In this document: positions 1-64,000 of the stretch, one piece after another | Position numbering within the stretch: the stretch's first letter is position 1 | How the letters are laid out: every line of letters begins with the position of its first letter | The notes under the pieces: generated by a model | What the model saw: the letters and a program-made list of their open reading frames with translations, nothing else | Databases searched by the model: none | What the model was told of the DNA's origin: nothing | Position numbers and translations under genes: made by a program | Source of the DNA: Bacteroidales bacterium | Lineage (GTDB): Bacteria; Bacteroidota; Bacteroidia; Bacteroidales; GCA-2748055 | NCBI GenBank assembly: GCA_021738565.1 | Contig: JAIPBT010000005.1 | Coordinates: 21,508 to 85,507 of the forward strand | Length of the DNA stretch: 64,000 nt | Direction: 5' to 3'

Positions 1-1985
1 TTGTAATTGGGACTGATCTGGTCAGAATAGGAATAATTCCCAATCTCCTGGTTGCCGTTTACGCCATAGGATGCCCTGATTTTCATCATGTTAATAGCAG
101 ATGAATTCTCAAGGAATGCCTCCCTGTCAAGCCTCCATCCTGCTGAGAATGAATAAAATGTCCCCCAGCGGTTGGCAGCACTGAAACGGGAGGATCCATC
201 TTCACGGATGATCACCGATGCAAGGTATTTATCCCTGAAATTATAGTTGGCCCTTCCAAACAGTGACACCAGGGCATAACCCTCTCTCGACTCAGTTGTA
301 ACCGTTGTTCCCTGACCGTTTCCCAGGTAAACCAGGTTATTGTCCTGGTCCGCGAAATCCTTTTGAGATGCAGCATTCTGGTAGAACGAGGCCTTGATCA
401 TTTCTGTACCCAGCATATAGGTGAAACTGTGATCGCGGAAACCTGTATTGTAAGTCATCACGTTACTCCACGACCAGTTCTGCAACTCACCATCGGTAAC
501 AGTCAGTGTGTTCGGATTATTGATCCTGTCGTTTGTGCCCCAGGTTTTATCAAACCTGCGTTGGTTGTAGTTCCCCCTGTTAAGTCCAAAGGTTGAAACC
601 AGCTGAAGTTGCTCTGTGAATGCAACAACCGCGTTCACATCACCAAACAACCTGTACTCCCTCCTGATGTTGTTCTGGTTCAGAGCCAGTCCGACCGGAT
701 TATACCCATCGCCCAGCAGACCCGGGTACTCGGGCATATCCACAAATTCTCCATCATCATCATAAACCGGTATCCCGGGGGTTCTGAAAAAAGCATACCT
801 GACAATGCTTCCGCCATTTCCCCCGTAGCCGTCGCCGCTGCTCCCGATACTCCTGTTTTCATCCTGGGAAATGTTCACATTGGCGCCAACTGTCAGCCAG
901 TCAAATGCCTTTGAAGAAATACTTATCTTCCCCGTGGTGCGTCCGTAATTGCTGTTCAGTATAATTCCCTCCTGGCCAAAGCGGCTGGCAGATAGCAGGT
1001 AGTTGGTTTTGTCGTTTCCCCCGCTGACCGACAGATTGTGATTCTGTATGATGGCCTTCCTGAAGATCTCTTCCAGGTAGTTTACATCGGGGAGTGTGGC
1101 TGCATAATCGGGGGTGATCAGGGGCCGTTTCAGGATATCGCTCGAAATAAATTCATTGTCGTTACGTGCCGCTTCATTGTAGATGCTGACGTAATCATCC
1201 CGGTTCACCATCTTCGTTAACCGTCCACGCTGCTGAATACCAACCTGGGTATTGAAATGCACTGCAGATTTTCCGCTTTCCCCCTTTTTTGTCGTAATCA
1301 GCACCACACCGTTGTTGGCCCTGGAACCATAGATGGCAGCCGAGGCCGCATCCTTCAATATACTCACGCTTTCAATGTCCGATACAGACAAATTGTCCAG
1401 TGCGTCAGTAGTTGGAACACCATCCACAATGTAAAGGGGCGAATTGCTGCTGTTGATTGAACCGACACCCCGGATCCGCACCGAGACCCCTTCGCCGGGT
1501 GCTCCTGTATTCTGGGTGATGTTCACACCTGCTGCCCTACCCTGGAGCGCCTGGTCGACACTGGAATATGGAATGGAGTTCATATCGGTGGTTTCGATAC
1601 TCGATACGGACCCGGTAACATCCACTTTCCTCTGCGTACCATAGCCGGTCACCACTACCTCCTCAAGCAACTCAGCATCTTCCTCCATGCGAATTTCGAA
1701 ATGTGTCTGGTCCCCCACTTCAACCTCTGTTGGTTTATACCCGATATAAGAGATGGACAAAACCGGATCGGAGACATTCCCCGGTATATTCAGTGAAAAC
1801 TCCCCTGTATAGGAAGTAATGGTCCCTGTGGAGGTTCCCTTGAGTACGATGTTTACTCCGATCAGCTCAGTGCCTGACATGTCGGTTACTTTTCCTGTAA
1901 TGACCCGATCCTGGGCAATACTTACTGCCTGCAGGCTGAACAGCCCGGTGATCACCAGGACCATGAATCGTATTCTTAGTGTCAT
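1..1985 (-). CDS. SusC/RagA-type TonB-dependent outer-membrane receptor, N-terminal ~660 codons (3' end lies beyond the window start)
   Basis: Absent from the ORF track because the frame is open at the window edge. My minus-strand translation from the ATG at 1985-1983 gives MTLRIRFMVLVITGLFSLQAVSIAQDRVITGKVTD...ISYIGYKPTEVEV...EEVVVTGYGTQRKVDVTGSVSSI...VSILKDAASAAIYGSRANNGVVLITTKKG. That is a signal peptide, a carboxypeptidase-regulatory-like domain and a plug. I read about 230 codons without a stop. Only short competing ORFs are listed for 1-2000. Confidence 0.8.
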   Translation of the reverse strand, partial: MTLRIRFMVLVITGLFSLQAVSIAQDRVITGKVTDMSGTELIGVNIVLKGTSTGTITSYTGEFSLNIPGNVSDPVLSISYIGYKPTEVEVGDQTHFEIRMEEDAELLEEVVVTGYGTQRKVDVTGSVSSIETTDMNSIPYSSVDQALQGRAAGVNITQNTGAPGEGVSVRIRGVGSINSSNSPLYIVDGVPTTDALDNLSVSDIESVSILKDAASAAIYGSRANNGVVLITTKKGESGKSAVHFNTQVGIQQRGRLTKMVNRDDYVSIYNEAARNDNEFISSDILKRPLITPDYAATLPDVNYLEEIFRKAIIQNHNLSVSGGNDKTNYLLSASRFGQEGIILNSNYGRTTGKISISSKAFDWLTVGANVNISQDENRSIGSSGDGYGGNGGSIVRYAFFRTPGIPVYDDDGEFVDMPEYPGLLGDGYNPVGLALNQNNIRREYRLFGDVNAVVAFTEQLQLVSTFGLNRGNYNQRRFDKTWGTNDRINNPNTLTVTDGELQNWSWSNVMTYNTGFRDHSFTYMLGTEMIKASFYQNAASQKDFADQDNNLVYLGNGQGTTVTTESREGYALVSLFGRANYNFRDKYLASVIIREDGSSRFSAANRWGTFYSFSAGWRLDREAFLENSSAINMMKIRASYGVNGNQEIGNYSYSDQISPNY

Positions 1986-2033
1986 ATGGGTACTATTAAT
2001 GGTTATGTTATTCAATCTGTGCATGCTGAAATT

Positions 2034-3752
2034 TTACCTGTAAGCGATTACAATTCCGTTTACCATTGTTTTATTTCCGGCTTTTTCCGTTAGGCTACCT
2101 GAGGGAATGGCAACAATCAGCATCGCCTCACCGGCGGGAAGCACAAAACTTCCCGATCCGGCAAGATATTCTGATACAGTTTTATGGCCGATTGCATCAT
2201 AGAGATCAACCGGGTCTGGACCGCTGAAAAATTCAATCTTCTTGTCCTCCCCGTATGGGTTGTAGTACAAATAGGTCGGGTATGCCGGTCCGCTGTAAAA
2301 ATCCGTTGCAAGGCAATTGAGTTGAAGGACCTGTTCCACGTTTGTTTCCCTGATAATGGAGCCGAAGATGCCGGCATGGGCCGATCCATAGATGCTGAAC
2401 ATTGAAATGGGAGGCTGGCCCACCACCCAGTTTGGTCCATCTCCCAGTGCCACAGGCGAAACGCCCCTTAGTTCCGGTTTGTCATAAACATCCGTTTTCT
2501 TAAGCCCTTCATAAGCGATCACATTCCTGGTAACCGCCTTCTTCTCCGGCAACCACTGGTTTTTATCAGGGATCTCGTAAGGATAAAAAAGCCTGGCTGT
2601 ATTGGCTGCATTCAGCATCCATTTGCCGATGGCTTTTGCATAGGCAGGTTCATAGCGGACCATGGGAACCAGGGGCCATGCCAGGTCAAAAGTGTTCATC
2701 AGAAATCCGTATCCCCCTTCCTGGATGATATTACCCACCATGCCGCTGACATCATATTCTCCCCAGCGATCATTGATCACTCCCCAGCCGTTACGACCAT
2801 CCTCTGAGGTACAACCCTCAAAGGTCCAGTTAATTATTTTCCCGACATCATACTGATCTCCCTGCTCCGCGTTCAGCCTGGCCGCGGTATAGGCACCGAA
2901 GGGCATAAGTATTTCATAGAACCTGCTTTCTTCGAGTTCCGTAAGTGCATCCAGCGCCGACCTCGCACCGGCCAGGTATCTCGGATCGCCATAACTCATG
3001 TAAGCACTGTATAATACCCATGCATGGCCCGCAGCAGCATCCTGCTGATGTGGAATTTCACTGACCTTTCCCTCCATCGTGCTGTAGTCAAAGTAGGTGT
3101 AATTGTAATTGCCGTTCAGCACAGAATCGGCGTTAAAAAACTGCTCTGCTATGATGTGCCGGAGACTGTCGGCCCGGTCTACACCGGGGAACAGGTCACA
3201 GACCGCATAGTACAGTACATTTGGAAATACATCATACCACCAGTCCCTTCCATACCCGCCACCCAACAAGGCCACTTCTTCGCAGGTATTATTCATCATT
3301 ATGTTCCAGCCGTTATCCCTGTTGAAATAATTCTGAACCATCTTCACATAATTGACTCCGTGCTGATCCCTCTTATCAATTCCGACCAATCCTGCACTCA
3401 TCAATGCTCCAAGCGTGTTTATCGCCTCATGAAATTCGCCGTTGTTTACATCCGGCCCCTGCCTTACATCGTCGATTACAGTGTAGATACCAAAGGTCCT
3501 CTGATCGAAATTTCTTTTCGCATCATCAAACCAGATCAGTGAAGATCCCTCTGTGACGTGCGTCTGACTGAATACTATATCATCAAAATTGTTTGCTTTC
3601 TCCTTCCAGTCAATCATATGGTAGGGTAACGGATGTTCAGGCATCTGCTCCACCTTTTCAGGCATCTCCTGTACAATGGTATCCGAATGATTCCTGCAGG
3701 AAGCAACGACTACAAACAGGAGGATGATGCTGATATTCCGGTACTTTTTCAT
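2034..3752 (-). CDS. Lipoprotein, uncharacterised glycoside-hydrolase-like protein; paralog of the N-terminal half of 6524..9631
   Basis: 572-aa ORF. MKKYRNISIILLFVVVASC is a lipoprotein signal. It aligns by eye with the 1035-aa ORF: MPEHPLPYHMIDWKEKA/MPEMPQPYEMRDWQEVA, GRDWWYDVFPNVLYY/GHDWWYETMPNIFFY, VRYEPAYAKAIGKWMLNAANTARLFY/VRYDERYADAIGKWILNLANNSRLFY. I do not recognise a named family. Confidence 0.8.
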   Translation of the reverse strand: MKKYRNISIILLFVVVASCRNHSDTIVQEMPEKVEQMPEHPLPYHMIDWKEKANNFDDIVFSQTHVTEGSSLIWFDDAKRNFDQRTFGIYTVIDDVRQGPDVNNGEFHEAINTLGALMSAGLVGIDKRDQHGVNYVKMVQNYFNRDNGWNIMMNNTCEEVALLGGGYGRDWWYDVFPNVLYYAVCDLFPGVDRADSLRHIIAEQFFNADSVLNGNYNYTYFDYSTMEGKVSEIPHQQDAAAGHAWVLYSAYMSYGDPRYLAGARSALDALTELEESRFYEILMPFGAYTAARLNAEQGDQYDVGKIINWTFEGCTSEDGRNGWGVINDRWGEYDVSGMVGNIIQEGGYGFLMNTFDLAWPLVPMVRYEPAYAKAIGKWMLNAANTARLFYPYEIPDKNQWLPEKKAVTRNVIAYEGLKKTDVYDKPELRGVSPVALGDGPNWVVGQPPISMFSIYGSAHAGIFGSIIRETNVEQVLQLNCLATDFYSGPAYPTYLYYNPYGEDKKIEFFSGPDPVDLYDAIGHKTVSEYLAGSGSFVLPAGEAMLIVAIPSGSLTEKAGNKTMVNGIVIAYR

Positions 3753-3758
3753 ATTCTT

Positions 3759-5054
3759 TCAGGCAATTAGTTTTTGGTTCTTTTCAATTTTCTTTTCAGA
3801 AGGCTTATAGCTGTTGGTTTTCCTGATCAATCCCTTTGCTACGGGAATGGACAAAAGTTGTACGGCCGCAATGATGATTAGTGAATATTTAAGTGCAAAT
3901 GGCTCGGAGACATAATAGATCAGCAGGATAAAAAGACCCAGTCCGGTAAATCTTCCGATATACAATCCGAATTCATGATTGAAGATATATGAAAACTGGT
4001 TCCTCTTCTCCCTGGAAGACAAGACATCGATCACATCCATCTGGATGGGGAAATAGGCAATATCATGCAGTGGCTGAAACATAACTTTGCAAATCATAAA
4101 TACGATCACCCCGGTGGCCGAAAAAAGGATGCCGTTAAAGAGGGTCCCGATAAAAAAGATAACCAGTCCGGCCGAGAAGATATAGATCCGGTCCTTTGGC
4201 TTCGATACCCTGCCGATGACGTACAAAACGATTGCTGCTACAACTCCTGAAATACTCTGGATGGTCCCGAGCGTCCCTTCATCACCCACCAGCCGCATAA
4301 TCAGAATGGCAGGAGCTGTAACCAGGTATCCCTGTGCCAGTCCTTTCAGCGAAGAGAGCAGGAGCATACGTGACCAGAGCTTGTCGAAACGAAAGTATAC
4401 AAAACGTTTTTGCGTCGGGTTCTTGAATTTCTCCTGGTGAATGATGATGCTCGAAAGGATGGTCAGCAGGAACACTGCCCCGGTCACAATCTTGTAAGCA
4501 TTGTTGATGTTGTTGATCAGGGTGGATTGTGTTGACCTGATCAGGAACCAGCCAATGAAAAAAGGCACAATGATCATTGTGATGGTGTAAAAGAAGGTCT
4601 CCAGTCCGTAATAATAATTCCTGTTATTGTCATTGGTTGTGTTCAGTGCCAGGAAGTCACGGTTTGCCCAGAAAAAGCCAAATGATGATCCCATAATCAG
4701 CCCTGCCAGCGCCACCCCCACCGGACTCATCACTTTGATGGTCATCATGAAGACCATGGACAATCCGCTGAGAAGCATTCCAAAGCTATAGAGATGAGCG
4801 ATTTTGATATAGTTGAGCAGGTAACCATTGATCAGGAAGGTGATGGGTATTCCTGTATATACCGTTAGCTGGTAAATTGCCACCAGCCGGGGTTCATTGG
4901 AACTTCGCATGATATAGGCCCCCACAAACAGGTCAATAACCGGTAAGACCAATGCATAGATGATGTTGGTAATCAGGAGTGTTCGCATATCCCGCGGCAT
5001 GCTCAAAAAGAAATCGTATTCCCTTCTTAACTTCCCCGGAGATATCGCACTCAT
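3759..5054 (-). CDS. MFS-type sugar transporter
   Basis: 431 aa, hydrophobic throughout with about 12 membrane-spanning stretches. The start overlaps the GH130 stop (ATGA at 5054-5051), which implies co-translation with the phosphorylase. Confidence 0.7.
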   Translation of the reverse strand: MSAISPGKLRREYDFFLSMPRDMRTLLITNIIYALVLPVIDLFVGAYIMRSSNEPRLVAIYQLTVYTGIPITFLINGYLLNYIKIAHLYSFGMLLSGLSMVFMMTIKVMSPVGVALAGLIMGSSFGFFWANRDFLALNTTNDNNRNYYYGLETFFYTITMIIVPFFIGWFLIRSTQSTLINNINNAYKIVTGAVFLLTILSSIIIHQEKFKNPTQKRFVYFRFDKLWSRMLLLSSLKGLAQGYLVTAPAILIMRLVGDEGTLGTIQSISGVVAAIVLYVIGRVSKPKDRIYIFSAGLVIFFIGTLFNGILFSATGVIVFMICKVMFQPLHDIAYFPIQMDVIDVLSSREKRNQFSYIFNHEFGLYIGRFTGLGLFILLIYYVSEPFALKYSLIIIAAVQLLSIPVAKGLIRKTNSYKPSEKKIEKNQKLIA

Positions 5055-6178
5055 AATTCGTGTTTTAGAGATTTCAGAATCTCCTTTAAAGAGAATTCTG
5101 CCATGCAGATCACTTCATCACTCGCTCCGTAATAGATGGTAAGTTTGTCGCCATTTACAACATGTCCATTGGTAAAAATCACGTTCCCGAAAAAGCCTGT
5201 GAGCTCATATTCAGCAGTGGGTTCCATAATGGGATCACTGCTTCGGGCAATGAGCTTTGACGGATCCCTGGTATCGAGTAACAGTGCCCCAAGACAGTAA
5301 CGGTTCTTATGATCGGCGCCGTGGTAGATCTCCAGCCAGCCATCCGGGGTGCTGATGGGTGCCGCACCTGCACCGATTCTGGCACTGTCCCACCAGTTTT
5401 CCCGCGTAGTAGCCACACAACGGTGGTTCCCCCAGTGAAGCAGGTCGGGCGATTCGGCCAGCCAGATGTAATTGCCTCCAATTTCAGGACTGCTGGGTCT
5501 GTGAAGCGCATGATACACATCGCTTGTCTTCCGGTCGAAAATCGCACAATCCTTATTGTGCGGCGGAAATATCATTCCGCGATGTTCATAATGTTTCCAG
5601 TCAGTGGTGAAGAGGTACCCGACACCTACTCCTTCAGGGGCCACTTTAGTATAGGTAAGGTGGTAGCCATCTTCCATGGTGGTCACCCTGCAGTCCTCGA
5701 TTCCGAAAGTCTCCTGGGGGCCCGTGCCCATAATGGGAGCATAACCCTCCGGCTCATGAAAAGTCACACCGTCATCACTGCATACCAGCCTGAGGTGGGA
5801 AAGTGTTGTCAGGAAGTGTTTCCCTTTGTATTTTATTACCCGCGGATCCGCATCATCCAGCTCCGGATCGTCTTTCATAAAGCTGAGAATCTCCGGTTTG
5901 CCGTCGCGCAGAACAGGAAAACTAACCTGTCCCTCTTTCTGTACGGGTCGTTCCGCTACCCTGAGCAACAGCCACAACTTATCCTCAAACATAAATACCC
6001 CGGGGTTCAACAGGCATTCAATCTGCATCCCCTCCATGCTGGGTTTTATATCAGACGGACGCACCACCGGGTTATTTATATATCGCTTTGCAAGCATCGT
6101 TATTGCATCATTATATGAATGACTAAGTTCGTGAATCGTTGTGGATTTGGGTTCTATCCTGTTCCCTGTTTTGTACAC
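5051..6178 (-). CDS. GH130 family beta-mannoside phosphorylase/glycosidase, no signal peptide (cytoplasmic)
   Basis: 375 aa. GH130-like blocks: LLNPGVFMFEDKLWLLLRV, GIEDCRVT, RIGAGAAPISTPDGWLEIYHGAD, YCLGALLLD, GNVIFTNGHVVNGDKLTIYYGASDEVICMAEF. Confidence 0.8.
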   Translation of the reverse strand: MYKTGNRIEPKSTTIHELSHSYNDAITMLAKRYINNPVVRPSDIKPSMEGMQIECLLNPGVFMFEDKLWLLLRVAERPVQKEGQVSFPVLRDGKPEILSFMKDDPELDDADPRVIKYKGKHFLTTLSHLRLVCSDDGVTFHEPEGYAPIMGTGPQETFGIEDCRVTTMEDGYHLTYTKVAPEGVGVGYLFTTDWKHYEHRGMIFPPHNKDCAIFDRKTSDVYHALHRPSSPEIGGNYIWLAESPDLLHWGNHRCVATTRENWWDSARIGAGAAPISTPDGWLEIYHGADHKNRYCLGALLLDTRDPSKLIARSSDPIMEPTAEYELTGFFGNVIFTNGHVVNGDKLTIYYGASDEVICMAEFSLKEILKSLKHEL

Positions 6179-6339
6179 CCTGTTGCCAAAATGTAAATTG
6201 ATAAAGCCCAGGGCATACCTCCAGGCTACTTTTTGTATATAACTGTATATATGGGTGTTATGTATTGTGAATGTTCGTTATATTCATCCAAAAGGGGCTT
6301 CCCGTTGAAGTGCACACCCAATTCTGACCACTAAAAACC

Positions 6340-6372
6340 TGCAAATTGTGTTGTAAATTGCAGTTGCAAACC
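6340..6372. promoter_or_regulatory. Candidate operator: tandem TGYAAATTG repeats in the divergent promoter region
   Basis: tgcaaattgtgttgtaaattgcagttgcaaacc lies between the GH130 operon (minus) and the 6524 gene (plus). The repeat units are TGCAAATTG, TGTAAATTGCA and TTGCAAAC. Confidence 0.2.
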
Positions 6373-6523
6373 GGACAATGATCCGCCGATTGGAGGAACA
6401 CACACGCTTATGATTATTTCACTTCTGGAATCAGGCGTTCTGGATAATCTGGCAGAACTAGCTCTCCCGATATTCTTCGGGGCAAGCTATCTGTCCAATA
6501 AAAATTAATAAACACATTTTCGA

Positions 6524-9500
6524 ATGAGAAGATTATTCATATTTGTATCCCTTATCAGTTCCACGATGCTGTTCTCGCAACAGATCACAGTCCCACGCAT
6601 TGAAACGATGCCGGAAATGCCGCAACCCTACGAAATGAGGGACTGGCAGGAAGTGGCCCGGAAATACGATTCACTTGTGTACGATCGTACGCTTTCAGGA
6701 ACATATCTCCCCTTGGTAACGGTCAATGACCAGTCGGAGAATGATCCGGAACAGGAAAGTTTTGTCCTGCAAACCTATGTTGGAAGTTTCTCTCCTACCT
6801 CTGGAGAGGCTATCAACATGATGCCGTCAGTAATAGGCGCCACCCTCTGCGGCATAGATAAAAGCAACCAATTTGGGAAAAATTGGGCAGCCATGTGTGA
6901 GAATTTTTTCAATACATCCAATGGCGAGAATGTATACCTGAACAATCCCCTGGGAGAGAGCGGCCATGACTGGTGGTATGAGACCATGCCCAATATATTT
7001 TTCTACCAGTTAAGGGCATTGTATCCCGGTATGGGCGACTTCGAAACCCAATTCAAAACAGTGGCTGACCGCTGGTATGAAGCGGTGAGGGTAATGGGAG
7101 GTAACAATGCCCCATGGAATATTCCGGAAATGACCTACCGGGCCTGGAACCTCCTGCAGATGGAACCGCTCACTGAGGGGGTCAAAGAGCCTGAAGCAGC
7201 AGGAGCGCTGGCCTGGATCTTCCATGCAGCATACCGTGAAACGGAAGACCCTAAATACCTTGAGGCTGCCGAGTGGTGCATGGAGTTCCTCAACGGTCTG
7301 GATACCAATCCCTCCTATGAACTGCAACTGGCTTACGGTACCGTAACAGCAGCCAAAATGAATGCCGGACTGGGTACGGGTTACAACCTGGAAAAGATGG
7401 TCAACTGGTGCTTTGATATTGGTCCTTTAAGAAACTGGGGCGCCATTACCGGCACCTGGGGAGGACTCGATTGTCATGGGCTCATTGGCGAGCAGGCCCC
7501 AGGCGGAACCGGATATGCCTTTACGATGAATGGCTTTCAGCAGGCAGCTGCCCTGGCACCTTTGGTACGCTATGACGAACGGTATGCCGATGCCATCGGG
7601 AAATGGATACTGAACCTGGCCAACAACTCCAGGCTATTCTACCACGGTTATCTTCCAACGGAAAACCAGGATGAAAACAGCTGGAGCACAAGCAACGACC
7701 CTGCCTCGGTTATTGCCTATGAAGCGCTGAAAGAATCGCTGAACGGCCAACAACCCTATGCCACGGGTGATGCAGTGGATGGTGGCTGGGCAGCAACAAA
7801 CCTGGCCCTGTACGGCTCCTCGCATGTGGGAATGCTGGGCGGGATCATTCAAAAAACAGCGGTGGATGGAATACTCCGGATCGATCTCCTGAAATCTGAT
7901 TTCTACCGGGATTCCGCCTTTTCTACTTACCTGTTTTACAATCCATACCCGACAGAACAGCTGGTGGAAACAGATCCGGGTAACAACCTGTATGACCTGT
8001 ATGAAAGCATCTCCAATCAGCTGATTGCAACAGGCAGAACAGGTGCCACAACCATCCATGTACCGCCTGAATCTTCTGTCGTGGTAGTCATCCTGCCGGG
8101 TGAATCGACGATCACTACCCGTTACGCGCATACACTGGCAAACGGGGTGATAATCGATTACAGGAACGACATGGAAATACTGAACCATCCTCCAAGGATC
8201 AAATCACTGGCAGCGGCGGATACCCTGGTACTTACAAACAGCGATGTAACGGTCTACTGCACAGCAGATGATCCTGACGGGGACCCGTTGCAATACAAAT
8301 GGTCAGCCGGGAATGGTCAGTGGACTTCTGAGAACACCTTTTCATGGCCCGTTCCGGAGACACCGGGCAATTACCTGGTCAGTTGCATTGTGAAGGATGC
8401 CGGAGAACTGACAGACACCATGTACCTGGATTTACAGGCTGTGGAAAGGATTACCGCCTGGCCGGCGATCGTAAAGATTGCCGCGGAAAACAGGAAACTG
8501 CATCCGGGCAGCAGCGTGGATCTTTGGTGTGAGGCGTCGGATATAAATGATGATCCTTTGCAATACAGGTGGACGGCGAACCAGGGAGCTTTCCAGGGTG
8601 AAGGAGCAGCAGTCTCCTGGAATGCCCCGGACCAGGAAGGGATCTTCACCATCTGGTGCGAAGTCACCAACCTGGATGACCTGTCAGATCTTGATTCCCT
8701 GACAATACTGGTTAAGGATTCCGCCCGGACACAGGAAGGAACGCTGGTGGCTGGTTTTTACCTGGATGGAAACGGAAAGGATTTCAGCGCCTACCATAAC
8801 GACGGAATCCCATACAATATTACATGGGTCCCCAACCATGCGGGCAGCGCCGGTAAAGCTGCAGCACTGAATGGATCATCCTCGAGAATTGTTGTTCCCG
8901 ACACCGATTACCTGAATTTTAATGAGGGTCTCTCGCTCCTTTGCCGTATAAAGCCTGAACAGGACGGTGCTTCGGAACAATTTATCGTATCGCACGGAAG
9001 CTGGCAAAATCGTTGGAAACTGTCACTTATCTCCAACAACAAGCTGCGTTTTACAATCAACGGATCAGCCGGAATCACCGATCTTGATTCAGAAACATTG
9101 CTGCAAACTGATCAATGGGTTCACATTGCCGCAACTTACGACGGGTTGCATATGGAATTGTATATCGACGGTGAACTGGATAGTTTTAAACCATGGAACG
9201 GAACCATCAACAAGGCAAACCATGACCTGCTGTTCGGACAGATGCTTCCGGAAAATGCCTCCTATAATTTCAAGGGATGCATTGATGATGCAAGGATCTA
9301 TAATTACGGGGTGAAAAGTTATCTGATCGACCTGGACCTTTCAGGAGCATTGGGGACAGATGAAAATGGTGCGGAAAAAGCTACATTTTTGATCCGCCCC
9401 AACCCGGCAAATGCATCAGATGAAATCACATTGACTGCTCCAGGTATTTTTCCGGGGCACATATGGATTTCAACGATGTCCGGCAGAATCGTATGGAGCG

Positions 9501-9631
9501 CTGATTACAAATCTGATACCCATTACAGTGATGCTGTAAATATCCCGGCTTCCCTGCTGAAAAACGGAATATATTTGATTTCCCTGCGAGAGAATGGAAA
9601 AACATACACCCAGAAACTGATGATTTTGTAA
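6524..9631 (+). CDS. Secreted multidomain protein: uncharacterised GH-like domain + 2 PKD/Ig-like repeats + LamG/concanavalin-like domain + T9SS C-terminal sorting domain
   Basis: 1035 aa with a signal peptide (MRRLFIFVSLISSTMLFSQQ). The N-terminal ~550 aa are paralogous to 2034..3752. Two repeats: DPDGDPLQYKWSAGNGQW... and DINDDPLQYRWTANQGAF.... LamG-like block: WVHIAATYDGLHMELYIDGEL...FKGCIDDARIYNYG. The C-terminus (IRPNPANASDEITLT...GIYLISLRENGKTYTQKLMIL) resembles a Por/T9SS CTD. Confidence 0.8.
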   Translation: MRRLFIFVSLISSTMLFSQQITVPRIETMPEMPQPYEMRDWQEVARKYDSLVYDRTLSGTYLPLVTVNDQSENDPEQESFVLQTYVGSFSPTSGEAINMMPSVIGATLCGIDKSNQFGKNWAAMCENFFNTSNGENVYLNNPLGESGHDWWYETMPNIFFYQLRALYPGMGDFETQFKTVADRWYEAVRVMGGNNAPWNIPEMTYRAWNLLQMEPLTEGVKEPEAAGALAWIFHAAYRETEDPKYLEAAEWCMEFLNGLDTNPSYELQLAYGTVTAAKMNAGLGTGYNLEKMVNWCFDIGPLRNWGAITGTWGGLDCHGLIGEQAPGGTGYAFTMNGFQQAAALAPLVRYDERYADAIGKWILNLANNSRLFYHGYLPTENQDENSWSTSNDPASVIAYEALKESLNGQQPYATGDAVDGGWAATNLALYGSSHVGMLGGIIQKTAVDGILRIDLLKSDFYRDSAFSTYLFYNPYPTEQLVETDPGNNLYDLYESISNQLIATGRTGATTIHVPPESSVVVVILPGESTITTRYAHTLANGVIIDYRNDMEILNHPPRIKSLAAADTLVLTNSDVTVYCTADDPDGDPLQYKWSAGNGQWTSENTFSWPVPETPGNYLVSCIVKDAGELTDTMYLDLQAVERITAWPAIVKIAAENRKLHPGSSVDLWCEASDINDDPLQYRWTANQGAFQGEGAAVSWNAPDQEGIFTIWCEVTNLDDLSDLDSLTILVKDSARTQEGTLVAGFYLDGNGKDFSAYHNDGIPYNITWVPNHAGSAGKAAALNGSSSRIVVPDTDYLNFNEGLSLLCRIKPEQDGASEQFIVSHGSWQNRWKLSLISNNKLRFTINGSAGITDLDSETLLQTDQWVHIAATYDGLHMELYIDGELDSFKPWNGTINKANHDLLFGQMLPENASYNFKGCIDDARIYNYGVKSYLIDLDLSGALGTDENGAEKATFLIRPNPANASDEITLTAPGIFPGHIWISTMSGRIVWSADYKSDTHYSDAVNIPASLLKNGIYLISLRENGKTYTQKLMIL

Positions 9632-9662
9632 CTTTGTGAAATGCAATCATTAACAGGGAATC

Positions 9663-12600
9663 ATGTTGCGTCCTGTCAGAATTCTGTGTTTCTTTCTTCT
9701 CTACACTGTGTCCGACCTGAACGGAAGCCCGGAGCGGAAATGGATCTCCATGAATCTGACCAACGAGGATGGCTTGTTCAACAGCGCTATTACTTCCATC
9801 TACCAGGATTCTGAGGGCCTGATGTGGTTTGGTTCCTGGGATGGACTGAATCGTTACGACGGAACCAACATGAAGGTGTTTAAGCCCGACATCCTGGTCG
9901 ATGGTTCCATAAGCAACAACATCATCAGGAACATGCTCGAAGACGGGTCGCGACGATTTTGGGTGGTCACCAACGAGGGAATCAACCGCTTTGAATCAGA
10001 ATCACAAACCTTTGTTTCCTATTTTTCCGACAAGAGGTACATTCCTTTCAAGGAACAGAACCTGAAAGCCTGCCTCGGACCGGGAGACGAGATCATGGTC
10101 TCTCTTTTTCATTTCGGAGTGTACGAATACAACCCCTTAACGGAAGCTTTCACCCTGCTGAAATTACCGGGACTTTCCACAGATGCACAGAAGAGGATCA
10201 TTGGACTGAATTACGGTGCGAATGGTAAGTTGTACCTGTTGTCAGATCTTGGAATACTGTATACCTTCCAGGAAACCGGAGATTACGAACTAACAGGTAC
10301 GGACGTTGTGGATGCTGATCCTGAGGGGTTAAGGGATAGGCACTGGTTTACACGGGGTTCCGAAGACACCTTTCTGTCCGTTGCCAAAGGGTCGGGGGAA
10401 CTATTGATCATCAACCTGAAAACCGGCGAACGCAACCTGGTCAGGAACGAACAGGAGCGTTTATCGGTCACAACGGTTAATGCTGTGCCGGGCACAAATG
10501 ATCTGTGGATAGGCACAGACAACGGTTCCATTTATAACCTCCTGTTCCGTGAAGGTATTCAACTCAAAATCATGAATGACATTCTTCCCGAACCTTATAC
10601 GAATAATGTGAAAATCTGGACCATCAAACAGACGGAAGACGGACTGGTTTGGATCGGCACCGACGGCAACGGCGTCTACAGGTATGCAAAAGGAAAGTCA
10701 TTTCAGAATATCAGGAAAGGAAACCGGGAGGATGGTGCGCTGGGGCACAATATTGTCCGGTCGATTTACAGGGACAAAAAGGACAATCTCTGGATCGGAA
10801 CCCGCGGGGACGGACTGAACCTGCTTCCGGCAGATGGCAGCGGACGGATATCGATGAACATGGAAAACGGGCTGTCCAACAACGCGGTATTGTCACTCAG
10901 GATGGACAATGCAAATAACCTTTGGATTGGTGTGGACGGTGAGGGGATCGACATGCTGGAACGGTCTACCGGGAGGATCTTTCACTTCCCCGGAGATTTC
11001 ATCAACGGGGGCGACCAGGTATTTGGAAATGTATATGCCATCTGCATTGATGTCTTCGGTGGGATTTGGCTGGGAACCAGCGGATACGGAGTTGTCAATA
11101 TCGAAGTTTCCCGGGATCGGTCAGGTAATTACCGGCTGGATAAGTACAACCAGTACCAGTATGATGCCGAAGGCAGCGGGCTACGCAGTGACATCGTGTA
11201 TGCAATTGTGGAAGAGGGTCCCAACATTCTCTGGCTGGGTACACGGGGCGGCGGCCTGCACAGGATGAATACACTGAACAATACCTTTGAAATTTTTGAA
11301 GTCACGGGAAACCACAGGGATGGACTGATCGACAATGATATCCTTTCGCTGTGTCTCACGGAAGATGAAAAGCTTTGCATCGGCAGCAGCAGCGGACTCA
11401 GCATCATGGATCTTTCATTCAGACCTTACCGCTTCACCCACTACACGGAACGAAGCGGGTTACCGAACAATACAGTGCACGGGATCATGCAGGATGCTGA
11501 AGGCAACCTGTGGCTGAGCACCAACCGCGGTTTGTCTGAATTTATTCCATCCACCGGATCGTTTATGAGTTTTAATAAAGCCGACGGATTGCAGAATGCA
11601 GAGTTTACCGACGGCTCCTTTTTCAATGATACAATTAACCATTTGCTCTATTTCGGAGGTACAGAAGGGGTGGACTGGTTTAACCCCGTTGAAATCGAGA
11701 CAGCCAGTCATTTCCCCCAGATCTACCTTAGCGAGTTCAGACTGAATAATACACTGGTGGTAACGGGCGATTCCACCGGCTTGCTCACCAGCAGCCTCAA
11801 TAATACCGACGCAATAACGCTAAAACACAACCAGAATTTTTTCAGTTTCTCCTATACCACCCTGAATTATTTCAATCCCCAGAAGTGCCAGTTCGCATAC
11901 TACCTGGATGGATTCGAAGAGGATTGGAACTATGTAGACAATCAGCGTACCGCCAGCTTTACCAATGTACCGCCGGGGAAATACACATTACGCATCATGG
12001 CGACCAATGAAGACGGAATTTATGGAGATGAAGTGCGTGAAATTGCCATACGGATCCAACAGCCATACTGGAACAGGCTGCCTGCCTACCTCGTTTATAC
12101 CATTCTGCTGGCAGGCCTGACCTGGCTCGTTGTGATGTTCCTGAAACGCAGGGCACAGGAGCGCAGAAACGTAGAAGCACAAAAAATGGAACTGGTAAAA
12201 GCAGAGGAGATCAACCTCTATAAACTTCAGTTCTTTACCAACATTGCGCACGAATTTCGCTCGCCCCTGACCCTGATCCTTGCCCCTGCGGCGGTGCTGG
12301 AAGAAGAACTCGGTGAGAAAAGGTGGATGGGACAATATGCACGATCCATTTTTCAGAATGCCAACAGGATGCAGAAACTGATCAATGAACTGATCGAATT
12401 CCGCAAGGTGGAAACGAAAAATATGAGCCTGAAAGTGGGCAGGCATGAACTGGTTCAATACATTACGAAACTGAAAAACGCATTTGAGTTGCATGCCGGA
12501 ATGAATAACCTGGCACTGATGTTCAAACCCTCCAAACCGGTCATTGAAGCGTGGATCGACCTTGAAAAATTTGAAAAGATCCTGATCAACCTGGTCAGCA

Positions 12601-13796
12601 ATGCAATCAAACACACCCCGCCGGGGGGTGAAGTAACTGTTCTTTTACAGGACAAGGATGACCTTGTTGAGCTGGTGGTACAGGATACCGGAAGCGGAAT
12701 TCCTGCTGAATTCATGGAAAAGATATTCGACCGGTTTTACCATCGCAACAGCAGCAGGGAGAACAGCAGTGAAATTACACAGGAAAGTGGTGGGGTAGGA
12801 TTGTCACTGACCAAGAGCCTGGTTGAGCTCCATAAAGGATCCATTGTGGCGAAGAATCGTCACGGTAGCGGGAGCGAATTTGTTGTGACGATTCCCAACA
12901 GGAGGGAGGTCTACGAAACTGAACTGGTGGAAAACCAGCAACATACCAGCAGTGAAAAAATAGCAGTAAAGGTCGCGGAAGAATTTTATGAACCTATAAC
13001 ATTTGGCAGGGAGGAGGCACAGACAGATGCTTCTGAAAATGTCCGGGCCTATACGGTGCTGGTGGTCGACGACAATGATGAAATTTGCAACCTGGTGGAA
13101 AGTCTGCTGATTGCGTCCTATAACATCATCAAAGCGAATAATAGCAAGGCCGCCCTTGATCTCCTTTCAAGGGAACCTGTCGACCTGGTAATCAGCGATG
13201 TGATCATGCCGGGAATGGATGGACTGGAACTCACACGGTGTATAAAAACCGATATCAATACCAGTCATATCCCGGTCATTCTGCTTACGGCCAGGGCCGA
13301 GCTGGAAGACCGTATTGAAGGCCTGAAAGTCGGCGCAGATGCATACATTCCCAAACCGTTCAATCCACGCCACCTGAAGGTCAGAACTGAAAAACTGATC
13401 GCCAACATTGAGCGTTTACGCAGGGCATTTAAAGAATACAATGACTCTCCGGGCGGGGAGGAACTGCTCAAGGGCCTTTCGGAAGGGGACCGTAAACTTA
13501 TCACCAACCTGATTGAATTCATCGAAGACAATATGCTTAATTCCGCGCTCTGTGCCGATCATCTGACCGACCACATGGCCATGAGCAAAACACAGCTGTA
13601 CAGGAAAATCAAGGCGCTTACCGGACAAACACCCCACGGGCTCATAAAGTATCTGAGAATAAAAAAAGCTGCTGCCGAATTGAAAAAGAAAGAAAAAACA
13701 GTTTCGGAAATTTATTATGAGACAGGATTTAACAACCGCTCATATTTCTACAGGTCATTTAAGGAAGCTTACGGCGTATCTCCGGGAGAATATTGA
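9663..13796 (+). CDS. Hybrid two-component system sensor kinase/response regulator with AraC-type HTH (HTCS)
   Basis: 1377 aa. Repeated periplasmic propeller motifs (WFGSWDGLNRYDG, WIGTDGNGVYRY, WIGTRGDGLNLL, WLGTRGGGLHRM). TM segment LPAYLVYTILLAGLTWLVVMFL. H-box FFTNIAHEFRSPLTLI. ATPase block DTGSGIP...GGVGLSL. Receiver VLVVDDNDE...DVIMPGMDG...PKPF. AraC tail NRSYFYRSFKEAYGVSPGEY. Confidence 0.9.
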   Translation: MLRPVRILCFFLLYTVSDLNGSPERKWISMNLTNEDGLFNSAITSIYQDSEGLMWFGSWDGLNRYDGTNMKVFKPDILVDGSISNNIIRNMLEDGSRRFWVVTNEGINRFESESQTFVSYFSDKRYIPFKEQNLKACLGPGDEIMVSLFHFGVYEYNPLTEAFTLLKLPGLSTDAQKRIIGLNYGANGKLYLLSDLGILYTFQETGDYELTGTDVVDADPEGLRDRHWFTRGSEDTFLSVAKGSGELLIINLKTGERNLVRNEQERLSVTTVNAVPGTNDLWIGTDNGSIYNLLFREGIQLKIMNDILPEPYTNNVKIWTIKQTEDGLVWIGTDGNGVYRYAKGKSFQNIRKGNREDGALGHNIVRSIYRDKKDNLWIGTRGDGLNLLPADGSGRISMNMENGLSNNAVLSLRMDNANNLWIGVDGEGIDMLERSTGRIFHFPGDFINGGDQVFGNVYAICIDVFGGIWLGTSGYGVVNIEVSRDRSGNYRLDKYNQYQYDAEGSGLRSDIVYAIVEEGPNILWLGTRGGGLHRMNTLNNTFEIFEVTGNHRDGLIDNDILSLCLTEDEKLCIGSSSGLSIMDLSFRPYRFTHYTERSGLPNNTVHGIMQDAEGNLWLSTNRGLSEFIPSTGSFMSFNKADGLQNAEFTDGSFFNDTINHLLYFGGTEGVDWFNPVEIETASHFPQIYLSEFRLNNTLVVTGDSTGLLTSSLNNTDAITLKHNQNFFSFSYTTLNYFNPQKCQFAYYLDGFEEDWNYVDNQRTASFTNVPPGKYTLRIMATNEDGIYGDEVREIAIRIQQPYWNRLPAYLVYTILLAGLTWLVVMFLKRRAQERRNVEAQKMELVKAEEINLYKLQFFTNIAHEFRSPLTLILAPAAVLEEELGEKRWMGQYARSIFQNANRMQKLINELIEFRKVETKNMSLKVGRHELVQYITKLKNAFELHAGMNNLALMFKPSKPVIEAWIDLEKFEKILINLVSNAIKHTPPGGEVTVLLQDKDDLVELVVQDTGSGIPAEFMEKIFDRFYHRNSSRENSSEITQESGGVGLSLTKSLVELHKGSIVAKNRHGSGSEFVVTIPNRREVYETELVENQQHTSSEKIAVKVAEEFYEPITFGREEAQTDASENVRAYTVLVVDDNDEICNLVESLLIASYNIIKANNSKAALDLLSREPVDLVISDVIMPGMDGLELTRCIKTDINTSHIPVILLTARAELEDRIEGLKVGADAYIPKPFNPRHLKVRTEKLIANIERLRRAFKEYNDSPGGEELLKGLSEGDRKLITNLIEFIEDNMLNSALCADHLTDHMAMSKTQLYRKIKALTGQTPHGLIKYLRIKKAAAELKKKEKTVSEIYYETGFNNRSYFYRSFKEAYGVSPGEY

Positions 13797-13820
13797 GATG
13801 AAGATGTTAATCCTATTCAA

Positions 13821-13905
13821 AAATGACTGTTTTGAAGGCAGGTAAAACGCAGCTATTGTTTTTAGCTTCGCTGAGCTCGTAAACCTGGTTCTTGCAAGTA
13901 CTATT
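13821..13905. repeat. Dispersed repeat family C, copy 1 (second copy 41887-41946)
   Basis: aaatgactgttttgaaggc...aacgcagctattg...ttcttgcaagYactaWtt is shared with 41887-41946. Copy 1 carries about 30 extra nt (ttagcttcgctgagctcgtaaacctgg). Confidence 0.6.
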
Positions 13906-14164
13906 TCATTTCAGAAAGCTTCTCATTGATCACCAATTTCAGTTTCCTGAGCTCCTCAGGCGAATATTCCGGGATCTTGCTGAATGAAATTCCCTTTTCA
14001 AGAAAAACACTCTGTTTTTCATAGCTTGAGCAGGCACCGCACATCATCTTGTGCATTTTCAACTGTACTCTTTCCTTTGTTGAAAGTTGAAAATGCATCT
14101 TTTTTTCTATAAGCTCCGTTGCTTTTAGACAAGATAGAAACAGCCTGTGCATGATCTTTTTCAT
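13901..14164 (-). CDS. Small putative anti-sigma factor (HxxxCxxC zinc motif)
   Basis: Lies directly downstream of the ECF sigma gene. Contains HKMMCGAC, which fits H-x3-C-x2-C. The listed ORF starts at 14197 inside the sigma gene, so I chose the internal Met (MKKIMHRLF) at 14164. No TM segment is obvious. Confidence 0.5.
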   Translation of the reverse strand: MKKIMHRLFLSCLKATELIEKKMHFQLSTKERVQLKMHKMMCGACSSYEKQSVFLEKGISFSKIPEYSPEELRKLKLVINEKLSEMK

Positions 14165-14171
14165 AAACCCT

Positions 14172-14729
14172 TTAATTAAACCAGTTTTCTTCAACACAGT
14201 TTCTTAATTGCAGCTTCGCCCTGTGAACGATCTGCCAAAAATTAGTAGGACTGATGTCCAGTTCCTGACAAATTTCATCTCCATTTTTATTCATCAGGTA
14301 TTTCAGCTTCACGCAGGTATTCCATTTATCAGGAAGCGCTTCCAGGCATTTTTTTAAAACGCCCTGAAATTCAAAATCATCCAGCAAATGGACCTCTTCA
14401 TCCTCATTCCAGTTGCGTGGTTTGCTTTCCTTTTTCCAGTCTCCCCCTTCATCAAAAAAGGTTGAAAAAACCTGGTTCTCTTCCTTCACAGGTTGCCTGA
14501 CCTTTTTCTTGTAATGGTCAATAATTTTGTGATTAAGAATTGAAAAAAGCCAGGTTTTAGGGGTGCTGTCGCCTTTAAATCCCCCGATCTTTTCTGCCGC
14601 TGCAAGAAAAGTATCCTGTACAAGGTCGCTGGCCAGCTCTGAATCCGACACTTTATGTAGTGCCCAGGAATAGAGGATTTCGGTGTAATCACTGACCCAT
14701 TCAGATAAGTTATAAGTTTTATTCTCCAT
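14172..14729 (-). CDS. ECF-type RNA polymerase sigma-70 factor
   Basis: 185 aa. Region 2 like DLVQDTFLAAAEKIGGFKGDSTPKTWLFSILNHKIIDHYKK. Region 4 like DISPTNFWQIVHRAKLQLRNCVE. Confidence 0.85.
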   Translation of the reverse strand: MENKTYNLSEWVSDYTEILYSWALHKVSDSELASDLVQDTFLAAAEKIGGFKGDSTPKTWLFSILNHKIIDHYKKKVRQPVKEENQVFSTFFDEGGDWKKESKPRNWNEDEEVHLLDDFEFQGVLKKCLEALPDKWNTCVKLKYLMNKNGDEICQELDISPTNFWQIVHRAKLQLRNCVEENWFN

Positions 14730-14985
14730 TCAATCAGTATGCTAATTTATGGTTTGCTTCTCGTTTCACTGCCTTCAAAAATAAGCAGTTGTAACAAGAA
14801 TGTAACAAATATTTGATTATAATGACTCGGAATTAATAAACACGATGCTTAAAGAAGGCGCTTTCCGGGGCATTGGTATAGGGATTGACAGTAATTCCTG
14901 ATTCGTAATTCCCAATTCGTAATTCAAAAAACGTATCTTGCTTAAATATAATCAACCAGCTAATCATCTAAACAGTTAATCTATC

Positions 14986-16479
14986 ATGAAAATCTTTCAA
15001 TTCTTATTTATTGCCTTGCTTATCAGTGTTGTTTCATGTAATACCGGAAAAAAAAGGGGTGAAGGGACAAGTGAATCAAGTGGTCCGATATCGCTGCATC
15101 CGGTAAATCCCCATTATTTCCAGTACAAGGGCAACACCCTTGCCCTTGTGACCTCTGCCGAGCATTATGGTGCAGTGCTCAACCTCGATTTTGATTACAG
15201 GAAATACCTGGAAACCCTGGCCGGCGAAGGGATGAATTATACCAGGATCTTCACCGGTGTATATTTTGAAATATATGGAGAGAGCTTTGGCATCCGGAAG
15301 AATACGCTTGCCCCGAAGAAGGGGAGGGTGATCACTCCATGGATGTCGTGGGAAGAGAACGGGAAAGCGGTGTACGATCTGGTAAAATGGAATGGGGCCT
15401 ATTTTGAAAGGCTGAAGGATTTTATGGCCCTGGCACAGGAGAAGGACATCATCGTGGAGGTCACCCTGTTTTCTTCTATTTACAGGGATGAACACTGGGA
15501 CCTTTCACCGCAGAACCCGGCAAACAACGTGAATATGGACGTGCCAATATCGAGGTTTGATGCACAGACGGATAAGAGCGGTGAACTTTTTAACTACCAG
15601 GAGCTGTTTGTACGAAAAATGGTCGGCGAACTGAATCCGTTTGACAATTTCTTCTTTGAGATTCAGAACGAACCATGGTCCGACCATGCAGTGCCGGTGT
15701 ATAACATCGTTAACAAGGAGGACCTTGTAAAAAACGACTGGCAGAACAAGGCCGATTTTGCAGATGAGGGGGCCATGGCCTGGCAGGAGAAGATCGCGGC
15801 AGTGATTGAAGATGAGGAAGGTAAATTGCCGAAAAAGCACCTGATCGCGCAGAATTATGTAAATTTCAGGGCATCAATTCCCGAAGTTAAGGACAATATT
15901 TCCATCATCAATTTTCACTATGCCTGGCCCGAGGCAGTTGAGTGGAATTACCATTACAACCGGGTGCTTGGATTCGATGAATCCGGTTTTGCAGGTTCGG
16001 GCGACAAGGTCTACAGGCGGCAGGCCTGGCAGTTCATGTTGAGCGGCGGCGGACTGTTCAACAACCTTGATTATTCCTTTTTCCCGGGCTTTGAAGACGG
16101 AACAGGACAGAACAATGCACCGGGAGGGGGAAGTCCTGCCCTTCGGAAACAACTGAAGCACCTGAGTGATTTTCTGCACAGTTTTGAACTGGAAAAGCTT
16201 TATCCTGATTACAATTGTATTGTCAGCGCACCCGGATTGATACCTTATGCACTTTCAGATCCCGGCAATGTGTATGCAATTTTCCTGCGGGCCACTGGAA
16301 CGGAGAAATCCCGGATGAATATTAACACGGGGGAAGGCGTCTTCAAAGTAACATTCCTGAACACGGTCACCGGGAAGTATTCCGATCCGGATACCGCGAT
16401 GGTTAAAGACGGTATCCTCTCACTGGATATTGACATTCCCGACGGGGAACTGGCGGTAAAAATAGAAAGGACTTCCTGA
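14986..16479 (+). CDS. Exported clan GH-A (GH5-like) glycoside hydrolase, lipoprotein
   Basis: 497 aa. Signal with Cys (LLISVVSC). FFFEIQNEPW resembles the acid/base NEP motif of TIM-barrel GH-A enzymes. Confidence 0.6.
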   Translation: MKIFQFLFIALLISVVSCNTGKKRGEGTSESSGPISLHPVNPHYFQYKGNTLALVTSAEHYGAVLNLDFDYRKYLETLAGEGMNYTRIFTGVYFEIYGESFGIRKNTLAPKKGRVITPWMSWEENGKAVYDLVKWNGAYFERLKDFMALAQEKDIIVEVTLFSSIYRDEHWDLSPQNPANNVNMDVPISRFDAQTDKSGELFNYQELFVRKMVGELNPFDNFFFEIQNEPWSDHAVPVYNIVNKEDLVKNDWQNKADFADEGAMAWQEKIAAVIEDEEGKLPKKHLIAQNYVNFRASIPEVKDNISIINFHYAWPEAVEWNYHYNRVLGFDESGFAGSGDKVYRRQAWQFMLSGGGLFNNLDYSFFPGFEDGTGQNNAPGGGSPALRKQLKHLSDFLHSFELEKLYPDYNCIVSAPGLIPYALSDPGNVYAIFLRATGTEKSRMNINTGEGVFKVTFLNTVTGKYSDPDTAMVKDGILSLDIDIPDGELAVKIERTS

Positions 16480-16617
16480 TCTGACTGAAATTGACCGGTT
16501 CATCAATTAACAATTCTGGTTCTCATTGGTATTCAGATGAAATATCAATATCAATAATATTTCCAAAACTAATGATCAGGAGCAAACAGGTATTGGATGC
16601 TTGCCTGATATTATATC

Positions 16618-17400
16618 GTGAGAAATTATTGTAAAGCAATAATGATATATAGAAAAATCTTAAGCACATTGGTTTACTTTATCCTTGCAGGCCATATTAT
16701 TGTGGCAATGTCTTACGGATTTAGGCTATACATGTATGACAGGTATATTCGCAGTTATGAGCCAACATCTTCATCAGTAGAAGATTCTAAACATACCTCT
16801 CATAGAACTTTTAAATACTGGTTTTTGGATTACAGGCTTAGCTACAGTTATTCAATGGATTCTCTTTACAGGGAGAAAGAAACATTTGTTTTAAGTTCAG
16901 ATATAGCAGAGTTGATTCCGAAATATATAGATGATAATAAATTCAGTATTAAGCTCAGAAACAAAAAGACTGGAAAGACAGAAAATTATTGGTTAGAATC
17001 CTCGTCAATGTTCATACCATTGGATGATTCACATGAACATAAATTGCATCACATACTCTCATTTATTACTATATCAATTATTTTTTATTCATTCTTCATA
17101 TTCTACATGATCCTGAAAATCATTAGAAGTTTAAAAAGAGGGACACCATTCACAAGAATTAATGTTAATCGATTCCTTATAATTGGATTAATGGTAACTA
17201 TTTTACCGCTGTTTTTTGCAGTTATTGACATATCTTTTATAAGGATGATAAGTGGAGCATGGATCTTTGAAGACTACTGGATTTTTCCAACTATTGATTT
17301 CAACCTGGAATTATTATTGGGAGGTATCCTCTTAATCTTTATCGCAGAGATTATAAGAAATGGTGTTAAAATACAGGAAGAACAAGAATTAACAATATAA
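16618..17400 (+). CDS. DUF2975-like multi-pass membrane protein
   Basis: 260 aa with several hydrophobic helices. The stop overlaps the start of the YozG-like HTH gene (TAATG at 17398-17402), the usual pairing for this family. The listed GTG start is uncertain; an ATG at 16642 is possible. Confidence 0.6.
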   Translation: MRNYCKAIMIYRKILSTLVYFILAGHIIVAMSYGFRLYMYDRYIRSYEPTSSSVEDSKHTSHRTFKYWFLDYRLSYSYSMDSLYREKETFVLSSDIAELIPKYIDDNKFSIKLRNKKTGKTENYWLESSSMFIPLDDSHEHKLHHILSFITISIIFYSFFIFYMILKIIRSLKRGTPFTRINVNRFLIIGLMVTILPLFFAVIDISFIRMISGAWIFEDYWIFPTIDFNLELLLGGILLIFIAEIIRNGVKIQEEQELTI

Positions 17401-17630
17401 TGGCGATAAAAGTAAATCTTGATTTGGAGATGGTTAAGAGAAAGGTCTCATTAACCGAACTATCTGAAAAAGTTGGAATTACAATGGCAAACCTATCCAT
17501 ACTTAAGAGCAATAAAGCAAAGGCCATTCGATTTACTACTTTAAATGATATTTGTGAAGTATTGGGTTGTCAACCAGGAGATATACTAGAATATGTTCCC
17601 GGGGAAAGTCCCAATAGCTTAAATGAGTAG
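17400..17630 (+). CDS. Small XRE/Cro-type HTH transcriptional regulator (YozG-like)
   Basis: 76 aa. MAIKVNLDLEMVKRKVSLTELSEKVGITMANLSILKSNKAKAIRFTTLNDICEVLGCQPGDILEY is a typical YozG-like HTH. Confidence 0.8.
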   Translation: MAIKVNLDLEMVKRKVSLTELSEKVGITMANLSILKSNKAKAIRFTTLNDICEVLGCQPGDILEYVPGESPNSLNE

Positions 17631-17804
17631 AAATATCCTTGTATAAATCATAATACACACAATAATAGTGACATACGTTCAAATAAGCTTACTCCCTGGA
17701 TAAAGTCTTTTTCAGCAGACCTTATGTAATGACATATATGACATGAAAATTTGAGAAGGTTATTCAGAAAATGTCAAAGCAGCAGCACAAGAAGAGAGAT
17801 CTCA

Positions 17805-18695
17805 CTATTCATTCAATAAGATCATTCTGCCGTCTTTTGTTATTTCGAATTTCTCCAGAATAACAACATTATTTTTTAAAATGAAGGGTAAATGAATGAA
17901 ATAGCGAACCTTTTCACCATTTAGAGTTGCGGGTCCCCATGGTCCGGGTAACTCTTTTAAAGCCTCAATGAATAACTCGTTTACTGAAGGCAGGCTTCCG
18001 CTAATGATTTTTATTCCCTCCAATGTTCCCGTTTCCATTACTACTGCTCCAAGAATTACTTCATCCTGGATACCACCACGGAACGGTAATTTTTCGCCGG
18101 AAATCCGGTCTGCCATGAAATTTTCAATCCCGTCATTCCCGGTAGGGTAAGTGGGGCCGGTGTGGGTACTGTAGAAGATATTGTCAATGTATGCCGTACC
18201 ATCAGGATACCAGTTTTTATTCGATTGAAGCATGTTTTCCTTATACATGGATTCAGACTTTTTATTGCCATTCAGATAGTATTCAGTCACCAACCCTTCA
18301 TAGTGAAGAGGTATCAGTTGGGAACAATTCGCAGTCATTGATAGCTGATCATTATAAAATTCCTTCACATTATATATGCCGTTACCAGGATTTTCTACTA
18401 TACGCTTACTTTTCCCGGGAACAGGAGAACTCCCTTTGCGCCGGATAATTTGCACCTCTTCGTTCTTAATACAAATTTTTTCCGAGCTCATTAACAGCCA
18501 TTCGTTATTTTTCAATCTTGCATGGGAGATAATTTTATACCTGTTTCCAATTCCTTTGTCTACAGATTTCATTACATATGCATCGGCCTCTTGTTCATTC
18601 AATTTCCCGTTTGCTCCATAATAATAGGTGCCTTCCTGAGACCTGGCCTGAATTGAAATGAACAGCACGATTAAAATCAGCAAAGGATTTTTCAT
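17805..18695 (-). CDS. Secreted protein with YwqK/MORN-like repeats and TonB-C-like C-terminal domain
   Basis: 296 aa with a signal peptide. YYLNGNKKSESMYKENMLQSNKNWYPDGT looks like a MORN-variant repeat. The C-terminal block ILGAVVMETGTLEGIKIISGS...PATLNGEKVRYFIHLPF looks like a TonB C-terminal fold. Confidence 0.55.
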   Translation of the reverse strand: MKNPLLILIVLFISIQARSQEGTYYYGANGKLNEQEADAYVMKSVDKGIGNRYKIISHARLKNNEWLLMSSEKICIKNEEVQIIRRKGSSPVPGKSKRIVENPGNGIYNVKEFYNDQLSMTANCSQLIPLHYEGLVTEYYLNGNKKSESMYKENMLQSNKNWYPDGTAYIDNIFYSTHTGPTYPTGNDGIENFMADRISGEKLPFRGGIQDEVILGAVVMETGTLEGIKIISGSLPSVNELFIEALKELPGPWGPATLNGEKVRYFIHLPFILKNNVVILEKFEITKDGRMILLNE

Positions 18696-19005
18696 TGTAT
18701 ATAGGGTTAATTATTTGAATAAAAATGATATACCCCCTTAATTTAATCCTGATATTTTTGGAACATGGCTTTTACTGAAAGGGTGTTTAACCCAAATATA
18801 AGGCGTAATTCTTTAACTATTATCAGAATTATTGCATTTTTTGCAGCAATGCAGCTATCGGACTTTATGGACAGACACCAGATAGTACGTCTGCAGTACA
18901 ACAAAGTAACTTCATAAAAATCTTTATCTCTTTACTGTTACTCATTAAATCCCGATAATCCATTTTAATCAGGAAATTGTTTTCTTTACGGCAAGAAAAA
19001 CTGAA

Positions 19006-20352
19006 GTGATGAGAAATTCTGTAATAAAGTTTTCCCCTGTAAAAAAGCGGACAATGATACTTGCTTTTTTAAGTATGCTTTTCCTGTTTTCTGTCTCCTG
19101 CACAGCTCAGGAAAATAAAGATCAAAGTAGCTGGCCGCAATGGATGGGAAAGAGCCGTCAGGGCATTTGGCACCTCGACCTGCAAAAGGAGTCGCTCGAC
19201 TCAGCCGATCTGGTAAAACAGTGGGAGGCGCCAGTCGGAACAGGCTATTCAGGGCCCACCGTTTCAGGGGGGAAAGTCTATCTCATGGACTATGCAGGTG
19301 ATCACACCAAATATGAACGTGTTCTCTGCTTTGATGCCTCAACAGGAGAACAACTGTGGGCTCATCAATATGAATGTACCTACAGTGTTGGCTATCCTAC
19401 AGGTCCGCGTACTTCCGTGCTTATCGATAACGAAAAGGCCTACTCCCTCGGAACCATGGGTGATCTATACTGCCTGGATGCAAATTCCGGGAAGGTGCTC
19501 TGGCATATCAACGGCGCTGAAGAATACCGGATCAATATCCCGATTTGGGGACTCGCCTCTTCACCGCTCATTGAGAATGATCTGCTGATCGTTCAGCTGG
19601 GAGGAACTCCTGATGCCTGTATTGTGGCGTTTGAGAAGCATTCGGGGAAAGAGGTCTGGATAGCACTTTCAGATAAGGCATCCTACTCTTCACCTATTGT
19701 GGTTGACCAGGCCGGGAAACGGGTACTGGTATGTTGGACCGGTAATCACCTGGTGGGAATGGTTCCTGAAAGCGGAGAGGTATACTGGAAAATTCCCTAC
19801 GAAAGAAGAAAAGAGGTCATCAATATTGCCATGCCGGTAGTATCCGGACCTTATATTTTCCTGAGTAGTTTTTATGATGGATCCATGCTGATAAAACTGA
19901 ATGAAACAGAGCAAGCAGCCAAACTTGTCTGGAAACGTATGGGTGAAAGCGAACGAAAAACCGATGCCCTCCACAGCATCATCTCCACACCGGTGATACA
20001 AGGAGAATATGTTTACGGAATAGACAGTTACGGCGAATTCCGGTGCCTTGATCTTGAGAGTGGCGATCGCATCTGGACCGACAGTACGCTGGTTCCATAC
20101 GGACGTTGGTCAAACGCACATCTTATTCAGCAAGGGGATAAAATATGGGGGTTCAATGAACTTGGAGAACTCATTCTCGGAAAGGTTTCCCCTGAAGGCT
20201 TTTCTGACCTGGGCAGGGTGCAGTTGATAAAGCCGGTAAGGGTTTCTCCAAATCCCAGGGGAGGAGTCAACTGGGCCCATCCAGCCTTTAGTGGAAGGCG
20301 TATTTATGCCCGAAGCGATGCCTTGTTGGTCTGTTATGAATTGAAACGGTAA
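19006..20352 (+). CDS. PQQ-like (BamB-type) beta-propeller repeat protein, exported
   Basis: 448 aa. Signal/lipobox FLFSVSC. Repeated propeller strands: GKVYLMD, LCFDASTGEQLW, LYCLDANSGKVLW, CLDLESGDRIW. Confidence 0.7.
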   Translation: MMRNSVIKFSPVKKRTMILAFLSMLFLFSVSCTAQENKDQSSWPQWMGKSRQGIWHLDLQKESLDSADLVKQWEAPVGTGYSGPTVSGGKVYLMDYAGDHTKYERVLCFDASTGEQLWAHQYECTYSVGYPTGPRTSVLIDNEKAYSLGTMGDLYCLDANSGKVLWHINGAEEYRINIPIWGLASSPLIENDLLIVQLGGTPDACIVAFEKHSGKEVWIALSDKASYSSPIVVDQAGKRVLVCWTGNHLVGMVPESGEVYWKIPYERRKEVINIAMPVVSGPYIFLSSFYDGSMLIKLNETEQAAKLVWKRMGESERKTDALHSIISTPVIQGEYVYGIDSYGEFRCLDLESGDRIWTDSTLVPYGRWSNAHLIQQGDKIWGFNELGELILGKVSPEGFSDLGRVQLIKPVRVSPNPRGGVNWAHPAFSGRRIYARSDALLVCYELKR

Positions 20353-20434
20353 ACCCTTCACCGATTTTATAACTCAACCGGATCAGAACCTGGTGGACAA
20401 TGAGGAGCATTTTACAGTCCTGCTGAAAGATTGA

Positions 20435-21445
20435 CTACTTTTCCCACACGATGGGTGCCAGGTAGATCCCGCGCTCATCATTGCCGCGCCATTGATAAGC
20501 CAGCAGGTATTCTTTTCCTTCGTGGGTAACAATTTCCGGGGCCAGTCGTTTGATTGGATCTCCGGGCGCCAGTTCCGCGACAGGAGGGCCCGACCATTGC
20601 AGCGGATTTTTTGAGCGATAGACATAAAGCTGCTCAAAGCGGTAGTAATAATCACCGCGTTTTACCACCAGGGGACTCTCGGCATATACAAAAAAGTAGT
20701 CTTCAGCCGGGGGAAGTGTAATGGGTTGTATTTCAACTGCCTCTTCGCTCCATGGACCTTCCGGTTTTTCAGCGGTCCTGGCACGGATGGTATGATCATT
20801 GGTAGCAGGATTGATCCCTTTTTCGGGGGAGGTATAATAGGCTATCCATTTACCGGAGCCTTCGCGGTCATCCAGGATACAAACATCTCTACCCATGGAA
20901 AAGACGGGTTCCGTTCCAAAAGGTTCAAAGTCGATCCCGTTCGCGCTTGTCATCAAATGGCACCCGCGGCTGTTATAGAAAAGGTAATGTTTGTCACCGG
21001 CCTTCACATGGAAGGGTGCCTGCAACCTTCCTTCCGCATGGTTCCACCCGGGTTTCGAAGAGAGGAAGATCCCCTCCGGGGTCCAGCCCTCGGAAAGCAG
21101 ATCGTTACCTGACCAACGGTACAGGAGTCTGCCGCTGCCGGGTTGGGTGGTATTGCGAACACAAGCAATAAGCTGCCAGGTTCCGTCATCGGACTGAAAG
21201 CATGTAAAGTCCACCGGCTCAGCTTCCGGTGAGGCCCACTTTTCAAGCCGGGGCCGGCCGACAAGTTGTATCCACGGTCCATCAAGCCGGGGAACCATCG
21301 GACCACATTGCTCATATGCTGCTGCCTCAGCAGTATCATTAATGCCCTGCGCCGGGAGTTGTACATACAATACATTCAGGAAAAACAGGGTTTGAAAAAT
21401 AAGAATTATACGTCCGGGAGTATATTTGAATGTTGCCATAAACAT
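20435..21445 (-). CDS. Exported beta-propeller glycosidase-like protein (GH43/GH117-like fold, family not recognised)
   Basis: The ORF is listed to 21565. I trimmed it to the Met preceding the signal-like MFMATFKYTPGRIILIFQTLFFLNVLYVQLPAQG, because the extension overlaps the divergent neighbour. Blade-like blocks: DGTWQLIACV, KHYLFYNS, KWIAYYTS, DYYYRFEQ, EYLLAYQW. Confidence 0.5.
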   Translation of the reverse strand: MFMATFKYTPGRIILIFQTLFFLNVLYVQLPAQGINDTAEAAAYEQCGPMVPRLDGPWIQLVGRPRLEKWASPEAEPVDFTCFQSDDGTWQLIACVRNTTQPGSGRLLYRWSGNDLLSEGWTPEGIFLSSKPGWNHAEGRLQAPFHVKAGDKHYLFYNSRGCHLMTSANGIDFEPFGTEPVFSMGRDVCILDDREGSGKWIAYYTSPEKGINPATNDHTIRARTAEKPEGPWSEEAVEIQPITLPPAEDYFFVYAESPLVVKRGDYYYRFEQLYVYRSKNPLQWSGPPVAELAPGDPIKRLAPEIVTHEGKEYLLAYQWRGNDERGIYLAPIVWEK

Positions 21446-21503
21446 AATTTGTATACAACCAAAGATTTCTCCAATTTTAAGAAAAAATACAATTTCATAT
21501 CTC

Positions 21504-22907
21504 ATGATAAAGAAAAAAATAAAAATTCCGTTCCCTGTTTTAATAATTATCTTCACTCTAGCCACCGGATCTACAGAAAATTTACGGGCGCAAGTGATTC
21601 CATATCCAGAAATTTCGGAGCTGGAAACCAGTGAATTATTCTCAGTGAAAGTAAATGGTCAACCAATATGGACCGAGAATTATACCATACAAATGGATAT
21701 GGCGAAAATGCCGGAATGGTTTAATGCTCCTTACGTAAGTAATCAGCAGGTTATCCACCAGGCAAGCTTTTCAGGTGAAGGAGACCTTCGTATTTCCATC
21801 CGTGTTCCGGAACAAATTATCAATGCACGGGTAAGACCTTTAAGCCGCAATATAAAACCTGCGGTTTCAGGAAATGAAGTATCATTTTCAATACCCGGTC
21901 CGGATAAATTGTATATTGAGATTAACGGTCTGCCTCCACTTTATTTATTTGCCGATCCGGTGGAAGCAGAAAAACACTCACCCGACGATCCGGGGATGCA
22001 CTATTTCAGACCGGGGGTCCATCATCCGGGATATATTACTTTGAAAGACAACGAAACACTCTACATTGCAGCCGGGGCACTTGTTTATGGCGGCATCCGT
22101 GCAGAGAATGCTTCTAATATACGCGTGCTCGGTCGTGGTATTCTGGATGGAAACTATGAATTCCGGAGAATGGTTAGAATGGAAAATTGCAGCGACATAC
22201 TGGTGGAAGGAATTTATATGCGTAACAGTGTCGGATGGACCAATACACTGATTAACTGTGATACATTGAATTACAGGGGAGTTAAGGTAATGGGATTCGG
22301 ACCCAGCAGTGACGGGATCAATCCGCTCGGATCCAGGGAAGTGGAGATTTCCGATTGCTTTCTCAGGTGCACCGATGATTGTATTGCCCTTAAAAATCCC
22401 TATCCCGGACAAGAGGTAAAAAATGTGTTGGTGAAGAACAATACCATGTACGGTTTCGCTTATAGCGATGGTATAACAATTGGCTTCGAAACCAACAATC
22501 CGGTAACCAATGTCACTGTTCAGAATTGTGATATTCTAATGGCCAGGGGTGGCAGCATGGTTGAAGGACACAGCGGATTTAGCATCATTTGCGATGGCCC
22601 GGGAATAATTAGCAATATTTTGTTTGAAAATATTCGTGTTGAAAAAGCCGAAGAGAAACTATTTGAGCTTCATATTACAGATGGAACAGATTATGGAGAC
22701 GATCCCCCGGGTCATATAAAGGACGTTGTAGTGAAAAATGTACATTGGATGGAAGAGGGACCAATTATTCTAAAAGGGTTCAATCCCGATCACCAGGTGA
22801 GGAATGTTGTTTTCGAGAACTGTTCCGTAGCCGGCAATCCGTTAAAATCAACAAAGGACCCGTATTTTAAGATTGGCAGTTTTGTAGAGGGTATCTCTGT
22901 CAGATGA
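21504..22907 (+). CDS. Exported right-handed beta-helix glycosidase (GH28-like)
   Basis: Trimmed to MIKKKIKIPFPVLIIIFTLATG (signal). SSDGINPLGSREVEISDCFLRCTDDCIALK resembles the GH28-type catalytic Asp cluster. Repeated beta-helix turns follow. Confidence 0.55.
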   Translation: MIKKKIKIPFPVLIIIFTLATGSTENLRAQVIPYPEISELETSELFSVKVNGQPIWTENYTIQMDMAKMPEWFNAPYVSNQQVIHQASFSGEGDLRISIRVPEQIINARVRPLSRNIKPAVSGNEVSFSIPGPDKLYIEINGLPPLYLFADPVEAEKHSPDDPGMHYFRPGVHHPGYITLKDNETLYIAAGALVYGGIRAENASNIRVLGRGILDGNYEFRRMVRMENCSDILVEGIYMRNSVGWTNTLINCDTLNYRGVKVMGFGPSSDGINPLGSREVEISDCFLRCTDDCIALKNPYPGQEVKNVLVKNNTMYGFAYSDGITIGFETNNPVTNVTVQNCDILMARGGSMVEGHSGFSIICDGPGIISNILFENIRVEKAEEKLFELHITDGTDYGDDPPGHIKDVVVKNVHWMEEGPIILKGFNPDHQVRNVVFENCSVAGNPLKSTKDPYFKIGSFVEGISVR

Positions 22908-23046
22908 CTTCCAGATTCCGTTTTTATATCCTGCAGGAAGTAATGTCTTCATTGAAAAACCCGCTAAGACCGGATCCAGCTGGTTATGAGTTAATAATTA
23001 TTATTTGTTTTCAAAAACATATATTTTTGTATATAAACAGAAACAA

Positions 23047-23190
23047 ATGTGGGTTGAATTTCAAGCTAAAATGGGGCCATTCAGGGTTTTTTCAGTTAGG
23101 AATGTGGAAAAGCAATTTCCATCCATTAACCTGATGAACCTTTTCTGCTGGCAGGGAAAAGCTATATCGTAAAGTTAAAGAACAAGTGGC
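23047..23190 (+). pseudogene. AbiEi-family antitoxin N-terminal remnant (frameshifted)
   Basis: MWVEFQAKMGPFRVFSVRNVEKQFPSINLMNLFCWQGK, then a frameshift into SYIVKLKNKWHAIF. Region 23023-23165 is clearly homologous at the nucleotide level to 51404-51548, the start of the AbiE remnant at 51.4 kb. Confidence 0.6.
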
Positions 23191-23391
23191 ATGCCATTTT
23201 CCCCTGCATTTTCCGCTATTTGCTTACATTCATTAAAAACTTACCAATCACAAAAATCCCTTCAATCATCCAAATCCAGTTAAAGATATCCTGACCATTG
23301 AAATTGACAAACCAATCGCTTATAATGTTGAGATCCATTCCCTTCGTAAAAAGTTAATTTATAGGAATAAACTGTAACCTGGGTACATCTA

Positions 23392-24066
23392 TCAAATATC
23401 AATTGCTGTCAGCTCAATTTTTCTGAATTCAACTTCAGAACCTTCTGCCTGCAGGGCGATCTGTCCCTTTGTGGCGGTACAGTCATACCCGTGATTCACC
23501 TTTTCCCCGTTGACCCAGACCTTAATCTCATCCCCTACACACTCAATCACCATGGTGTTCCATTCTCCAACCGGCTTCTCGGCAGCCTTCAGATGCTTTA
23601 TGTTTCTTCCTTTCCCCTCGGTGATTCCCCAGTTTTCTTCGGGTCCGCGCCGGGCTTCCATGTTATCAACCTTGATATCCTCCACGATACACCAGAAATC
23701 TCCGGCATTGTTATGCTGCATCTGCACCTCCAGTGATTGCGGGAACATGCCGTACAATGCCCGTGGTGTACTTGCGTGCACCAGCACACCGCAATTCCCG
23801 GGCGTGCCGGCAAAACGGTATTCCACCTTCAACCTGTAATTGGAGTAAATTTCATCGGTAATAAGATGACCTCCGGGTGTGCCAAGACTTACCAGCATTC
23901 CGTCACGCACAACAAAGGGGTTGATGGTATCCGGATTCGAATCCATTGCCGGCACATCGATATGCCATCCGCTCAAATCAGTGCCATTGAACAGACTGAC
24001 AGGATCAGAATTTGAATTACTGCAGGAAACAAGAAAAAGGAGCAATAGTAAGAGTGAAGTTTTCAT
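23392..24066 (-). CDS. DUF1080 (3-keto-disaccharide hydrolase-like) lipoprotein
   Basis: Start trimmed to MKTSLLLLLLFLVSC. LFNGTDLSGWH near the N-terminus and a C-terminal IALQAEGSEVEFRKIEL are typical of DUF1080. Confidence 0.75.
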   Translation of the reverse strand: MKTSLLLLLLFLVSCSNSNSDPVSLFNGTDLSGWHIDVPAMDSNPDTINPFVVRDGMLVSLGTPGGHLITDEIYSNYRLKVEYRFAGTPGNCGVLVHASTPRALYGMFPQSLEVQMQHNNAGDFWCIVEDIKVDNMEARRGPEENWGITEGKGRNIKHLKAAEKPVGEWNTMVIECVGDEIKVWVNGEKVNHGYDCTATKGQIALQAEGSEVEFRKIELTAIDI

Positions 24067-24443
24067 AGTATTGATTTTGTTTAGAACTATAAACTTACAT
24101 AAAACCACCGGATCATCCATTTACAATAAGAAAAAATTCAGAATTTCCACAAAGCAATTAACCTGAATTATTCATGAGTTTTTCGAATGATATATATTTC
24201 CAATTTTGTTTAACATATCAGCTCTGGATTTGGGCGTTATACAATATTTTAAAATTCTTATTTCATGGTCACCTGGTTCGACACTTTCTCTGACACTTTC
24301 CTGGTCACTTACATAGTTACTTTCTTGGTTACCTTGGTTACCATCAACCTTTCCATTGAAATCCTTATTTACAAATAGCACAGAAAGAAAGTAAGTACAC
24401 TGTTCATCTGTTTCTATATGAGGAGGAGGTGTGTTATCGGGGA

Positions 24444-24596
24444 AGCGACCCCCTGATTATGAGTTTCAAATTGGGAATTCCACAGGTTTACACAAGTTTG
24501 TATCCCTTTGTACCAGTTTAAGTTAAAGTTGATTAAATGTAAAATATTACATGGGTTTACATTGATTTGTTGAAATACTGGCGGGGAAACTGGCAC
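24444..24596. repeat. Junction J1: 21-nt tRNA-Met core copy (24444-24464) + B arm (24537-24596)
   Basis: agcgaccccctgattatgagt is identical to 61340-61360 inside the tRNA gene. The B arm atgtaaaatattacatgggtttacattgatttgttgaaatactggcggggaaactggcac is about 80% identical to 49728-49787 and 59751-59810. Confidence 0.75.
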
Positions 24597-24692
24597 TAAA
24601 ATTTCGAAAATCTTTGTTGATAGATATTGAAGAGATAATTAATCGTAGATTTGGAATATAGTCTGAACAAACAGCTTCCTAAACATGGGAAG
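24575..24692 (+). promoter_or_regulatory. Conserved upstream element R1 (homolog R2 at 44763-44882), includes a Bacteroidetes-type -7 box
   Basis: About 115 nt align with 44763-44882 at roughly 75% identity by eye. TAGATTTG (24646-24653) matches the TAnnTTTG -7 consensus. An inverted repeat (24650-24657 / 24675-24682) sits at the same place as a perfect 8-bp one in R2. Confidence 0.4.
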
Positions 24693-24709
24693 TTTACAAA
24701 TTATTAAAG

Positions 24710-26167
24710 ATGAGAAATACTAATCTAATTTTACCAGCTCTTCTTCTAATATTTTTAGTCCCTATACAAATATTATCTGCTCAATTTATTTTTACTGGTC
24801 CCGACCGTGTAAGAACCCCACTGAAGGTGGAAATGAAAATGATTGGTACCATTATTCCCCGAAGCACTAACGAAGTTTTATCATCCCGGTTAACGGTAGG
24901 GTGTGAAACCCTGGATCGCGATCACACGGTATGGGATAATTACAAAGATTATTTACCTCCACTTGGAATTAAAAAAATAAGGTTACAGGCTGGTTGGGCT
25001 AAGTGCGAAAGGGTTCCGGGAGTTTATGATTGGCAGTGGCTCGATGAAATTATCGATTTTGCCGTGGCCAACAATATTGAACCATGGGTACAAACTTCAT
25101 ACGGAAATCCAATCTATAACGGCGGCGGCGGGGTGAACCTTTTAAATAGCTTAATGACTTCAGAAGAAGCATGGTCTGCATGGGACCGATGGGTAGAAGC
25201 GCTGGTAACCCGTTACAAAGACCGTGTAATTGAGTGGGAGATCTGGAATGAACCCGATCATCCAATGCAAAGCATTACTCCTGAAACAACAGCACAGTTG
25301 AACATCCGCACGGCAGAAATTATCAAACGGGTTCAACCTGAAGCAAAAATAGCAGGACTCGCTTACACATCAAATAGCGATAAAGTTTATCTCGACAAAT
25401 TTTTGAAAGTAATTGCTGATTCCAGGAAGCTTGATTTATTTGATTGGATTAGCTACCACAGCTATACCATACGACCCGAAGATGCCTATACTGAAAAAAG
25501 GGTACTCGGGTTAAGGTCAGTAGTTGAAAAGTATTCAAAAGATATTCTTCTTCGGCAGGGAGAGAATGGTGCTCCTTCAACGTATATTCCAAGTTTTGCG
25601 CTCTCTGAATACTATTGGACCGAATATACACAGGCGAAATACAACATGCGCAGGATGCTGGGAGACCTTGGGCACGACATAGAAACATCGGTATTCACAA
25701 TTATCGATATTTATTACAATTGGGGCGACAGGGCTGTTCTCAATACCAAAGGATTAATCCAGTCGGATATTACTATGGCTGCCATCCGTCCAAAAGTAGC
25801 ATATTATGCCATTCAAAACCTCGCTGCCATCTTCGATAACCACATGATGCTCAATCCAGACTTTAAATACTCCACCACAAACCGGGAATCGTTGTCTGTT
25901 TATGGGTATCAGCATCAGCCAACCCAAACTCCACTGGTAGCGCTTTGGCTGGATGGAGAAAATGTTACCAATTCATTTAAAACAACCATGATAAACATCA
26001 CTGTTGAAAATGGTATCTTTAAAGAACCGGTCTGGGTAGATTTAATGACAGGCGACATTTACGAAATTCCAAAATCACAAAGGAGCAAATCCAGGGACAA
26101 ATACACCTTCAACATTCCGTTGTATGATTCACCTGTTTTACTTACGGAACAATCATTTATTAGGTAA
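24710..26167 (+). CDS. Exported clan GH-A glycoside hydrolase (GH39/GH5-like)
   Basis: 485 aa with a signal peptide. GCETLDRD, IRLQAGWAKCE and EWEIWNEPDH (NEP acid/base motif) indicate a TIM-barrel glycosidase. Confidence 0.6.
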   Translation: MRNTNLILPALLLIFLVPIQILSAQFIFTGPDRVRTPLKVEMKMIGTIIPRSTNEVLSSRLTVGCETLDRDHTVWDNYKDYLPPLGIKKIRLQAGWAKCERVPGVYDWQWLDEIIDFAVANNIEPWVQTSYGNPIYNGGGGVNLLNSLMTSEEAWSAWDRWVEALVTRYKDRVIEWEIWNEPDHPMQSITPETTAQLNIRTAEIIKRVQPEAKIAGLAYTSNSDKVYLDKFLKVIADSRKLDLFDWISYHSYTIRPEDAYTEKRVLGLRSVVEKYSKDILLRQGENGAPSTYIPSFALSEYYWTEYTQAKYNMRRMLGDLGHDIETSVFTIIDIYYNWGDRAVLNTKGLIQSDITMAAIRPKVAYYAIQNLAAIFDNHMMLNPDFKYSTTNRESLSVYGYQHQPTQTPLVALWLDGENVTNSFKTTMINITVENGIFKEPVWVDLMTGDIYEIPKSQRSKSRDKYTFNIPLYDSPVLLTEQSFIR

Positions 26168-26268
26168 TTCAATCCTTGCGAGATTGGCCTGGATTTAACA
26201 GGTGGAGGTTACGGTGTACAGTATATCCGGAATTTGCAAACAGGAAAGATCCACATGCCCGATACTTT

Positions 26269-27570
26269 TTATTCCTTAACAGCAAGTAATTGACCCATAA
26301 CAGCCACACTTTCTTCATATATCTTTTCAACTTTATCCATGTTGAATTGAAGTTTTGCCATTGCCCTATCGTAATCTTTCCAAATATCCAGAAGCTTGTC
26401 GGCTATTTGTTTTCCACTCGTCTCATCAATTTCAAAAGTCCAGTCGTCAAAACCCAAATCATAATACATTTGGCCTTTTATCGTGTCTTCAGGTTGACGT
26501 AAATAGAACATCGGTGTGCCGTTAGCAGCTGCGATGATAGGTGAATGGCACTCAAAACTCAATACTGTATGGGCTTTAGAATAAATCGAAGCGGCCTCGT
26601 CCGGAAGCCAATATCCTCGTTTGACAACAAATGGTTTAACATCTGCCGGGAGTGGGTCGATCAATAATTCATCCATAATATCCACCTGATAGGTCATTTC
26701 GGGACATACCAATACTTTATTACCCGTTTCGCGCACCCAGGCGATCATGGCTTCTCGCATTTTGGCATGATCAATTTCCTTGTATTTTTCGTTGGTCTTC
26801 TCCACAAAGCTTATTCGTTCATCACTCCAATTATTTTTGTTTTGGTAGATCTTGTGATAAGGAGTATATCGCAAACGGGGAATTACACAAATAAACTTTC
26901 GTTCTTCCAATCCATTGTCTCCTCTGAATTTGTTTGCCTTTTCATCATCACGGATGTGCATATAAAAAGTGGCATCGGGAGTAAACCGGACATGTCCTCC
27001 TTCAATGCCAGCCTGTCTTAAGTGACTTATTGAATCCGTTTCACGTGTAAAAATAAACGAGGCCTTTTTCAAAATATTCAAATGGTACGCTCCCGGATGT
27101 TGTAAGGTGGTTCCAAAAACACCAAAAGCTTTAGAGGTATGTTTCATCCAACATGCAAGGTTATCGGCTCCAACCAGCAAAGGGCCTGAGCCATGAATCA
27201 TCATGTCGGATTCTTCAAAGGCCTTCAAAATTTCAGGATTATCCGGATCATTCTCTGTATTTACGCTGCTATGAAGGATTTTAACTTTAGGAAAATTCTT
27301 GTTTAATAGCTTCTCAACCTCCTCTCCATTACTACGTTTCCAAAGGATAACTTTTGATTCAGGAAGAAAAGTTTCCAGAATGTGGAGTAAGCCAGGCGTG
27401 TGTCCAATATCCCCGATATTTACATCCTGCCAGCCCGAGACTACAAGAATTGTCATTCCTTTACCACTCCTATTACGATTTCCGCTTCTTCCACAAGAAA
27501 TTAATAGTTCACTAATTAGCAGGCCAGCAGTACTTAAACCAATTGTTTGTAATAATTTTCTTCTGTTCAT
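26269..27570 (-). CDS. Polysaccharide pyruvyl-transferase-family protein with Tat/lipoprotein export signal
   Basis: 433 aa. N-terminus MNRRKLLQTIGLSTAGLLISELLISC has a twin-Arg-like motif plus a lipobox Cys. ILVVSGWQDVNIGDIGHTPGLL resembles the N-terminal motif of the PS_pyruv_trans fold. The family call is from memory. Confidence 0.5.
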   Translation of the reverse strand: MNRRKLLQTIGLSTAGLLISELLISCGRSGNRNRSGKGMTILVVSGWQDVNIGDIGHTPGLLHILETFLPESKVILWKRSNGEEVEKLLNKNFPKVKILHSSVNTENDPDNPEILKAFEESDMMIHGSGPLLVGADNLACWMKHTSKAFGVFGTTLQHPGAYHLNILKKASFIFTRETDSISHLRQAGIEGGHVRFTPDATFYMHIRDDEKANKFRGDNGLEERKFICVIPRLRYTPYHKIYQNKNNWSDERISFVEKTNEKYKEIDHAKMREAMIAWVRETGNKVLVCPEMTYQVDIMDELLIDPLPADVKPFVVKRGYWLPDEAASIYSKAHTVLSFECHSPIIAAANGTPMFYLRQPEDTIKGQMYYDLGFDDWTFEIDETSGKQIADKLLDIWKDYDRAMAKLQFNMDKVEKIYEESVAVMGQLLAVKE

Positions 27571-27920
27571 CTCAATTTAAAAATTTGTGCTATCAGGGGA
27601 AATATTCTCATTTAAGCCAGCCCTTTTCTGAGAATAATCAGTTCAGATCGATGTTGCATTTGTTTATCACTATTATCCGAATAATTGATCAAGTCGATGA
27701 TTTTTCTTCTGCATTGCCCACAAACAAATTCTATTCACATTATCGGGATGATCATTTTTGAGAAAATTGTAAAACATTATCATGAAGCAGGATAACTGTT
27801 AAAATCAATTGTAAAAATATGCAAATTGTATGTAAATAAAAAGCAGCTATAGATTCAATCTTAGAGGCCTTTGTCGCATCACAGTGTGCGGTCGGATACA
27901 TCCGTTACGGAGGGAAGTCG

Positions 27921-28025
27921 AATCTGATTCATCTACCTTTCGATGATGAAATAATATATGGCTACCTGAAAGGCATATATTATACCATTATACTTAAAGA
28001 TATTGTGGCCAGATATATTATTAGG
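27921..28025 (+). pseudogene. Short internal fragment of an AAA/DUF4143-type ATPase gene
   Basis: It translates to NLIHLPFDDEIIYGYLKGIYYTIILKDIVARYIIR. Compare ILNSIKNGYLLKDILEFD in the intact ATPase at 49909..51036. No start codon and no Walker motifs are present. Confidence 0.3.
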
Positions 28026-28075
28026 GTTATGTTTGTATATTACGCTCTGCCGAGTAAACCTGAAATTCGTAAATC

Positions 28076-30307
28076 ATGAAATTAATTCGCTTTTTCTTAC
28101 TATTAACCCCTGTGATTCTGGGTATAAATGTTTATGCACAGAAGACCTATAACCATCATCCTCAAATTCCATTTATGAATGATTTGGTTTTGGTGGAAGA
28201 AATAACCTGTTCCTCTGCTGAACCGGTCGTCGTTAATGGAGTAACTGAAGTCAAAACGATTTTGGGAAAAAGCTGCAGAGTACTCAGGCCATCTTCTGAA
28301 GCTTCGTGGCTCGCTTACCGACTGGGCACCGATGGGAATCTTGAACCTGGAAAGGCCTATTTTCTGGAAATTGAATACCCGGATGATGTGGATCGAAGTT
28401 TTATTATTCATAACAGGGGAGGTGAGTATAATAGGGGCCTTCAGACGGGAAAAACACTTGGCGACAGCTATCATCCGCCGTATGTGCCAAGCAATGCCGA
28501 ATCTATTTCTCTGCCCCATAGCAATCAATATAAAAAATGGCAAACTTTGTTTTGGCTTCACGATCGTTATGCGGGAATTGAACTGCCCCGAAATTCCGGG
28601 AATAGACCAGAAGGTCCGGCTGATGGATTCCTGGTTATTGTTTCACAGTTTGACAGTTATAATGCTCCAATGAATAATGGAGCAGCAGTTACTGCTATCA
28701 GGTTGTATGAAGCCCCCGATTTTGAAACAATGAAAATGGATATTCATTATCCTCCGGATCATTTACCACACCGACACCTGTTTTTCAGGGAAGAGATGGC
28801 GGATGGTGTCGTAAACAATGATCCTCCAGCGCTGAAAAATCCCATCGACTGGTATGAACACAAAGCGCAATTGATGCACTTCCTGGGTATGAACACTTTT
28901 TCAAAAGATTTACTGGAATTTGGCCACAATCAGGGTTGGGATCCGGGATCATATATTGAACTGGTAAACACCTCTCCTTCATCCAAAGACCGCTGGGGGA
29001 AAACCATAGAAATGCTAAAGAATTATGAGCTGGATGTTATTCCTTACTACGAATATGCCGGAACCATCGGTCCAAAGGGACTTGGCTCAGAGAAAAGAGC
29101 CCGGCCACTTGGTGACAGCCTGGAAAACAATAACTATACCCACATCTCCTGGACCGAAAAAGCCAATGCCGACATTACCGATCCGGATACCTACAGCGAT
29201 TTGAAAAAAGTACTCGAACGCACCATAGTTGAATACAAAGATGAGGTGAATTTTGTAGGGGCATGGTTTCGTCCACGTCCCAGCGCCAATCCGGTAAGTT
29301 TTTCCGATGCTGCACTTCAGCGATTCAGTACTGAAACCAATCATGAGCCTGTTAGCCGTGAAGAACTGCGAATGAACAGCGGGCTTTATGATGAATACTT
29401 GAAGTGGTGGTTGGGAAAGCGAAAAGATTTTCTCTTGGCTATGCGCGACTATTTGAAGGAAGTAGAAGTAAATGACGATCCAGTGATATTGTATACAACC
29501 GATGCATCAGAATCTGGCAAAACACATCCCGATTGGTCTCAAAATCATAATATTATCGTCGATGATGTGGCAGCCTGGGAAAAATTACCTGGCGACTATC
29601 CGGTTTTCAGTTTGAAAGAAATAATTGAGAGTCAGCATCATTTACAAGCACAGCTCATGCCGGTGAAAAGTTGGGGTAACTGGGAATGGAATCATTCTAT
29701 ACCACCTCCCGATCCGGATAACTACAAAAATACCAAAGGAGTTGTAATGACCTATACCTTCAATAAAGCATATACTGTGGGAAGCAAAACTGCCTTCGAC
29801 AATTTCCGGTCAGAATCGGGACTAGCCATTATCAGACATTACTGTTTAAATGAAAATGCCATGAAAGGGTTAGGGTATTTTGTATCGGATATAGAATGGC
29901 ATGACTGTTACACTATGCTTGGTGAGGCCCGGGCAATGGCCAATGGCGATCCCTGGTTCATCGGGTATCTGGCATCTTCTGCCTTTAACAGAGCTTCTCT
30001 TCCATACGTGCGGGATTTCAATGCTAATTTTCTTGCGCTTCCCGCGCTTACTTCCGAATTGCTGGAAAATGCAACCAAAGATGAGGAAATAGTGGTTCGA
30101 AAAATCGAAACAGAGGCAAGTGGTACCTATCTGGCCGTTGTCAATACCGGGTTGATAGATAAATTCGGAGTAAAGATCTCCCTGCCGTATAAATGCGATG
30201 TAGTGGAGGCCAAAACAGGCAAGATGATTTTTACAGGAGTATCGAAAATAGAACTCGATATGTATCCAGTGCAGCTTAAATCTCTGATTATTTTTCCGAT
30301 TAGTTAA
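28076..30307 (+). CDS. Exported 743-aa protein of unknown family
   Basis: Long ORF with a signal peptide (MKLIRFFLLLTPVILGINVYAQ). I recognise no motif. Confidence 0.7.
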   Translation: MKLIRFFLLLTPVILGINVYAQKTYNHHPQIPFMNDLVLVEEITCSSAEPVVVNGVTEVKTILGKSCRVLRPSSEASWLAYRLGTDGNLEPGKAYFLEIEYPDDVDRSFIIHNRGGEYNRGLQTGKTLGDSYHPPYVPSNAESISLPHSNQYKKWQTLFWLHDRYAGIELPRNSGNRPEGPADGFLVIVSQFDSYNAPMNNGAAVTAIRLYEAPDFETMKMDIHYPPDHLPHRHLFFREEMADGVVNNDPPALKNPIDWYEHKAQLMHFLGMNTFSKDLLEFGHNQGWDPGSYIELVNTSPSSKDRWGKTIEMLKNYELDVIPYYEYAGTIGPKGLGSEKRARPLGDSLENNNYTHISWTEKANADITDPDTYSDLKKVLERTIVEYKDEVNFVGAWFRPRPSANPVSFSDAALQRFSTETNHEPVSREELRMNSGLYDEYLKWWLGKRKDFLLAMRDYLKEVEVNDDPVILYTTDASESGKTHPDWSQNHNIIVDDVAAWEKLPGDYPVFSLKEIIESQHHLQAQLMPVKSWGNWEWNHSIPPPDPDNYKNTKGVVMTYTFNKAYTVGSKTAFDNFRSESGLAIIRHYCLNENAMKGLGYFVSDIEWHDCYTMLGEARAMANGDPWFIGYLASSAFNRASLPYVRDFNANFLALPALTSELLENATKDEEIVVRKIETEASGTYLAVVNTGLIDKFGVKISLPYKCDVVEAKTGKMIFTGVSKIELDMYPVQLKSLIIFPIS

Positions 30308-32480
30308 ACCAGTAAGAGAGTTTCAGGACGATTCCCCGGTTTTTGGTCTGCCATCCGGAAGGATAGGCATTTTCCGTATAAACAATAAAGAGATCGGATA
30401 CCGGTGCAAAGCGCCACTGCAACCGCATATTTACATTGATGTTTTCGATCTGATTGTTGTATTGGACAAAGGTGGTGAAAAAGAGTTTTTCCGTAAAGGT
30501 GATATCCAGCTTTGGTCCCAGTAATACCAGATCCTTGCTTGCATAGGGTTCCGGCAAGAGGATATGATTGTAAGAGGCAATCAGTGAGAAGCTTCCGTAT
30601 GGTTGCACCCGGTAGTTCATCTCAGTTTCGAATTGGGCCCTTGTTCCTCCGAAATAGCCCCCGTAACGTCCTTGAAGTAAAAAGGTAAGGAGCCACCTCT
30701 GGGTGGAATTGTAGGACAGATAGACCTCTGTCCAGTTAAATTCTGAGCCAGCCGGGATCATCTCACCCCCTGTATTTGTGGGATCAAATGTCTCCAGCAG
30801 CTTCACGTATCCTTCTTCCAGCCCAACTTCCATGACACTTCGGTCGTTCCAGGTTAAGGAATACTCCAGCTCCAATTCCCGGTCTGTCATCTTCGTAGAG
30901 GGATCAAAATAAAGATCTGCTTCGAAGGAAGGACCATGACTGGTAACACGCCTGGAATCGGGGTAGAATCGATATCCAAGGGAAGGGGTGGTTTGGAGAT
31001 AACCTGTTCGCCTGACAAATCCCATTTCGGCCAGGTAGTTCCCTCCCACGTAAGCCTGGCTCAAACCTGCTTCGAACTTTTGGTTTGAGTAGTTGATCAT
31101 GGCAGACGCGGCGGAAGTGCTTCCTTCCTGACCAGGGTAAAGGCTATGGTGGTAAAACACCTTTCCGGTCCAGTTGTTATCGGCACTGGCAAAATTGAAT
31201 TCACCTCCTGCGACCCGGTTGAACTGACAGGCATGAAATGCAGTATCTTCCGGCGCAACAAGGACCTGCTTATTGGTCATAAAAACTCCAATATTGGAAC
31301 GACTAAGGATCTTGCGCTGCACAACGGCCACGCTGAAATTGTCAGCCGGATCCAGGTCTTTGACGGCGGTTTGCATGTTCATGATCCCTATCCTCCAGTT
31401 CTCTCCTGCATTTCCACTGAACCGGGCACCTGCAATGACCGGCGAGTTAAGACCAATTCTGCGGGAGAAAAACGGCCGGATCGTATGGCTCCCAAGATTG
31501 GAGAAAAGGTCGCTGTTCTCCAGGAAGAATTTCCTTTTTTCGGGAAAATAGAGTTCGAACCGATCCAGGTTGGTAACCTGCCGGTCCACCTCTACCTGTG
31601 AATAATCAGGATTAACGGTCACATCCAGGTTCATGGAAGTGGAAAGGATCACCTTGGCATCAAGTCCTGCATTGCCCCTGTAATCAATGGGATCTCCGGT
31701 CTCCAGGTTATGGGTCACCATGCCAAGTGCATAGGGGATCAGTGAAAACCTGACACCAGACGGTGGCGGTGGAGTTTCCCACTCCAGGGTACCGGTGAAC
31801 GCCAGTGTAGCGGAGGCAAACTGCCTGGGGACTGGTGCCCAGGATGACTTTTCATTGGTTTTCAGGTCCAGCCGGCTGAAATTGATCCCCCATTCGGTTA
31901 CGCCCTCTTCGTAGCGGATGGTCCTGAAGGGAATTTTAAATTCCGCCGTCCAGCGATCCTTATAATTCTGTACGGCAGAATACCATTTCCCGTCCCATTC
32001 AAGGGCTACGGCACCCCCGTTGGCCTGCATGCCGTCCCATTGACCTCCGACTGCATTCACTCCGAAAGCAAATCCGTTGGTCTGATCGTTATAGGTATCT
32101 ATGGCAGCAAAGAAATTATCATTGTTATTGAAGCTCCAGTCCCTGCGGTATGATTCAACGGGTCGCTTGCCCGGTGTGGGATCGAAATTGGTAATGCCCA
32201 TGTATATGTTGTCCTCATCAAAGACTACCATCACTTCGGTCTGGGCCCGGGCATAGCCCGTATCGATGGGTTGTATCCTGAAAAAAGGAGTGGTTTTCTC
32301 AGCCGTGGACCAGATTTCCTCATCCAGCTTTCCGTCAATCCGGACAGCCTGATCTGTCTTGATGGCACGAAGCCTGTATTTGTCCCTGTTAACCGGTGTG
32401 TTCTGCGCGGGCAGGGTATAAGAAATGAGACAAAGTAAAAGTGGGATATAAATAAATCTTGTTCTTTTCATGGTTCCCAA
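30300..32480 (-). CDS. CBM9-like + DUF5916-type outer-membrane/beta-barrel protein
   Basis: 726 aa with a signal peptide. The N-terminal block IDGKLDEEIWSTAEKTTPFFRIQP is typical of CBM9-like domains in this family. The C-terminus ends GIVLKLSYWFN (aromatic terminal residue). It overlaps the convergent neighbour by 8 nt. Confidence 0.6.
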   Translation of the reverse strand: MGTMKRTRFIYIPLLLCLISYTLPAQNTPVNRDKYRLRAIKTDQAVRIDGKLDEEIWSTAEKTTPFFRIQPIDTGYARAQTEVMVVFDEDNIYMGITNFDPTPGKRPVESYRRDWSFNNNDNFFAAIDTYNDQTNGFAFGVNAVGGQWDGMQANGGAVALEWDGKWYSAVQNYKDRWTAEFKIPFRTIRYEEGVTEWGINFSRLDLKTNEKSSWAPVPRQFASATLAFTGTLEWETPPPPSGVRFSLIPYALGMVTHNLETGDPIDYRGNAGLDAKVILSTSMNLDVTVNPDYSQVEVDRQVTNLDRFELYFPEKRKFFLENSDLFSNLGSHTIRPFFSRRIGLNSPVIAGARFSGNAGENWRIGIMNMQTAVKDLDPADNFSVAVVQRKILSRSNIGVFMTNKQVLVAPEDTAFHACQFNRVAGGEFNFASADNNWTGKVFYHHSLYPGQEGSTSAASAMINYSNQKFEAGLSQAYVGGNYLAEMGFVRRTGYLQTTPSLGYRFYPDSRRVTSHGPSFEADLYFDPSTKMTDRELELEYSLTWNDRSVMEVGLEEGYVKLLETFDPTNTGGEMIPAGSEFNWTEVYLSYNSTQRWLLTFLLQGRYGGYFGGTRAQFETEMNYRVQPYGSFSLIASYNHILLPEPYASKDLVLLGPKLDITFTEKLFFTTFVQYNNQIENINVNMRLQWRFAPVSDLFIVYTENAYPSGWQTKNRGIVLKLSYWFN

Positions 32481-32607
32481 AAATACATTTTATAATCATT
32501 TTTTCATGGATTGTTCAATGCACCCTTAAGATTAAAAGATTATTATTATTTTAACAATTTGAATATGAAGCAGTAATCAGGTATTACAGAAAAGCTATTG
32601 TCATACA

Positions 32608-34230
32608 ATGAAACAGATTGTACTGAGCCAGTTCCAAAAACCATGGATTTATCTCATTATTACCATCCTGGGAGTATCCCTGAAATTCTATAACCTTAAC
32701 TACAAGATATTCTGGGAAGATGAGATCTATACTGTTCAGCATGTAATCGGGGCCCATAATATCCTGGAGATTGATCCGGGTACGGAAAACAAGATCCTGG
32801 ATCTCAGCTATTACAGAGGACTGCTAAAAAATTCTTCACAAGAGCATACATTAGGGGAGGAGCTCTCTTCCCAGCTCAGTACCATGAACCTGAATCCGCT
32901 GCATTATATCTTTTTGTCTTTCTGGTATCGGCTGATTGGGGATGATATTCTGCACTACAGGCTGTTCAGTGTCCTGATCTTCATCCTGACCCTTCCCTTC
33001 CTCTATTTTCTTGCCCGGAAACTGTTCCAGTCAGATATTGTTGCCTGGATTGCAACCAGCCTTTATTCTGTATCACCCTTTATCCATGTATTTGCCCAGG
33101 AAGCCAGGTACTACATCCTCTGGGCTTTCATCCTGGTGGTATTGCATTTCTTCCTGGTCTATGCGCTTGACAAAAAGAAACTGATCTGGTGGGCTGGCTA
33201 TGCCCTGGCCGGGATCCTGGCACTTTACTGTTCGGTCCTGTCGGGTCTTATCCTTTTTGAACACCTGCTGTTCATCCTGATCGTTTACCGGAAAGACTTC
33301 CGGAAATTCGCCGGATCAGGACTTGTGATGCTATTGGCCTATCTCCCCTGGCTCTTGTTGATATTGAACCACAGTGAGGAAGTGGTTTCTTCCCTGGCCT
33401 GGCACAAAATGCCGGAAAAAATGCCCTTCTGGGCCCCGGCCCTGGGTATCACCCTAGGGTATGTGAGGACCTTCTCCTTTTACAAGGAATATACCCTTTA
33501 CTGGGACGATGTATTTGGAAATATCACTCCTGATCTGCTGGTCGAAACTTTCTTTAACCTGTGCATCCTGGCCTTCCTGGTACTGGCCCTGGTCAAAATG
33601 AGAACATACCTGAAAAAAGAATCCTCCCTGTTTTTACTGTTGATCTTCATCCCGGGATTCCTCCTTTTCTACTTTTTGGACCTCTTCCGCAATGCAGTGA
33701 CCTCCATCTGGTGGCGCTACCATATCTTTGCCACAATACCGGTCATCCTGATCGCCTCCGGTTATTTTGTCGGAAGAATGCAAAAAAGGAAGCTTGCTGC
33801 TGTCCTGATATATGTTGGACTTGTAGTGATCAGCCTGTTTTCGGTCCGGACGATTTCCCAGCAGAAATACTGGTACCTTGCCGGGGATTGGGTATTGGAA
33901 TTCGTAAATAATGCAGAACTCCTGTCCGATTCTGAAAAGGCCCTGGTCATTACGGATTTTACCAGGGCCGACAATACCTGGGCCGGGCCCACCCTGACCA
34001 TGCAGGTATTGGTCAATTGCACCTCCGACCAGATCGATGTGCTGCGGGTCGGTCAGGATGTGCCGGATATGTCAAAGCTTATACCGGAAGATACCTATAG
34101 CGACATATACCTGCTTTATCCCTCTTCCATGTTGGTGGAAGCGATGTCGAATCAATTCGGTGAACGAATGCAGATTTTGGAAGGCAGAAGGGGGCCTACG
34201 ACCTGGATTATTCACCAGGCTGAAGATTGA
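32608..34230 (+). CDS. GT-C fold (GT39/ArnT-like) integral membrane glycosyltransferase
   Basis: 540 aa. About 10 TM helices followed by a soluble C-terminal domain. FWEDEIYT in the first loop resembles the DE motif of PMT/ArnT-type enzymes. Confidence 0.5.
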   Translation: MKQIVLSQFQKPWIYLIITILGVSLKFYNLNYKIFWEDEIYTVQHVIGAHNILEIDPGTENKILDLSYYRGLLKNSSQEHTLGEELSSQLSTMNLNPLHYIFLSFWYRLIGDDILHYRLFSVLIFILTLPFLYFLARKLFQSDIVAWIATSLYSVSPFIHVFAQEARYYILWAFILVVLHFFLVYALDKKKLIWWAGYALAGILALYCSVLSGLILFEHLLFILIVYRKDFRKFAGSGLVMLLAYLPWLLLILNHSEEVVSSLAWHKMPEKMPFWAPALGITLGYVRTFSFYKEYTLYWDDVFGNITPDLLVETFFNLCILAFLVLALVKMRTYLKKESSLFLLLIFIPGFLLFYFLDLFRNAVTSIWWRYHIFATIPVILIASGYFVGRMQKRKLAAVLIYVGLVVISLFSVRTISQQKYWYLAGDWVLEFVNNAELLSDSEKALVITDFTRADNTWAGPTLTMQVLVNCTSDQIDVLRVGQDVPDMSKLIPEDTYSDIYLLYPSSMLVEAMSNQFGERMQILEGRRGPTTWIIHQAED

Positions 34231-34324
34231 GCTGGGTAGGGTAATGTTTTAATTTACACTTTAGACAAAAACTTACATTTTGAAATTCCTGAATATTACA
34301 TCAAAATATCATAACAATTAGTTT

Positions 34325-36454
34325 ATGTTAAGAATATCATTACTAATAGTGGAGCTGTGTATTCTTCAGCTAGTTGATGCTCAAAAAATCCATTGGCAAC
34401 CGTTAGGTGAGCCGGGTAGCGGAGGGGCTATCACAGATATTGCATTCAGTCCGTACGATCAGAATCACATCCTGGTTGCCGGAGATGTGTTAAATGCTGC
34501 TTACAGCAGAGATGGAGGAAATACCTGGCATCCAACTTTTGGATTTAAAAGTAATGAAATTGCTGCTTTTACCTTTCATCCGGCCGACAGTTCTGTTATA
34601 TGGGTGGGTACTATGAGTGGTCCGTATAAAAGTATGGATGGGGGCACACACTGGATCGAAAAAAGGAATGGTATGGATCCGGTTGGATCTTATGCGTATA
34701 CCTGTCCGATTCAGAAAATCCTGTTTGATCCAAAAGATACAGATCGGTTACTGGCTTTTGGAGGTAATATGAGGGACTGGAACAGTCCGGGAAACCCGAA
34801 ATGGAATGTGGTCTGGGAAAGCAGGAATGGGGGGGAAACCTGGGTCCAGTTCTCAAAAGCAGGTTCAATGATCAAACCTGGAATAACAAATGCCGAATAT
34901 GCCGGAAATAAAAGAATTGTATTATCTGCAAGGAAGCAGGGAGTGTTCATCAGTGATGATGATGGGAAGACATGGAAACTTGCTAATACGGGTTTGCCAA
35001 CCAGGGATGTCCTATGGGTAACCGTTAACCCGAAAAATCCTTCAGTAATGTATGCCGCCCTAAATAATTACCGTGTTAATGACCTGTATCATCCCGGAGG
35101 TATTTATATATCACAGGATGGAGGAGCTAACTGGAAAAATTCCTCTCACGGGATTGAACGGACATCAAACGCAGATTCTGTACTGGCATCCCATTTCAGA
35201 TCCATAAAAATAGCCCCGACAAATACTAAAATTCTGTATACTTCAAACAGCGGCTGGGCAAATTCAGGTGTGTATAAAAGTATCGATGGTGGAAAATCAT
35301 GGAATGTGATATTGAATAAATCATCCACAGGTAATTTTCCCAGAGTGTTTTATCCGCAAAGTGGTCCCGAGTTATATGCGTTTTCCATTGATCCCTCTGA
35401 TGAAAATACCATGATCGGTGGAAACTGGGAGTATGTATTAAAAACTGCTGACGGAGGACAAACATGGGAAGACATCATGAGCGATACGACTCTGACTCCA
35501 GGTTATTTTAAAGGTAATGGTTTTTCAGGACTTGTAGCATCCAATTTCGAATTCAATCCATTTGATCCGGATCATGCGGTTCTGCAAGCGTGGGATGACG
35601 GTAAATTCATTCAGAGCAATGATAACCTGGAAAGCTGGAAATCCGGCGGGAAAGGGATGTGGAGACACAATGGAGGGAATGATGTTTCTTTTGCAGGGAA
35701 CAATGGAAACATTATCTACTGTACGACAGGTCAGTACGGTTTTGATGGAGTCTGGAAAACAACGGACCGAGGATCAACCTGGAAACACTTTCCCTTATCA
35801 TCTTTTATAGGTGCAAAGCCGGATAACCAACCCATAGGAATTTATACCCTTCAAGATCATCCGGATATTGCATGGGTTGTTCTGGCCGACAGGATATATC
35901 AGACATTAGATGGAGGATCTTCCTGGTTTGAAATATTTGCAGCAGAAGGAATGAAATACATTGCTGAAGACAGAAACAATCCATTTACCTTTTATGTAAA
36001 CTCAACTCTTGGTGTATTTAAAACCATTGATGGAAAAATATTCAAATTAATGCATGGCAGTCCTGCAAACGGAGATAAAATCTATTGTGTTTCAGGTGAT
36101 AGCCCGGCCTTATATGTCACAAAATGGAGAACCGGCAATGGTGAGGAAGGATTATGGAAATTCGATGGATCTGACTGGATACTTCTTAAAAAAGACTATT
36201 ACATTTATGATGTAGCAGTTCATCCAAAAAATCAGGATATTCTTGTTGTCTCTACAAATGACCATCCTTATCATGATGTTATGAACAATTCCGGAATCTC
36301 GCTTACAATTGATGGAGGGAAAAGCTGGACATTGCAGAACAAGAATCTTCCGATGTTAAAAGGTGAGGTCATCCGGTTTAACCCGCATCAACCCAACCAG
36401 CTAATTCTGGGTACAGGTGGAAGGGGGTTTTTTACAGGTATATTGATGGATTAA
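34325..36454 (+). CDS. Exported BNR/Asp-box repeat protein (double beta-propeller, GH74/sortilin-like)
   Basis: 709 aa. At least 10 SxDxGxTW-type boxes: SRDGGNTW, SMDGGTHW, SRNGGETW, SDDDGKTW, SQDGGANW, SIDGGKSW, TADGGQTW, TTDRGSTW, TLDGGSSW, TIDGGKSW. Confidence 0.7.
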   Translation: MLRISLLIVELCILQLVDAQKIHWQPLGEPGSGGAITDIAFSPYDQNHILVAGDVLNAAYSRDGGNTWHPTFGFKSNEIAAFTFHPADSSVIWVGTMSGPYKSMDGGTHWIEKRNGMDPVGSYAYTCPIQKILFDPKDTDRLLAFGGNMRDWNSPGNPKWNVVWESRNGGETWVQFSKAGSMIKPGITNAEYAGNKRIVLSARKQGVFISDDDGKTWKLANTGLPTRDVLWVTVNPKNPSVMYAALNNYRVNDLYHPGGIYISQDGGANWKNSSHGIERTSNADSVLASHFRSIKIAPTNTKILYTSNSGWANSGVYKSIDGGKSWNVILNKSSTGNFPRVFYPQSGPELYAFSIDPSDENTMIGGNWEYVLKTADGGQTWEDIMSDTTLTPGYFKGNGFSGLVASNFEFNPFDPDHAVLQAWDDGKFIQSNDNLESWKSGGKGMWRHNGGNDVSFAGNNGNIIYCTTGQYGFDGVWKTTDRGSTWKHFPLSSFIGAKPDNQPIGIYTLQDHPDIAWVVLADRIYQTLDGGSSWFEIFAAEGMKYIAEDRNNPFTFYVNSTLGVFKTIDGKIFKLMHGSPANGDKIYCVSGDSPALYVTKWRTGNGEEGLWKFDGSDWILLKKDYYIYDVAVHPKNQDILVVSTNDHPYHDVMNNSGISLTIDGGKSWTLQNKNLPMLKGEVIRFNPHQPNQLILGTGGRGFFTGILMD

Positions 36455-36531
36455 CAAGAAGGGTAAATATATTTTAATTAAATATTTTGTTGGTTTCTCA
36501 CTATTTTTAAAACAATTAATACCTGATTGCC

Positions 36532-37515
36532 ATGAAGAGAATTTGCTTACAGTTTGTCTTAACAATAGCCTTAATGTATCCTTCCCATGCACAGACAATG
36601 AGCATCATTTTTGATTCTGATATGGAATCGGATGTGGATGATGTCGGGGCCCTTGCCATGTTACATGGATTGGCCGACAGGGGAGATGTGAAGATCCTGG
36701 CCACAATAAGCAGCAGCCTGAATCCTTGGTCGGCTCCGATGCTGGATGTGATCAACACTTACTATGGAAGGCCGGACATCCCGATTGGAAATGTCAAAAC
36801 CTTCGGGGTTTACCGGAATTCAAAATTTGCACGGAAAATATCTGAAAAATATCCTCAGGATACGGGTCTGGGAGAATATGTACAGGATGCTGTTACACTG
36901 TACAGGAAACTGCTAAGTGAGCAGGAAGACGCCTCCGTTGTGATTGTAACCGTCGGCTACCTGACGAACATTGCGAATCTTCTGCATTCCGGCCCTGATG
37001 AGTGCAGTTCGTTGAATGGAAATGATCTGATAAAGAAAAAAGTCCGGAGGATAGTATGTATGGGAGGGGCATATCCTTATCACACCGATCCTCGCAGGTA
37101 TGGCAATTTCAAACCGGATCCTGACGCTGCCGTTGACGTGGCCAGAAACTGCCCTGTTCAGATCATTTTCACTGCAGGCCAGGCCTTTGCCAATGCGATA
37201 CGTACCGGAGGAATTTTGTTCCGTTCAGCTCAAAATGACAATCCGGTGAAAGAATCTTATAAAATATTCCTTGAAAGCTGGAACAGGGAATACCACCATA
37301 GTGCAGATCTGATAGCTGTGTACGTGGCGGTTCGGGGATATGAAGAATATTTTAAAGCCCAAAAGAAAGGATATTATCACATCTTTGAGGATGGGACAAA
37401 TCTGTGGCGTGAAACACCGGACAACCCGAACCATATGATCATAGGGGAATTTGCCGATGGGGTCGATCCCGATCAGGTGGCAGAAGCATTTGACATGCTT
37501 CTGCTGAAAAAATAG
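36532..37515 (+). CDS. Exported inosine-uridine nucleoside-hydrolase-like protein
   Basis: 327 aa with a signal peptide. IFDSDMESDVDDVGALAMLH matches the N-terminal DxDxxxDD metal-binding motif of the IUNH fold. Confidence 0.6.
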   Translation: MKRICLQFVLTIALMYPSHAQTMSIIFDSDMESDVDDVGALAMLHGLADRGDVKILATISSSLNPWSAPMLDVINTYYGRPDIPIGNVKTFGVYRNSKFARKISEKYPQDTGLGEYVQDAVTLYRKLLSEQEDASVVIVTVGYLTNIANLLHSGPDECSSLNGNDLIKKKVRRIVCMGGAYPYHTDPRRYGNFKPDPDAAVDVARNCPVQIIFTAGQAFANAIRTGGILFRSAQNDNPVKESYKIFLESWNREYHHSADLIAVYVAVRGYEEYFKAQKKGYYHIFEDGTNLWRETPDNPNHMIIGEFADGVDPDQVAEAFDMLLLKK

Positions 37516-37525
37516 AGATCTTGTT

Positions 37526-38833
37526 CTACAAGCTATATCCTTCCCGGTATGCCCTGTGGTAGAACTTTTCGGCTTCCGGGTCATTCACAAAGTATTGTTT
37601 CTTTGCGTCCCACTCAACAGGTCTTCCCAGTTCGCTGGCAATATTTCCGAGGATACAGGTGGCCACGGTCCTGGCTCCGGCTTCAATGTTGGCCACCGGT
37701 TCTTCCCTTGATTTCACACAATCGATGAAGTTCTGGAGGTGCCCGGTTGCAGATTCAAACTTTAATCCTTCATTTGCATCTTCAGTGGCACCGGGAAGCA
37801 ATGAATCATCAGAAGCTGCTATTCCTCCCCGCCAGACGGATACCCATGCATCGCTGCCGATAAACTTCACTCCCTTGCCTCCTGTTTCATCATAAGGCTG
37901 GTTCGTCATGACCACACCGTTGTCGTATTCAAAGGCCAGGTATTCGTTTCCTTCAACTCCCGGGGGAACAATCCTGGTGGGTCCGCCATCATTTTTTCCA
38001 AGGCCCCACTGCCCTATATCAAAATTATGTGCACCCCAGTCACACATAAATCCACCACCGGTCTCCTTATAATAGCGCCACCTCGCCCAGAAGGTTTCAT
38101 TTTCAGGCGGATCCAGGGAAATAGGAGGATTCAGCGCGGAATTGTAATGTACATAGGGCATTGGACCCAACCATGCATCCCAATCGAGATCTGCAGGAAT
38201 GGGTTCTTCAGGAAGATCATAGGGTGACGGAGGGGGCCCCACTGACGCATACACTTTCTCAAGCGTTCCAAGCTTGCCGCTTTGTGCAAGTTTCACAGCA
38301 TGACGGAAATTATGGTCTGAACGCTGCTGACTGCCCACAGCCAGGATCACATTGTTTTCCCGTACGGCCTTCACGAGTTCATGGCTTTCCTTTATGGAGA
38401 ATGTGATGGGCTTCTCCAGGTAGATGTCTTTGCCTGCCTTGCATGCGGCAATGGCCTGTATGGCATGCCAGTGATCGGGCGTGGCAATCACCACGGCATC
38501 GATATCATCCCTTTCGAGAATTTTATTGTAATCGGTATAGGTCTTTACCTTTACCTTTTCACCTCTTTCAAGGTAAAAGTCATTCATCGCCTTTTCAAAG
38601 CGTTCTCTTTTAATGCCGTAAACATCAGCACCGGCAACGACCCGGACGCCCTCGATGCGGGCAAATCCTCTCATAAGGTTCATAGCCTGTTGTCCGAGTC
38701 CGATAATTCCTATTCGGATCATGTCGTTTGCCCCAACGGCTGTTTTGCAACTATGTATTGCAGGAAGAATGGCCACACCTGTTGCTCCTATGAGTGTGTG
38801 CCTGATAAATCTGCGTCTGGAAGTGTTTTTCAT
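37526..38833 (-). CDS. Tat-exported Gfo/Idh/MocA NAD-dependent oxidoreductase (GH109-like)
   Basis: 435 aa. Tat signal SRRRFIRHTLIGATGVAIL. Rossmann motif IRIGIIGLGQQA. EKPI block present. Confidence 0.75.
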   Translation of the reverse strand: MKNTSRRRFIRHTLIGATGVAILPAIHSCKTAVGANDMIRIGIIGLGQQAMNLMRGFARIEGVRVVAGADVYGIKRERFEKAMNDFYLERGEKVKVKTYTDYNKILERDDIDAVVIATPDHWHAIQAIAACKAGKDIYLEKPITFSIKESHELVKAVRENNVILAVGSQQRSDHNFRHAVKLAQSGKLGTLEKVYASVGPPPSPYDLPEEPIPADLDWDAWLGPMPYVHYNSALNPPISLDPPENETFWARWRYYKETGGGFMCDWGAHNFDIGQWGLGKNDGGPTRIVPPGVEGNEYLAFEYDNGVVMTNQPYDETGGKGVKFIGSDAWVSVWRGGIAASDDSLLPGATEDANEGLKFESATGHLQNFIDCVKSREEPVANIEAGARTVATCILGNIASELGRPVEWDAKKQYFVNDPEAEKFYHRAYREGYSL

Positions 38834-38977
38834 TTTTGGTAAATCTTTTTGGTTAGTATTCGTCTGGAGGCATAAATATAAGTTTTATTTTGCTAAATTT
38901 CATCTTCACCAGCCATATGGTTATTATACCAATCCTTAAATCTGATGTGATCTTCCTTCGCCGGGATGCTCGTTTGC

Positions 38978-39120
38978 TATCTGTTCACGCTGAAATCATT
39001 CATTGCATAGCCGGCAGCCAGGTCATTGGGGTAAAGCTTCCTGATCATGCTCATTGTCTCCCTGGTAATCCGGGTCTCCGGATCACCGTGACACAACAGG
39101 CAGGCACCTGATCCGATCAT
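38978..39120 (-). pseudogene. 47-codon CxxCH mini-ORF, probably a C-terminal remnant of a c-type haem (DUF3365-like) protein
   Basis: My translation is MIGSGACLLCHGDPETRITRETMSMIRKLYPNDLAAGYAMNDFSVNR. The ATG overlaps the stop of the upstream HTH gene (ATGA). It is below the ORF-track size cut-off. Confidence 0.3.
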
Positions 39121-39551
39121 TCATTCTTATCGTAATCCCTGATCTTCTCATTGATCATCTCATTGATCTCTTCCACTCTGTCCAGCGGGATCGAATGGAT
39201 CGTTTTGCTCAGGTCCTGCATCTTTTCCGGCTTCTTTAGTTTTCGCATCGGGTGCGATTCATCCAGCTCAAAAGTACCATCCTCGGTCCACTCCAGCAGA
39301 TCGTTCGGGGTACACCTGAGGATGACACACAGCTTTTCCAGCTCCCCGGGGTTAAGCCGTTTCACGTTATTGCGTTTCACTTTTGAGGCAAAAGAGTCGG
39401 AAAATCCCTGTGCAGTAAGATATGCAAAGGGCTTATCGATGCCCCTTGCCTTGAAGATCCTTTGAAAATTATAAGCAAGCATGGTTATGGGGTTAGGATT
39501 GAACATCAGAATACCAACCATCGAAAGGTAGGGATTCCAGTTGTAAAACAC
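39117..39551 (-). CDS. XRE-family helix-turn-helix protein
   Basis: The real start is likely MLAYNFQRIFKARGIDKPFAYL at 39482. ELEKLCVILRCTPNDLLEW is a typical HTH_3 C-terminal part. Confidence 0.65.
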   Translation of the reverse strand: MFYNWNPYLSMVGILMFNPNPITMLAYNFQRIFKARGIDKPFAYLTAQGFSDSFASKVKRNNVKRLNPGELEKLCVILRCTPNDLLEWTEDGTFELDESHPMRKLKKPEKMQDLSKTIHSIPLDRVEEINEMINEKIRDYDKNE

Positions 39552-39592
39552 AAGACATTGCTTCTGTTTTTAATCTTAAATACACTTCATAT

Positions 39593-39641
39593 AATTTTAC
39601 ATGTTCTTCATTCAATTTTACATGTTCTTCATTCAATTTTA
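39593..39641. repeat. 21-bp tandem repeat x2.3 (aattttacatgttcttcattc)
   Basis: Perfect copies at 39593-39613 and 39614-39634, plus a partial third. It lies in the AT-rich region upstream of the HTH gene. Confidence 0.85.
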
Positions 39642-39974
39642 TAAATTCTGATTTATATATGATATATTATTTATATCAATTTTTAAATTCTGTTAATAAT
39701 TTCATATCACATGTATATATGTATAACAGTTCTGTATACAAGCTACAATATTATGTATTTCATCATCATAACTATTTATATCAATTTATATATTCTTCAC
39801 ATCGTATTTTTTATTATGCTCTTCCGGCTCAGCTAATTTCTCCTGAGTTAATCCTGCCTGATTCCTAATAATATGCTAATACTTTACCAAAAACATTGTA
39901 AATCTTCAGCCAAATGCGGACAAATTGATTTAAAGCCCCAACCGGAAAGTTGAGATCCCACTATTTACTTCACA

Positions 39975-40195
39975 CGACCCCCACCCTGAATCCCTCCCCC
40001 AAGGGTGAGTGATCCCCAATAGATTGGCTATAAAATTATTCCGAAGGAAACTCCCTTCACCCACCGGGGGAAGGGTCGGGGTTGGGGGTAATTTATTCCA
40101 TCTGCGGGAAACATGAGATGAACGGGTGGTAACGCGAATATGATGATTGAGTTGGGATTTGGTGTGGGAATGGGCTGGGACAGGGGAGGGACAAG
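39975..40195. repeat. GC-rich REP-like hairpin segment
   Basis: cccttcacccaccgggggaaggg and flanking C/G runs (cccccaccc, gggtcggggttggggg). It has the same flavour as 63190-63293. The ORF listed here (39930..40229) encodes low-complexity PPTPTLPPVGEGS. Confidence 0.55.
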
Positions 40196-40452
40196 TAGAT
40201 ATCCAAATGTTGGAATTATATACTTTCATTCTTCTTCTAGATCAGAAACTTCTTTAATGAGATTAAAACACATTTCATCTTTGTTTTTCAATTCAGTTTC
40301 AATCGCAGTATTAATAAAATCCCATTTTGATATATAGTTAGGATCCAAAAAATATTTAATTACATCATCATCGTACAAGGATGGGTATCTCAAATAATTT
40401 TTCATTACCAGTGGGATTCTCAAATAATCATCTGAAATATTTTTATTATTAA

Positions 40453-41765
40453 CACTACTGTCCCGTTTAAAAATTGGACAGTCTGGTTAAAAAGTTAATA
40501 ATTAATTTGTTACAAAGATATATTTTTTCAACGATTTGAAATTTACTTTTATGGCGAGATCGTAAAGATAATCGCCATGAATCACGGGAAAACAGTTTTT
40601 GCACAGCTTATGTCTATGATACCAGAATACGAATTCGATAAATGTGTTGCCAGATACAATGGGAACCATCGGGTTCGTAATTTCACTTGCCGTGATCATC
40701 TCTATGTTATGGGCTTCGCTCAGCTCACTCAAAGAGACAGTCTTCGTGATATTGAGAACTGCCTTAATGCAGTTTCCAATAAACTCTACCATTGTGGCAT
40801 AAGACATGCTGTTCCAAGAAACACTCTTGCCAAAGCTAACGAACTTCGCAACTGGAGAATATATGCTGATTTTGCCCGTGTGCTTGTAGATATTGCCCGC
40901 CCAATGTATCGGGCTGACAACAGTTTCAGGCTTGATATTGACAACCTTGTTTATGCTTTTGACAGTAGTACAATAACCCTGTGCCTGAAACTGTGCCCAT
41001 GGGCTACTTTCAGGAAAGGTAAAGGTGGTGTCAAAATGCATACTTTGCTGGATCTCAGGTGCAATCTCCCTGTCTATGTATACCTTACTGAGGCTTCCAT
41101 CCACGATGTCAGATTGTTGGACAAATTGTACATCGAGCCCGCTGCTATTTACGTGATGGATAAAGGGTACGTTGATTTTTACCGCCTGTTCAATCTTATC
41201 CATGCAAAAAGAGCGTTCTTCGTAACAAGGGCCAAGGACAACATGCAATTTGTGGTTGAAAGTTCTAGTCCTACCGATCTGGAAACAGGTGTAATAAGTG
41301 ATCAAATGATAAGACTGACAGGTTACAAATCTTCCAGGGAATACCCTGAACCCTTCAGTATGGTTATATATGAAGACTTCTCCACAAGTGTTGTTTACAG
41401 GTTTATAACCAATAATACTGAGTTCGACGCTCTTACTATCTCTGAGCTCTATAGGGAGCGTTGGCAGGTTGAGTTGTTCTATAAGTGGATTAAGCAGCAT
41501 CTTAAAATCAAATCTTTTTATGACACCAGCCAAAATGCTGTTTTTTGCCAAATCTGGATTGCGTTATGCATGTACCTTATCATCGCTATCGCTAAAAAAA
41601 GATATAAAATTGACCAATCATTATATTCATTCTCTCAATTATGTGGCATAACTCCTTTTGAGAAAGTGCCTCTAAATGAACTCTTTAGCAAAACATCAAT
41701 TCCCGTCCCAGTTGATGATTTTCCTAACTTGTTCAGTAACAACGATATTTAACGGGACACTAGTG
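40453..41765 (+). mobile_element. IS4-family insertion sequence (about 1.3 kb)
   Basis: Terminal inverted repeats: cactactgtcccgtttaa (40453-40470) and ttaacgggacactagtg (41749-41765). They bracket a single DDE transposase ORF. I found no clear target-site duplication. Confidence 0.8.
40577..41752 (+). CDS. IS4-family DDE transposase
   Basis: 391 aa. MNHGKTVFAQLMSMIPEYEFDKCVARYNGNHRVRNFTCRDH is a DUF4372-like N-terminus. YVMDKGYVDF and ERWQVELFYKWIKQHLKIK are typical DDE_Tnp_1 blocks. Confidence 0.9.
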   Translation: MNHGKTVFAQLMSMIPEYEFDKCVARYNGNHRVRNFTCRDHLYVMGFAQLTQRDSLRDIENCLNAVSNKLYHCGIRHAVPRNTLAKANELRNWRIYADFARVLVDIARPMYRADNSFRLDIDNLVYAFDSSTITLCLKLCPWATFRKGKGGVKMHTLLDLRCNLPVYVYLTEASIHDVRLLDKLYIEPAAIYVMDKGYVDFYRLFNLIHAKRAFFVTRAKDNMQFVVESSSPTDLETGVISDQMIRLTGYKSSREYPEPFSMVIYEDFSTSVVYRFITNNTEFDALTISELYRERWQVELFYKWIKQHLKIKSFYDTSQNAVFCQIWIALCMYLIIAIAKKRYKIDQSLYSFSQLCGITPFEKVPLNELFSKTSIPVPVDDFPNLFSNNDI

Positions 41766-41886
41766 ATATTCACTAATTAGTGGCTGAAAGAAAACTCATA
41801 CTTTTTAGCCGTGCTTGATAAGAAAACGTCAAGAGCAAGGCATGCGATGCCTGATAAACAGGAGTTTACTGATCGTAAATGACTGT

Positions 41887-41946
41887 TTTGAAGGCGAGCA
41901 TAACGCAGCTATTGGCGTTTTCTTGCAAGCACTAATTAATTTTGAT
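41887..41946. repeat. Dispersed repeat family C, copy 2
   Basis: See 13821-13905. The first 19 nt are identical, then aacgcagctattg and ttcttgcaagcacta. Confidence 0.6.
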
Positions 41947-42091
41947 AATCAACGAATTAGGTCTTTAGATCTCATGTTGGAGGAATGTAGACCTTGAAAC
42001 CGTTTTTGCTCATATTGTGATTTTATTTAAATAGATACAAATTGTAATTGTCGAATATAAGTTAAATTTACTGCTTTAAGATGCCCTTTTT

Positions 42092-44656
42092 ATGAAACTG
42101 AATCTCATCTTTTTTCTTGCAGCACTGGTCGTAGCATCCGGAATCTATGCCCAGGAAGATACTCTGAAAAGACTATACCTGGCCAATGATACCCATACCG
42201 ATCTGATGTGGAACGGAACTGAAGAACAATGGGCAAGGTGGACCATTGAGATGTCAGAATTCTATCTTCCATTTACTGAGCGAACAGCAAGCAAACCTGT
42301 GGATTCACAGGTCAAGTGGAACTACGATATGGCCTGGTGTCTTTATATTTTGGAGAACAAGACCGATCCTGAATTTTTTTCACGGGTGATTAACCAGATC
42401 AGGAACCAGCAAGGAAGTGTACCTTACAATTTCACTCTCTCTACATATGGGGGTTTTAAACCGGAAACAATTCTTCGAAGGTTCTATTACGGAGGTTACC
42501 TGGAGCGCAAATATGGAATTGGGATTGAAATGGCCAATGCCATAGAAAGCTCAGTCATTCCTCTCGGACTGGCCTCGCTATGGGCCGGAGCGGGTGCAAA
42601 ATACAGCTGGAAAGGTGTTTGCAACTGCGCCACCAAGATTGATGTAAAAGGGGACAGGGATCATGAGATCTACTGGTATACTGGCCTGGACGGCAGCCGG
42701 ATCCTGATGAAGTGGTATTCGATGTACGGACCGAATGCTGAACTGGGAGGATATTCTGAAACGCTTGATCCGAGACTGGCTATTAAGCAAATGGATGCTC
42801 TGTGTGGAAGCGAGCGCTACCCTTATAATATTGCGGGAGCCTTCAGTAAGGGATGGGACAATGGACGCAATTTCAGCATCGATTTCCATGCAATGATGAA
42901 AAGCCGTGCATTGCCGGGTACAAAAGTTTATATTTCAAATGAAGTTGATTTTTTCAGGGATTTCGAGGCCACCTACGGGGATATACTTCCTTCGGAAACC
43001 CTTGCTTATGGGAATGAATGGGACCTCTATCCTGCCTCACTTCCTGCTGCAACTTCCCAGATGCGTCGTTCTATGGAGAAATTAAGAACTGCAGAAGCAT
43101 TGGCAGCCATAGCCGATCGTGCGAAACCGGGAAGGTATGCTGACCTTAATAAACTTAAGGAAGAGTTCTATTATGGACTGAGTGTTTATGGATTACACGG
43201 ATGGACTGCTGATGGAACCTGGGTATCCCGGGATGAAGTCGCAAACTGGGCCAGGCAACAGCAGCATAAGGTCACTCTTTATGTGGACACCCTCCATGCA
43301 AGGGCACTAAATGATTTAGGAAGTCTTATTCCTGCCGGTCATTCTAAACACCGGTATTTCGTTTTTAACAGCCTGAATTATGAACGAAAGGGGTTTGTTG
43401 AAATCAGTAATCTTCCCGACAAGCCCGGTTTAATGAAAAACCTGACCACCGGGGAATTGAATGAAATCTATATTACTAAACCTGAAAATGAGAATTTTCG
43501 AACAGGAACCTTCATGTCAGGAGAGATTCCCGGTACCGGGTACCAGGTATATGAATGGGTAGAGGATACAAGGACGGCTGCTGAAGTCAGAGAACCGTTT
43601 ACAGTGGAAAGGAACCGGATCGTGACACCGTACTATATAATTACCATTACACCTGACGGAGCCATCACATCACTGAAAGAAAAGAAAACCAACAAGGAAT
43701 GGGTAGCTTCAGTACTGAATCAGTTTGGACCGGGAAAAACAGCAGGGACGGGAGATTCATACATCTCCGAGAATACTATTGAAGAGGATCAGATCCGTGT
43801 GGTTCTGGAGACCGATGAAGTACTTGAAATTAAGTGTGAATCCTCAGAACCCTTAGAGCATGTTACCCTGATCCGGCTCTATGCCACAAACCCCAGGATC
43901 GATATTGAAAACACCATAACTGAGAACTTCCCGGATCCGCTGTACTGCAAATTTGACCTGGATGTTGATCTCCCGGAAGTCTGGCACGAAGAGGTGGGTG
44001 CGGTCATCAAGGCCAAGTTGCACTCCAACGGTGGTCATTATGCTGAGAGAAAGGCTCGATATGACCACCTCTCATTCAACCATTTTGTCTGGGTAGGGAA
44101 CCAGACCGGGGGTATGGTGATCTCCAACAGGGATTGTCAATTTTTCAAACTGGGTGAAAGTGAGCCTTCATACCTGGATGAATCATCATCCACGATCCAT
44201 GCCCTTGTTGGTGGCATGGTGGATGATAATCTGGGAATCTACAGTCAGGGAGGAGACAGCCTCTTTTATGTGAATTTCGGGCTTCGACCCTTCTCAGGCG
44301 GGTTTAATCAGACCAAAGCCATGAAGTTCGCACTGGACCAGCAGAATCCGCTGGTGGCAGGTAAAGTCTCCGGTGAAAGAAGAGCACCATTCCAGGAAGA
44401 ACATTATACCATGCTTACCGTTTCAGATCCGGATATCCTGTTATGGGCTGCAAAACCTGGTGAGGAGGGCGGTACCGTTTTGCGCTTCTGGAACATGGGC
44501 GGTTACGGGGATGTCCTGATCCGGCTTAACACGAAACCTGTTTCTGCTTACCGTGCCACACATGTTGAAACCCTTCTGCATCCCATGGAAATAAAGGATT
44601 ATGGTTTTAGCACTTTCTTCAGGCAGCAGCAGATGTCTACCTTCTGGTTCGATTAG
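42092..44656 (+). CDS. Exported GH38-like alpha-mannosidase-type protein
   Basis: 854 aa with a signal peptide. LANDTHTDLMWN resembles the N-terminal metal-binding HxHxDxxW block of GH38. The size fits. Confidence 0.5.
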   Translation: MKLNLIFFLAALVVASGIYAQEDTLKRLYLANDTHTDLMWNGTEEQWARWTIEMSEFYLPFTERTASKPVDSQVKWNYDMAWCLYILENKTDPEFFSRVINQIRNQQGSVPYNFTLSTYGGFKPETILRRFYYGGYLERKYGIGIEMANAIESSVIPLGLASLWAGAGAKYSWKGVCNCATKIDVKGDRDHEIYWYTGLDGSRILMKWYSMYGPNAELGGYSETLDPRLAIKQMDALCGSERYPYNIAGAFSKGWDNGRNFSIDFHAMMKSRALPGTKVYISNEVDFFRDFEATYGDILPSETLAYGNEWDLYPASLPAATSQMRRSMEKLRTAEALAAIADRAKPGRYADLNKLKEEFYYGLSVYGLHGWTADGTWVSRDEVANWARQQQHKVTLYVDTLHARALNDLGSLIPAGHSKHRYFVFNSLNYERKGFVEISNLPDKPGLMKNLTTGELNEIYITKPENENFRTGTFMSGEIPGTGYQVYEWVEDTRTAAEVREPFTVERNRIVTPYYIITITPDGAITSLKEKKTNKEWVASVLNQFGPGKTAGTGDSYISENTIEEDQIRVVLETDEVLEIKCESSEPLEHVTLIRLYATNPRIDIENTITENFPDPLYCKFDLDVDLPEVWHEEVGAVIKAKLHSNGGHYAERKARYDHLSFNHFVWVGNQTGGMVISNRDCQFFKLGESEPSYLDESSSTIHALVGGMVDDNLGIYSQGGDSLFYVNFGLRPFSGGFNQTKAMKFALDQQNPLVAGKVSGERRAPFQEEHYTMLTVSDPDILLWAAKPGEEGGTVLRFWNMGGYGDVLIRLNTKPVSAYRATHVETLLHPMEIKDYGFSTFFRQQQMSTFWFD

Positions 44657-44762
44657 CTTAATCTATATAGCCATGGAATAGCTTGACAATTCAAAACCTA
44701 TTAGACACTTTTTAAAATTTTAGAAGAATGACAGCTAAAATTTCAACCAACTTTTTATATCA

Positions 44763-44882
44763 AATTCAGGTGGGGAAACTGTCACAAAATTTCCGAAGAA
44801 AAATTTCTTGATGAATTTTGAAAAGAAAAACAATTGTAGATATAGGATATAGTTTAAACCAACAGTATCCTATATAGAGAAG
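44763..44882 (+). promoter_or_regulatory. Conserved upstream element R2 (homolog of R1)
   Basis: caggtggggaaactgtcacaaaatttcc...caattgtagatataggatatagtttaaaccaacagtatcctatat aligns with 24575-24692. It has a perfect 8-bp inverted repeat, ataggata (44842-44849) / tatcctat (44866-44873). Confidence 0.4.
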
Positions 44883-45122
44883 GCTGCAAAAGCGTAATTT
44901 AAACTATAATACCTGAATTGAAGCTCGAGTGAAATCAATATATAAAAAGGTAAGAATTAGTTTATTAATCCTACTCTGGGCTAGAGGATTTCCCGGCATT
45001 TATACTCAAAAAATTGTTGTTGGTGTTATGGCAGATAATAGCAATAAGCCGATTGCGGCTATTCAAGGTAAGTTGTAAGAATAATCCTCAGGGAGTTCTA
45101 CCTCTTCATTACATTTGTTAGA

Positions 45123-46199
45123 ATGGTTAAAATAAAATATATTAATCGCATGATGAGAAAAATCTGTTTATCCTTAATCGCACTGTTTTTTATGTTTGGC
45201 GGCAACTGTCAAACTATTGAAGCACTTGTTAAAGATCTGCCTCCTTATTTTTCTATTCTTACAACCTGGGGATTACGCCCTGAGTGGGATGAAACATCAG
45301 AAAACATCTATTTTCTCAACAAATTGGTGGGAGATGTTTTTAAAATCAATGTTCAGACAAGGGAAATCACCTGTGTCACAAAAGGATTTTACCATGCCGG
45401 AATATTCCGGGTGCTGTGCCTGAAAAACGGAGACTTACTATTGGGAATAGGTGGTAAGGATTTTGATCCTGCTGAACCTGAAAAGCACAGACATAACCTC
45501 GAAATGTACCTTCTTAAAAAGGACGATCTCAAGAACCCAATTTCACTGGGAGAACATTTTGATGAAGGGCCTGCTGTTTCGCGCAATAATATGAAAATTG
45601 CGTGGACGCTCCATGGTCAGAGGGAAATTAAAATGGCCGACATCATTTATAACGATGGAATTCCGGAACTGGTGAATAAAAAAACCATTGTAGATTATAA
45701 CGATTCAAGTGCTAATGTCCGGCTGGAAACTCAGGATTTCAGGCCGCCCAATGACGATGAACTGATTTATACGCATTACTGGGGAGATGCCAACGATGCT
45801 TTTCATCATTCACAAACCTATGGTTACAACATCAAAACCGGAGTTACCACCGATTATACACATTTACCCAACAGTTACAACGAAGCCGAAGGTATTTACC
45901 CGAACGGAGAATTCACATTGATTGAAAGTGACCGGCATCAGCCAATGGAATTAAGAAACCAGTATAAACTGGATGTGTATAAGCTCAACCTGGATGGTAG
46001 CGGTGCGGCAGAAAGACTTGCTGATTTCTCATCACGCTACCCTGGTAAAATTCGTTCCGATAATCCCGTTGTAGACCCTACCGGTAAATATATTGCCCTG
46101 CAGTTTGGTTTTATGAAAGGAGCCGGTGACGGACAGGGAATATTCCTGTTCGATATCGAAAAATATGAAGATTCGAAAAAGCATGATTGTGAAAAATAA
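45123..46199 (+). CDS. Exported beta-propeller protein (TolB-like), unknown function
   Basis: 358 aa. The signal probably starts at MMRKICLSLIALFFMF (45150). Repeated strand patterns are present, for example DPTGKYIALQF. Confidence 0.55.
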   Translation: MVKIKYINRMMRKICLSLIALFFMFGGNCQTIEALVKDLPPYFSILTTWGLRPEWDETSENIYFLNKLVGDVFKINVQTREITCVTKGFYHAGIFRVLCLKNGDLLLGIGGKDFDPAEPEKHRHNLEMYLLKKDDLKNPISLGEHFDEGPAVSRNNMKIAWTLHGQREIKMADIIYNDGIPELVNKKTIVDYNDSSANVRLETQDFRPPNDDELIYTHYWGDANDAFHHSQTYGYNIKTGVTTDYTHLPNSYNEAEGIYPNGEFTLIESDRHQPMELRNQYKLDVYKLNLDGSGAAERLADFSSRYPGKIRSDNPVVDPTGKYIALQFGFMKGAGDGQGIFLFDIEKYEDSKKHDCEK

Positions 46200-46291
46200 A
46201 AACTTAATCCTCCATTTTTTAGGCAATAGAGTTTTAAAATGTGTGGTCTCACAATTGTCAAATATTGTCCATTGAACCAAATATTAAAAAT

Positions 46292-48715
46292 ATGAGTTTT
46301 ATGAGAGTGGTTACCATAATTGTGTTTCTGATTCACCCTTTATCCGGTTTTTTTACCTCTTATTCACAGTCAGATTTTCAGGATCATTTATTACCCAAAA
46401 TAAAGCATGTTTCAGCAATAGCACATGATGTAATTTGTGTTGAGATAGATGAAGGCCGTTTACTTCCGATAATCCAAATACCATATCATGCCGAACCATC
46501 GGATGTAATAACCATAAATAGCAGAACACCGCTTGGCGAACCACGGTCGGTGAGTGTTGAACGAAACGGAGCACACCTTGGATCGCTTGTGGGAAAAGAC
46601 CGCAAAACCCTTGTTATACTTGAACGGGTTGTTGGGGAGCATTTGGATTCTTCAGCGGCAGACCTAAGTTCCAGCTATACGATTAGTACTTTTGGACATA
46701 GCAAATATGACAGAACTATCTCTCCTCTAAAAGTATGGCGAAAAACAAAACCCACCAATTGGGCAATTGATACCGGATGGCCCGGGAAGGCTTATACAGC
46801 CAGACATTATATATACTTAAAATTGCCCGATTCGCTTAAGATTGGAGAATCATATCTGTTGCAGTTTCCAGGATTAAACCTCAAAAATAATAATGTTCAC
46901 TACACCCACGATCCAGCAAACAAAAGAAGTGAAGCAGTGCACGTTTCCCAAATTGGTTTCCGCACTGATGATCCTTACAAGTGTGCCTACCTCTCTACCT
47001 GGATGGGAACAGGAGGGGGCTACGTTTATCCTGAAAATATTGAGTTTTCAATCATTGAAAACAATTCCAATAAGTGCCTGTTTTCAGGTAAAGGGGTAAT
47101 GCAATGGAAAGGTGATGTCCCGGAAGGAATAGGGTCAAAAGTTAATCATAGTAAGTCAGATGTCATCCGGCTTGATTTCAGTGCTTTTAACACACCAGGC
47201 CGCTATCGGTTGTATGTGGAAGGAATTGGCTGTAGTTATTCGTTCAATATTGGTAAGGAGGACACATGGAAACATGCCTTCCTGACTTCACTTAAAGGAC
47301 TTTATGTCCATCGAAGTGGAATAGCCATGGGGCCACCATATTCTGATTTTGTGCGTCCAAGAAGTTTTCATCCAGATGATGGAGTGGTAGTTTTTCAGTC
47401 AACATGCCCTTTGTTAAACAGCGGAAACGGGCTGAATGCCTTGGGTACTGATAAGAACAACTTTGATAATTTATGTGCCGGGATAACCGACATTTCAGTG
47501 GATAATGCCTGGGGAGGATTGATGGATGCCGGTGACTGGGACAGACGAATACAACATCTTGATGTTTCCCGGCTTTTGCTTGAATTGATGTTATTAAGTC
47601 CCAATTACTTCATGAACGTTTCCCTCAATATTCCTGAATCAAACAATGAATTGCCTGATATACTGGATGAAGCGCTTTATGGCCTTGATGTTTATCGCCG
47701 GCTTCAGTTACCAGACGGTGGTATTCGCGGAGGAATTGAATCTTCGGAACATCCTGCCGGGGATATCTCCTGGCATGATCAGTTAACCAATATGGCCTAT
47801 GCTGCCGACCACTGGTCAGGATTTATTTATGCAGGAGTGGCAGCACGGGCAGCCTTCGTTCTGAAAATGCTCGGGGAACATCAAAAAGCACAAGTCTGGG
47901 AAAAAAGCTCAGTAAAGGCGATGGAGTGGTCGGAGCTGGAGTATCAAAAATGGATAGGGGATAAAGGTTATGAAAATATAATGGAACGGGCAAAAAAAGA
48001 AGTGCCATTGGAAAGAAACCTTGCCGCAGCTGAACTTTACCGTTTGACCGAAAACACCAAATGGCATGAAATTTATTTTAAAAGTCAAAACTTTCAAAAC
48101 AACAGCACCAGCGCAGCTTTTGTTTACGCAACATTGAATAAATCCCTGGCTGAAGAAAAGGTGCAACAGGCAGCAATAGACCATATTATAAAAGAGGCTG
48201 ACCTGCTGGTTGAACTTTCGGGGAAAAGTGCATATGGAATCACAACTGCAGTTCCCGGCAAAGCATTGGGTGGTTGGGCAGCCACCTATTCAATACCTGC
48301 TTCAAGAACTTTGGTTAGGGCTCATTACCTTTCAGGGGAAAGTGAATACCTGAAAACCATTATACGTTCTACCCTCTTTTCTGCGGGTGCAAATCCAATG
48401 AATTTGGTTTTAACAACAGGTTTAGGTGAGAATCCGGTCATCCATCCGCTGCACATTGACTCCAGGTTTACAGGACAGCCTGCACCTGTCGGAATTACTG
48501 TTTGTGGACCTTGCGAAATTCCGGTATTTGGTACAACAAATAATGTGCATGGAATTAGGGTAAGCAGGGAATGTGTTCCTGCTTCTCTTCAATGGCCCTC
48601 AGCCGAATCATACTTTGATGTTTACCGCTGGGCCTCGATGAATGAATACACAGTAGATAATACGATGGGGCCCTCAGCATACATCTGGGGATATTTAGCA
48701 TCCAGAAAATTCTAA
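46292..48715 (+). CDS. GH9-family glycoside hydrolase with N-terminal Ig-like domain
   Basis: Trimmed to MSFMRVVTIIVFLIHPLSG. GGLMDAGDWDRR matches the GH9 DAGD motif. The (alpha/alpha)6-sized C-terminal half includes NPMNLVLTTGLGENP. Confidence 0.65.
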   Translation: MSFMRVVTIIVFLIHPLSGFFTSYSQSDFQDHLLPKIKHVSAIAHDVICVEIDEGRLLPIIQIPYHAEPSDVITINSRTPLGEPRSVSVERNGAHLGSLVGKDRKTLVILERVVGEHLDSSAADLSSSYTISTFGHSKYDRTISPLKVWRKTKPTNWAIDTGWPGKAYTARHYIYLKLPDSLKIGESYLLQFPGLNLKNNNVHYTHDPANKRSEAVHVSQIGFRTDDPYKCAYLSTWMGTGGGYVYPENIEFSIIENNSNKCLFSGKGVMQWKGDVPEGIGSKVNHSKSDVIRLDFSAFNTPGRYRLYVEGIGCSYSFNIGKEDTWKHAFLTSLKGLYVHRSGIAMGPPYSDFVRPRSFHPDDGVVVFQSTCPLLNSGNGLNALGTDKNNFDNLCAGITDISVDNAWGGLMDAGDWDRRIQHLDVSRLLLELMLLSPNYFMNVSLNIPESNNELPDILDEALYGLDVYRRLQLPDGGIRGGIESSEHPAGDISWHDQLTNMAYAADHWSGFIYAGVAARAAFVLKMLGEHQKAQVWEKSSVKAMEWSELEYQKWIGDKGYENIMERAKKEVPLERNLAAAELYRLTENTKWHEIYFKSQNFQNNSTSAAFVYATLNKSLAEEKVQQAAIDHIIKEADLLVELSGKSAYGITTAVPGKALGGWAATYSIPASRTLVRAHYLSGESEYLKTIIRSTLFSAGANPMNLVLTTGLGENPVIHPLHIDSRFTGQPAPVGITVCGPCEIPVFGTTNNVHGIRVSRECVPASLQWPSAESYFDVYRWASMNEYTVDNTMGPSAYIWGYLASRKF

Positions 48716-49020
48716 AAGTAAAACCTCAGGTGCTTCCTATGCAGTTAGAGTGGAAAATGATTTGAACAAATCGCTGCATATAATTATAAGATCCTTTCTA
48801 TAAATTGTAATTATCTAAATTGCAGGAAAATAACCAGGAAAAATTTAGTATGAAACCCTCATGTAACGGCGATCACAACAGAACATGTATAAATTATGAG
48901 GGTTCCACAGAATAAGCCTTAATGTAGGATTATCCTTCTAAAGACAAACCAGCGACAAAAAAAGGCCTATGTACTAAAACATAGGCCCTTATAATTTTTA
49001 ACGAGATATCAACCCAGGGG

Positions 49021-49224
49021 TTAAATCAACATCACCACCAAGCCTTCAGCAGTCTTCTCCACCTTGACGAGGTTGTGTTTCCGAAGCCCTTTTATAGCTA
49101 TATCCCACTTCTTGTTGCTCAGCCCGGTCTGGGCTTTGAGCTCGTTTAGATCGATTGGAGATTGTTCTTTCAGAAGGTTTAGTACCAGCTGTTCTTCTTC
49201 GGTGAGGTCTAATTCCGCTTTTCC
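49021..49224 (-). pseudogene. Winged-helix protein C-terminal remnant without a start codon
   Basis: The minus-strand frame reads ...AELDLTEEEQLVLNLLKEQSPIDLNELKAQTGLSNKKWDIAIKGLRKHNLVKVEKTAEGLVVMLI*. Upstream the frame runs into the GC-rich hairpin cluster with no ATG/GTG/TTG. Confidence 0.3.
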
Positions 49225-49460
49225 TCCGCCATAGCGGAGGGCGGCAGGTTGGGTGTCGGGGTGTGCGTCTGACCCCGGATCTGCGATCCCGGGTTACTAT
49301 CTGTGATCCCTCCCGGGATCAGTGCCTTCCGTCTCTCTGTCCGCCAAATCCGCCTTGGCGGAGAAGGAGGACCCATCGCCCTACTCGCCCGCTGAAGCTT
49401 CAGCGAAGGCGGGTCTCCCCCTCACCTCGTCTCCCCGCCTCTCGTCCTTCGGACGCATCT
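49225..49460. repeat. Cluster of about 6 different GC-rich hairpins (REP/BIME-like)
   Basis: cctccgccatagcggagg, tgatccctcccgggatca, tccgccttggcgga, cgctgaagcttcagcg (perfect 16-nt palindrome), cgtccttcggacg. ccttggcgRaRgg also occurs at 61559-61573 and 63768-63782. Confidence 0.6.
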
Positions 49461-49545
49461 GCGGGAAGTATGGAACATTCAGGGATTGGAAAACTCGGTT
49501 AAACTGACAACCTAATAACAAAGTAAGGTGATCAGTTTGACCATA

Positions 49546-49787
49546 CTCTCCCCCAAATCCTGGCAACAAACTGGCACCAAAGAAAAAACCACGAACCAGC
49601 GACCCCCTGATTATGAGTGTCCTTTTTTTGATATGTTATCCACTTCCAAAAAGGTGAGTATTTTGAGTTATCTTCAACATTAACAGGGGCATATGTAATT
49701 AAACCATTCAAATCAACTACAAATTATATGTAAAATATTACACTGGTTTAAATGGCTTTGTTGGGATGTTGGCGAAAAAACTGGCAC
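49546..49787. repeat. Junction J2: F arm (49546-49588) + 27-nt tRNA-Met core copy (49592-49618) + B arm (49728-49787)
   Basis: cgaaccagcgaccccctgattatgagt is identical to 61334-61360 of the tRNA gene. The F arm is ctctcccccaaatcctggcaacaaactggcaccaaagaaaa. The B arm is atgtaaaatattacactggtttaaatggctttgttgggatgttggcgaaaaaactggcac. Confidence 0.8.
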
Positions 49788-49908
49788 CTTATACTTCTAC
49801 AGAAAATATGTTCGATCTTTGAGATAATACATGTATTTTGTTTAATTCATGTATTTCGCTACATGTAATTAAAATTATTCATGTATCTTTGTGTTGTATA
49901 TTTAAATC

Positions 49909-51036
49909 ATGATAGTACGCAAACTACAATCTTATATCGCAGTCAACCTGAAGCCTGGATTTGCAGTTGGACTATTCGGCGCGAGGAGAACAGGGAAAAC
50001 AGTCCTGATGAATCAACTGGCAGAAAAGATATCAGGGAGGCCTCTTATTATATCTGGCGAAGATTTTGATGTACAGGAATTATTCTCAAGCCAAAAACTA
50101 AATCTTTTTAAGTCTGCTACTTCAGGATACACGCACCTTTTCATTGATGAAGCACAAAAAATCCCAAACATAGGGAACAATCTAAAATTGATTGTCGACA
50201 ACCTCCCGGAACTTGCTGTCTTTTTTACCGGGTCCTCATCATTCGAATTATATAATCAAATTGGGGAACCTTTAACCGGAAGGAGTTTATTCCTGAATCT
50301 TTTTGGCCTTTCGCAGGAAGAACTGGATGAAGATTTCCTTGATGCAAGAAAAGCACTGGAAGAAAAACTCATTTACGGTTTGTATCCTCAGGTTTATCTG
50401 GAACAAGAAATAAAACAAAAGGAAGAAATACTGAATAGTATAAAGAATGGCTACTTGCTCAAAGATATTCTTGAATTTGATCTGCAAAAAGATTCTGTAT
50501 TCATATTAAATCTTTTAAGATTAATAGCTTTCCAGATAGGTCATGACATTTCATATTCTGAATTAGCCGGCAGACTTCAGGTTAACGTTAGGACGGTGCA
50601 ACGATATCTAAATATACTGGAAAAGATGTTCATCATTTTTTCCTTGCCAGGATTTAGCAGGAACATGCGAAATGAGTTCACGAAAACTCCCCGGTATTAC
50701 TTTTGGGACAATGGAATACGAAATGCTTTGATAGCCAACTTAAACCCCATAAATATCAGAAATGACTCCGGACAACTTTGGGAAAACTACTGTATATCTG
50801 AACGGCAAAAATTCCTTTCATTTAACCGGATTACTGCAAACAGGTTTTTCTGGAGGACTTATACTCAGAAAGAAATCGATTATATTGAGGAACGGGAAGG
50901 CTCCCTGTACGCCTATGAAATGAAATACTCAGGAAAGTCATCAAAAGTGCCAGCTGTATTCATGCAAAACTATCCCGATTCAGAGTTCCTTGAGATCAAT
51001 AGAGATAACTTCCTGGACTTTCTAAAATCAAAATAG
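49909..51036 (+). CDS. AAA+ ATPase with DUF4143-type C-terminal domain
   Basis: 375 aa. Walker A GARRTGKT. Walker B HLFIDEAQ. C-terminal FFWRTYTQKEIDYIEE resembles the DUF4143 nuclease-like fold. TATCTTTG (49884-49891) is a -7 box 18 nt upstream. Confidence 0.8.
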   Translation: MIVRKLQSYIAVNLKPGFAVGLFGARRTGKTVLMNQLAEKISGRPLIISGEDFDVQELFSSQKLNLFKSATSGYTHLFIDEAQKIPNIGNNLKLIVDNLPELAVFFTGSSSFELYNQIGEPLTGRSLFLNLFGLSQEELDEDFLDARKALEEKLIYGLYPQVYLEQEIKQKEEILNSIKNGYLLKDILEFDLQKDSVFILNLLRLIAFQIGHDISYSELAGRLQVNVRTVQRYLNILEKMFIIFSLPGFSRNMRNEFTKTPRYYFWDNGIRNALIANLNPINIRNDSGQLWENYCISERQKFLSFNRITANRFFWRTYTQKEIDYIEEREGSLYAYEMKYSGKSSKVPAVFMQNYPDSEFLEINRDNFLDFLKSK

Positions 51037-51069
51037 GAATCCCTTAATTTGGTGTCAACTCCCACTACC

Positions 51070-51175
51070 CTCTCCCCCAAAATCCTGGCGCCAGACTGGC
51101 ACCATAGAGAAAACCAACCAGCGACCCCCCCGGTTATTAGTCAGTACATTATATTTAGGGCCTGCTGAAAAACAG
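51070..51175. repeat. Junction J3: F arm (51070-51114) + degenerate tRNA core (51116-51143) + degenerate B arm (51146-51175)
   Basis: ctctcccccaaaatcctggcgccagactggcaccatagagaaaacc, then aaccagcgacccccccggttattagtcag (tRNA: aaccagcgaccccctgattatgagtcag), then tacattatattt...cctgctgaaaaacag. Confidence 0.6.
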
Positions 51176-51219
51176 AAATAATCTTATAATAAGCATCATA
51201 GGCAGATTATTTATTTATC

Positions 51220-51266
51220 AAATGCAAGGTTTTCAGTCAATATCTGAAAAAACCTTGCATTTTTCG
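51220..51266 (+). terminator. Perfect 14-bp stem-loop followed by a T run
   Basis: aaatgcaaggtttt (51220-51233), 15-nt loop, aaaaccttgcattt (51249-51262), then tt. Confidence 0.4.
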
Positions 51267-51433
51267 AATAATATTTCTTTAGTCTGTAGCACATCATCTA
51301 CCGCGTTGGCTGCGGCTCGCAGTATTGGTATACAGCTTCGCCTTGCCGGCCTTGTAGCTGATGCACTACAGACTTTTTCAGTAAGCCCTATTTAATTCCA
51401 TTATCATATATTTTTGTATACATTTGGAAATAT

Positions 51434-52594
51434 ATGTGGGTTGAATTTCAGGATAAAATGAGACCTTTTCGGGTGTTTTCAGTGCAGGATATTAAGAACG
51501 CAATTTCCATCCATGAATCTGATGAACCTGGTCCGCTGGCAGGAAAAAGGATATATTTTGAAATTGCGCAATCGCTGGTATGCGTTTAACGATGCGGAAA
51601 ACAGTGAAAATATGGAATGACTGGCCGCCAACGTGATCTATTCTCCTTCTTACATTAGTTTACATTCTGCTCTTTCCTGGTATAACCTGATACCGAAAAT
51701 GATAGCCGCAACTACCTCTGATATTACCCGGAAGACTAACAAATTTTCAACCCCTTTGGGATCTATTGATTATCACAGGATAAAACCGGAATTGTTTTGT
51801 TTTGGATATGTACTTGAAGATGTGGATCCCTTCATGGGGTGAACGCGGAAAAAGCAGGAAGATCATGGTAGCCTCCCCTCAGAAAGCACTTCTGGATTTC
51901 TTCTATATCAATAATTATTACAACACTGAGAAAGATATTAAAGATCTGAGGCTGAACGAAACAGAATTGCCAAAAATCATCAACGCCGAGTTTTATCGGG
52001 GGAACCAACCTGCGGATACTTCATCAGATACAACGTTTCAGCGAGAATCTTGACTTTGACTGCTTCAATCTATCCAGGGAAGAATTCATGAATCCTACCG
52101 AAATGGTTTTAGACGGGTTAAGGCAAGAAGGTATTAATGTTGAGGTTGATGACAAGGAAAAGGATCAAAAGCTGGTTGCATTAAGAAGAAATATCGTTTC
52201 CCCTGAATTACCTTTTGATTTGGGCTTCACTGGTCATCGGGAAAAGAAACTCCTGATCAAAATCGAATGCGAACCACATAATTATGAATACGAACCCGAA
52301 AAGCCTATTATACAAAAGTTCAATGTATTCATCCAGATTTTCGCTCCTTCATCTTCTATACTTCTTTCTATGAAATCCGGAGATGTGCTCGAAAGAGGAA
52401 AGGGCCGGGATTTCTATGACTTCATTTTTTTGTCGGGAATAACAGATACGGATTTCGGCTATCTGGAATATAAATTCGGTATTACAAATTTCACTGACCT
52501 GTACGACAGGATTCTGGAATCCTGCCAGGAAATAGATTTCAAACTAAAGTCACGTGACTTTAAAAAACTGGTATTCGACCAGGCAGAAAGCTGA
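51434..52594 (+). pseudogene. Decayed AbiE toxin-antitoxin locus (AbiEi antitoxin fused by deletion to AbiEii nucleotidyltransferase)
   Basis: MWVEFQDKMRPFRVFSVQDIK, then a frameshift to FPSMNLMNLVRWQEKGYILKLRNRWYAF...ENME. An in-frame TGA follows at 51618-51620, then LAANVIYSPSYISLHSALSWYNLIP and further shifts near 51840. From about 52003 the frame reads GGTNLRILHQIQRFSENLDFD, the AbiEii motif, without its N-terminus. Confidence 0.7.
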
Positions 52595-52665
52595 AAAATG
52601 CTTTTCTTTAAGGAGTGCATTCAGCAAAAATATAAGTGTAATCGCAAACAGTAAAATCCTAATCC

Positions 52666-53682
52666 GTGCAAAAAAAATTAAAGATTGATAAGAATTTCAA
52701 ACCATGCCTGACTGATGATGTGGATGAGGTCTATGCGAACGGTATTTTTAAGTTCAATATTTCCAAAATGATTGTGTATCTCCATAACAACCCGGATGTG
52801 TTTGCCCCCTAGACCGTTGTTGTAAAAGAGATATATTCCAAATCTTCTCATATCAATGAAAATCACCTGGATTCTGTAGATGTTTCAAAGCCAATAATAC
52901 TTGCTGAAATCTCGCCGGATCAATACAACCTGATTGATGGTCATCACAGGGCCGAGAAGGCTGTTCGTTCAGGATTGAAAGAGATAAAAGCATATCGGCT
53001 AACTGCCTTCCAGCATATTCAATTCCTGACCCACAAGGAAGGTTATGAGAAGTACGTTGATTACTGGAATGATAAACTCAAGCAGCAGGTAGGAACTTTC
53101 GCAAAGGATACACTATACCACATGCATATAGTATTAATGGGATTTGAGCCGTATATCTGGAGAACGGCCCTGGTTAAACCTGAAATGCCCCTGGCAATTT
53201 TTCACAGGCTCATTCAACAAGTAATGGGATGGCAAGACTTGCACCTTCATCACTTTATTAAGGGGGATACGTTTTATGTTCCCAGACTGGATGATGGCGG
53301 GAGGGGTACGATGAAGCAAGTGGATTACAGTGATCTGTCCATAAAAGATATCCTGACCAAACAACATGAACGCATAATCTACGAATATGATTTCGGGGAT
53401 GGATGGCAGCATGAAATCTGGCTGGATAAGATCGTTACTACCGGAAAGAAAGACCACCCTATATGTCTGAACGGAATGATGCGTTGTCCCCCGGAAGATT
53501 CTGGCGGTGTTTGGGGCTATATGAATGTGCTGGAAAAATTAACCAAGCTGGATGAAGACGAACGAAAGTTATTCCTGGAAGATAATTTTAAGGACGACTT
53601 TAATCCGGATTATTTCGATAAGCATGAAATCAATCAACAATTGAAACAATGGAAAGCAGTATGGCTAAACAAATGGAAATAA
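52666..53682 (+). pseudogene. ParB-like nuclease domain fused to PRiA4_ORF3 (pRiA4b ORF-3-like) domain, interrupted by an in-frame TAG
   Basis: One frame reads from a possible GTG at 52666: VQKKLKIDKNFKPCLTDDVDEVYANGIFKFNISKMIVYLHNNPDVFAP. TAG follows at 52810-52812. Then TVVVKEIY...KPIILAEISPDQYNLIDGHHRAEKAVRSGLKEIKAY (DGHHR ParB/sulfiredoxin motif), then IIYEYDFGDGWQHEIWL (PRiA4_ORF3). The ORF track only calls 52975..53682, from a TTG. Confidence 0.6.
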
Positions 53683-55949
53683 AAAGAGTACCGTATTACA
53701 GGAAACCAAGCGATTTGACAGTTGAAGAATGGCAGTCAGCCCTGAGGAAACAGTACGCCCTGGAGCAGAAATTCAAAGTCAGGAATGTTGGATCCGAGCC
53801 CCTTTATTCAGACTATGAGGTTTATAATCCCGATACCAACAAAACCTACAAAGTATCCATCAGGGATAACATCAGTAGTTTTAATTACTGTTCATGCCCT
53901 GATTTCAGGGTAAACACTTTAGGTACATGCAAACACGTTGAATTTGTCCTTTTGAGCAAACTCCGTTTTAAGAAGTACCAAAAACTTATAACTAAATCAC
54001 AAAAGAACACATATTCTTCCCTGAGTATATACTATGGCAGGGACCGACTGGTCCGGCTCAAAAAAGCAGATCACATCGACAAGTATCCGCGAGAGGAAGA
54101 ATTTTTTGACGATGAGGGATTTCTGCAAACCGGAATGATAACCGAACTGGATACATTTATCCAGGAAGCCGCCCCGATGGACCCGGCATTTCGTATTTAT
54201 CCGGACGTTTTTGAGTTTATCAAAGGACACAAGGAAGCAAAGTCAAGACAAGAAAGGCTGAAGGAGATATTCCCGGACGGAACCAATAGCAAGATCTTTG
54301 ATGATCTAGTCCGCACCAGGCTCTACCCCTACCAGAAAGAAGGGGTGATGGGAATGCTCAGAGCTGGCAGGGTATTGCTTGCCGATGACATGGGGCTTGG
54401 GAAGACCGTTCAGGCTATTGCTGCCGTTGAAGTATTTGCTCGTTTTTTTGGCGTATCAAGGGTACTGATCCTTTGCCCTACTTCTCTGAAATACCAGTGG
54501 AAAAGCGAGATCATGAAATTCACAGGCAGGGAAGCCTGTATCGTGGAAGGTCTGATACATAAAAGAAAAGACCTTTACAGGCAAGACAGTTTTTACAAGA
54601 TCATCAGCTATGGTGTGGTACGCAACGATCTTCACCTTATTGAAGAATTGAAAACCGGGCTTATTATTGTGGACGAGGCTCAACGGATCAAGAACTGGAA
54701 AACGCAAACCGCCCAAGTAGTGAAAAAGATCCGCACTGAATATGCTATCGTCACAACGGGGACTCCACTTGAAAATCGCATTGATGAACTGCATTCAATA
54801 GTGGAATTCCTCGACATGTATAAACTGGGGCCTCTGTTTCGTTTCCTGCACAATCACCAGGTTTTGGATGAGTACGGTAAAATGAGCGGCTACAGGAATC
54901 TTCGAACAATCAAAAAGACCCTTGAGGACATTCTGATCAGAAGAACAAAGAAAGAGATCCAGGACCAACTTCCCGGAAGAATTGATAAAAATTTCTTCGT
55001 TGAAATGACCCGTGAACAGTCCGCTGAACACGAAGACTATTATAATACCGTGTCCCGGCTGGCCAGTAAGTGGATTCAATTAGGATTCCTTGAAGAGGAG
55101 GAACGGCAACTTCTGATGACATGTCTTAATTGCATGCGTATGGTGGCTGATTCGACTTATATCCTCGATCCCAAAACCAACCATGGAAACAAAGTTCCCG
55201 AAGTTACAAGCCTTATCAGGGATCTTATGGAATACAAAGGGAATAAGCTGGTCATTTTCAGCCAGTGGAAAAGGATGTTTGAACTGCTTATCCGGGAATT
55301 CAGAAAAATGGATCTTCAGTTTGTATACCTGAACGGGGATGTGCCAGCCATTCAGCGAAAAAAGATCATTGAGCAATTTCGTGAGGATAAGAACTTTCGT
55401 GTATTCCTTTCAACCGATGCCGGGGGAGTCGGGGTAAACCTGCAACAGGCAAACATCCTGATAAACCTCGATCTGCCCTGGAATCCGGCAGTGCTTGAAC
55501 AACGGATCGGGAGGATATACCGGCTGGGACAAAAAAAGAAGATCCAGGTATTCAATTTCGTATCAGCATATTCAATTGAACATCGCATTCTGCATCTGCT
55601 TGAATTCAAGAAAACTGTATTCGCCGGAGTACTGGAAGAGCAAGGAGAGGACCAGGTCATGATTGAGGGATTCATGAAATCGGTTCAGAACCTGCTCAAC
55701 GTGGATCTTCGCCGAGCAGGTGATATTTTGCCAAAATACATTCAGGAAAGAGAAGAAGTTTTACAGGTAGCTGAAGAAAATGCAGTCCTTGAAAAAGATC
55801 ATCCAGAAAATCCTGTATCCTATGAAAGAGATATAACCCCGCAAAAAAACGGATCTTCGGGAAATGTATTGCCGATGCCAAAAACCGGATTTCAAAGCAG
55901 AATCAGGAAATGGTTCAAATCTGTTTTGTCATTATTTAAGCATTCCTGA
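53649..55949 (+). CDS. SNF2-family helicase/ATPase with N-terminal SWIM zinc finger
   Basis: 766 aa. SWIM: CSCPDFRVNTLGTCKHVEF. Helicase motifs: LLADDMGLGKTVQ (I), IVDEAQRIKN (II), TGTPLENR (III), LSTDAGGVGVNLQ (V), LPWNPAVLEQRIGRIYRLGQ (VI). Three candidate ATGs (53649, 53661, 53673) all overlap the end of the upstream gene (stop at 53680-53682). Confidence 0.9.
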   Translation: MESSMAKQMEIKRVPYYRKPSDLTVEEWQSALRKQYALEQKFKVRNVGSEPLYSDYEVYNPDTNKTYKVSIRDNISSFNYCSCPDFRVNTLGTCKHVEFVLLSKLRFKKYQKLITKSQKNTYSSLSIYYGRDRLVRLKKADHIDKYPREEEFFDDEGFLQTGMITELDTFIQEAAPMDPAFRIYPDVFEFIKGHKEAKSRQERLKEIFPDGTNSKIFDDLVRTRLYPYQKEGVMGMLRAGRVLLADDMGLGKTVQAIAAVEVFARFFGVSRVLILCPTSLKYQWKSEIMKFTGREACIVEGLIHKRKDLYRQDSFYKIISYGVVRNDLHLIEELKTGLIIVDEAQRIKNWKTQTAQVVKKIRTEYAIVTTGTPLENRIDELHSIVEFLDMYKLGPLFRFLHNHQVLDEYGKMSGYRNLRTIKKTLEDILIRRTKKEIQDQLPGRIDKNFFVEMTREQSAEHEDYYNTVSRLASKWIQLGFLEEEERQLLMTCLNCMRMVADSTYILDPKTNHGNKVPEVTSLIRDLMEYKGNKLVIFSQWKRMFELLIREFRKMDLQFVYLNGDVPAIQRKKIIEQFREDKNFRVFLSTDAGGVGVNLQQANILINLDLPWNPAVLEQRIGRIYRLGQKKKIQVFNFVSAYSIEHRILHLLEFKKTVFAGVLEEQGEDQVMIEGFMKSVQNLLNVDLRRAGDILPKYIQEREEVLQVAEENAVLEKDHPENPVSYERDITPQKNGSSGNVLPMPKTGFQSRIRKWFKSVLSLFKHS

Positions 55950-56132
55950 CAGGTTATAGTGTATCACTACTGGTCTGGTTTTCCGAAAAAGTCCATGAAT
56001 AACTTCCCGGGGCCGACACAAGATCCAGTCATATCGAACAGATCCAAAGTTTCCCTGACTGTACCAGTCAATACCATATTGCCTGTACCACGCATTTATC
56101 GTGGTTTGACAACCAACCGTCCTTTTCAAACA

Positions 56133-56253
56133 AAAAACCAACCAGTCGGATCTTACTCCAAATGGTTGGTTGTCAGCTGTTGCCCCCCTTGATTATGAGT
56201 TTCTTTTATTCGATGGATTACATAATATATTCTCGCAATTTCCCGGAAAACTT
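56133..56253. repeat. Junction J4 (degenerate): F-like end, tRNA core remnant (56183-56200), degenerate B arm (56217-56253)
   Basis: aaaaaccaaccag...ctccaaat...cccccc-ttgattatgagt, then attacataatatatt...cccggaaaactt. aaccaaccag/ctggttggtt also forms a hairpin followed by T6 on the minus strand. Confidence 0.45.
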
Positions 56254-56366
56254 ATAGATAGAACGGTTATACCCTTGAAAAATGGTGTCCAAAAAGCAGA
56301 GTATCTTGACTTTCAGTGAGTTTCTTCTTACTTTTATTCTCCAGACAGTTATCAATCCTGCTGCAA

Positions 56367-57767
56367 ATGGCACTAAACCTTTCTTTCGATGATAAATTCC
56401 TGGAGCAGGAGTATCGTGCTACTTATTCGCAGAATAACAGAAATGTAATAAAGCTGGGCATCATCCTTTCCTATGCAGGCTGGATATTCATGACCCTGAT
56501 GGTTCTGCTGTTTACACCTGAGAATTTCTTTCGAGCAAGCCTGCTGGTAACGCTGATCCTATTTCCCCTGTTTGCTTTAACACTCTATATCGTTAATAAA
56601 GAGAACCTGCTGAAGTACTACCAGGGGTCCGCATCAGTAGCAAATGCAATGGCGGCGCTTACCTGGCTGTACATCTCATATTTCCTGATAGAGGACTTGC
56701 TTATCCTCATTTCTTTCTTCACCATGATTGAAGTATTCTGCTTCCTGGTGCTTAAAATCCGATTTCCAATAGCGGTGCTCACGGTTTCCGGTTACATGAT
56801 CATTTATTCAATCTTATTCTTACTTTTTCCATTTGCCTCCAAAGAAACAACACTATTTTTATTTCTTGGAGGATGGGTGAATGTCTTCGTACTGGTCTTT
56901 ATCGGGTATTTCGCGGATCAGACTGAGCGCAGGTTGTTTATCAGCAAGAAAACCACTGCATCCCAGAAAAAGAAACTCCAGGAAGAGTATGAAACAATCA
57001 ACCGTCAAAACAAGATTATCAACGAGAGCATTGCCTATGCCAGGAATATCCAGGATTCACAACTGCCATCCGATCAATATGTGAAGGAGGTGTTAAAGGA
57101 TTGCTTTTTCTTCTACAAACCCCTGCATATTGTCAGTGGTGATTTTTACTGGGTGAAAGAGACGCAAAAGCAGCGCATCTGGATTGCTGCAGATTGCACT
57201 GGTCACGGGGTGCCAGGAGCTTTCATGAGCATGCTTGCAACATCACTCCTGAACGAAGTGGTAAAGGATGATGAACTAAACACCGCCTCTACCCTGCTAG
57301 ATCAACTAAAGCTAAAACTGGTCACGACACTTAAGGACCATTCCAAAAATACCGAGATAAAAGACGGGATGGACCTGGCCCTGTGCATTATGGACAGGTC
57401 CCGTAAAAAGCTGGAATATGCCGGCGCAAACAATCCACTCTACCGGGTTCGTGACGGAGAATTGATAGAATATCCTGCCGACAGGATGCCAATTGGAGAA
57501 CATCACAATCCGGACCAGAAGTTCTCAAAACAGGAGGTTGAAATACAGGAAGGAGATATGATCTACACCTTCTCTGACGGTTATATCGATCAGTTCGGTG
57601 GTGAAAATGGTAAAAAATTTCTCAAAAAGCGATTTAGAAAGATGCTCTGCGAAATCAGCAACAAAGCTACTGAAGAGCAACATGTGATTCTGGAAAAAAC
57701 CATCATTGACTGGATGGGTAAATATGAGCAGATCGATGACATTTTGGTCATTGGCGTTCGTATATAA
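56367..57767 (+). CDS. Membrane-anchored PP2C/SpoIIE-family serine phosphatase
   Basis: The ORF is listed from a GTG at 56316. A likely start is MALNLSFDDKF at 56367. About 6 TM helices, then SGDFYWV...IWIAADCTGHGVPGAFMSM...DGMDLALC...FSDGYIDQFGG, which are SpoIIE motifs. Confidence 0.8.
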   Translation: MALNLSFDDKFLEQEYRATYSQNNRNVIKLGIILSYAGWIFMTLMVLLFTPENFFRASLLVTLILFPLFALTLYIVNKENLLKYYQGSASVANAMAALTWLYISYFLIEDLLILISFFTMIEVFCFLVLKIRFPIAVLTVSGYMIIYSILFLLFPFASKETTLFLFLGGWVNVFVLVFIGYFADQTERRLFISKKTTASQKKKLQEEYETINRQNKIINESIAYARNIQDSQLPSDQYVKEVLKDCFFFYKPLHIVSGDFYWVKETQKQRIWIAADCTGHGVPGAFMSMLATSLLNEVVKDDELNTASTLLDQLKLKLVTTLKDHSKNTEIKDGMDLALCIMDRSRKKLEYAGANNPLYRVRDGELIEYPADRMPIGEHHNPDQKFSKQEVEIQEGDMIYTFSDGYIDQFGGENGKKFLKKRFRKMLCEISNKATEEQHVILEKTIIDWMGKYEQIDDILVIGVRI

Positions 57768-57984
57768 AATCTTTGCAATGGCAACAAATCTTTCCTTACG
57801 GATTTTTCGATAATCTTTTATACGATTAGTGAAAGGTTGCCGGAGTTAATCCAATGGTTTCAAAAGCAGTTTGTCCAATACCTTTTACCATATATATTAT
57901 CCATTCTTCCCAACTATTTGTCTCGCGCACGTTCTGAAGAAGTCTGTAATATTCAGATTTGTTTTTTGAACAATATTTCTTTAG

Positions 57985-58540
57985 TTTAATTTAAAAACCT
58001 ACCGTCTTTGACGGTGGTAATGTTCTTTTGGGTTTGCCTATATTTGTAATATGAGTAAGTATAAGAAGCTTTCGCATGTTATATATAAATGTGATTACCA
58101 CATTGTATGGGTTCCCAAGTATCGATTTCGGATATTGACAGGACAGGTTAAAGCGCTTATAGAGGAAGACATAAATATGTTGTGTGAATAGAAGAAATGT
58201 GAGGTTAAAGAGCTGAGTGTTCAAATTGATCACATTCACCTGGTAGTGTCGGTACCACCCCGGGTATCCATATCTGAATTGATGGGGATATTGAAAGGGA
58301 AACTTGCAATAAAGTTGTTCAGGAGCTATCCCAAGATGAAGCAAAAGCCTTATTGGGGCAATCATTTCTGGGCGCGCGGATACTTTGTCAGTACAGTTGG
58401 GATAGATGAAGACGTAATAAAGCGATACGTCAAGCATCAGGAGAAAGAAGAAAAACTTGCAGAAGATCAACAACATAAGTTTGATTTTTAAAGCCCCCTA
58501 TGGGGGCAACTCAAAGCCACCTTCTAAGAAGGTGGATATT
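57985..58540 (+). mobile_element. IS200/IS605-family element (approximate ends)
   Basis: Subterminal hairpins: accgtctttgacggt (58001-58015) on the left; gccccctatgggggc (58493-58507) and ccaccttctaagaaggtgg (58517-58535) on the right. It contains only a Y1 transposase gene. Confidence 0.7.
58051..58491 (+). pseudogene. tnpA: IS200-type Y1 transposase TnpA with in-frame TAG at codon 47
   Basis: My translation is MSKYKKLSHVIYKCDYHIVWVPKYRFRILTGQVKALIEEDINMLCE*KKCEVKELSVQIDHIHLVVSVPP...YWGNHFWARGYFVSTVG. The HUH motif and catalytic Tyr context are present. The stop at 58189-58191 sits where IS200 TnpA proteins have Trp (LCEWK), so TGG to TAG. The track shows only the distal 81 aa. Confidence 0.8.
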
Positions 58541-58884
58541 TACTGGAATATGTACTTCAGAAGGCAGGGGTAATATTTCAGTATGATTCACGAATTACTT
58601 CCATTAGTTATTTAAGCCGCAGTATTGAAGTGGAGGATAAAACCTATGTTTACCGCAAAATTAAGGGCGAGATAATTGCCAACACAAAGGGGATTTCCAG
58701 GCAAAGTAATCAGGTTAACATCGCCACCGCTGAAAGGGCTTTCCTGGATATTTTATACCTGAATACGAACTATTATTTTGATAATCTGAATCCGCTGAAT
58801 AAGACAAGAGTATATGAACTCCTTCCCATTTATATGTCAAAAGCTTTGGCCGACAGAGTAAAGAAAATTTTTCCTGATGATTGA
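58540..58884 (+). pseudogene. AbiEi-like antitoxin C-terminal fragment, 5' part removed at the IS200 boundary
   Basis: The open frame reads LLEYVLQKAGVIFQYDSRITSISYLSRSIEVEDKTYVYRKIKGEII...IATAERAFLDILYLN. No plausible start exists; the track uses a GTG at 58630. Confidence 0.45.
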
Positions 58885-59006
58885 TTTAAGCAAACGCAAA
58901 TTTCTCCTGATTCAAATCCTGAAAGACATATATTCCGATATTGAACTCGTGAATAGTTTAGGATTCTGTATTTTTTGTATCTTTAAGGTAACCAAATCAT
59001 CTTAAC

Positions 59007-59669
59007 ATGAAATACTGTCTGATCCTTGTGTCAGTAATTATATTTACATCCACTGTTTGTGCTCAGACAATGGCTGTAAAAGGGAAACTGACTGCCTATA
59101 ACTCCTTTCCTGTTATGAATGTGGAGATCTCTTCTAAAAAGGCCAAAGCCACTACCATGTCTGACTCCCTGGGTTACTTTTCCATTGTCTGCCTGGAGAA
59201 GGACGTCGTTCAGATCGAACCCAAAGGCTTTCAACCGGAAAATATAAATGTGAATAATGAAACAGATTTCCTGAAAATCAACCTTATTTTTATCGATACT
59301 AAAAAGAACCGGGAACTGGCTATTAACTCAGGATATCTCACCGAGATTGATCTCAATTATGCCACAGCCAATCTGGCTGAGGAGAACATTGATTACTGCA
59401 AATACACAAACATGCACTCATTGCTCAGAGCCACACTGGGTCCCAGCATTAGTGTTTCCAATTCCGGAGTGATCACCCACAGGGATGGAATCACCTCCTT
59501 TTCTGGCATGTCCCCACCACTGATCATTGTGGATGGTCAAAAAGAAACTTCCATTGACTGGATCAGGCCATGTATTGTCAGGTCCATAAAAGTGCTAAAA
59601 GGCAGCGATGCCCGCATATACGGAACAAGAGGTGACAATGATGTGGTCGTAATTACTACAAAACAATAA
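59007..59669 (+). CDS. Stand-alone carboxypeptidase-regulatory-like + TonB-plug-like protein
   Basis: 220 aa with a signal peptide. VKGKLTAYNSFPVMNVEISS...GYFSIVC (CarbopepD_reg-like). PPLIIVDGQKET...IKVLKGSDARIYGTRGDNDVVVITTK (plug-like). No barrel follows. Confidence 0.6.
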   Translation: MKYCLILVSVIIFTSTVCAQTMAVKGKLTAYNSFPVMNVEISSKKAKATTMSDSLGYFSIVCLEKDVVQIEPKGFQPENINVNNETDFLKINLIFIDTKKNRELAINSGYLTEIDLNYATANLAEENIDYCKYTNMHSLLRATLGPSISVSNSGVITHRDGITSFSGMSPPLIIVDGQKETSIDWIRPCIVRSIKVLKGSDARIYGTRGDNDVVVITTKQ

Positions 59670-59750
59670 CAGGAGATCTATATTTACATTTTGTCCTGCC
59701 TTTCTTTCTTACTTCTTTCTTATTGAAAAAGTTTTGTGACTGTTCATTTT

Positions 59751-59810
59751 ATGTAAAATATTACACAGGTTTTCACGGATTTACAGGAATACTGGCGAAA
59801 AAACTGGCAA
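59751..59810. repeat. B arm copy 3 (orphan, no adjacent tRNA core)
   Basis: atgtaaaatattacacaggttttcacggatttacaggaatactggcgaaaaaactggcaa, 204 nt upstream of the Fic gene. Confidence 0.7.
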
Positions 59811-60013
59811 TTTTTACCAGGTTATTATACATCGGTTAAGGTCCAAATCAGGACAAGCATTAATTCATTGTCTTTTTAATGTCTGGGGGGGGGGATAAAT
59901 CATATTTTAAGGCCAAAATTCTTATAAACATTAAAATGTGTAAATTTTAATGTTTGTTTGTGAGATTGTTGTAATTTTGATGAAAGAATATAAATGAAAT
60001 TAATTATTGACTC

Positions 60014-61144
60014 ATGACAGAATTACTTTACTCAATAAATCCAAACAGAAATGAGCCCTGGAATAAGCTTCCGCCCTTGCCAATTAGAGAGGAACTGTAC
60101 GATACAACAGAGATATTAAGAAAACTGGGAGATGCTAAAGCTGCATTAGGAAAACTATATGGGCGTAGCGCAGTAATTCCAAATCAAGGATTATTAATAA
60201 ATACAATTAGTCTGCAAGAAGCGAAAATTTCAAGTGAAATCGAAAATATATTTACAACCGATGATGAGTTGTATAAAGCATTTAGTGATAAAAACACTGA
60301 ATCAAACAGAGCCTCAAAGGAGGTATTAAGATATAGAGAAGCCCTCTGGTCTGGATACAATTACTTACGAAATACGAAAAAGTTTGATCAGCAATATTTC
60401 ATTAAAGTATTTCAGGAATTTAAGCAATCAAAAGATACGATTAGGCCTGGTTTTGTACAATTAACAATTAAGCAAGGTGGAACAGGACCAGATGCAGGTC
60501 AGGTAATCTATACCCCACCTAGAAATCAGGCAGTAATCCAGGATCGTTTGGAAAACCTTGTAGAATTTGTAAATGATGATGAACAATACAATTTGGATTT
60601 TCTGATTAAGATGGCTATTGCCCATTTTCAATTTGAAGCAATTCATCCATTCAGAGATGGTAATGGCAGAACAGGAAGAATCTTCAATATTAACTATTTA
60701 ACAAATAAGGGGCTGTTAGATGTTCCGATATTATTTCTAAGCAGATATATACTGGATCATAAAAACGATTACTATTCCGGATTGAATGGAGTTTCCCAGA
60801 GAGGTGATTGGAGGAACTGGTTTTTATTTATGTTCAGAGCTATTGAGAGTACTTCAAACCAAACGTTCAACAAGATTAATGATATAGTCGCCTCAAAAGA
60901 GTCTATTCTGGAACACATAAAGAAAGAAGATCCAAAACTCAGAAATCCGGAAGATTTAGTAGGAGCAATATTTACTCAGCCATTAACAAAAGTAAAACAC
61001 CTTACAGACCAAAAAATCTATGCTGAAAATACAGCAAGAGATTATTTAAATAAATTGTGCGATTTTCAAGTACTTGAAAAGAAAGAGATGGGAGGACATC
61101 ATTACTACCTTAACCTTGAATTGTATCGAATTCTGGCTGAATAA
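60014..61144 (+). CDS. Fic-family protein (AMPylase/adenylyltransferase type) with Fic_N and C-terminal wHTH
   Basis: 376 aa. The canonical motif HPFRDGNGRTGR is present (AIHPFRDGNGRTGRIFNINY). Confidence 0.9.
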   Translation: MTELLYSINPNRNEPWNKLPPLPIREELYDTTEILRKLGDAKAALGKLYGRSAVIPNQGLLINTISLQEAKISSEIENIFTTDDELYKAFSDKNTESNRASKEVLRYREALWSGYNYLRNTKKFDQQYFIKVFQEFKQSKDTIRPGFVQLTIKQGGTGPDAGQVIYTPPRNQAVIQDRLENLVEFVNDDEQYNLDFLIKMAIAHFQFEAIHPFRDGNGRTGRIFNINYLTNKGLLDVPILFLSRYILDHKNDYYSGLNGVSQRGDWRNWFLFMFRAIESTSNQTFNKINDIVASKESILEHIKKEDPKLRNPEDLVGAIFTQPLTKVKHLTDQKIYAENTARDYLNKLCDFQVLEKKEMGGHHYYLNLELYRILAE

Positions 61145-61178
61145 TATCTTCATAAATGGCATTTCCCTCCAACCTTTT

Positions 61179-61215
61179 CCTTCAAATCCTGGCAACTAAG
61201 CGGCACCAAAGAAAA
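61179..61215. repeat. F arm copy next to the intact tRNA
   Basis: ccttcaaatcctggcaactaagcggcaccaaagaaaa is about 80% identical to the F arms at 49546 and 51070. It begins 35 nt after the Fic stop. Confidence 0.65.
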
Positions 61216-61230
61216 TATCTAATACAATGA

Positions 61231-61310
61231 ACAGAGTGTGAGGTTGAGAGCGAGAGTGAAGAAAAAAACAGAGCCGTGTTCATCGCTCTCGCTCTTCACA
61301 CTCACTCTGT
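61231..61310 (-). terminator. Long imperfect inverted repeat immediately 3' of tRNA-Met
   Basis: Arms acagagtgtgaggttgagagcgagagt (61231-61257) and cgctctcgctcttcacactcactctgt (61284-61310). The outer 8 bp and inner gagcgagag pair. A and T runs lie adjacent. Confidence 0.4.
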
Positions 61311-61316
61311 TTTTTG

Positions 61317-61390
61317 TGGGCCCAGCTGGGCTCGAACCAGCGACCCCCTGATTATGAGTCAGGTGCTCTGACCAGCTGAGCTATGGGCCC
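61317..61390 (-). tRNA. tRNA with anticodon CAT (elongator Met, or Ile2 if lysidine-modified)
   Basis: The reverse complement is GGGCCCATAGCTCAGCTGGTCAGAGCACCTGACTCATAATCAGGGGGTCGCTGGTTCGAGCCCAGCTGGGCCCA. It folds by hand into a cloverleaf: 7-bp acceptor, GCTC/GAGC D stem, CCTGA/TCAGG anticodon stem, CTCATAA loop, GCTGG/CCAGC T stem, TTCGAGC loop. The G1-C72 pair argues against an initiator. CCA is not encoded. Confidence 0.9.
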
Positions 61391-61424
61391 CAAATATTAC
61401 TTTTCTTCATTCCCAAAGCTCATC

Positions 61425-61545
61425 GAGTCAGGTGCTCTGACCAGTCCCGAAAATCTTGGAAGCTCCGCTTCTGTAGATTTTCGAGGATGCTCGAAAAAGA
61501 ATGAAATCAAAGATTTCTGCTTTTTCGGCACTGAGCTATGGGCCC
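61425..61545 (-). pseudogene. Copy of the 5' 35 nt of tRNA-Met split by an 86-nt insertion in the D loop
   Basis: gagtcaggtgctctgaccag (61425-61444) equals 61356-61375. ctgagctatgggccc (61531-61545) equals 61376-61390. The 86 nt between (61445-61530) form two hairpins: cgaaaatct/agattttcg and cgaaaaag/ctttttcg. There is no 3' half. Confidence 0.8.
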
Positions 61546-61725
61546 TTTATACACCGTAGCCTTGGCGAAGGTGGATTATTATCCTAAACCAAAGTTATGG
61601 CTCCTTAAAATCGGACTGCAATATTACGGATTTTTCCTTAGCTGCACAATACCAGTACCGTCAAAAACCAACCAATAATAAATGAATGTATTGGCACCTC
61701 TGCACAGACGTGGCATACTGCGTCT

Positions 61726-63132
61726 TTATTTCCCCACAGCTATCAACCTCCCTGCTGTCCTGAAAATGATCATATCCTTCGATATTCCCGGTGTAACCAG
61801 CGAAACCTCACCCAACGGGATCCGCTTCAATACCCTGAACTCTTTCCCCACCTGCACCGTATACAATGTTCCCTCCTCGGCAACAAGGTACAGTCTATCT
61901 CCGGCAATGACCGGGGAAGCCACAAAGCTGTAGGGGTGTACCGATTCACTGTAGATCCTTTCCCCGGTACGCGCATTGAAGCAGGTCAGGTTACCGTTCC
62001 ACCTGAACCGGTACAACAGGCTGTCATACACCACCACTGAATTTATGTACGACGCTTCCCTGTCGTAAAACCAGGCAAATGCTTTATCAAATACGGAGTC
62101 ATTGTCGGGATATTGAATTTCACCCCTTGCGTCATTACGAATGGCCATTAATGGTGCATGCCTCCCGTGTGCACTGTTAAAGAAGACAAGGTCCTTCCAG
62201 GTAATGGGAGTTGGTATGGGAATGTCCCCGCCGCCATTGAGTTTCCAGATCTCCTCACCGGTCTCCAGGTCATAGGCCCCGGTATGTTTGTACCCGTTAA
62301 CGGCAATCCTGGGCTGATCTCCATCGAAATAGATGTTGGGAGTGCTCCAGGTGGAAATTTCATCCCGCTCCTGCCTCCACAGGGTTTCCCCTGTTGCAAG
62401 GTCAAGAATTGCTATAAAGGCCTGGTTCAATGCATCGGCCTGAATGATCACTTTGTCACGAAAGATCACGGGCGAACTGCTGAATTCCCATTCTGCCCAT
62501 TCAAACTTGTCCCAGGCAGACCTGATCAGTCCGAAATCCCTTTTCCATAAAAGTTCACCATCGACATTATAGCAATACAACCCTTCAGACCCTATGAATA
62601 CAACGACATGCCTTCCGTCGGTTGCTGCAGTTGTATTCGCATGGGATGATTTCGGATGCCGCTTTACTTTCGGAATTCCCTCGTGAAGGTCTCGTTCCCA
62701 TACAATCTTACCGGACTTTCTTTCGATACGATAGAGCTTCCATGTGTGCAGCGAGGAATCAGCAACCGGTTCGATATCGCCATACATCCCGGTAAGGTAT
62801 CCCTCCTTGTCATCCTCGCTGACCGCTGTGGTGATAAACACCATGTCATCCCATATCGACGGACAGGATAAACCAAGACCGGGAATCTCAATGTTCCACT
62901 TTACGTTGTGACCGGTTTCAATGTTGAAACTGTCGGGCAATTGCGCATCCTTTATATAGCCCGAAGCATAAAATCCACGATAAGAGGGCCATTGTGTATT
63001 GGATTCCATGGCTTCAAACAGGTCCTCTTCAGACTGAATGTCCCCGGCCAATAATGAATTGTTGGAAGATCGTTGCTGACAGGACAGGGTAAACGATGCT
63101 GCCATGAGGCATAGAAATGTTATCCGGTACAT
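61726..63132 (-). CDS. PQQ-like beta-propeller repeat lipoprotein
   Basis: 468 aa. Signal/lipobox FTLSC. Repeated propeller strands: GKIVWERDL, GELLWKRDF, TGETLWRQE, TGEEIWKLN, TGERIYSES. Confidence 0.7.
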   Translation of the reverse strand: MYRITFLCLMAASFTLSCQQRSSNNSLLAGDIQSEEDLFEAMESNTQWPSYRGFYASGYIKDAQLPDSFNIETGHNVKWNIEIPGLGLSCPSIWDDMVFITTAVSEDDKEGYLTGMYGDIEPVADSSLHTWKLYRIERKSGKIVWERDLHEGIPKVKRHPKSSHANTTAATDGRHVVVFIGSEGLYCYNVDGELLWKRDFGLIRSAWDKFEWAEWEFSSSPVIFRDKVIIQADALNQAFIAILDLATGETLWRQERDEISTWSTPNIYFDGDQPRIAVNGYKHTGAYDLETGEEIWKLNGGGDIPIPTPITWKDLVFFNSAHGRHAPLMAIRNDARGEIQYPDNDSVFDKAFAWFYDREASYINSVVVYDSLLYRFRWNGNLTCFNARTGERIYSESVHPYSFVASPVIAGDRLYLVAEEGTLYTVQVGKEFRVLKRIPLGEVSLVTPGISKDMIIFRTAGRLIAVGK

Positions 63133-63189
63133 GTGTTAAGGGTGTTTTTTATTTGAGAACTAAGCTATTAAATATTGAAGCTCAAAACA

Positions 63190-63293
63190 AATGTGGAGAG
63201 ATTTTCTCCTTACCCCCGTTTCCTCTTTATCGTGGAGAGATTGTCTCCTCACCCCTTCACCCCTCTCCACATGGAGAGGGGACGGGGGTGAGG
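63190..63293. repeat. Three tandem REP-like hairpins (GGAGAG...CTCTCC type)
   Basis: gtggagagattttctccttaccc, gtggagagattgtctcctcaccc, and the long hairpin cctcaccccttcacccctctccacatggagaggggacgggggtgagg (63247-63293). Confidence 0.7.
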
Positions 63294-63369
63294 TAAATGG
63301 CAAAGGTCTAAAATAAAGTACATCAGCAACTTAATGAAATATATATTTATATAGCTATAAAAATATATA

Positions 63370-63829
63370 TTTCAAGAGCCAGGAGCCAGGGGGGCCAATT
63401 CGTCAGTGAGACGGTGCGACAGTGCGGTAATGAGCGGTCCCTCGGCAGGCTCGGTACTGTGCTCAGGAACCGGGGAGACTGGGAAAGAAAGCTGTTTCAC
63501 AAAGGACCACGGAGGAATGTCGAATGTCGAATGTCGAAGTAAATACAAAAGCAACCAAACCGGATCGTCGGTGCGGAAGTTCGACAGTGCGTCAGTAAAT
63601 GATCAACTGAATTGGCTGTATAGTATTAAAAATACCGCAATACTGCATCACTGCATCACCGCAACACAGACAATCCGTTCGACAGTGAGACAGTATATGA
63701 TCAACGGAATTGGCCCTCCATCGTCTCACCGTCTCACTGCCTCCCCGTCCCCCTTTGTCCTCCGTAGCCTTGGCGAAGGAGGACCGTCCTCCTTAAAAAA
63801 ACTTGAGATTAGACGGCAAATGGGTGGGG
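63370..63829. repeat. Non-coding block of interspersed short direct and inverted repeats
   Basis: Recurring cgacagtgMg / gagacRgt / gatcaacKgaattggc units (for example 63393-63430, 63585-63620, 63690-63745). Tandem aatgtcg x3 at 63518-63538. Palindrome aggaggaccgtcctcct. Confidence 0.55.
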
Positions 63830-64000
63830 TCAGATCCCCGCCACAAATCCAAATGACAACCTGCCGAATTGATCAGCCGGATCAGTGAACACCTGCGTGT
63901 ACTCAAGCCCCAGCCTTACATTGCGCCGCAACAGGTATCCAAGATGAACGGTCGCCGAATGATAGTCTGCAGGATCAAAATCCGACTCAACCCGGTTGTA
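63830..64000 (-). CDS. 3' end of an unidentified gene (5' part beyond the window end)
   Basis: The minus-strand frame open to the window edge reads YNRVESDFDPADYHSATVHLGYLLRRNVRLGLEYTQVFTDPADQFGRLSFGFVAGI*. The alternating pattern suggests beta-barrel strands. Stop at 63832-63830. Confidence 0.35.
   Translation of the reverse strand, partial: YNRVESDFDPADYHSATVHLGYLLRRNVRLGLEYTQVFTDPADQFGRLSFGFVAGI

Follow-up and report, generated by a model that had tools for sequence, protein, structure and literature searches.

Over 37 kb of the 64,000-nt stretch of Bacteroidales DNA analysed here (the window), partial copies of a tRNA-Met(CAT) gene recur between blocks of genes. This raises the question of how the blocks came to be lined up beside one tRNA, and what may have moved them.

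The anchor tRNA, its core copies and the arms

An intact tRNA-Met(CAT) gene lies at 61316-61390 and is the attB-derived anchor of the array. The repeated core is the 3' half of this gene, starting at the anticodon loop. An exact 27-nt copy (49592-49618) and a 20/21-nt copy (~24442-24464) were found where shuffled sequences give an expectation of 0, and degenerate copies at 51116-51143 and 56183-56200 were recognised by inspection of the sequence, the second being overlapped by a match to the B-arm model (56185-56221, E = 0.0016). All copies have one orientation and stop at ...GATTATGAGT, in the anticodon loop. The copies at 24.4, 49.6, 51.1 and 56.2 kb and their common break-off position had been proposed in a first-pass annotation of the sequence and are confirmed here; a 10-mer at 48947 that was also listed as a copy is at chance level (~0.1 expected on 64 kb by arithmetic), and its flanks give no support. 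A displaced copy of the tRNA 5' half adjoins the native upstream region at 61426-61547, its D loop split by an 86-nt insert; no such copy was found in the four other loci in which the real tRNA was read with its upstream region (L016, L021, L044 and L064).

The core is accompanied by an F arm on its left and a B arm on its right. The F motif has exactly three good matches by pattern search (49558, 51083 and 61187, against 0.31 expected), and a 70-nt F model matches at 49542-49593, 51052-51118 and 61157-61219; both searches place it left of the copies at 49.6 and 51.1 kb and of the real tRNA, as had been described. The B motif is exact at three sites, 24537, 49728 and 59751 (0.01 expected). A 187-nt B model is matched in full at 49601-49787, over its distal 40% at 59738-59809 and over its distal 55% at 24492-24596. 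Two further B sites had been claimed: 56217 retains the first ~20 nt only, and 51146 gives no match to the B model. The direct repeats reported in the arms were recovered, CTGGC-N5-9-CTGGCA having six matches against 0.04 expected, four of them within arms. Both arms are confined to core junctions, in a single orientation, with none elsewhere in the 64 kb, which rules against scattered generic repeats. Other GC-rich, REP-like repeats are present at 49.24-49.48 kb and 63.1-63.6 kb.

Junctions and units of the window

The features of the array, from left to right, are as follows.

24444-24596, plus strand: leftmost junction, with 21-nt core 24444-24464 and a shortened B-arm variant at 24492-24596 (B model, 56.2 bits)
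24597-49541, plus strand: unit 1, CAZyme and other genes (Pfam; 24.9 kb)
49542-49787, plus strand: best-preserved junction, with F arm 49542-49593, 27-nt core 49592-49618 and full B arm 49601-49787 (B model 175.8 bits, F model 43.4 bits)
49788-51051, plus strand: unit 2 cargo, one AAA_14/DUF4143 ATPase gene at 49909-51036 (Pfam; PADLOC PDC-S01, 450 bits, full length)
51052-51143, plus strand: junction, F arm 51052-51118 fused straight to the degenerate core 51116-51143 (F model 36.9 bits; sequence)
51144-51365, plus strand: remnant of ~220 nt with two hairpins, not a B arm (no B-model match; sequence)
51366-51382, plus strand: possible extra core copy, strongly degenerate, heading the AbiE-type unit; a weak call (MAFFT alignment only)
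51383-56135, plus strand: unit 4, AbiEi/AbiEii remnants 51434-52594, PRiA4_ORF3 52975-53682 and an SNF2 helicase with SWIM finger 53649-55949 (Pfam, PADLOC)
56136-56221, plus strand: eroded junction, with terminator hairpin 56136-56171, degenerate core to 56200 and a B arm reduced to its first ~20 nt (sequence; B model positions 3-39, E = 0.0016)
56222-59737, plus strand: unit 5, right end lost (Pfam; blastn)
59738-59809, plus strand: distal 40% of a B arm, CACTGGTT box and CTGGCG-N6-CTGGC (B model positions 115-186, 67.8 bits; sequence)
59810-61156, plus strand: unit 6 cargo, one SoFic-type Fic gene at 60014-61144 (Pfam Fic_N, Fic, SoFic-like_C; PADLOC SoFic, 336 bits)
61157-61219, plus strand: F arm of unit 6, TCCTGGC-N6-CGGCACCA after a ttccctccaacc box (F model 40.4 bits, E = 6.5e-11; pattern match)
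61232-61309, minus strand: tRNA terminator, long hairpin and T-run (sequence; hairpin likewise placed in related junctions)
61316-61390, minus strand: intact tRNA-Met(CAT) (ARAGORN; Rfam tRNA, 72.9 bits)
61426-61547, minus strand: displaced tRNA 5' half copy, ending ...CTGACTC in the anticodon loop (sequence; pattern match 61425-61443)

No recognisable tRNA 3' end lies to the left of the leftmost junction; the B variant nearest to its arm is that of locus L003 (4065-4160). The junctions at 49.6 and 51.1 kb are deletion variants, with the same ~65-nt deletion joining F to the T loop, and have neither the terminator nor the tRNA 3' end. Aligning the region with L003 and L020 in MAFFT puts ...CCCTGATTATGAGT at the position equivalent to 51366-51382, ~65 nt ahead of the AbiEi start. 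The terminator hairpin of the 56.2 kb junction is also found beside the real tRNA in L064, and at 59.7 kb the core and the proximal part of the B arm are deleted.

Unit 1 encodes GH39-like, pyruvyl transferase, DUF5916/CBM9, PMT_2, BNR, nucleoside hydrolase, GFO/IDH, GH38C-like and GH9 proteins (Pfam), with an HTH gene, an IS4 element at 40577-41752, and a wHTH remnant and GC-rich repeat at 49.0-49.5 kb. CAZyme cargo also occurs in B-to-F units elsewhere (GH97 with a GH63-like enzyme in L040, GH2 in L064). With its 24.9 kb, unit 1 exceeds every other unit fourfold (the 19 other complete ones span 1.0-6.0 kb), and it is doubtful that the 25-kb CAZyme block is a single unit. The ATPase of unit 2 corresponds to PDC-S01, a PADLOC candidate defence protein. 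Unit 4 represents a further arm lineage, 'type A', in which CTGGC arms are absent, and both its ends are homologous to units of L003, L020 and L064; the array thus combines at least two arm lineages. For the earlier label ParB/PRiA4 in this unit, Pfam gives a match to PRiA4_ORF3 only, and the ParB part is not supported. Unit 5 carries a PP2C/SpoIIE phosphatase (56316-57767), a frameshifted IS200 (58051-58491), AbiEi/AbiEii fragments (58630-59005) and a CarbopepD/Plug fragment (59007-59669), and has blastn matches of 81-83% identity to the AbiE cassettes of L003 and L016. The original division into units needs revision: the boundaries near 51 kb had been misplaced, and the 25-kb block may not be one unit.

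Neither Pfam on all large ORFs nor searches using the related integrase family (phmmer, tblastn and hmmsearch) found a recombinase in the window, in agreement with the first-pass annotation; the window contains no integrase or Xis genes or remnants of them. Signs of decay are frequent: most arms are truncated, AbiE and IS200 genes are frameshifted, and one deletion is common to two junctions. Since most junctions are eroded, much of this array is probably no longer mobile, and just two units, that of the PDC-S01 ATPase (49.6-51.1 kb) and that of SoFic (59.7-61.3 kb), still resemble near-complete cassettes.

The same junction in other Bacteroidales

In scans of other genomes and metagenomes, the complete junction (F arm, terminator, whole tRNA 3' half and 187-nt B arm) was found in ~45 other Bacteroidales loci; 12 Bacteroidales/Bacteroidota MAGs have it at 17 loci in all, and 26 of the 27 metagenome matches have it too. 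Where the array end is present (L016, L021 and L064), the junction reaches the real tRNA-Met. Complete B-to-F units number 20, and 19 of these measure 1.0-6.0 kb; the cargo between similar arms is unrelated. Most units are of a single gene and 1-2 kb. Across the loci the cargo includes SoFic, AbiE, PDC-S01 ATPase, glycoside hydrolases, esterases and redoxins, and defence or toxin-antitoxin genes predominate. Conjugation genes were absent from every locus examined.

Unit content varies from genome to genome. SoFic (L009, L014, L017, L067 and L073) changes its neighbours between genomes, and so does a Fic cassette (L005, L013, L014, L058, L060, L063 and L066). One unit is shared by L021 and L008 at 93% identity: in L021 it adjoins the tRNA, and in L008 it is followed by core, B arm and a further unit. 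In a relative whose PQQ_2 flank is 73% identical, tRNA-Met is followed by an F arm and then by a different island. Different cargo between the same arms, suggested earlier as a check, is thus found in relatives.

The 31 distinct B arms have a mean column identity of 89%. B-arm identity is 0.77-0.86, compared with 0.47-0.69 at 4-fold sites of adjoining homologous genes, so that the arm evolves more slowly than synonymous sites. Gene conversion between copies, instead of selection for mobility, could be the cause of this conservation.

Sibling elements with an integrase and an Xis-like protein

Larger sibling elements at the same core encode a 402-aa tyrosine integrase, of a family of 334 proteins at E <= 1e-40, and a small HTH_17 (Xis-like) protein, whose gene is upstream of the integrase in all 12 loci that have gene calls. 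In 20 of 22 loci the integrase lies 150-280 nt from the tRNA-Met core, and the integrase-side arm in these loci has a CTGGC pair at +104/+116 (+116/+128 in L036). The break point after GATTATGAGT is the same in B arms and integrase-side arms. On contig L083, an integrase element has its right end (cargo, F, terminator, tRNA 3' half and core) joined to its own left end (arm and int); this arrangement is the attP of either a circle or a tandem dimer. The structure model of the integrase (pLDDT 81.5) matches Tn1549, lambda and Xer recombinases, with an additional N-terminal three-stranded sheet and helix; the N-terminal ~100 residues match no Pfam arm-binding family.

Eight integrase-side arms contain 18 CACTGGTT-like boxes, against 0.55 in shuffles. 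The B arm is a separate conserved module, unlike the integrase-side arm in sequence, which stops abruptly at CTGGCAC with unrelated cargo directly after it. The two arms have in common a module in which a CACTGGTT box precedes a CTGGC-N6-CTGGC pair. It sits 46 nt further from the core in the B arm, which leaves the use of the same proteins plausible but unproven. The integrase was seen in only one of the 12 B-arm MAGs, by an exact peptide-word search that is insensitive, and in none of the 27 metagenome loci fetched by the B motif.

Origin of the array

The reading that we favour, with a probability of roughly 0.68, is that the 37 kb are an accretion array of non-autonomous cassettes at tRNA-Met(CAT), with the integrase/Xis pair acting in trans as the most likely mover. 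Elements with a lambda-type attP, in the standard order F arm, terminator, tRNA 3' half copy and B arm, would have integrated successively in the anticodon loop, each restoring the tRNA by its own 3' half and terminator; the terminator at 61232-61309 would have come with the last unit. Each integration would displace earlier units from the tRNA and leave an F / tRNA-3'-half / B joint between neighbours. The origin of such joints by tandem accretion, as first suggested from the window, is supported by the ~45 outside loci, the variable cargo and array differences in whole units. The B/F-armed units belong to a family of small cassettes (1-6 kb) that is widespread in Bacteroidales and has no recombinase gene; the integrase/Xis pair of the siblings may excise and integrate them. 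That this pair is the most likely mover follows from the cassette arms' boxes (CACTGGTT, and CTGGC at an 11-12 bp register), which match the sibling attP arms. The xis-int module at the same core, the shared boxes and the B-arm conservation are suggestive of mobilisation in trans, which had been proposed before; no cassette circle, empty cassette site, or excision or integration event of a cassette was seen.

It is also possible, though unlikely, that the units are pure relics (classical CIMEs), once autonomous and now immobile scars from which the integrase module was deleted, their arms being conserved merely through the youth of the scars or homogenisation by gene conversion. Accretion followed by decay is a documented route to CIMEs (PMC5704250); the window array is eroded, as described above, and integrase pseudogenes occur in related loci (L029, L035 and L037). 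However, the ~45 B-arm loci and the window contain no clear integrase remnant, apart from the intact integrase of a neighbouring element in L002 and a weak match in L007 (23.7 bits). Abrupt change from a distinct 187-nt arm to unrelated cargo, the prevalence of single-gene units, and arm divergence below synonymous divergence also argue against relics.

A far less probable origin is segmental duplication or homologous recombination, in which the joints would have arisen as the tRNA flank was repeatedly duplicated and gene-converted, with no site-specific recombinase. The deletion common to the 49.6 and 51.1 kb junctions suggests local copying, and L082 and L083 share a nearly identical tract that starts at the core and runs left across the tRNA 3' half and the terminator to within the F arm, which is longer than the overlap region of a tyrosine recombinase. 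Against this, the break point in the anticodon loop does not shift by a single base among dozens of genomes and three arm types, exactly that point is occupied by a dedicated xis-int module, the tRNA is regenerated every time, and the cargo between joints is unrelated and not duplicated. Least credible are generic intergenic REP/MITE-like repeats or a structured non-coding RNA merely resembling tRNA-Met: the arms are short, non-coding and repeated, in a window with other REP-like repeats, but they are restricted to core junctions, show no conserved secondary structure (RNAalifold on 31 sequences, -4.6 kcal/mol, covariation term -0.19), and match no Rfam family and no plasmid.

Relation to known systems

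As an accretion array of cassettes, the locus belongs to an already known kind, the CIMEs and tandem site-specific accretions known from ICESt1/ICESt3 of Streptococcus thermophilus and from further ICE/IME tandems (PMC5704250). Common to both are att-flanked elements without integration and transfer genes, lined up in tandem within the 3' part of their target gene with chimeric att joints, and a mobility expected to rely on the integrase of a related element. Here, however, the integrase-less units form a family of their own, with a conserved 187-nt arm, mostly single-gene and 1-6 kb, in many genomes, instead of being isolated products of the decay of a neighbouring ICE; the examined loci lack conjugation genes, and the units target the anticodon loop of tRNA-Met in Bacteroidales hosts.

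Tycheposon arrays in Prochlorococcus genomic islands (bioRxiv 10.1101/2020.12.28.424599) are similar in that successive tRNA integrations push older elements inward, with partial tRNA copies between units, adaptive or defensive cargo and common degenerate remnants. Tycheposons have their own integrase and usually a replication module, neither of which is present in the units here, and the integrase family and arms are unrelated as far as tested.

Integron cassettes form mostly single-gene, recombinase-less arrays served by a tyrosine recombinase encoded elsewhere, and defence and toxin-antitoxin cargo is typical of them. The mostly single-gene units described here would likewise be moved by a tyrosine recombinase from elsewhere. 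In contrast to integrons, they have no attC-type folded sites (no conserved hairpin), their lambda-type att sites have repeats in the arms and a core derived from the tRNA, and the integrase is not at a fixed platform beside the array. Their cargo can be on either strand and, unlike that of integrons, follows no common promoter logic.

An anticodon-loop class of tRNA-targeting integrases, reportedly described by Williams in Nucleic Acids Res in 2002, is said to serve autonomous prophages and islands. Crossover in the anticodon loop and an attP whose tRNA 3' half restores the gene are common to that class and the present system, whereas most occupants of the site here are non-autonomous. In Flavobacteriales, ICECleSHZ29-type ICEs use tRNA-Met-CAT (PMC12561888); the element is conjugative, spans 75 kb, encodes an integrase of its own and has a 17-bp repeat located at the extreme 3' end of the tRNA. 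It resembles the array in being a Bacteroidota element in tRNA-Met(CAT) with direct repeats at its flanks, and differs from it in sublocation within the tRNA, scale and repeat.

The array and its tRNA anchor

The window carries a tRNA-anchored array of att-flanked units that lack recombinases, and cassettes with the same arms form a family present in many genomes. [quoted passage not shown] An F arm lies to the left of a core and a B arm to its right, a unit being the cargo between a B arm and the next F arm.

Features of the array, in window positions
61316–61390, minus strand: tRNA-Met(CAT), ARAGORN and Rfam; sole tRNA found in the window
24.6–49.5 kb: unit 1, CAZyme genes and IS4; doubtful as one unit
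49.8–51.05 kb: unit 2, ATPase gene 49909–51036 with a full-length PDC-S01 match
51144–51365: remnant of about 220 nt with two hairpins
51.38–56.1 kb: unit 4, AbiE remnants, PRiA4_ORF3, SNF2/SWIM helicase
56.2–59.7 kb: unit 5, PP2C phosphatase, broken IS200, AbiE fragments, Plug fragment
59.8–61.2 kb: unit 6, Fic gene 60014–61144 with a SoFic match
49601–49787: B arm, full (profile model)
24492–24596, 59738–59809 and 56185–56221: B arms, partial (profile model)
49542–49593, 51052–51118 and 61157–61219: F arms (profile model)

The core copies described in the first-pass annotation largely hold. An exact copy of 27 nt, from the anticodon loop to the T loop, lies at 49592–49618 (none expected from shuffles), and degenerate copies lie at 51116–51143 and 56183–56200. 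The copy at 24.4 kb, matching at 20 of 21 nt (24442–24464), is also present where shuffles predict none; a supposed 10-mer copy at 48947 is at chance level. As had been stated, all copies share the orientation of the tRNA and stop at ...GATTATGAGT in the anticodon loop; this end point is constant across the window and more than 40 related junctions. Initiator tRNAs typically have three G-C pairs in the anticodon stem. These are missing from the window tRNA-Met, which was therefore handled as elongator-type CAT; tRNA-Ile2 was the other identity considered.

The native upstream region is set apart from the intact tRNA by a second copy of the tRNA 5′ half (61426–61547, minus strand), which ends with CTGACTC in the anticodon loop. 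Its D loop is interrupted by an 86-nt hairpin-rich insert, and 35 nt with a AATATTTG box separate it from the intact tRNA. No such copy was found in L016, L021, L044 or L064; one possible origin is an element that inserted on the 5′ side with a promoter and 5′ half of its own and left this copy as a scar. Elsewhere, a module of about 60 nt (tagacttgccgttaagaa, a hairpin and ttttaggcaagggcttgactgcagggc) splits tRNA remnants between the T arm and the anticodon-stem part (L008 2527–2640; L017 3654–3860; also L009, L014, L020 and L021; tandem in places), which points to either an independent small insertion or an element that targets the T loop.

Units and their cargo

Twenty complete B-to-F units were found, 19 of them 1.0–6.0 kb long (median about 1.9 kb), the exception being the 24.9-kb block at 24.6–49.5 kb of the window. 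Units with like arms carry unrelated cargo, including SoFic and other Fic proteins, AbiEi/AbiEii, the PDC-S01 ATPase, PNPOx, an ankyrin/metallo-beta-lactamase protein, an esterase, a TlpA-like redoxin, an EEP nuclease, GH97 with a GH63-like enzyme, and GH2. The units at 49.6–51.1 kb and 59.7–61.3 kb have kept their B and F arms around one cargo gene each, with integration and transfer genes absent. The single-gene ATPase and Fic units proposed earlier stand; the 25-kb CAZyme block, a size outlier, is doubtful as one unit. It may consist of multiple units whose joints have disappeared, or be chromosomal DNA caught between junctions; its CAZyme content is not out of character, as genuine B-to-F units with CAZymes in L040 and L064 show.

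Homologues of unit 4 (L003, L020, L064) begin immediately after the core, with another kind of short arm, have no CTGGC repeats, and finish with a distinctive terminator, aaccaacc...ggttggtt. The terminator is kept in the window at 56136–56171, and a very degenerate core lies at about 51366–51382. Unit 4 is thus of a second arm lineage, and occupants of two or more arm types share one core within a single array. In unit 5, the IS200/Y1 transposase (58051–58491) is frameshifted into two ORFs of 46 and 81 aa and adjoins AbiEi/AbiEii fragments, which is part of the general decay of that unit. With most of its joints eroded, the array in the window is probably for the most part a fossil.

Anatomy of the junctions

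A complete junction, read in the window orientation, consists of the F arm, a rho-independent terminator hairpin, the tRNA 3′ half up to the anticodon loop, and the B arm. The F arm covers about 70 nt (...ttcccaccaacct...TCCTGGCAACAAACTGGCACCAAAGAAAAAA); the B arm is conserved over about 170 nt and terminates with ATGTAAAATATTACACTGGTTT...CTGGCGAAAAAACTGGCAC, where similarity ends sharply. The arms were located with profile models made from related loci, the 187-position B model taking in the last 18 nt of the core. Searches with the motifs first proposed recovered three good F matches (49558, 51083 and 61187; 0.31 expected) and exact B matches at 24537, 49728 and 59751 (0.01 expected). The partial B arm at 56185–56221 comes from the profile model, and a B arm at 51146 has no support. 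The claimed CTGGC direct repeats, as CTGGC-N5-9-CTGGCA, match six times against 0.04 expected, four of the six within arms. Scanning a genome collection with the B motif returned 22 stretches, 17 of which have the junction structure (from 12 Bacteroidales/Bacteroidota MAGs), as do 26 of 27 further matches in metagenomes.

Read in the sense of the tRNA, the junction is an attP containing the 3′ half and terminator of the tRNA, with which integration at the anticodon loop would rebuild a working tRNA gene. The 49.6- and 51.1-kb junctions share a deletion of about 65 nt that fuses F to the T loop, and an element with such an attP could no longer restore the tRNA. Some junctions have no F arm on the left (for instance in L009, L051 and the integrase element of L034); these are the expected far ends of arrays, and they show that the elements bring F with them, the native tRNA flank having none. 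An F-like stretch at 24336–24365 was not accepted as a decayed F arm (E = 0.3). Together with direct repeats CCTGGTCAC...CTTGGTTACCTTGGTTACCA it falls within 24270–24380, immediately left of the leftmost core; this stretch may be the decayed arm of another unit, in which case the array may once have reached further left.

The B arm is interrupted in two related loci. An IS4-family element (DUF4372 and DDE_Tnp_1; L011 4307–5625) sits just ahead of the ATGTAAAATATTACA box, with about 14 nt of arm on both sides; it is also found in L064 and L065 (91–93% identity) and has a more distant relative within the 25-kb block (40577–41752). The truncated B arm at 59738 begins at nearly the same arm position as this insertion. 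In L013 (reverse-complemented, 5344–6816), a PDC-S01-type ATPase gene lies within the B arm, between arm positions 1–60 and 33–187, about 28 nt of arm being duplicated around it; this may be a second insertion point in the arm, or a deletion product between two units.

Conservation of the arms

Mean column identity is 89% across 31 distinct B arms, a value partly forced by the search pattern, and the blocks outside that pattern are conserved to an equal degree. For four homologous cassette pairs, B-arm identity (0.77–0.86) exceeds that of 4-fold degenerate sites in the adjoining gene (0.47–0.69). Similarity of this kind could also have come from gene conversion between the copies. A structured RNA was ruled out: RNAalifold of the 31 B arms found no conserved structure (−4.6 kcal/mol, essentially no covariation), and the B arm matches no Rfam family. 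Conserved in this way, and with neither RNA structure nor Rfam family, the arms behave as constrained DNA sites. A dispersed repeat of REP or MITE type (generic REPs were the alternative named at first pass) was dismissed, for arms within the window are confined to core junctions. GC-rich, repeat-like stretches do stand out from AT-rich surroundings at 49240–49480, 61555–61585 and 63117–63560 (e.g. ccttggcgaaggtgg, with spurious 'SPLHVERGEGVR'-type ORFs); they are probably REP-type repeats without relation to the att arms.

Integrase elements at the same core

Pfam searches found no recombinase among the window ORFs, and phmmer, tblastn and hmmsearch found no integrase remnants in the window; the absence first noted for the listed ORFs is confirmed. 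Within cassettes, no integrase, relaxase or conjugation remnants were seen except for a weak 23.7-bit match in L007. A site-specific recombinase is present in larger sibling elements of other genomes. In L002/L027, a 402-aa tyrosine recombinase (Phage_integrase and Phage_int_SAM_5) adjoins one junction; 334 related proteins were retrieved at E <= 1e-40, nearly all of 402 aa, and in 20 of 22 loci the integrase gene ends 150–280 nt right of the tRNA-Met core. A gene for a 68–70-aa HTH_17 protein, of the family that includes excisionases, precedes it in the 12 loci with gene calls.

The siblings thus place a xis-int module at the crossover point used by the cassettes, and boxes are shared. Between core and integrase, CACTGGTT boxes lie at +26, +36, +76 and +86 (18 boxes in eight integrase-side arms against 0.55 in shuffles), and seven of these eight arms have a CTGGC pair at +104/+116. 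The cassette B arm, which otherwise differs in sequence from the integrase-side arm, has the same module: CACTGGTT at +122, then CTGGCG-N6-CTGGC at +150/+162. F arms of cassettes and of integrase elements have a CTGGC pair in the same 11-bp register. CTGGC pairs 11–12 bp apart thus recur at fixed offsets in F, B and integrase-side arms, as do CACTGGTT boxes.

The AlphaFold model of the integrase (pLDDT 81.5) matches the Tn1549, lambda, Xer and IntI recombinases and aligns with full-length lambda Int. Ahead of the core-binding SAM-like domain it has a three-stranded sheet and a helix; this N-terminal domain, for which Pfam gave no arm-domain match, may be what binds the arm boxes. In L027 a cassette immediately adjoins an integrase element; integrase and cassettes were found together in one MAG only, by a search that is insensitive.

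The tRNA-proximal (right) ends of integrase elements lie beyond the 10-kb flanks and are seen only in L083, a 15.2-kb metagenome contig that is a circular permutation of the integrated element in L082 (99.9% identity). L083 joins the L082-type cargo end (F, terminator, tRNA 3′ half, core) to the integrase end, consistent with the attP expected of a circle or tandem dimer. Identity to L082 is perfect from the core via the terminator into the F arm, ending at the first CTGGC repeat. One integrase element recurs across several samples (L076, L078, L080 and L081; protein 100%, DNA 99.7–100% identical). The identical block begins about 160 nt left of the core, beyond which the genes differ (GFO/MFS in L076 and L081, an NHL protein and IS3 in L078), a pattern suggesting that the element has moved, or been rearranged, recently.

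A phage or plasmid origin was considered and set aside. The B motif has three matches in IMG/VR contigs, two of them in giant-virus MAGs; against phages, tblastn with the integrase reaches 26–30% identity at best, and no junction match was found in plasmids.

Unit content varying in blocks

Arrays differ from one another unit by unit. A two-gene unit common to L021 and L008 (93% identity) has an F arm that leads in L021 to the real tRNA; in L008 a core and B arm come next, with one more unit behind them. Two Fic cassettes, SoFic being one, each occur in five to seven loci with differing neighbours, and the window's AbiE and PRiA4 segments are 74–87% identical to cassettes in L003, L020, L059 and L064. 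In L044, whose PQQ_2 flank is 73% identical to that of the window, a terminator and an F arm come after tRNA-Met, and then an island of other content (DNA methylase and NERD helicase). Unit content therefore differs block by block from genome to genome.

A possible gene-capture system

These results bear out the accretion part of the earlier interpretation, with its array of att-flanked, recombinase-less units and block differences, whereas movement in trans we infer. In the mechanism we propose, the integrase and Xis would bind the arm boxes and move cassettes in trans, new units entering at the tRNA. The broader reading, to which we give a probability of about 0.4, is of a Bacteroidales gene-capture system, integron-like but mechanistically distinct. 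Non-autonomous, mostly single-gene cassettes (defence, toxin-antitoxin or glycan-use), with only a ~70-nt F arm, the tRNA 3′ half and terminator, and a ~170-nt B arm, would be shuffled in trans by a lambda-type integrase/Xis on larger helper elements, the array growing at the tRNA-Met anticodon loop with several arm lineages on one core.

Among known systems, CIMEs (cis-mobilizable elements) and site-specific accretion are the closest concepts (PMC5704250): a CIME keeps its att ends and has no integration or transfer genes, as in the two single-gene units. By definition a CIME also descends from a decayed ICE or IME and moves in cis with a functional neighbouring element. Tycheposon arrays at Prochlorococcus tRNAs (bioRxiv 10.1101/2020.12.28.424599) are also close, but carry their own tyrosine or serine recombinase and usually a replication module, neither of which is present in the window units. 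Integrons have intI beside attI, attC sites that fold as imperfect hairpins, and cassettes in one orientation under a common promoter; here the window has no integrase, RNAalifold found no such hairpins in the 31 B arms, and cargo of related units lies on either strand, so the outcome is alike and the mechanism unlike. The tRNA-Met ICEs of Flavobacteriales (PMC12561888) are autonomous and target the extreme 3′ end of the tRNA. The units do show the repeated boxes of a lambda-type attP, in both arms, distant from the core and in helical register. Full-text literature searches returned no description of this Bacteroidales cassette family.

The interest lies more in the family-wide picture of dedicated arms, shared boxes and defence cargo than in the decayed window instance. 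If cassettes move in trans, environmental Bacteroidales would have a modular means to gain, lose and reorder individual genes for defence, toxin-antitoxin functions and carbohydrate use at a single site of the chromosome, an integron-like outcome reached via lambda-type att sites and a tRNA target. Were they relics only, the locus would still record tRNA-site accretion and decay cleanly and at good resolution. Such arrays, and with them candidate defence genes, can be searched for with the 187-nt B arm and the F arm, and the integrase/Xis pair with its boxes might be of use for site-specific integration in Bacteroidales.

Flanking regions

No truly empty tRNA-Met site was found via the PQQ_2 flank: in the closest relative (L042, 85%) efflux genes directly follow PQQ_2 with no tRNA, the genome-collection match L040 covers only the far side of PQQ_2, and L044 alone retains the tRNA, occupied by the other island. 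No cassette circle was seen. L037 (PMIJ01000181.1) has a pseudogene of the same integrase family beside a glycan-use cluster (572-aa protein, MFS, GH130 and hybrid two-component regulator) that is 33–65% identical to window 2034–13796, the first three proteins at 56–65%. No att core was found beside the pseudogene, and L037 was set aside as an array locus.

Two PQQ_2 beta-propeller genes bracket the region: that at 19006–20352 ends 4 kb short of the first core, on its left, and that at 61726–63132 lies to the right of the tRNA. The latter has relatives in varied neighbourhoods, and in L040 a B-GH97-GH63-F unit lies on its N-terminal side.
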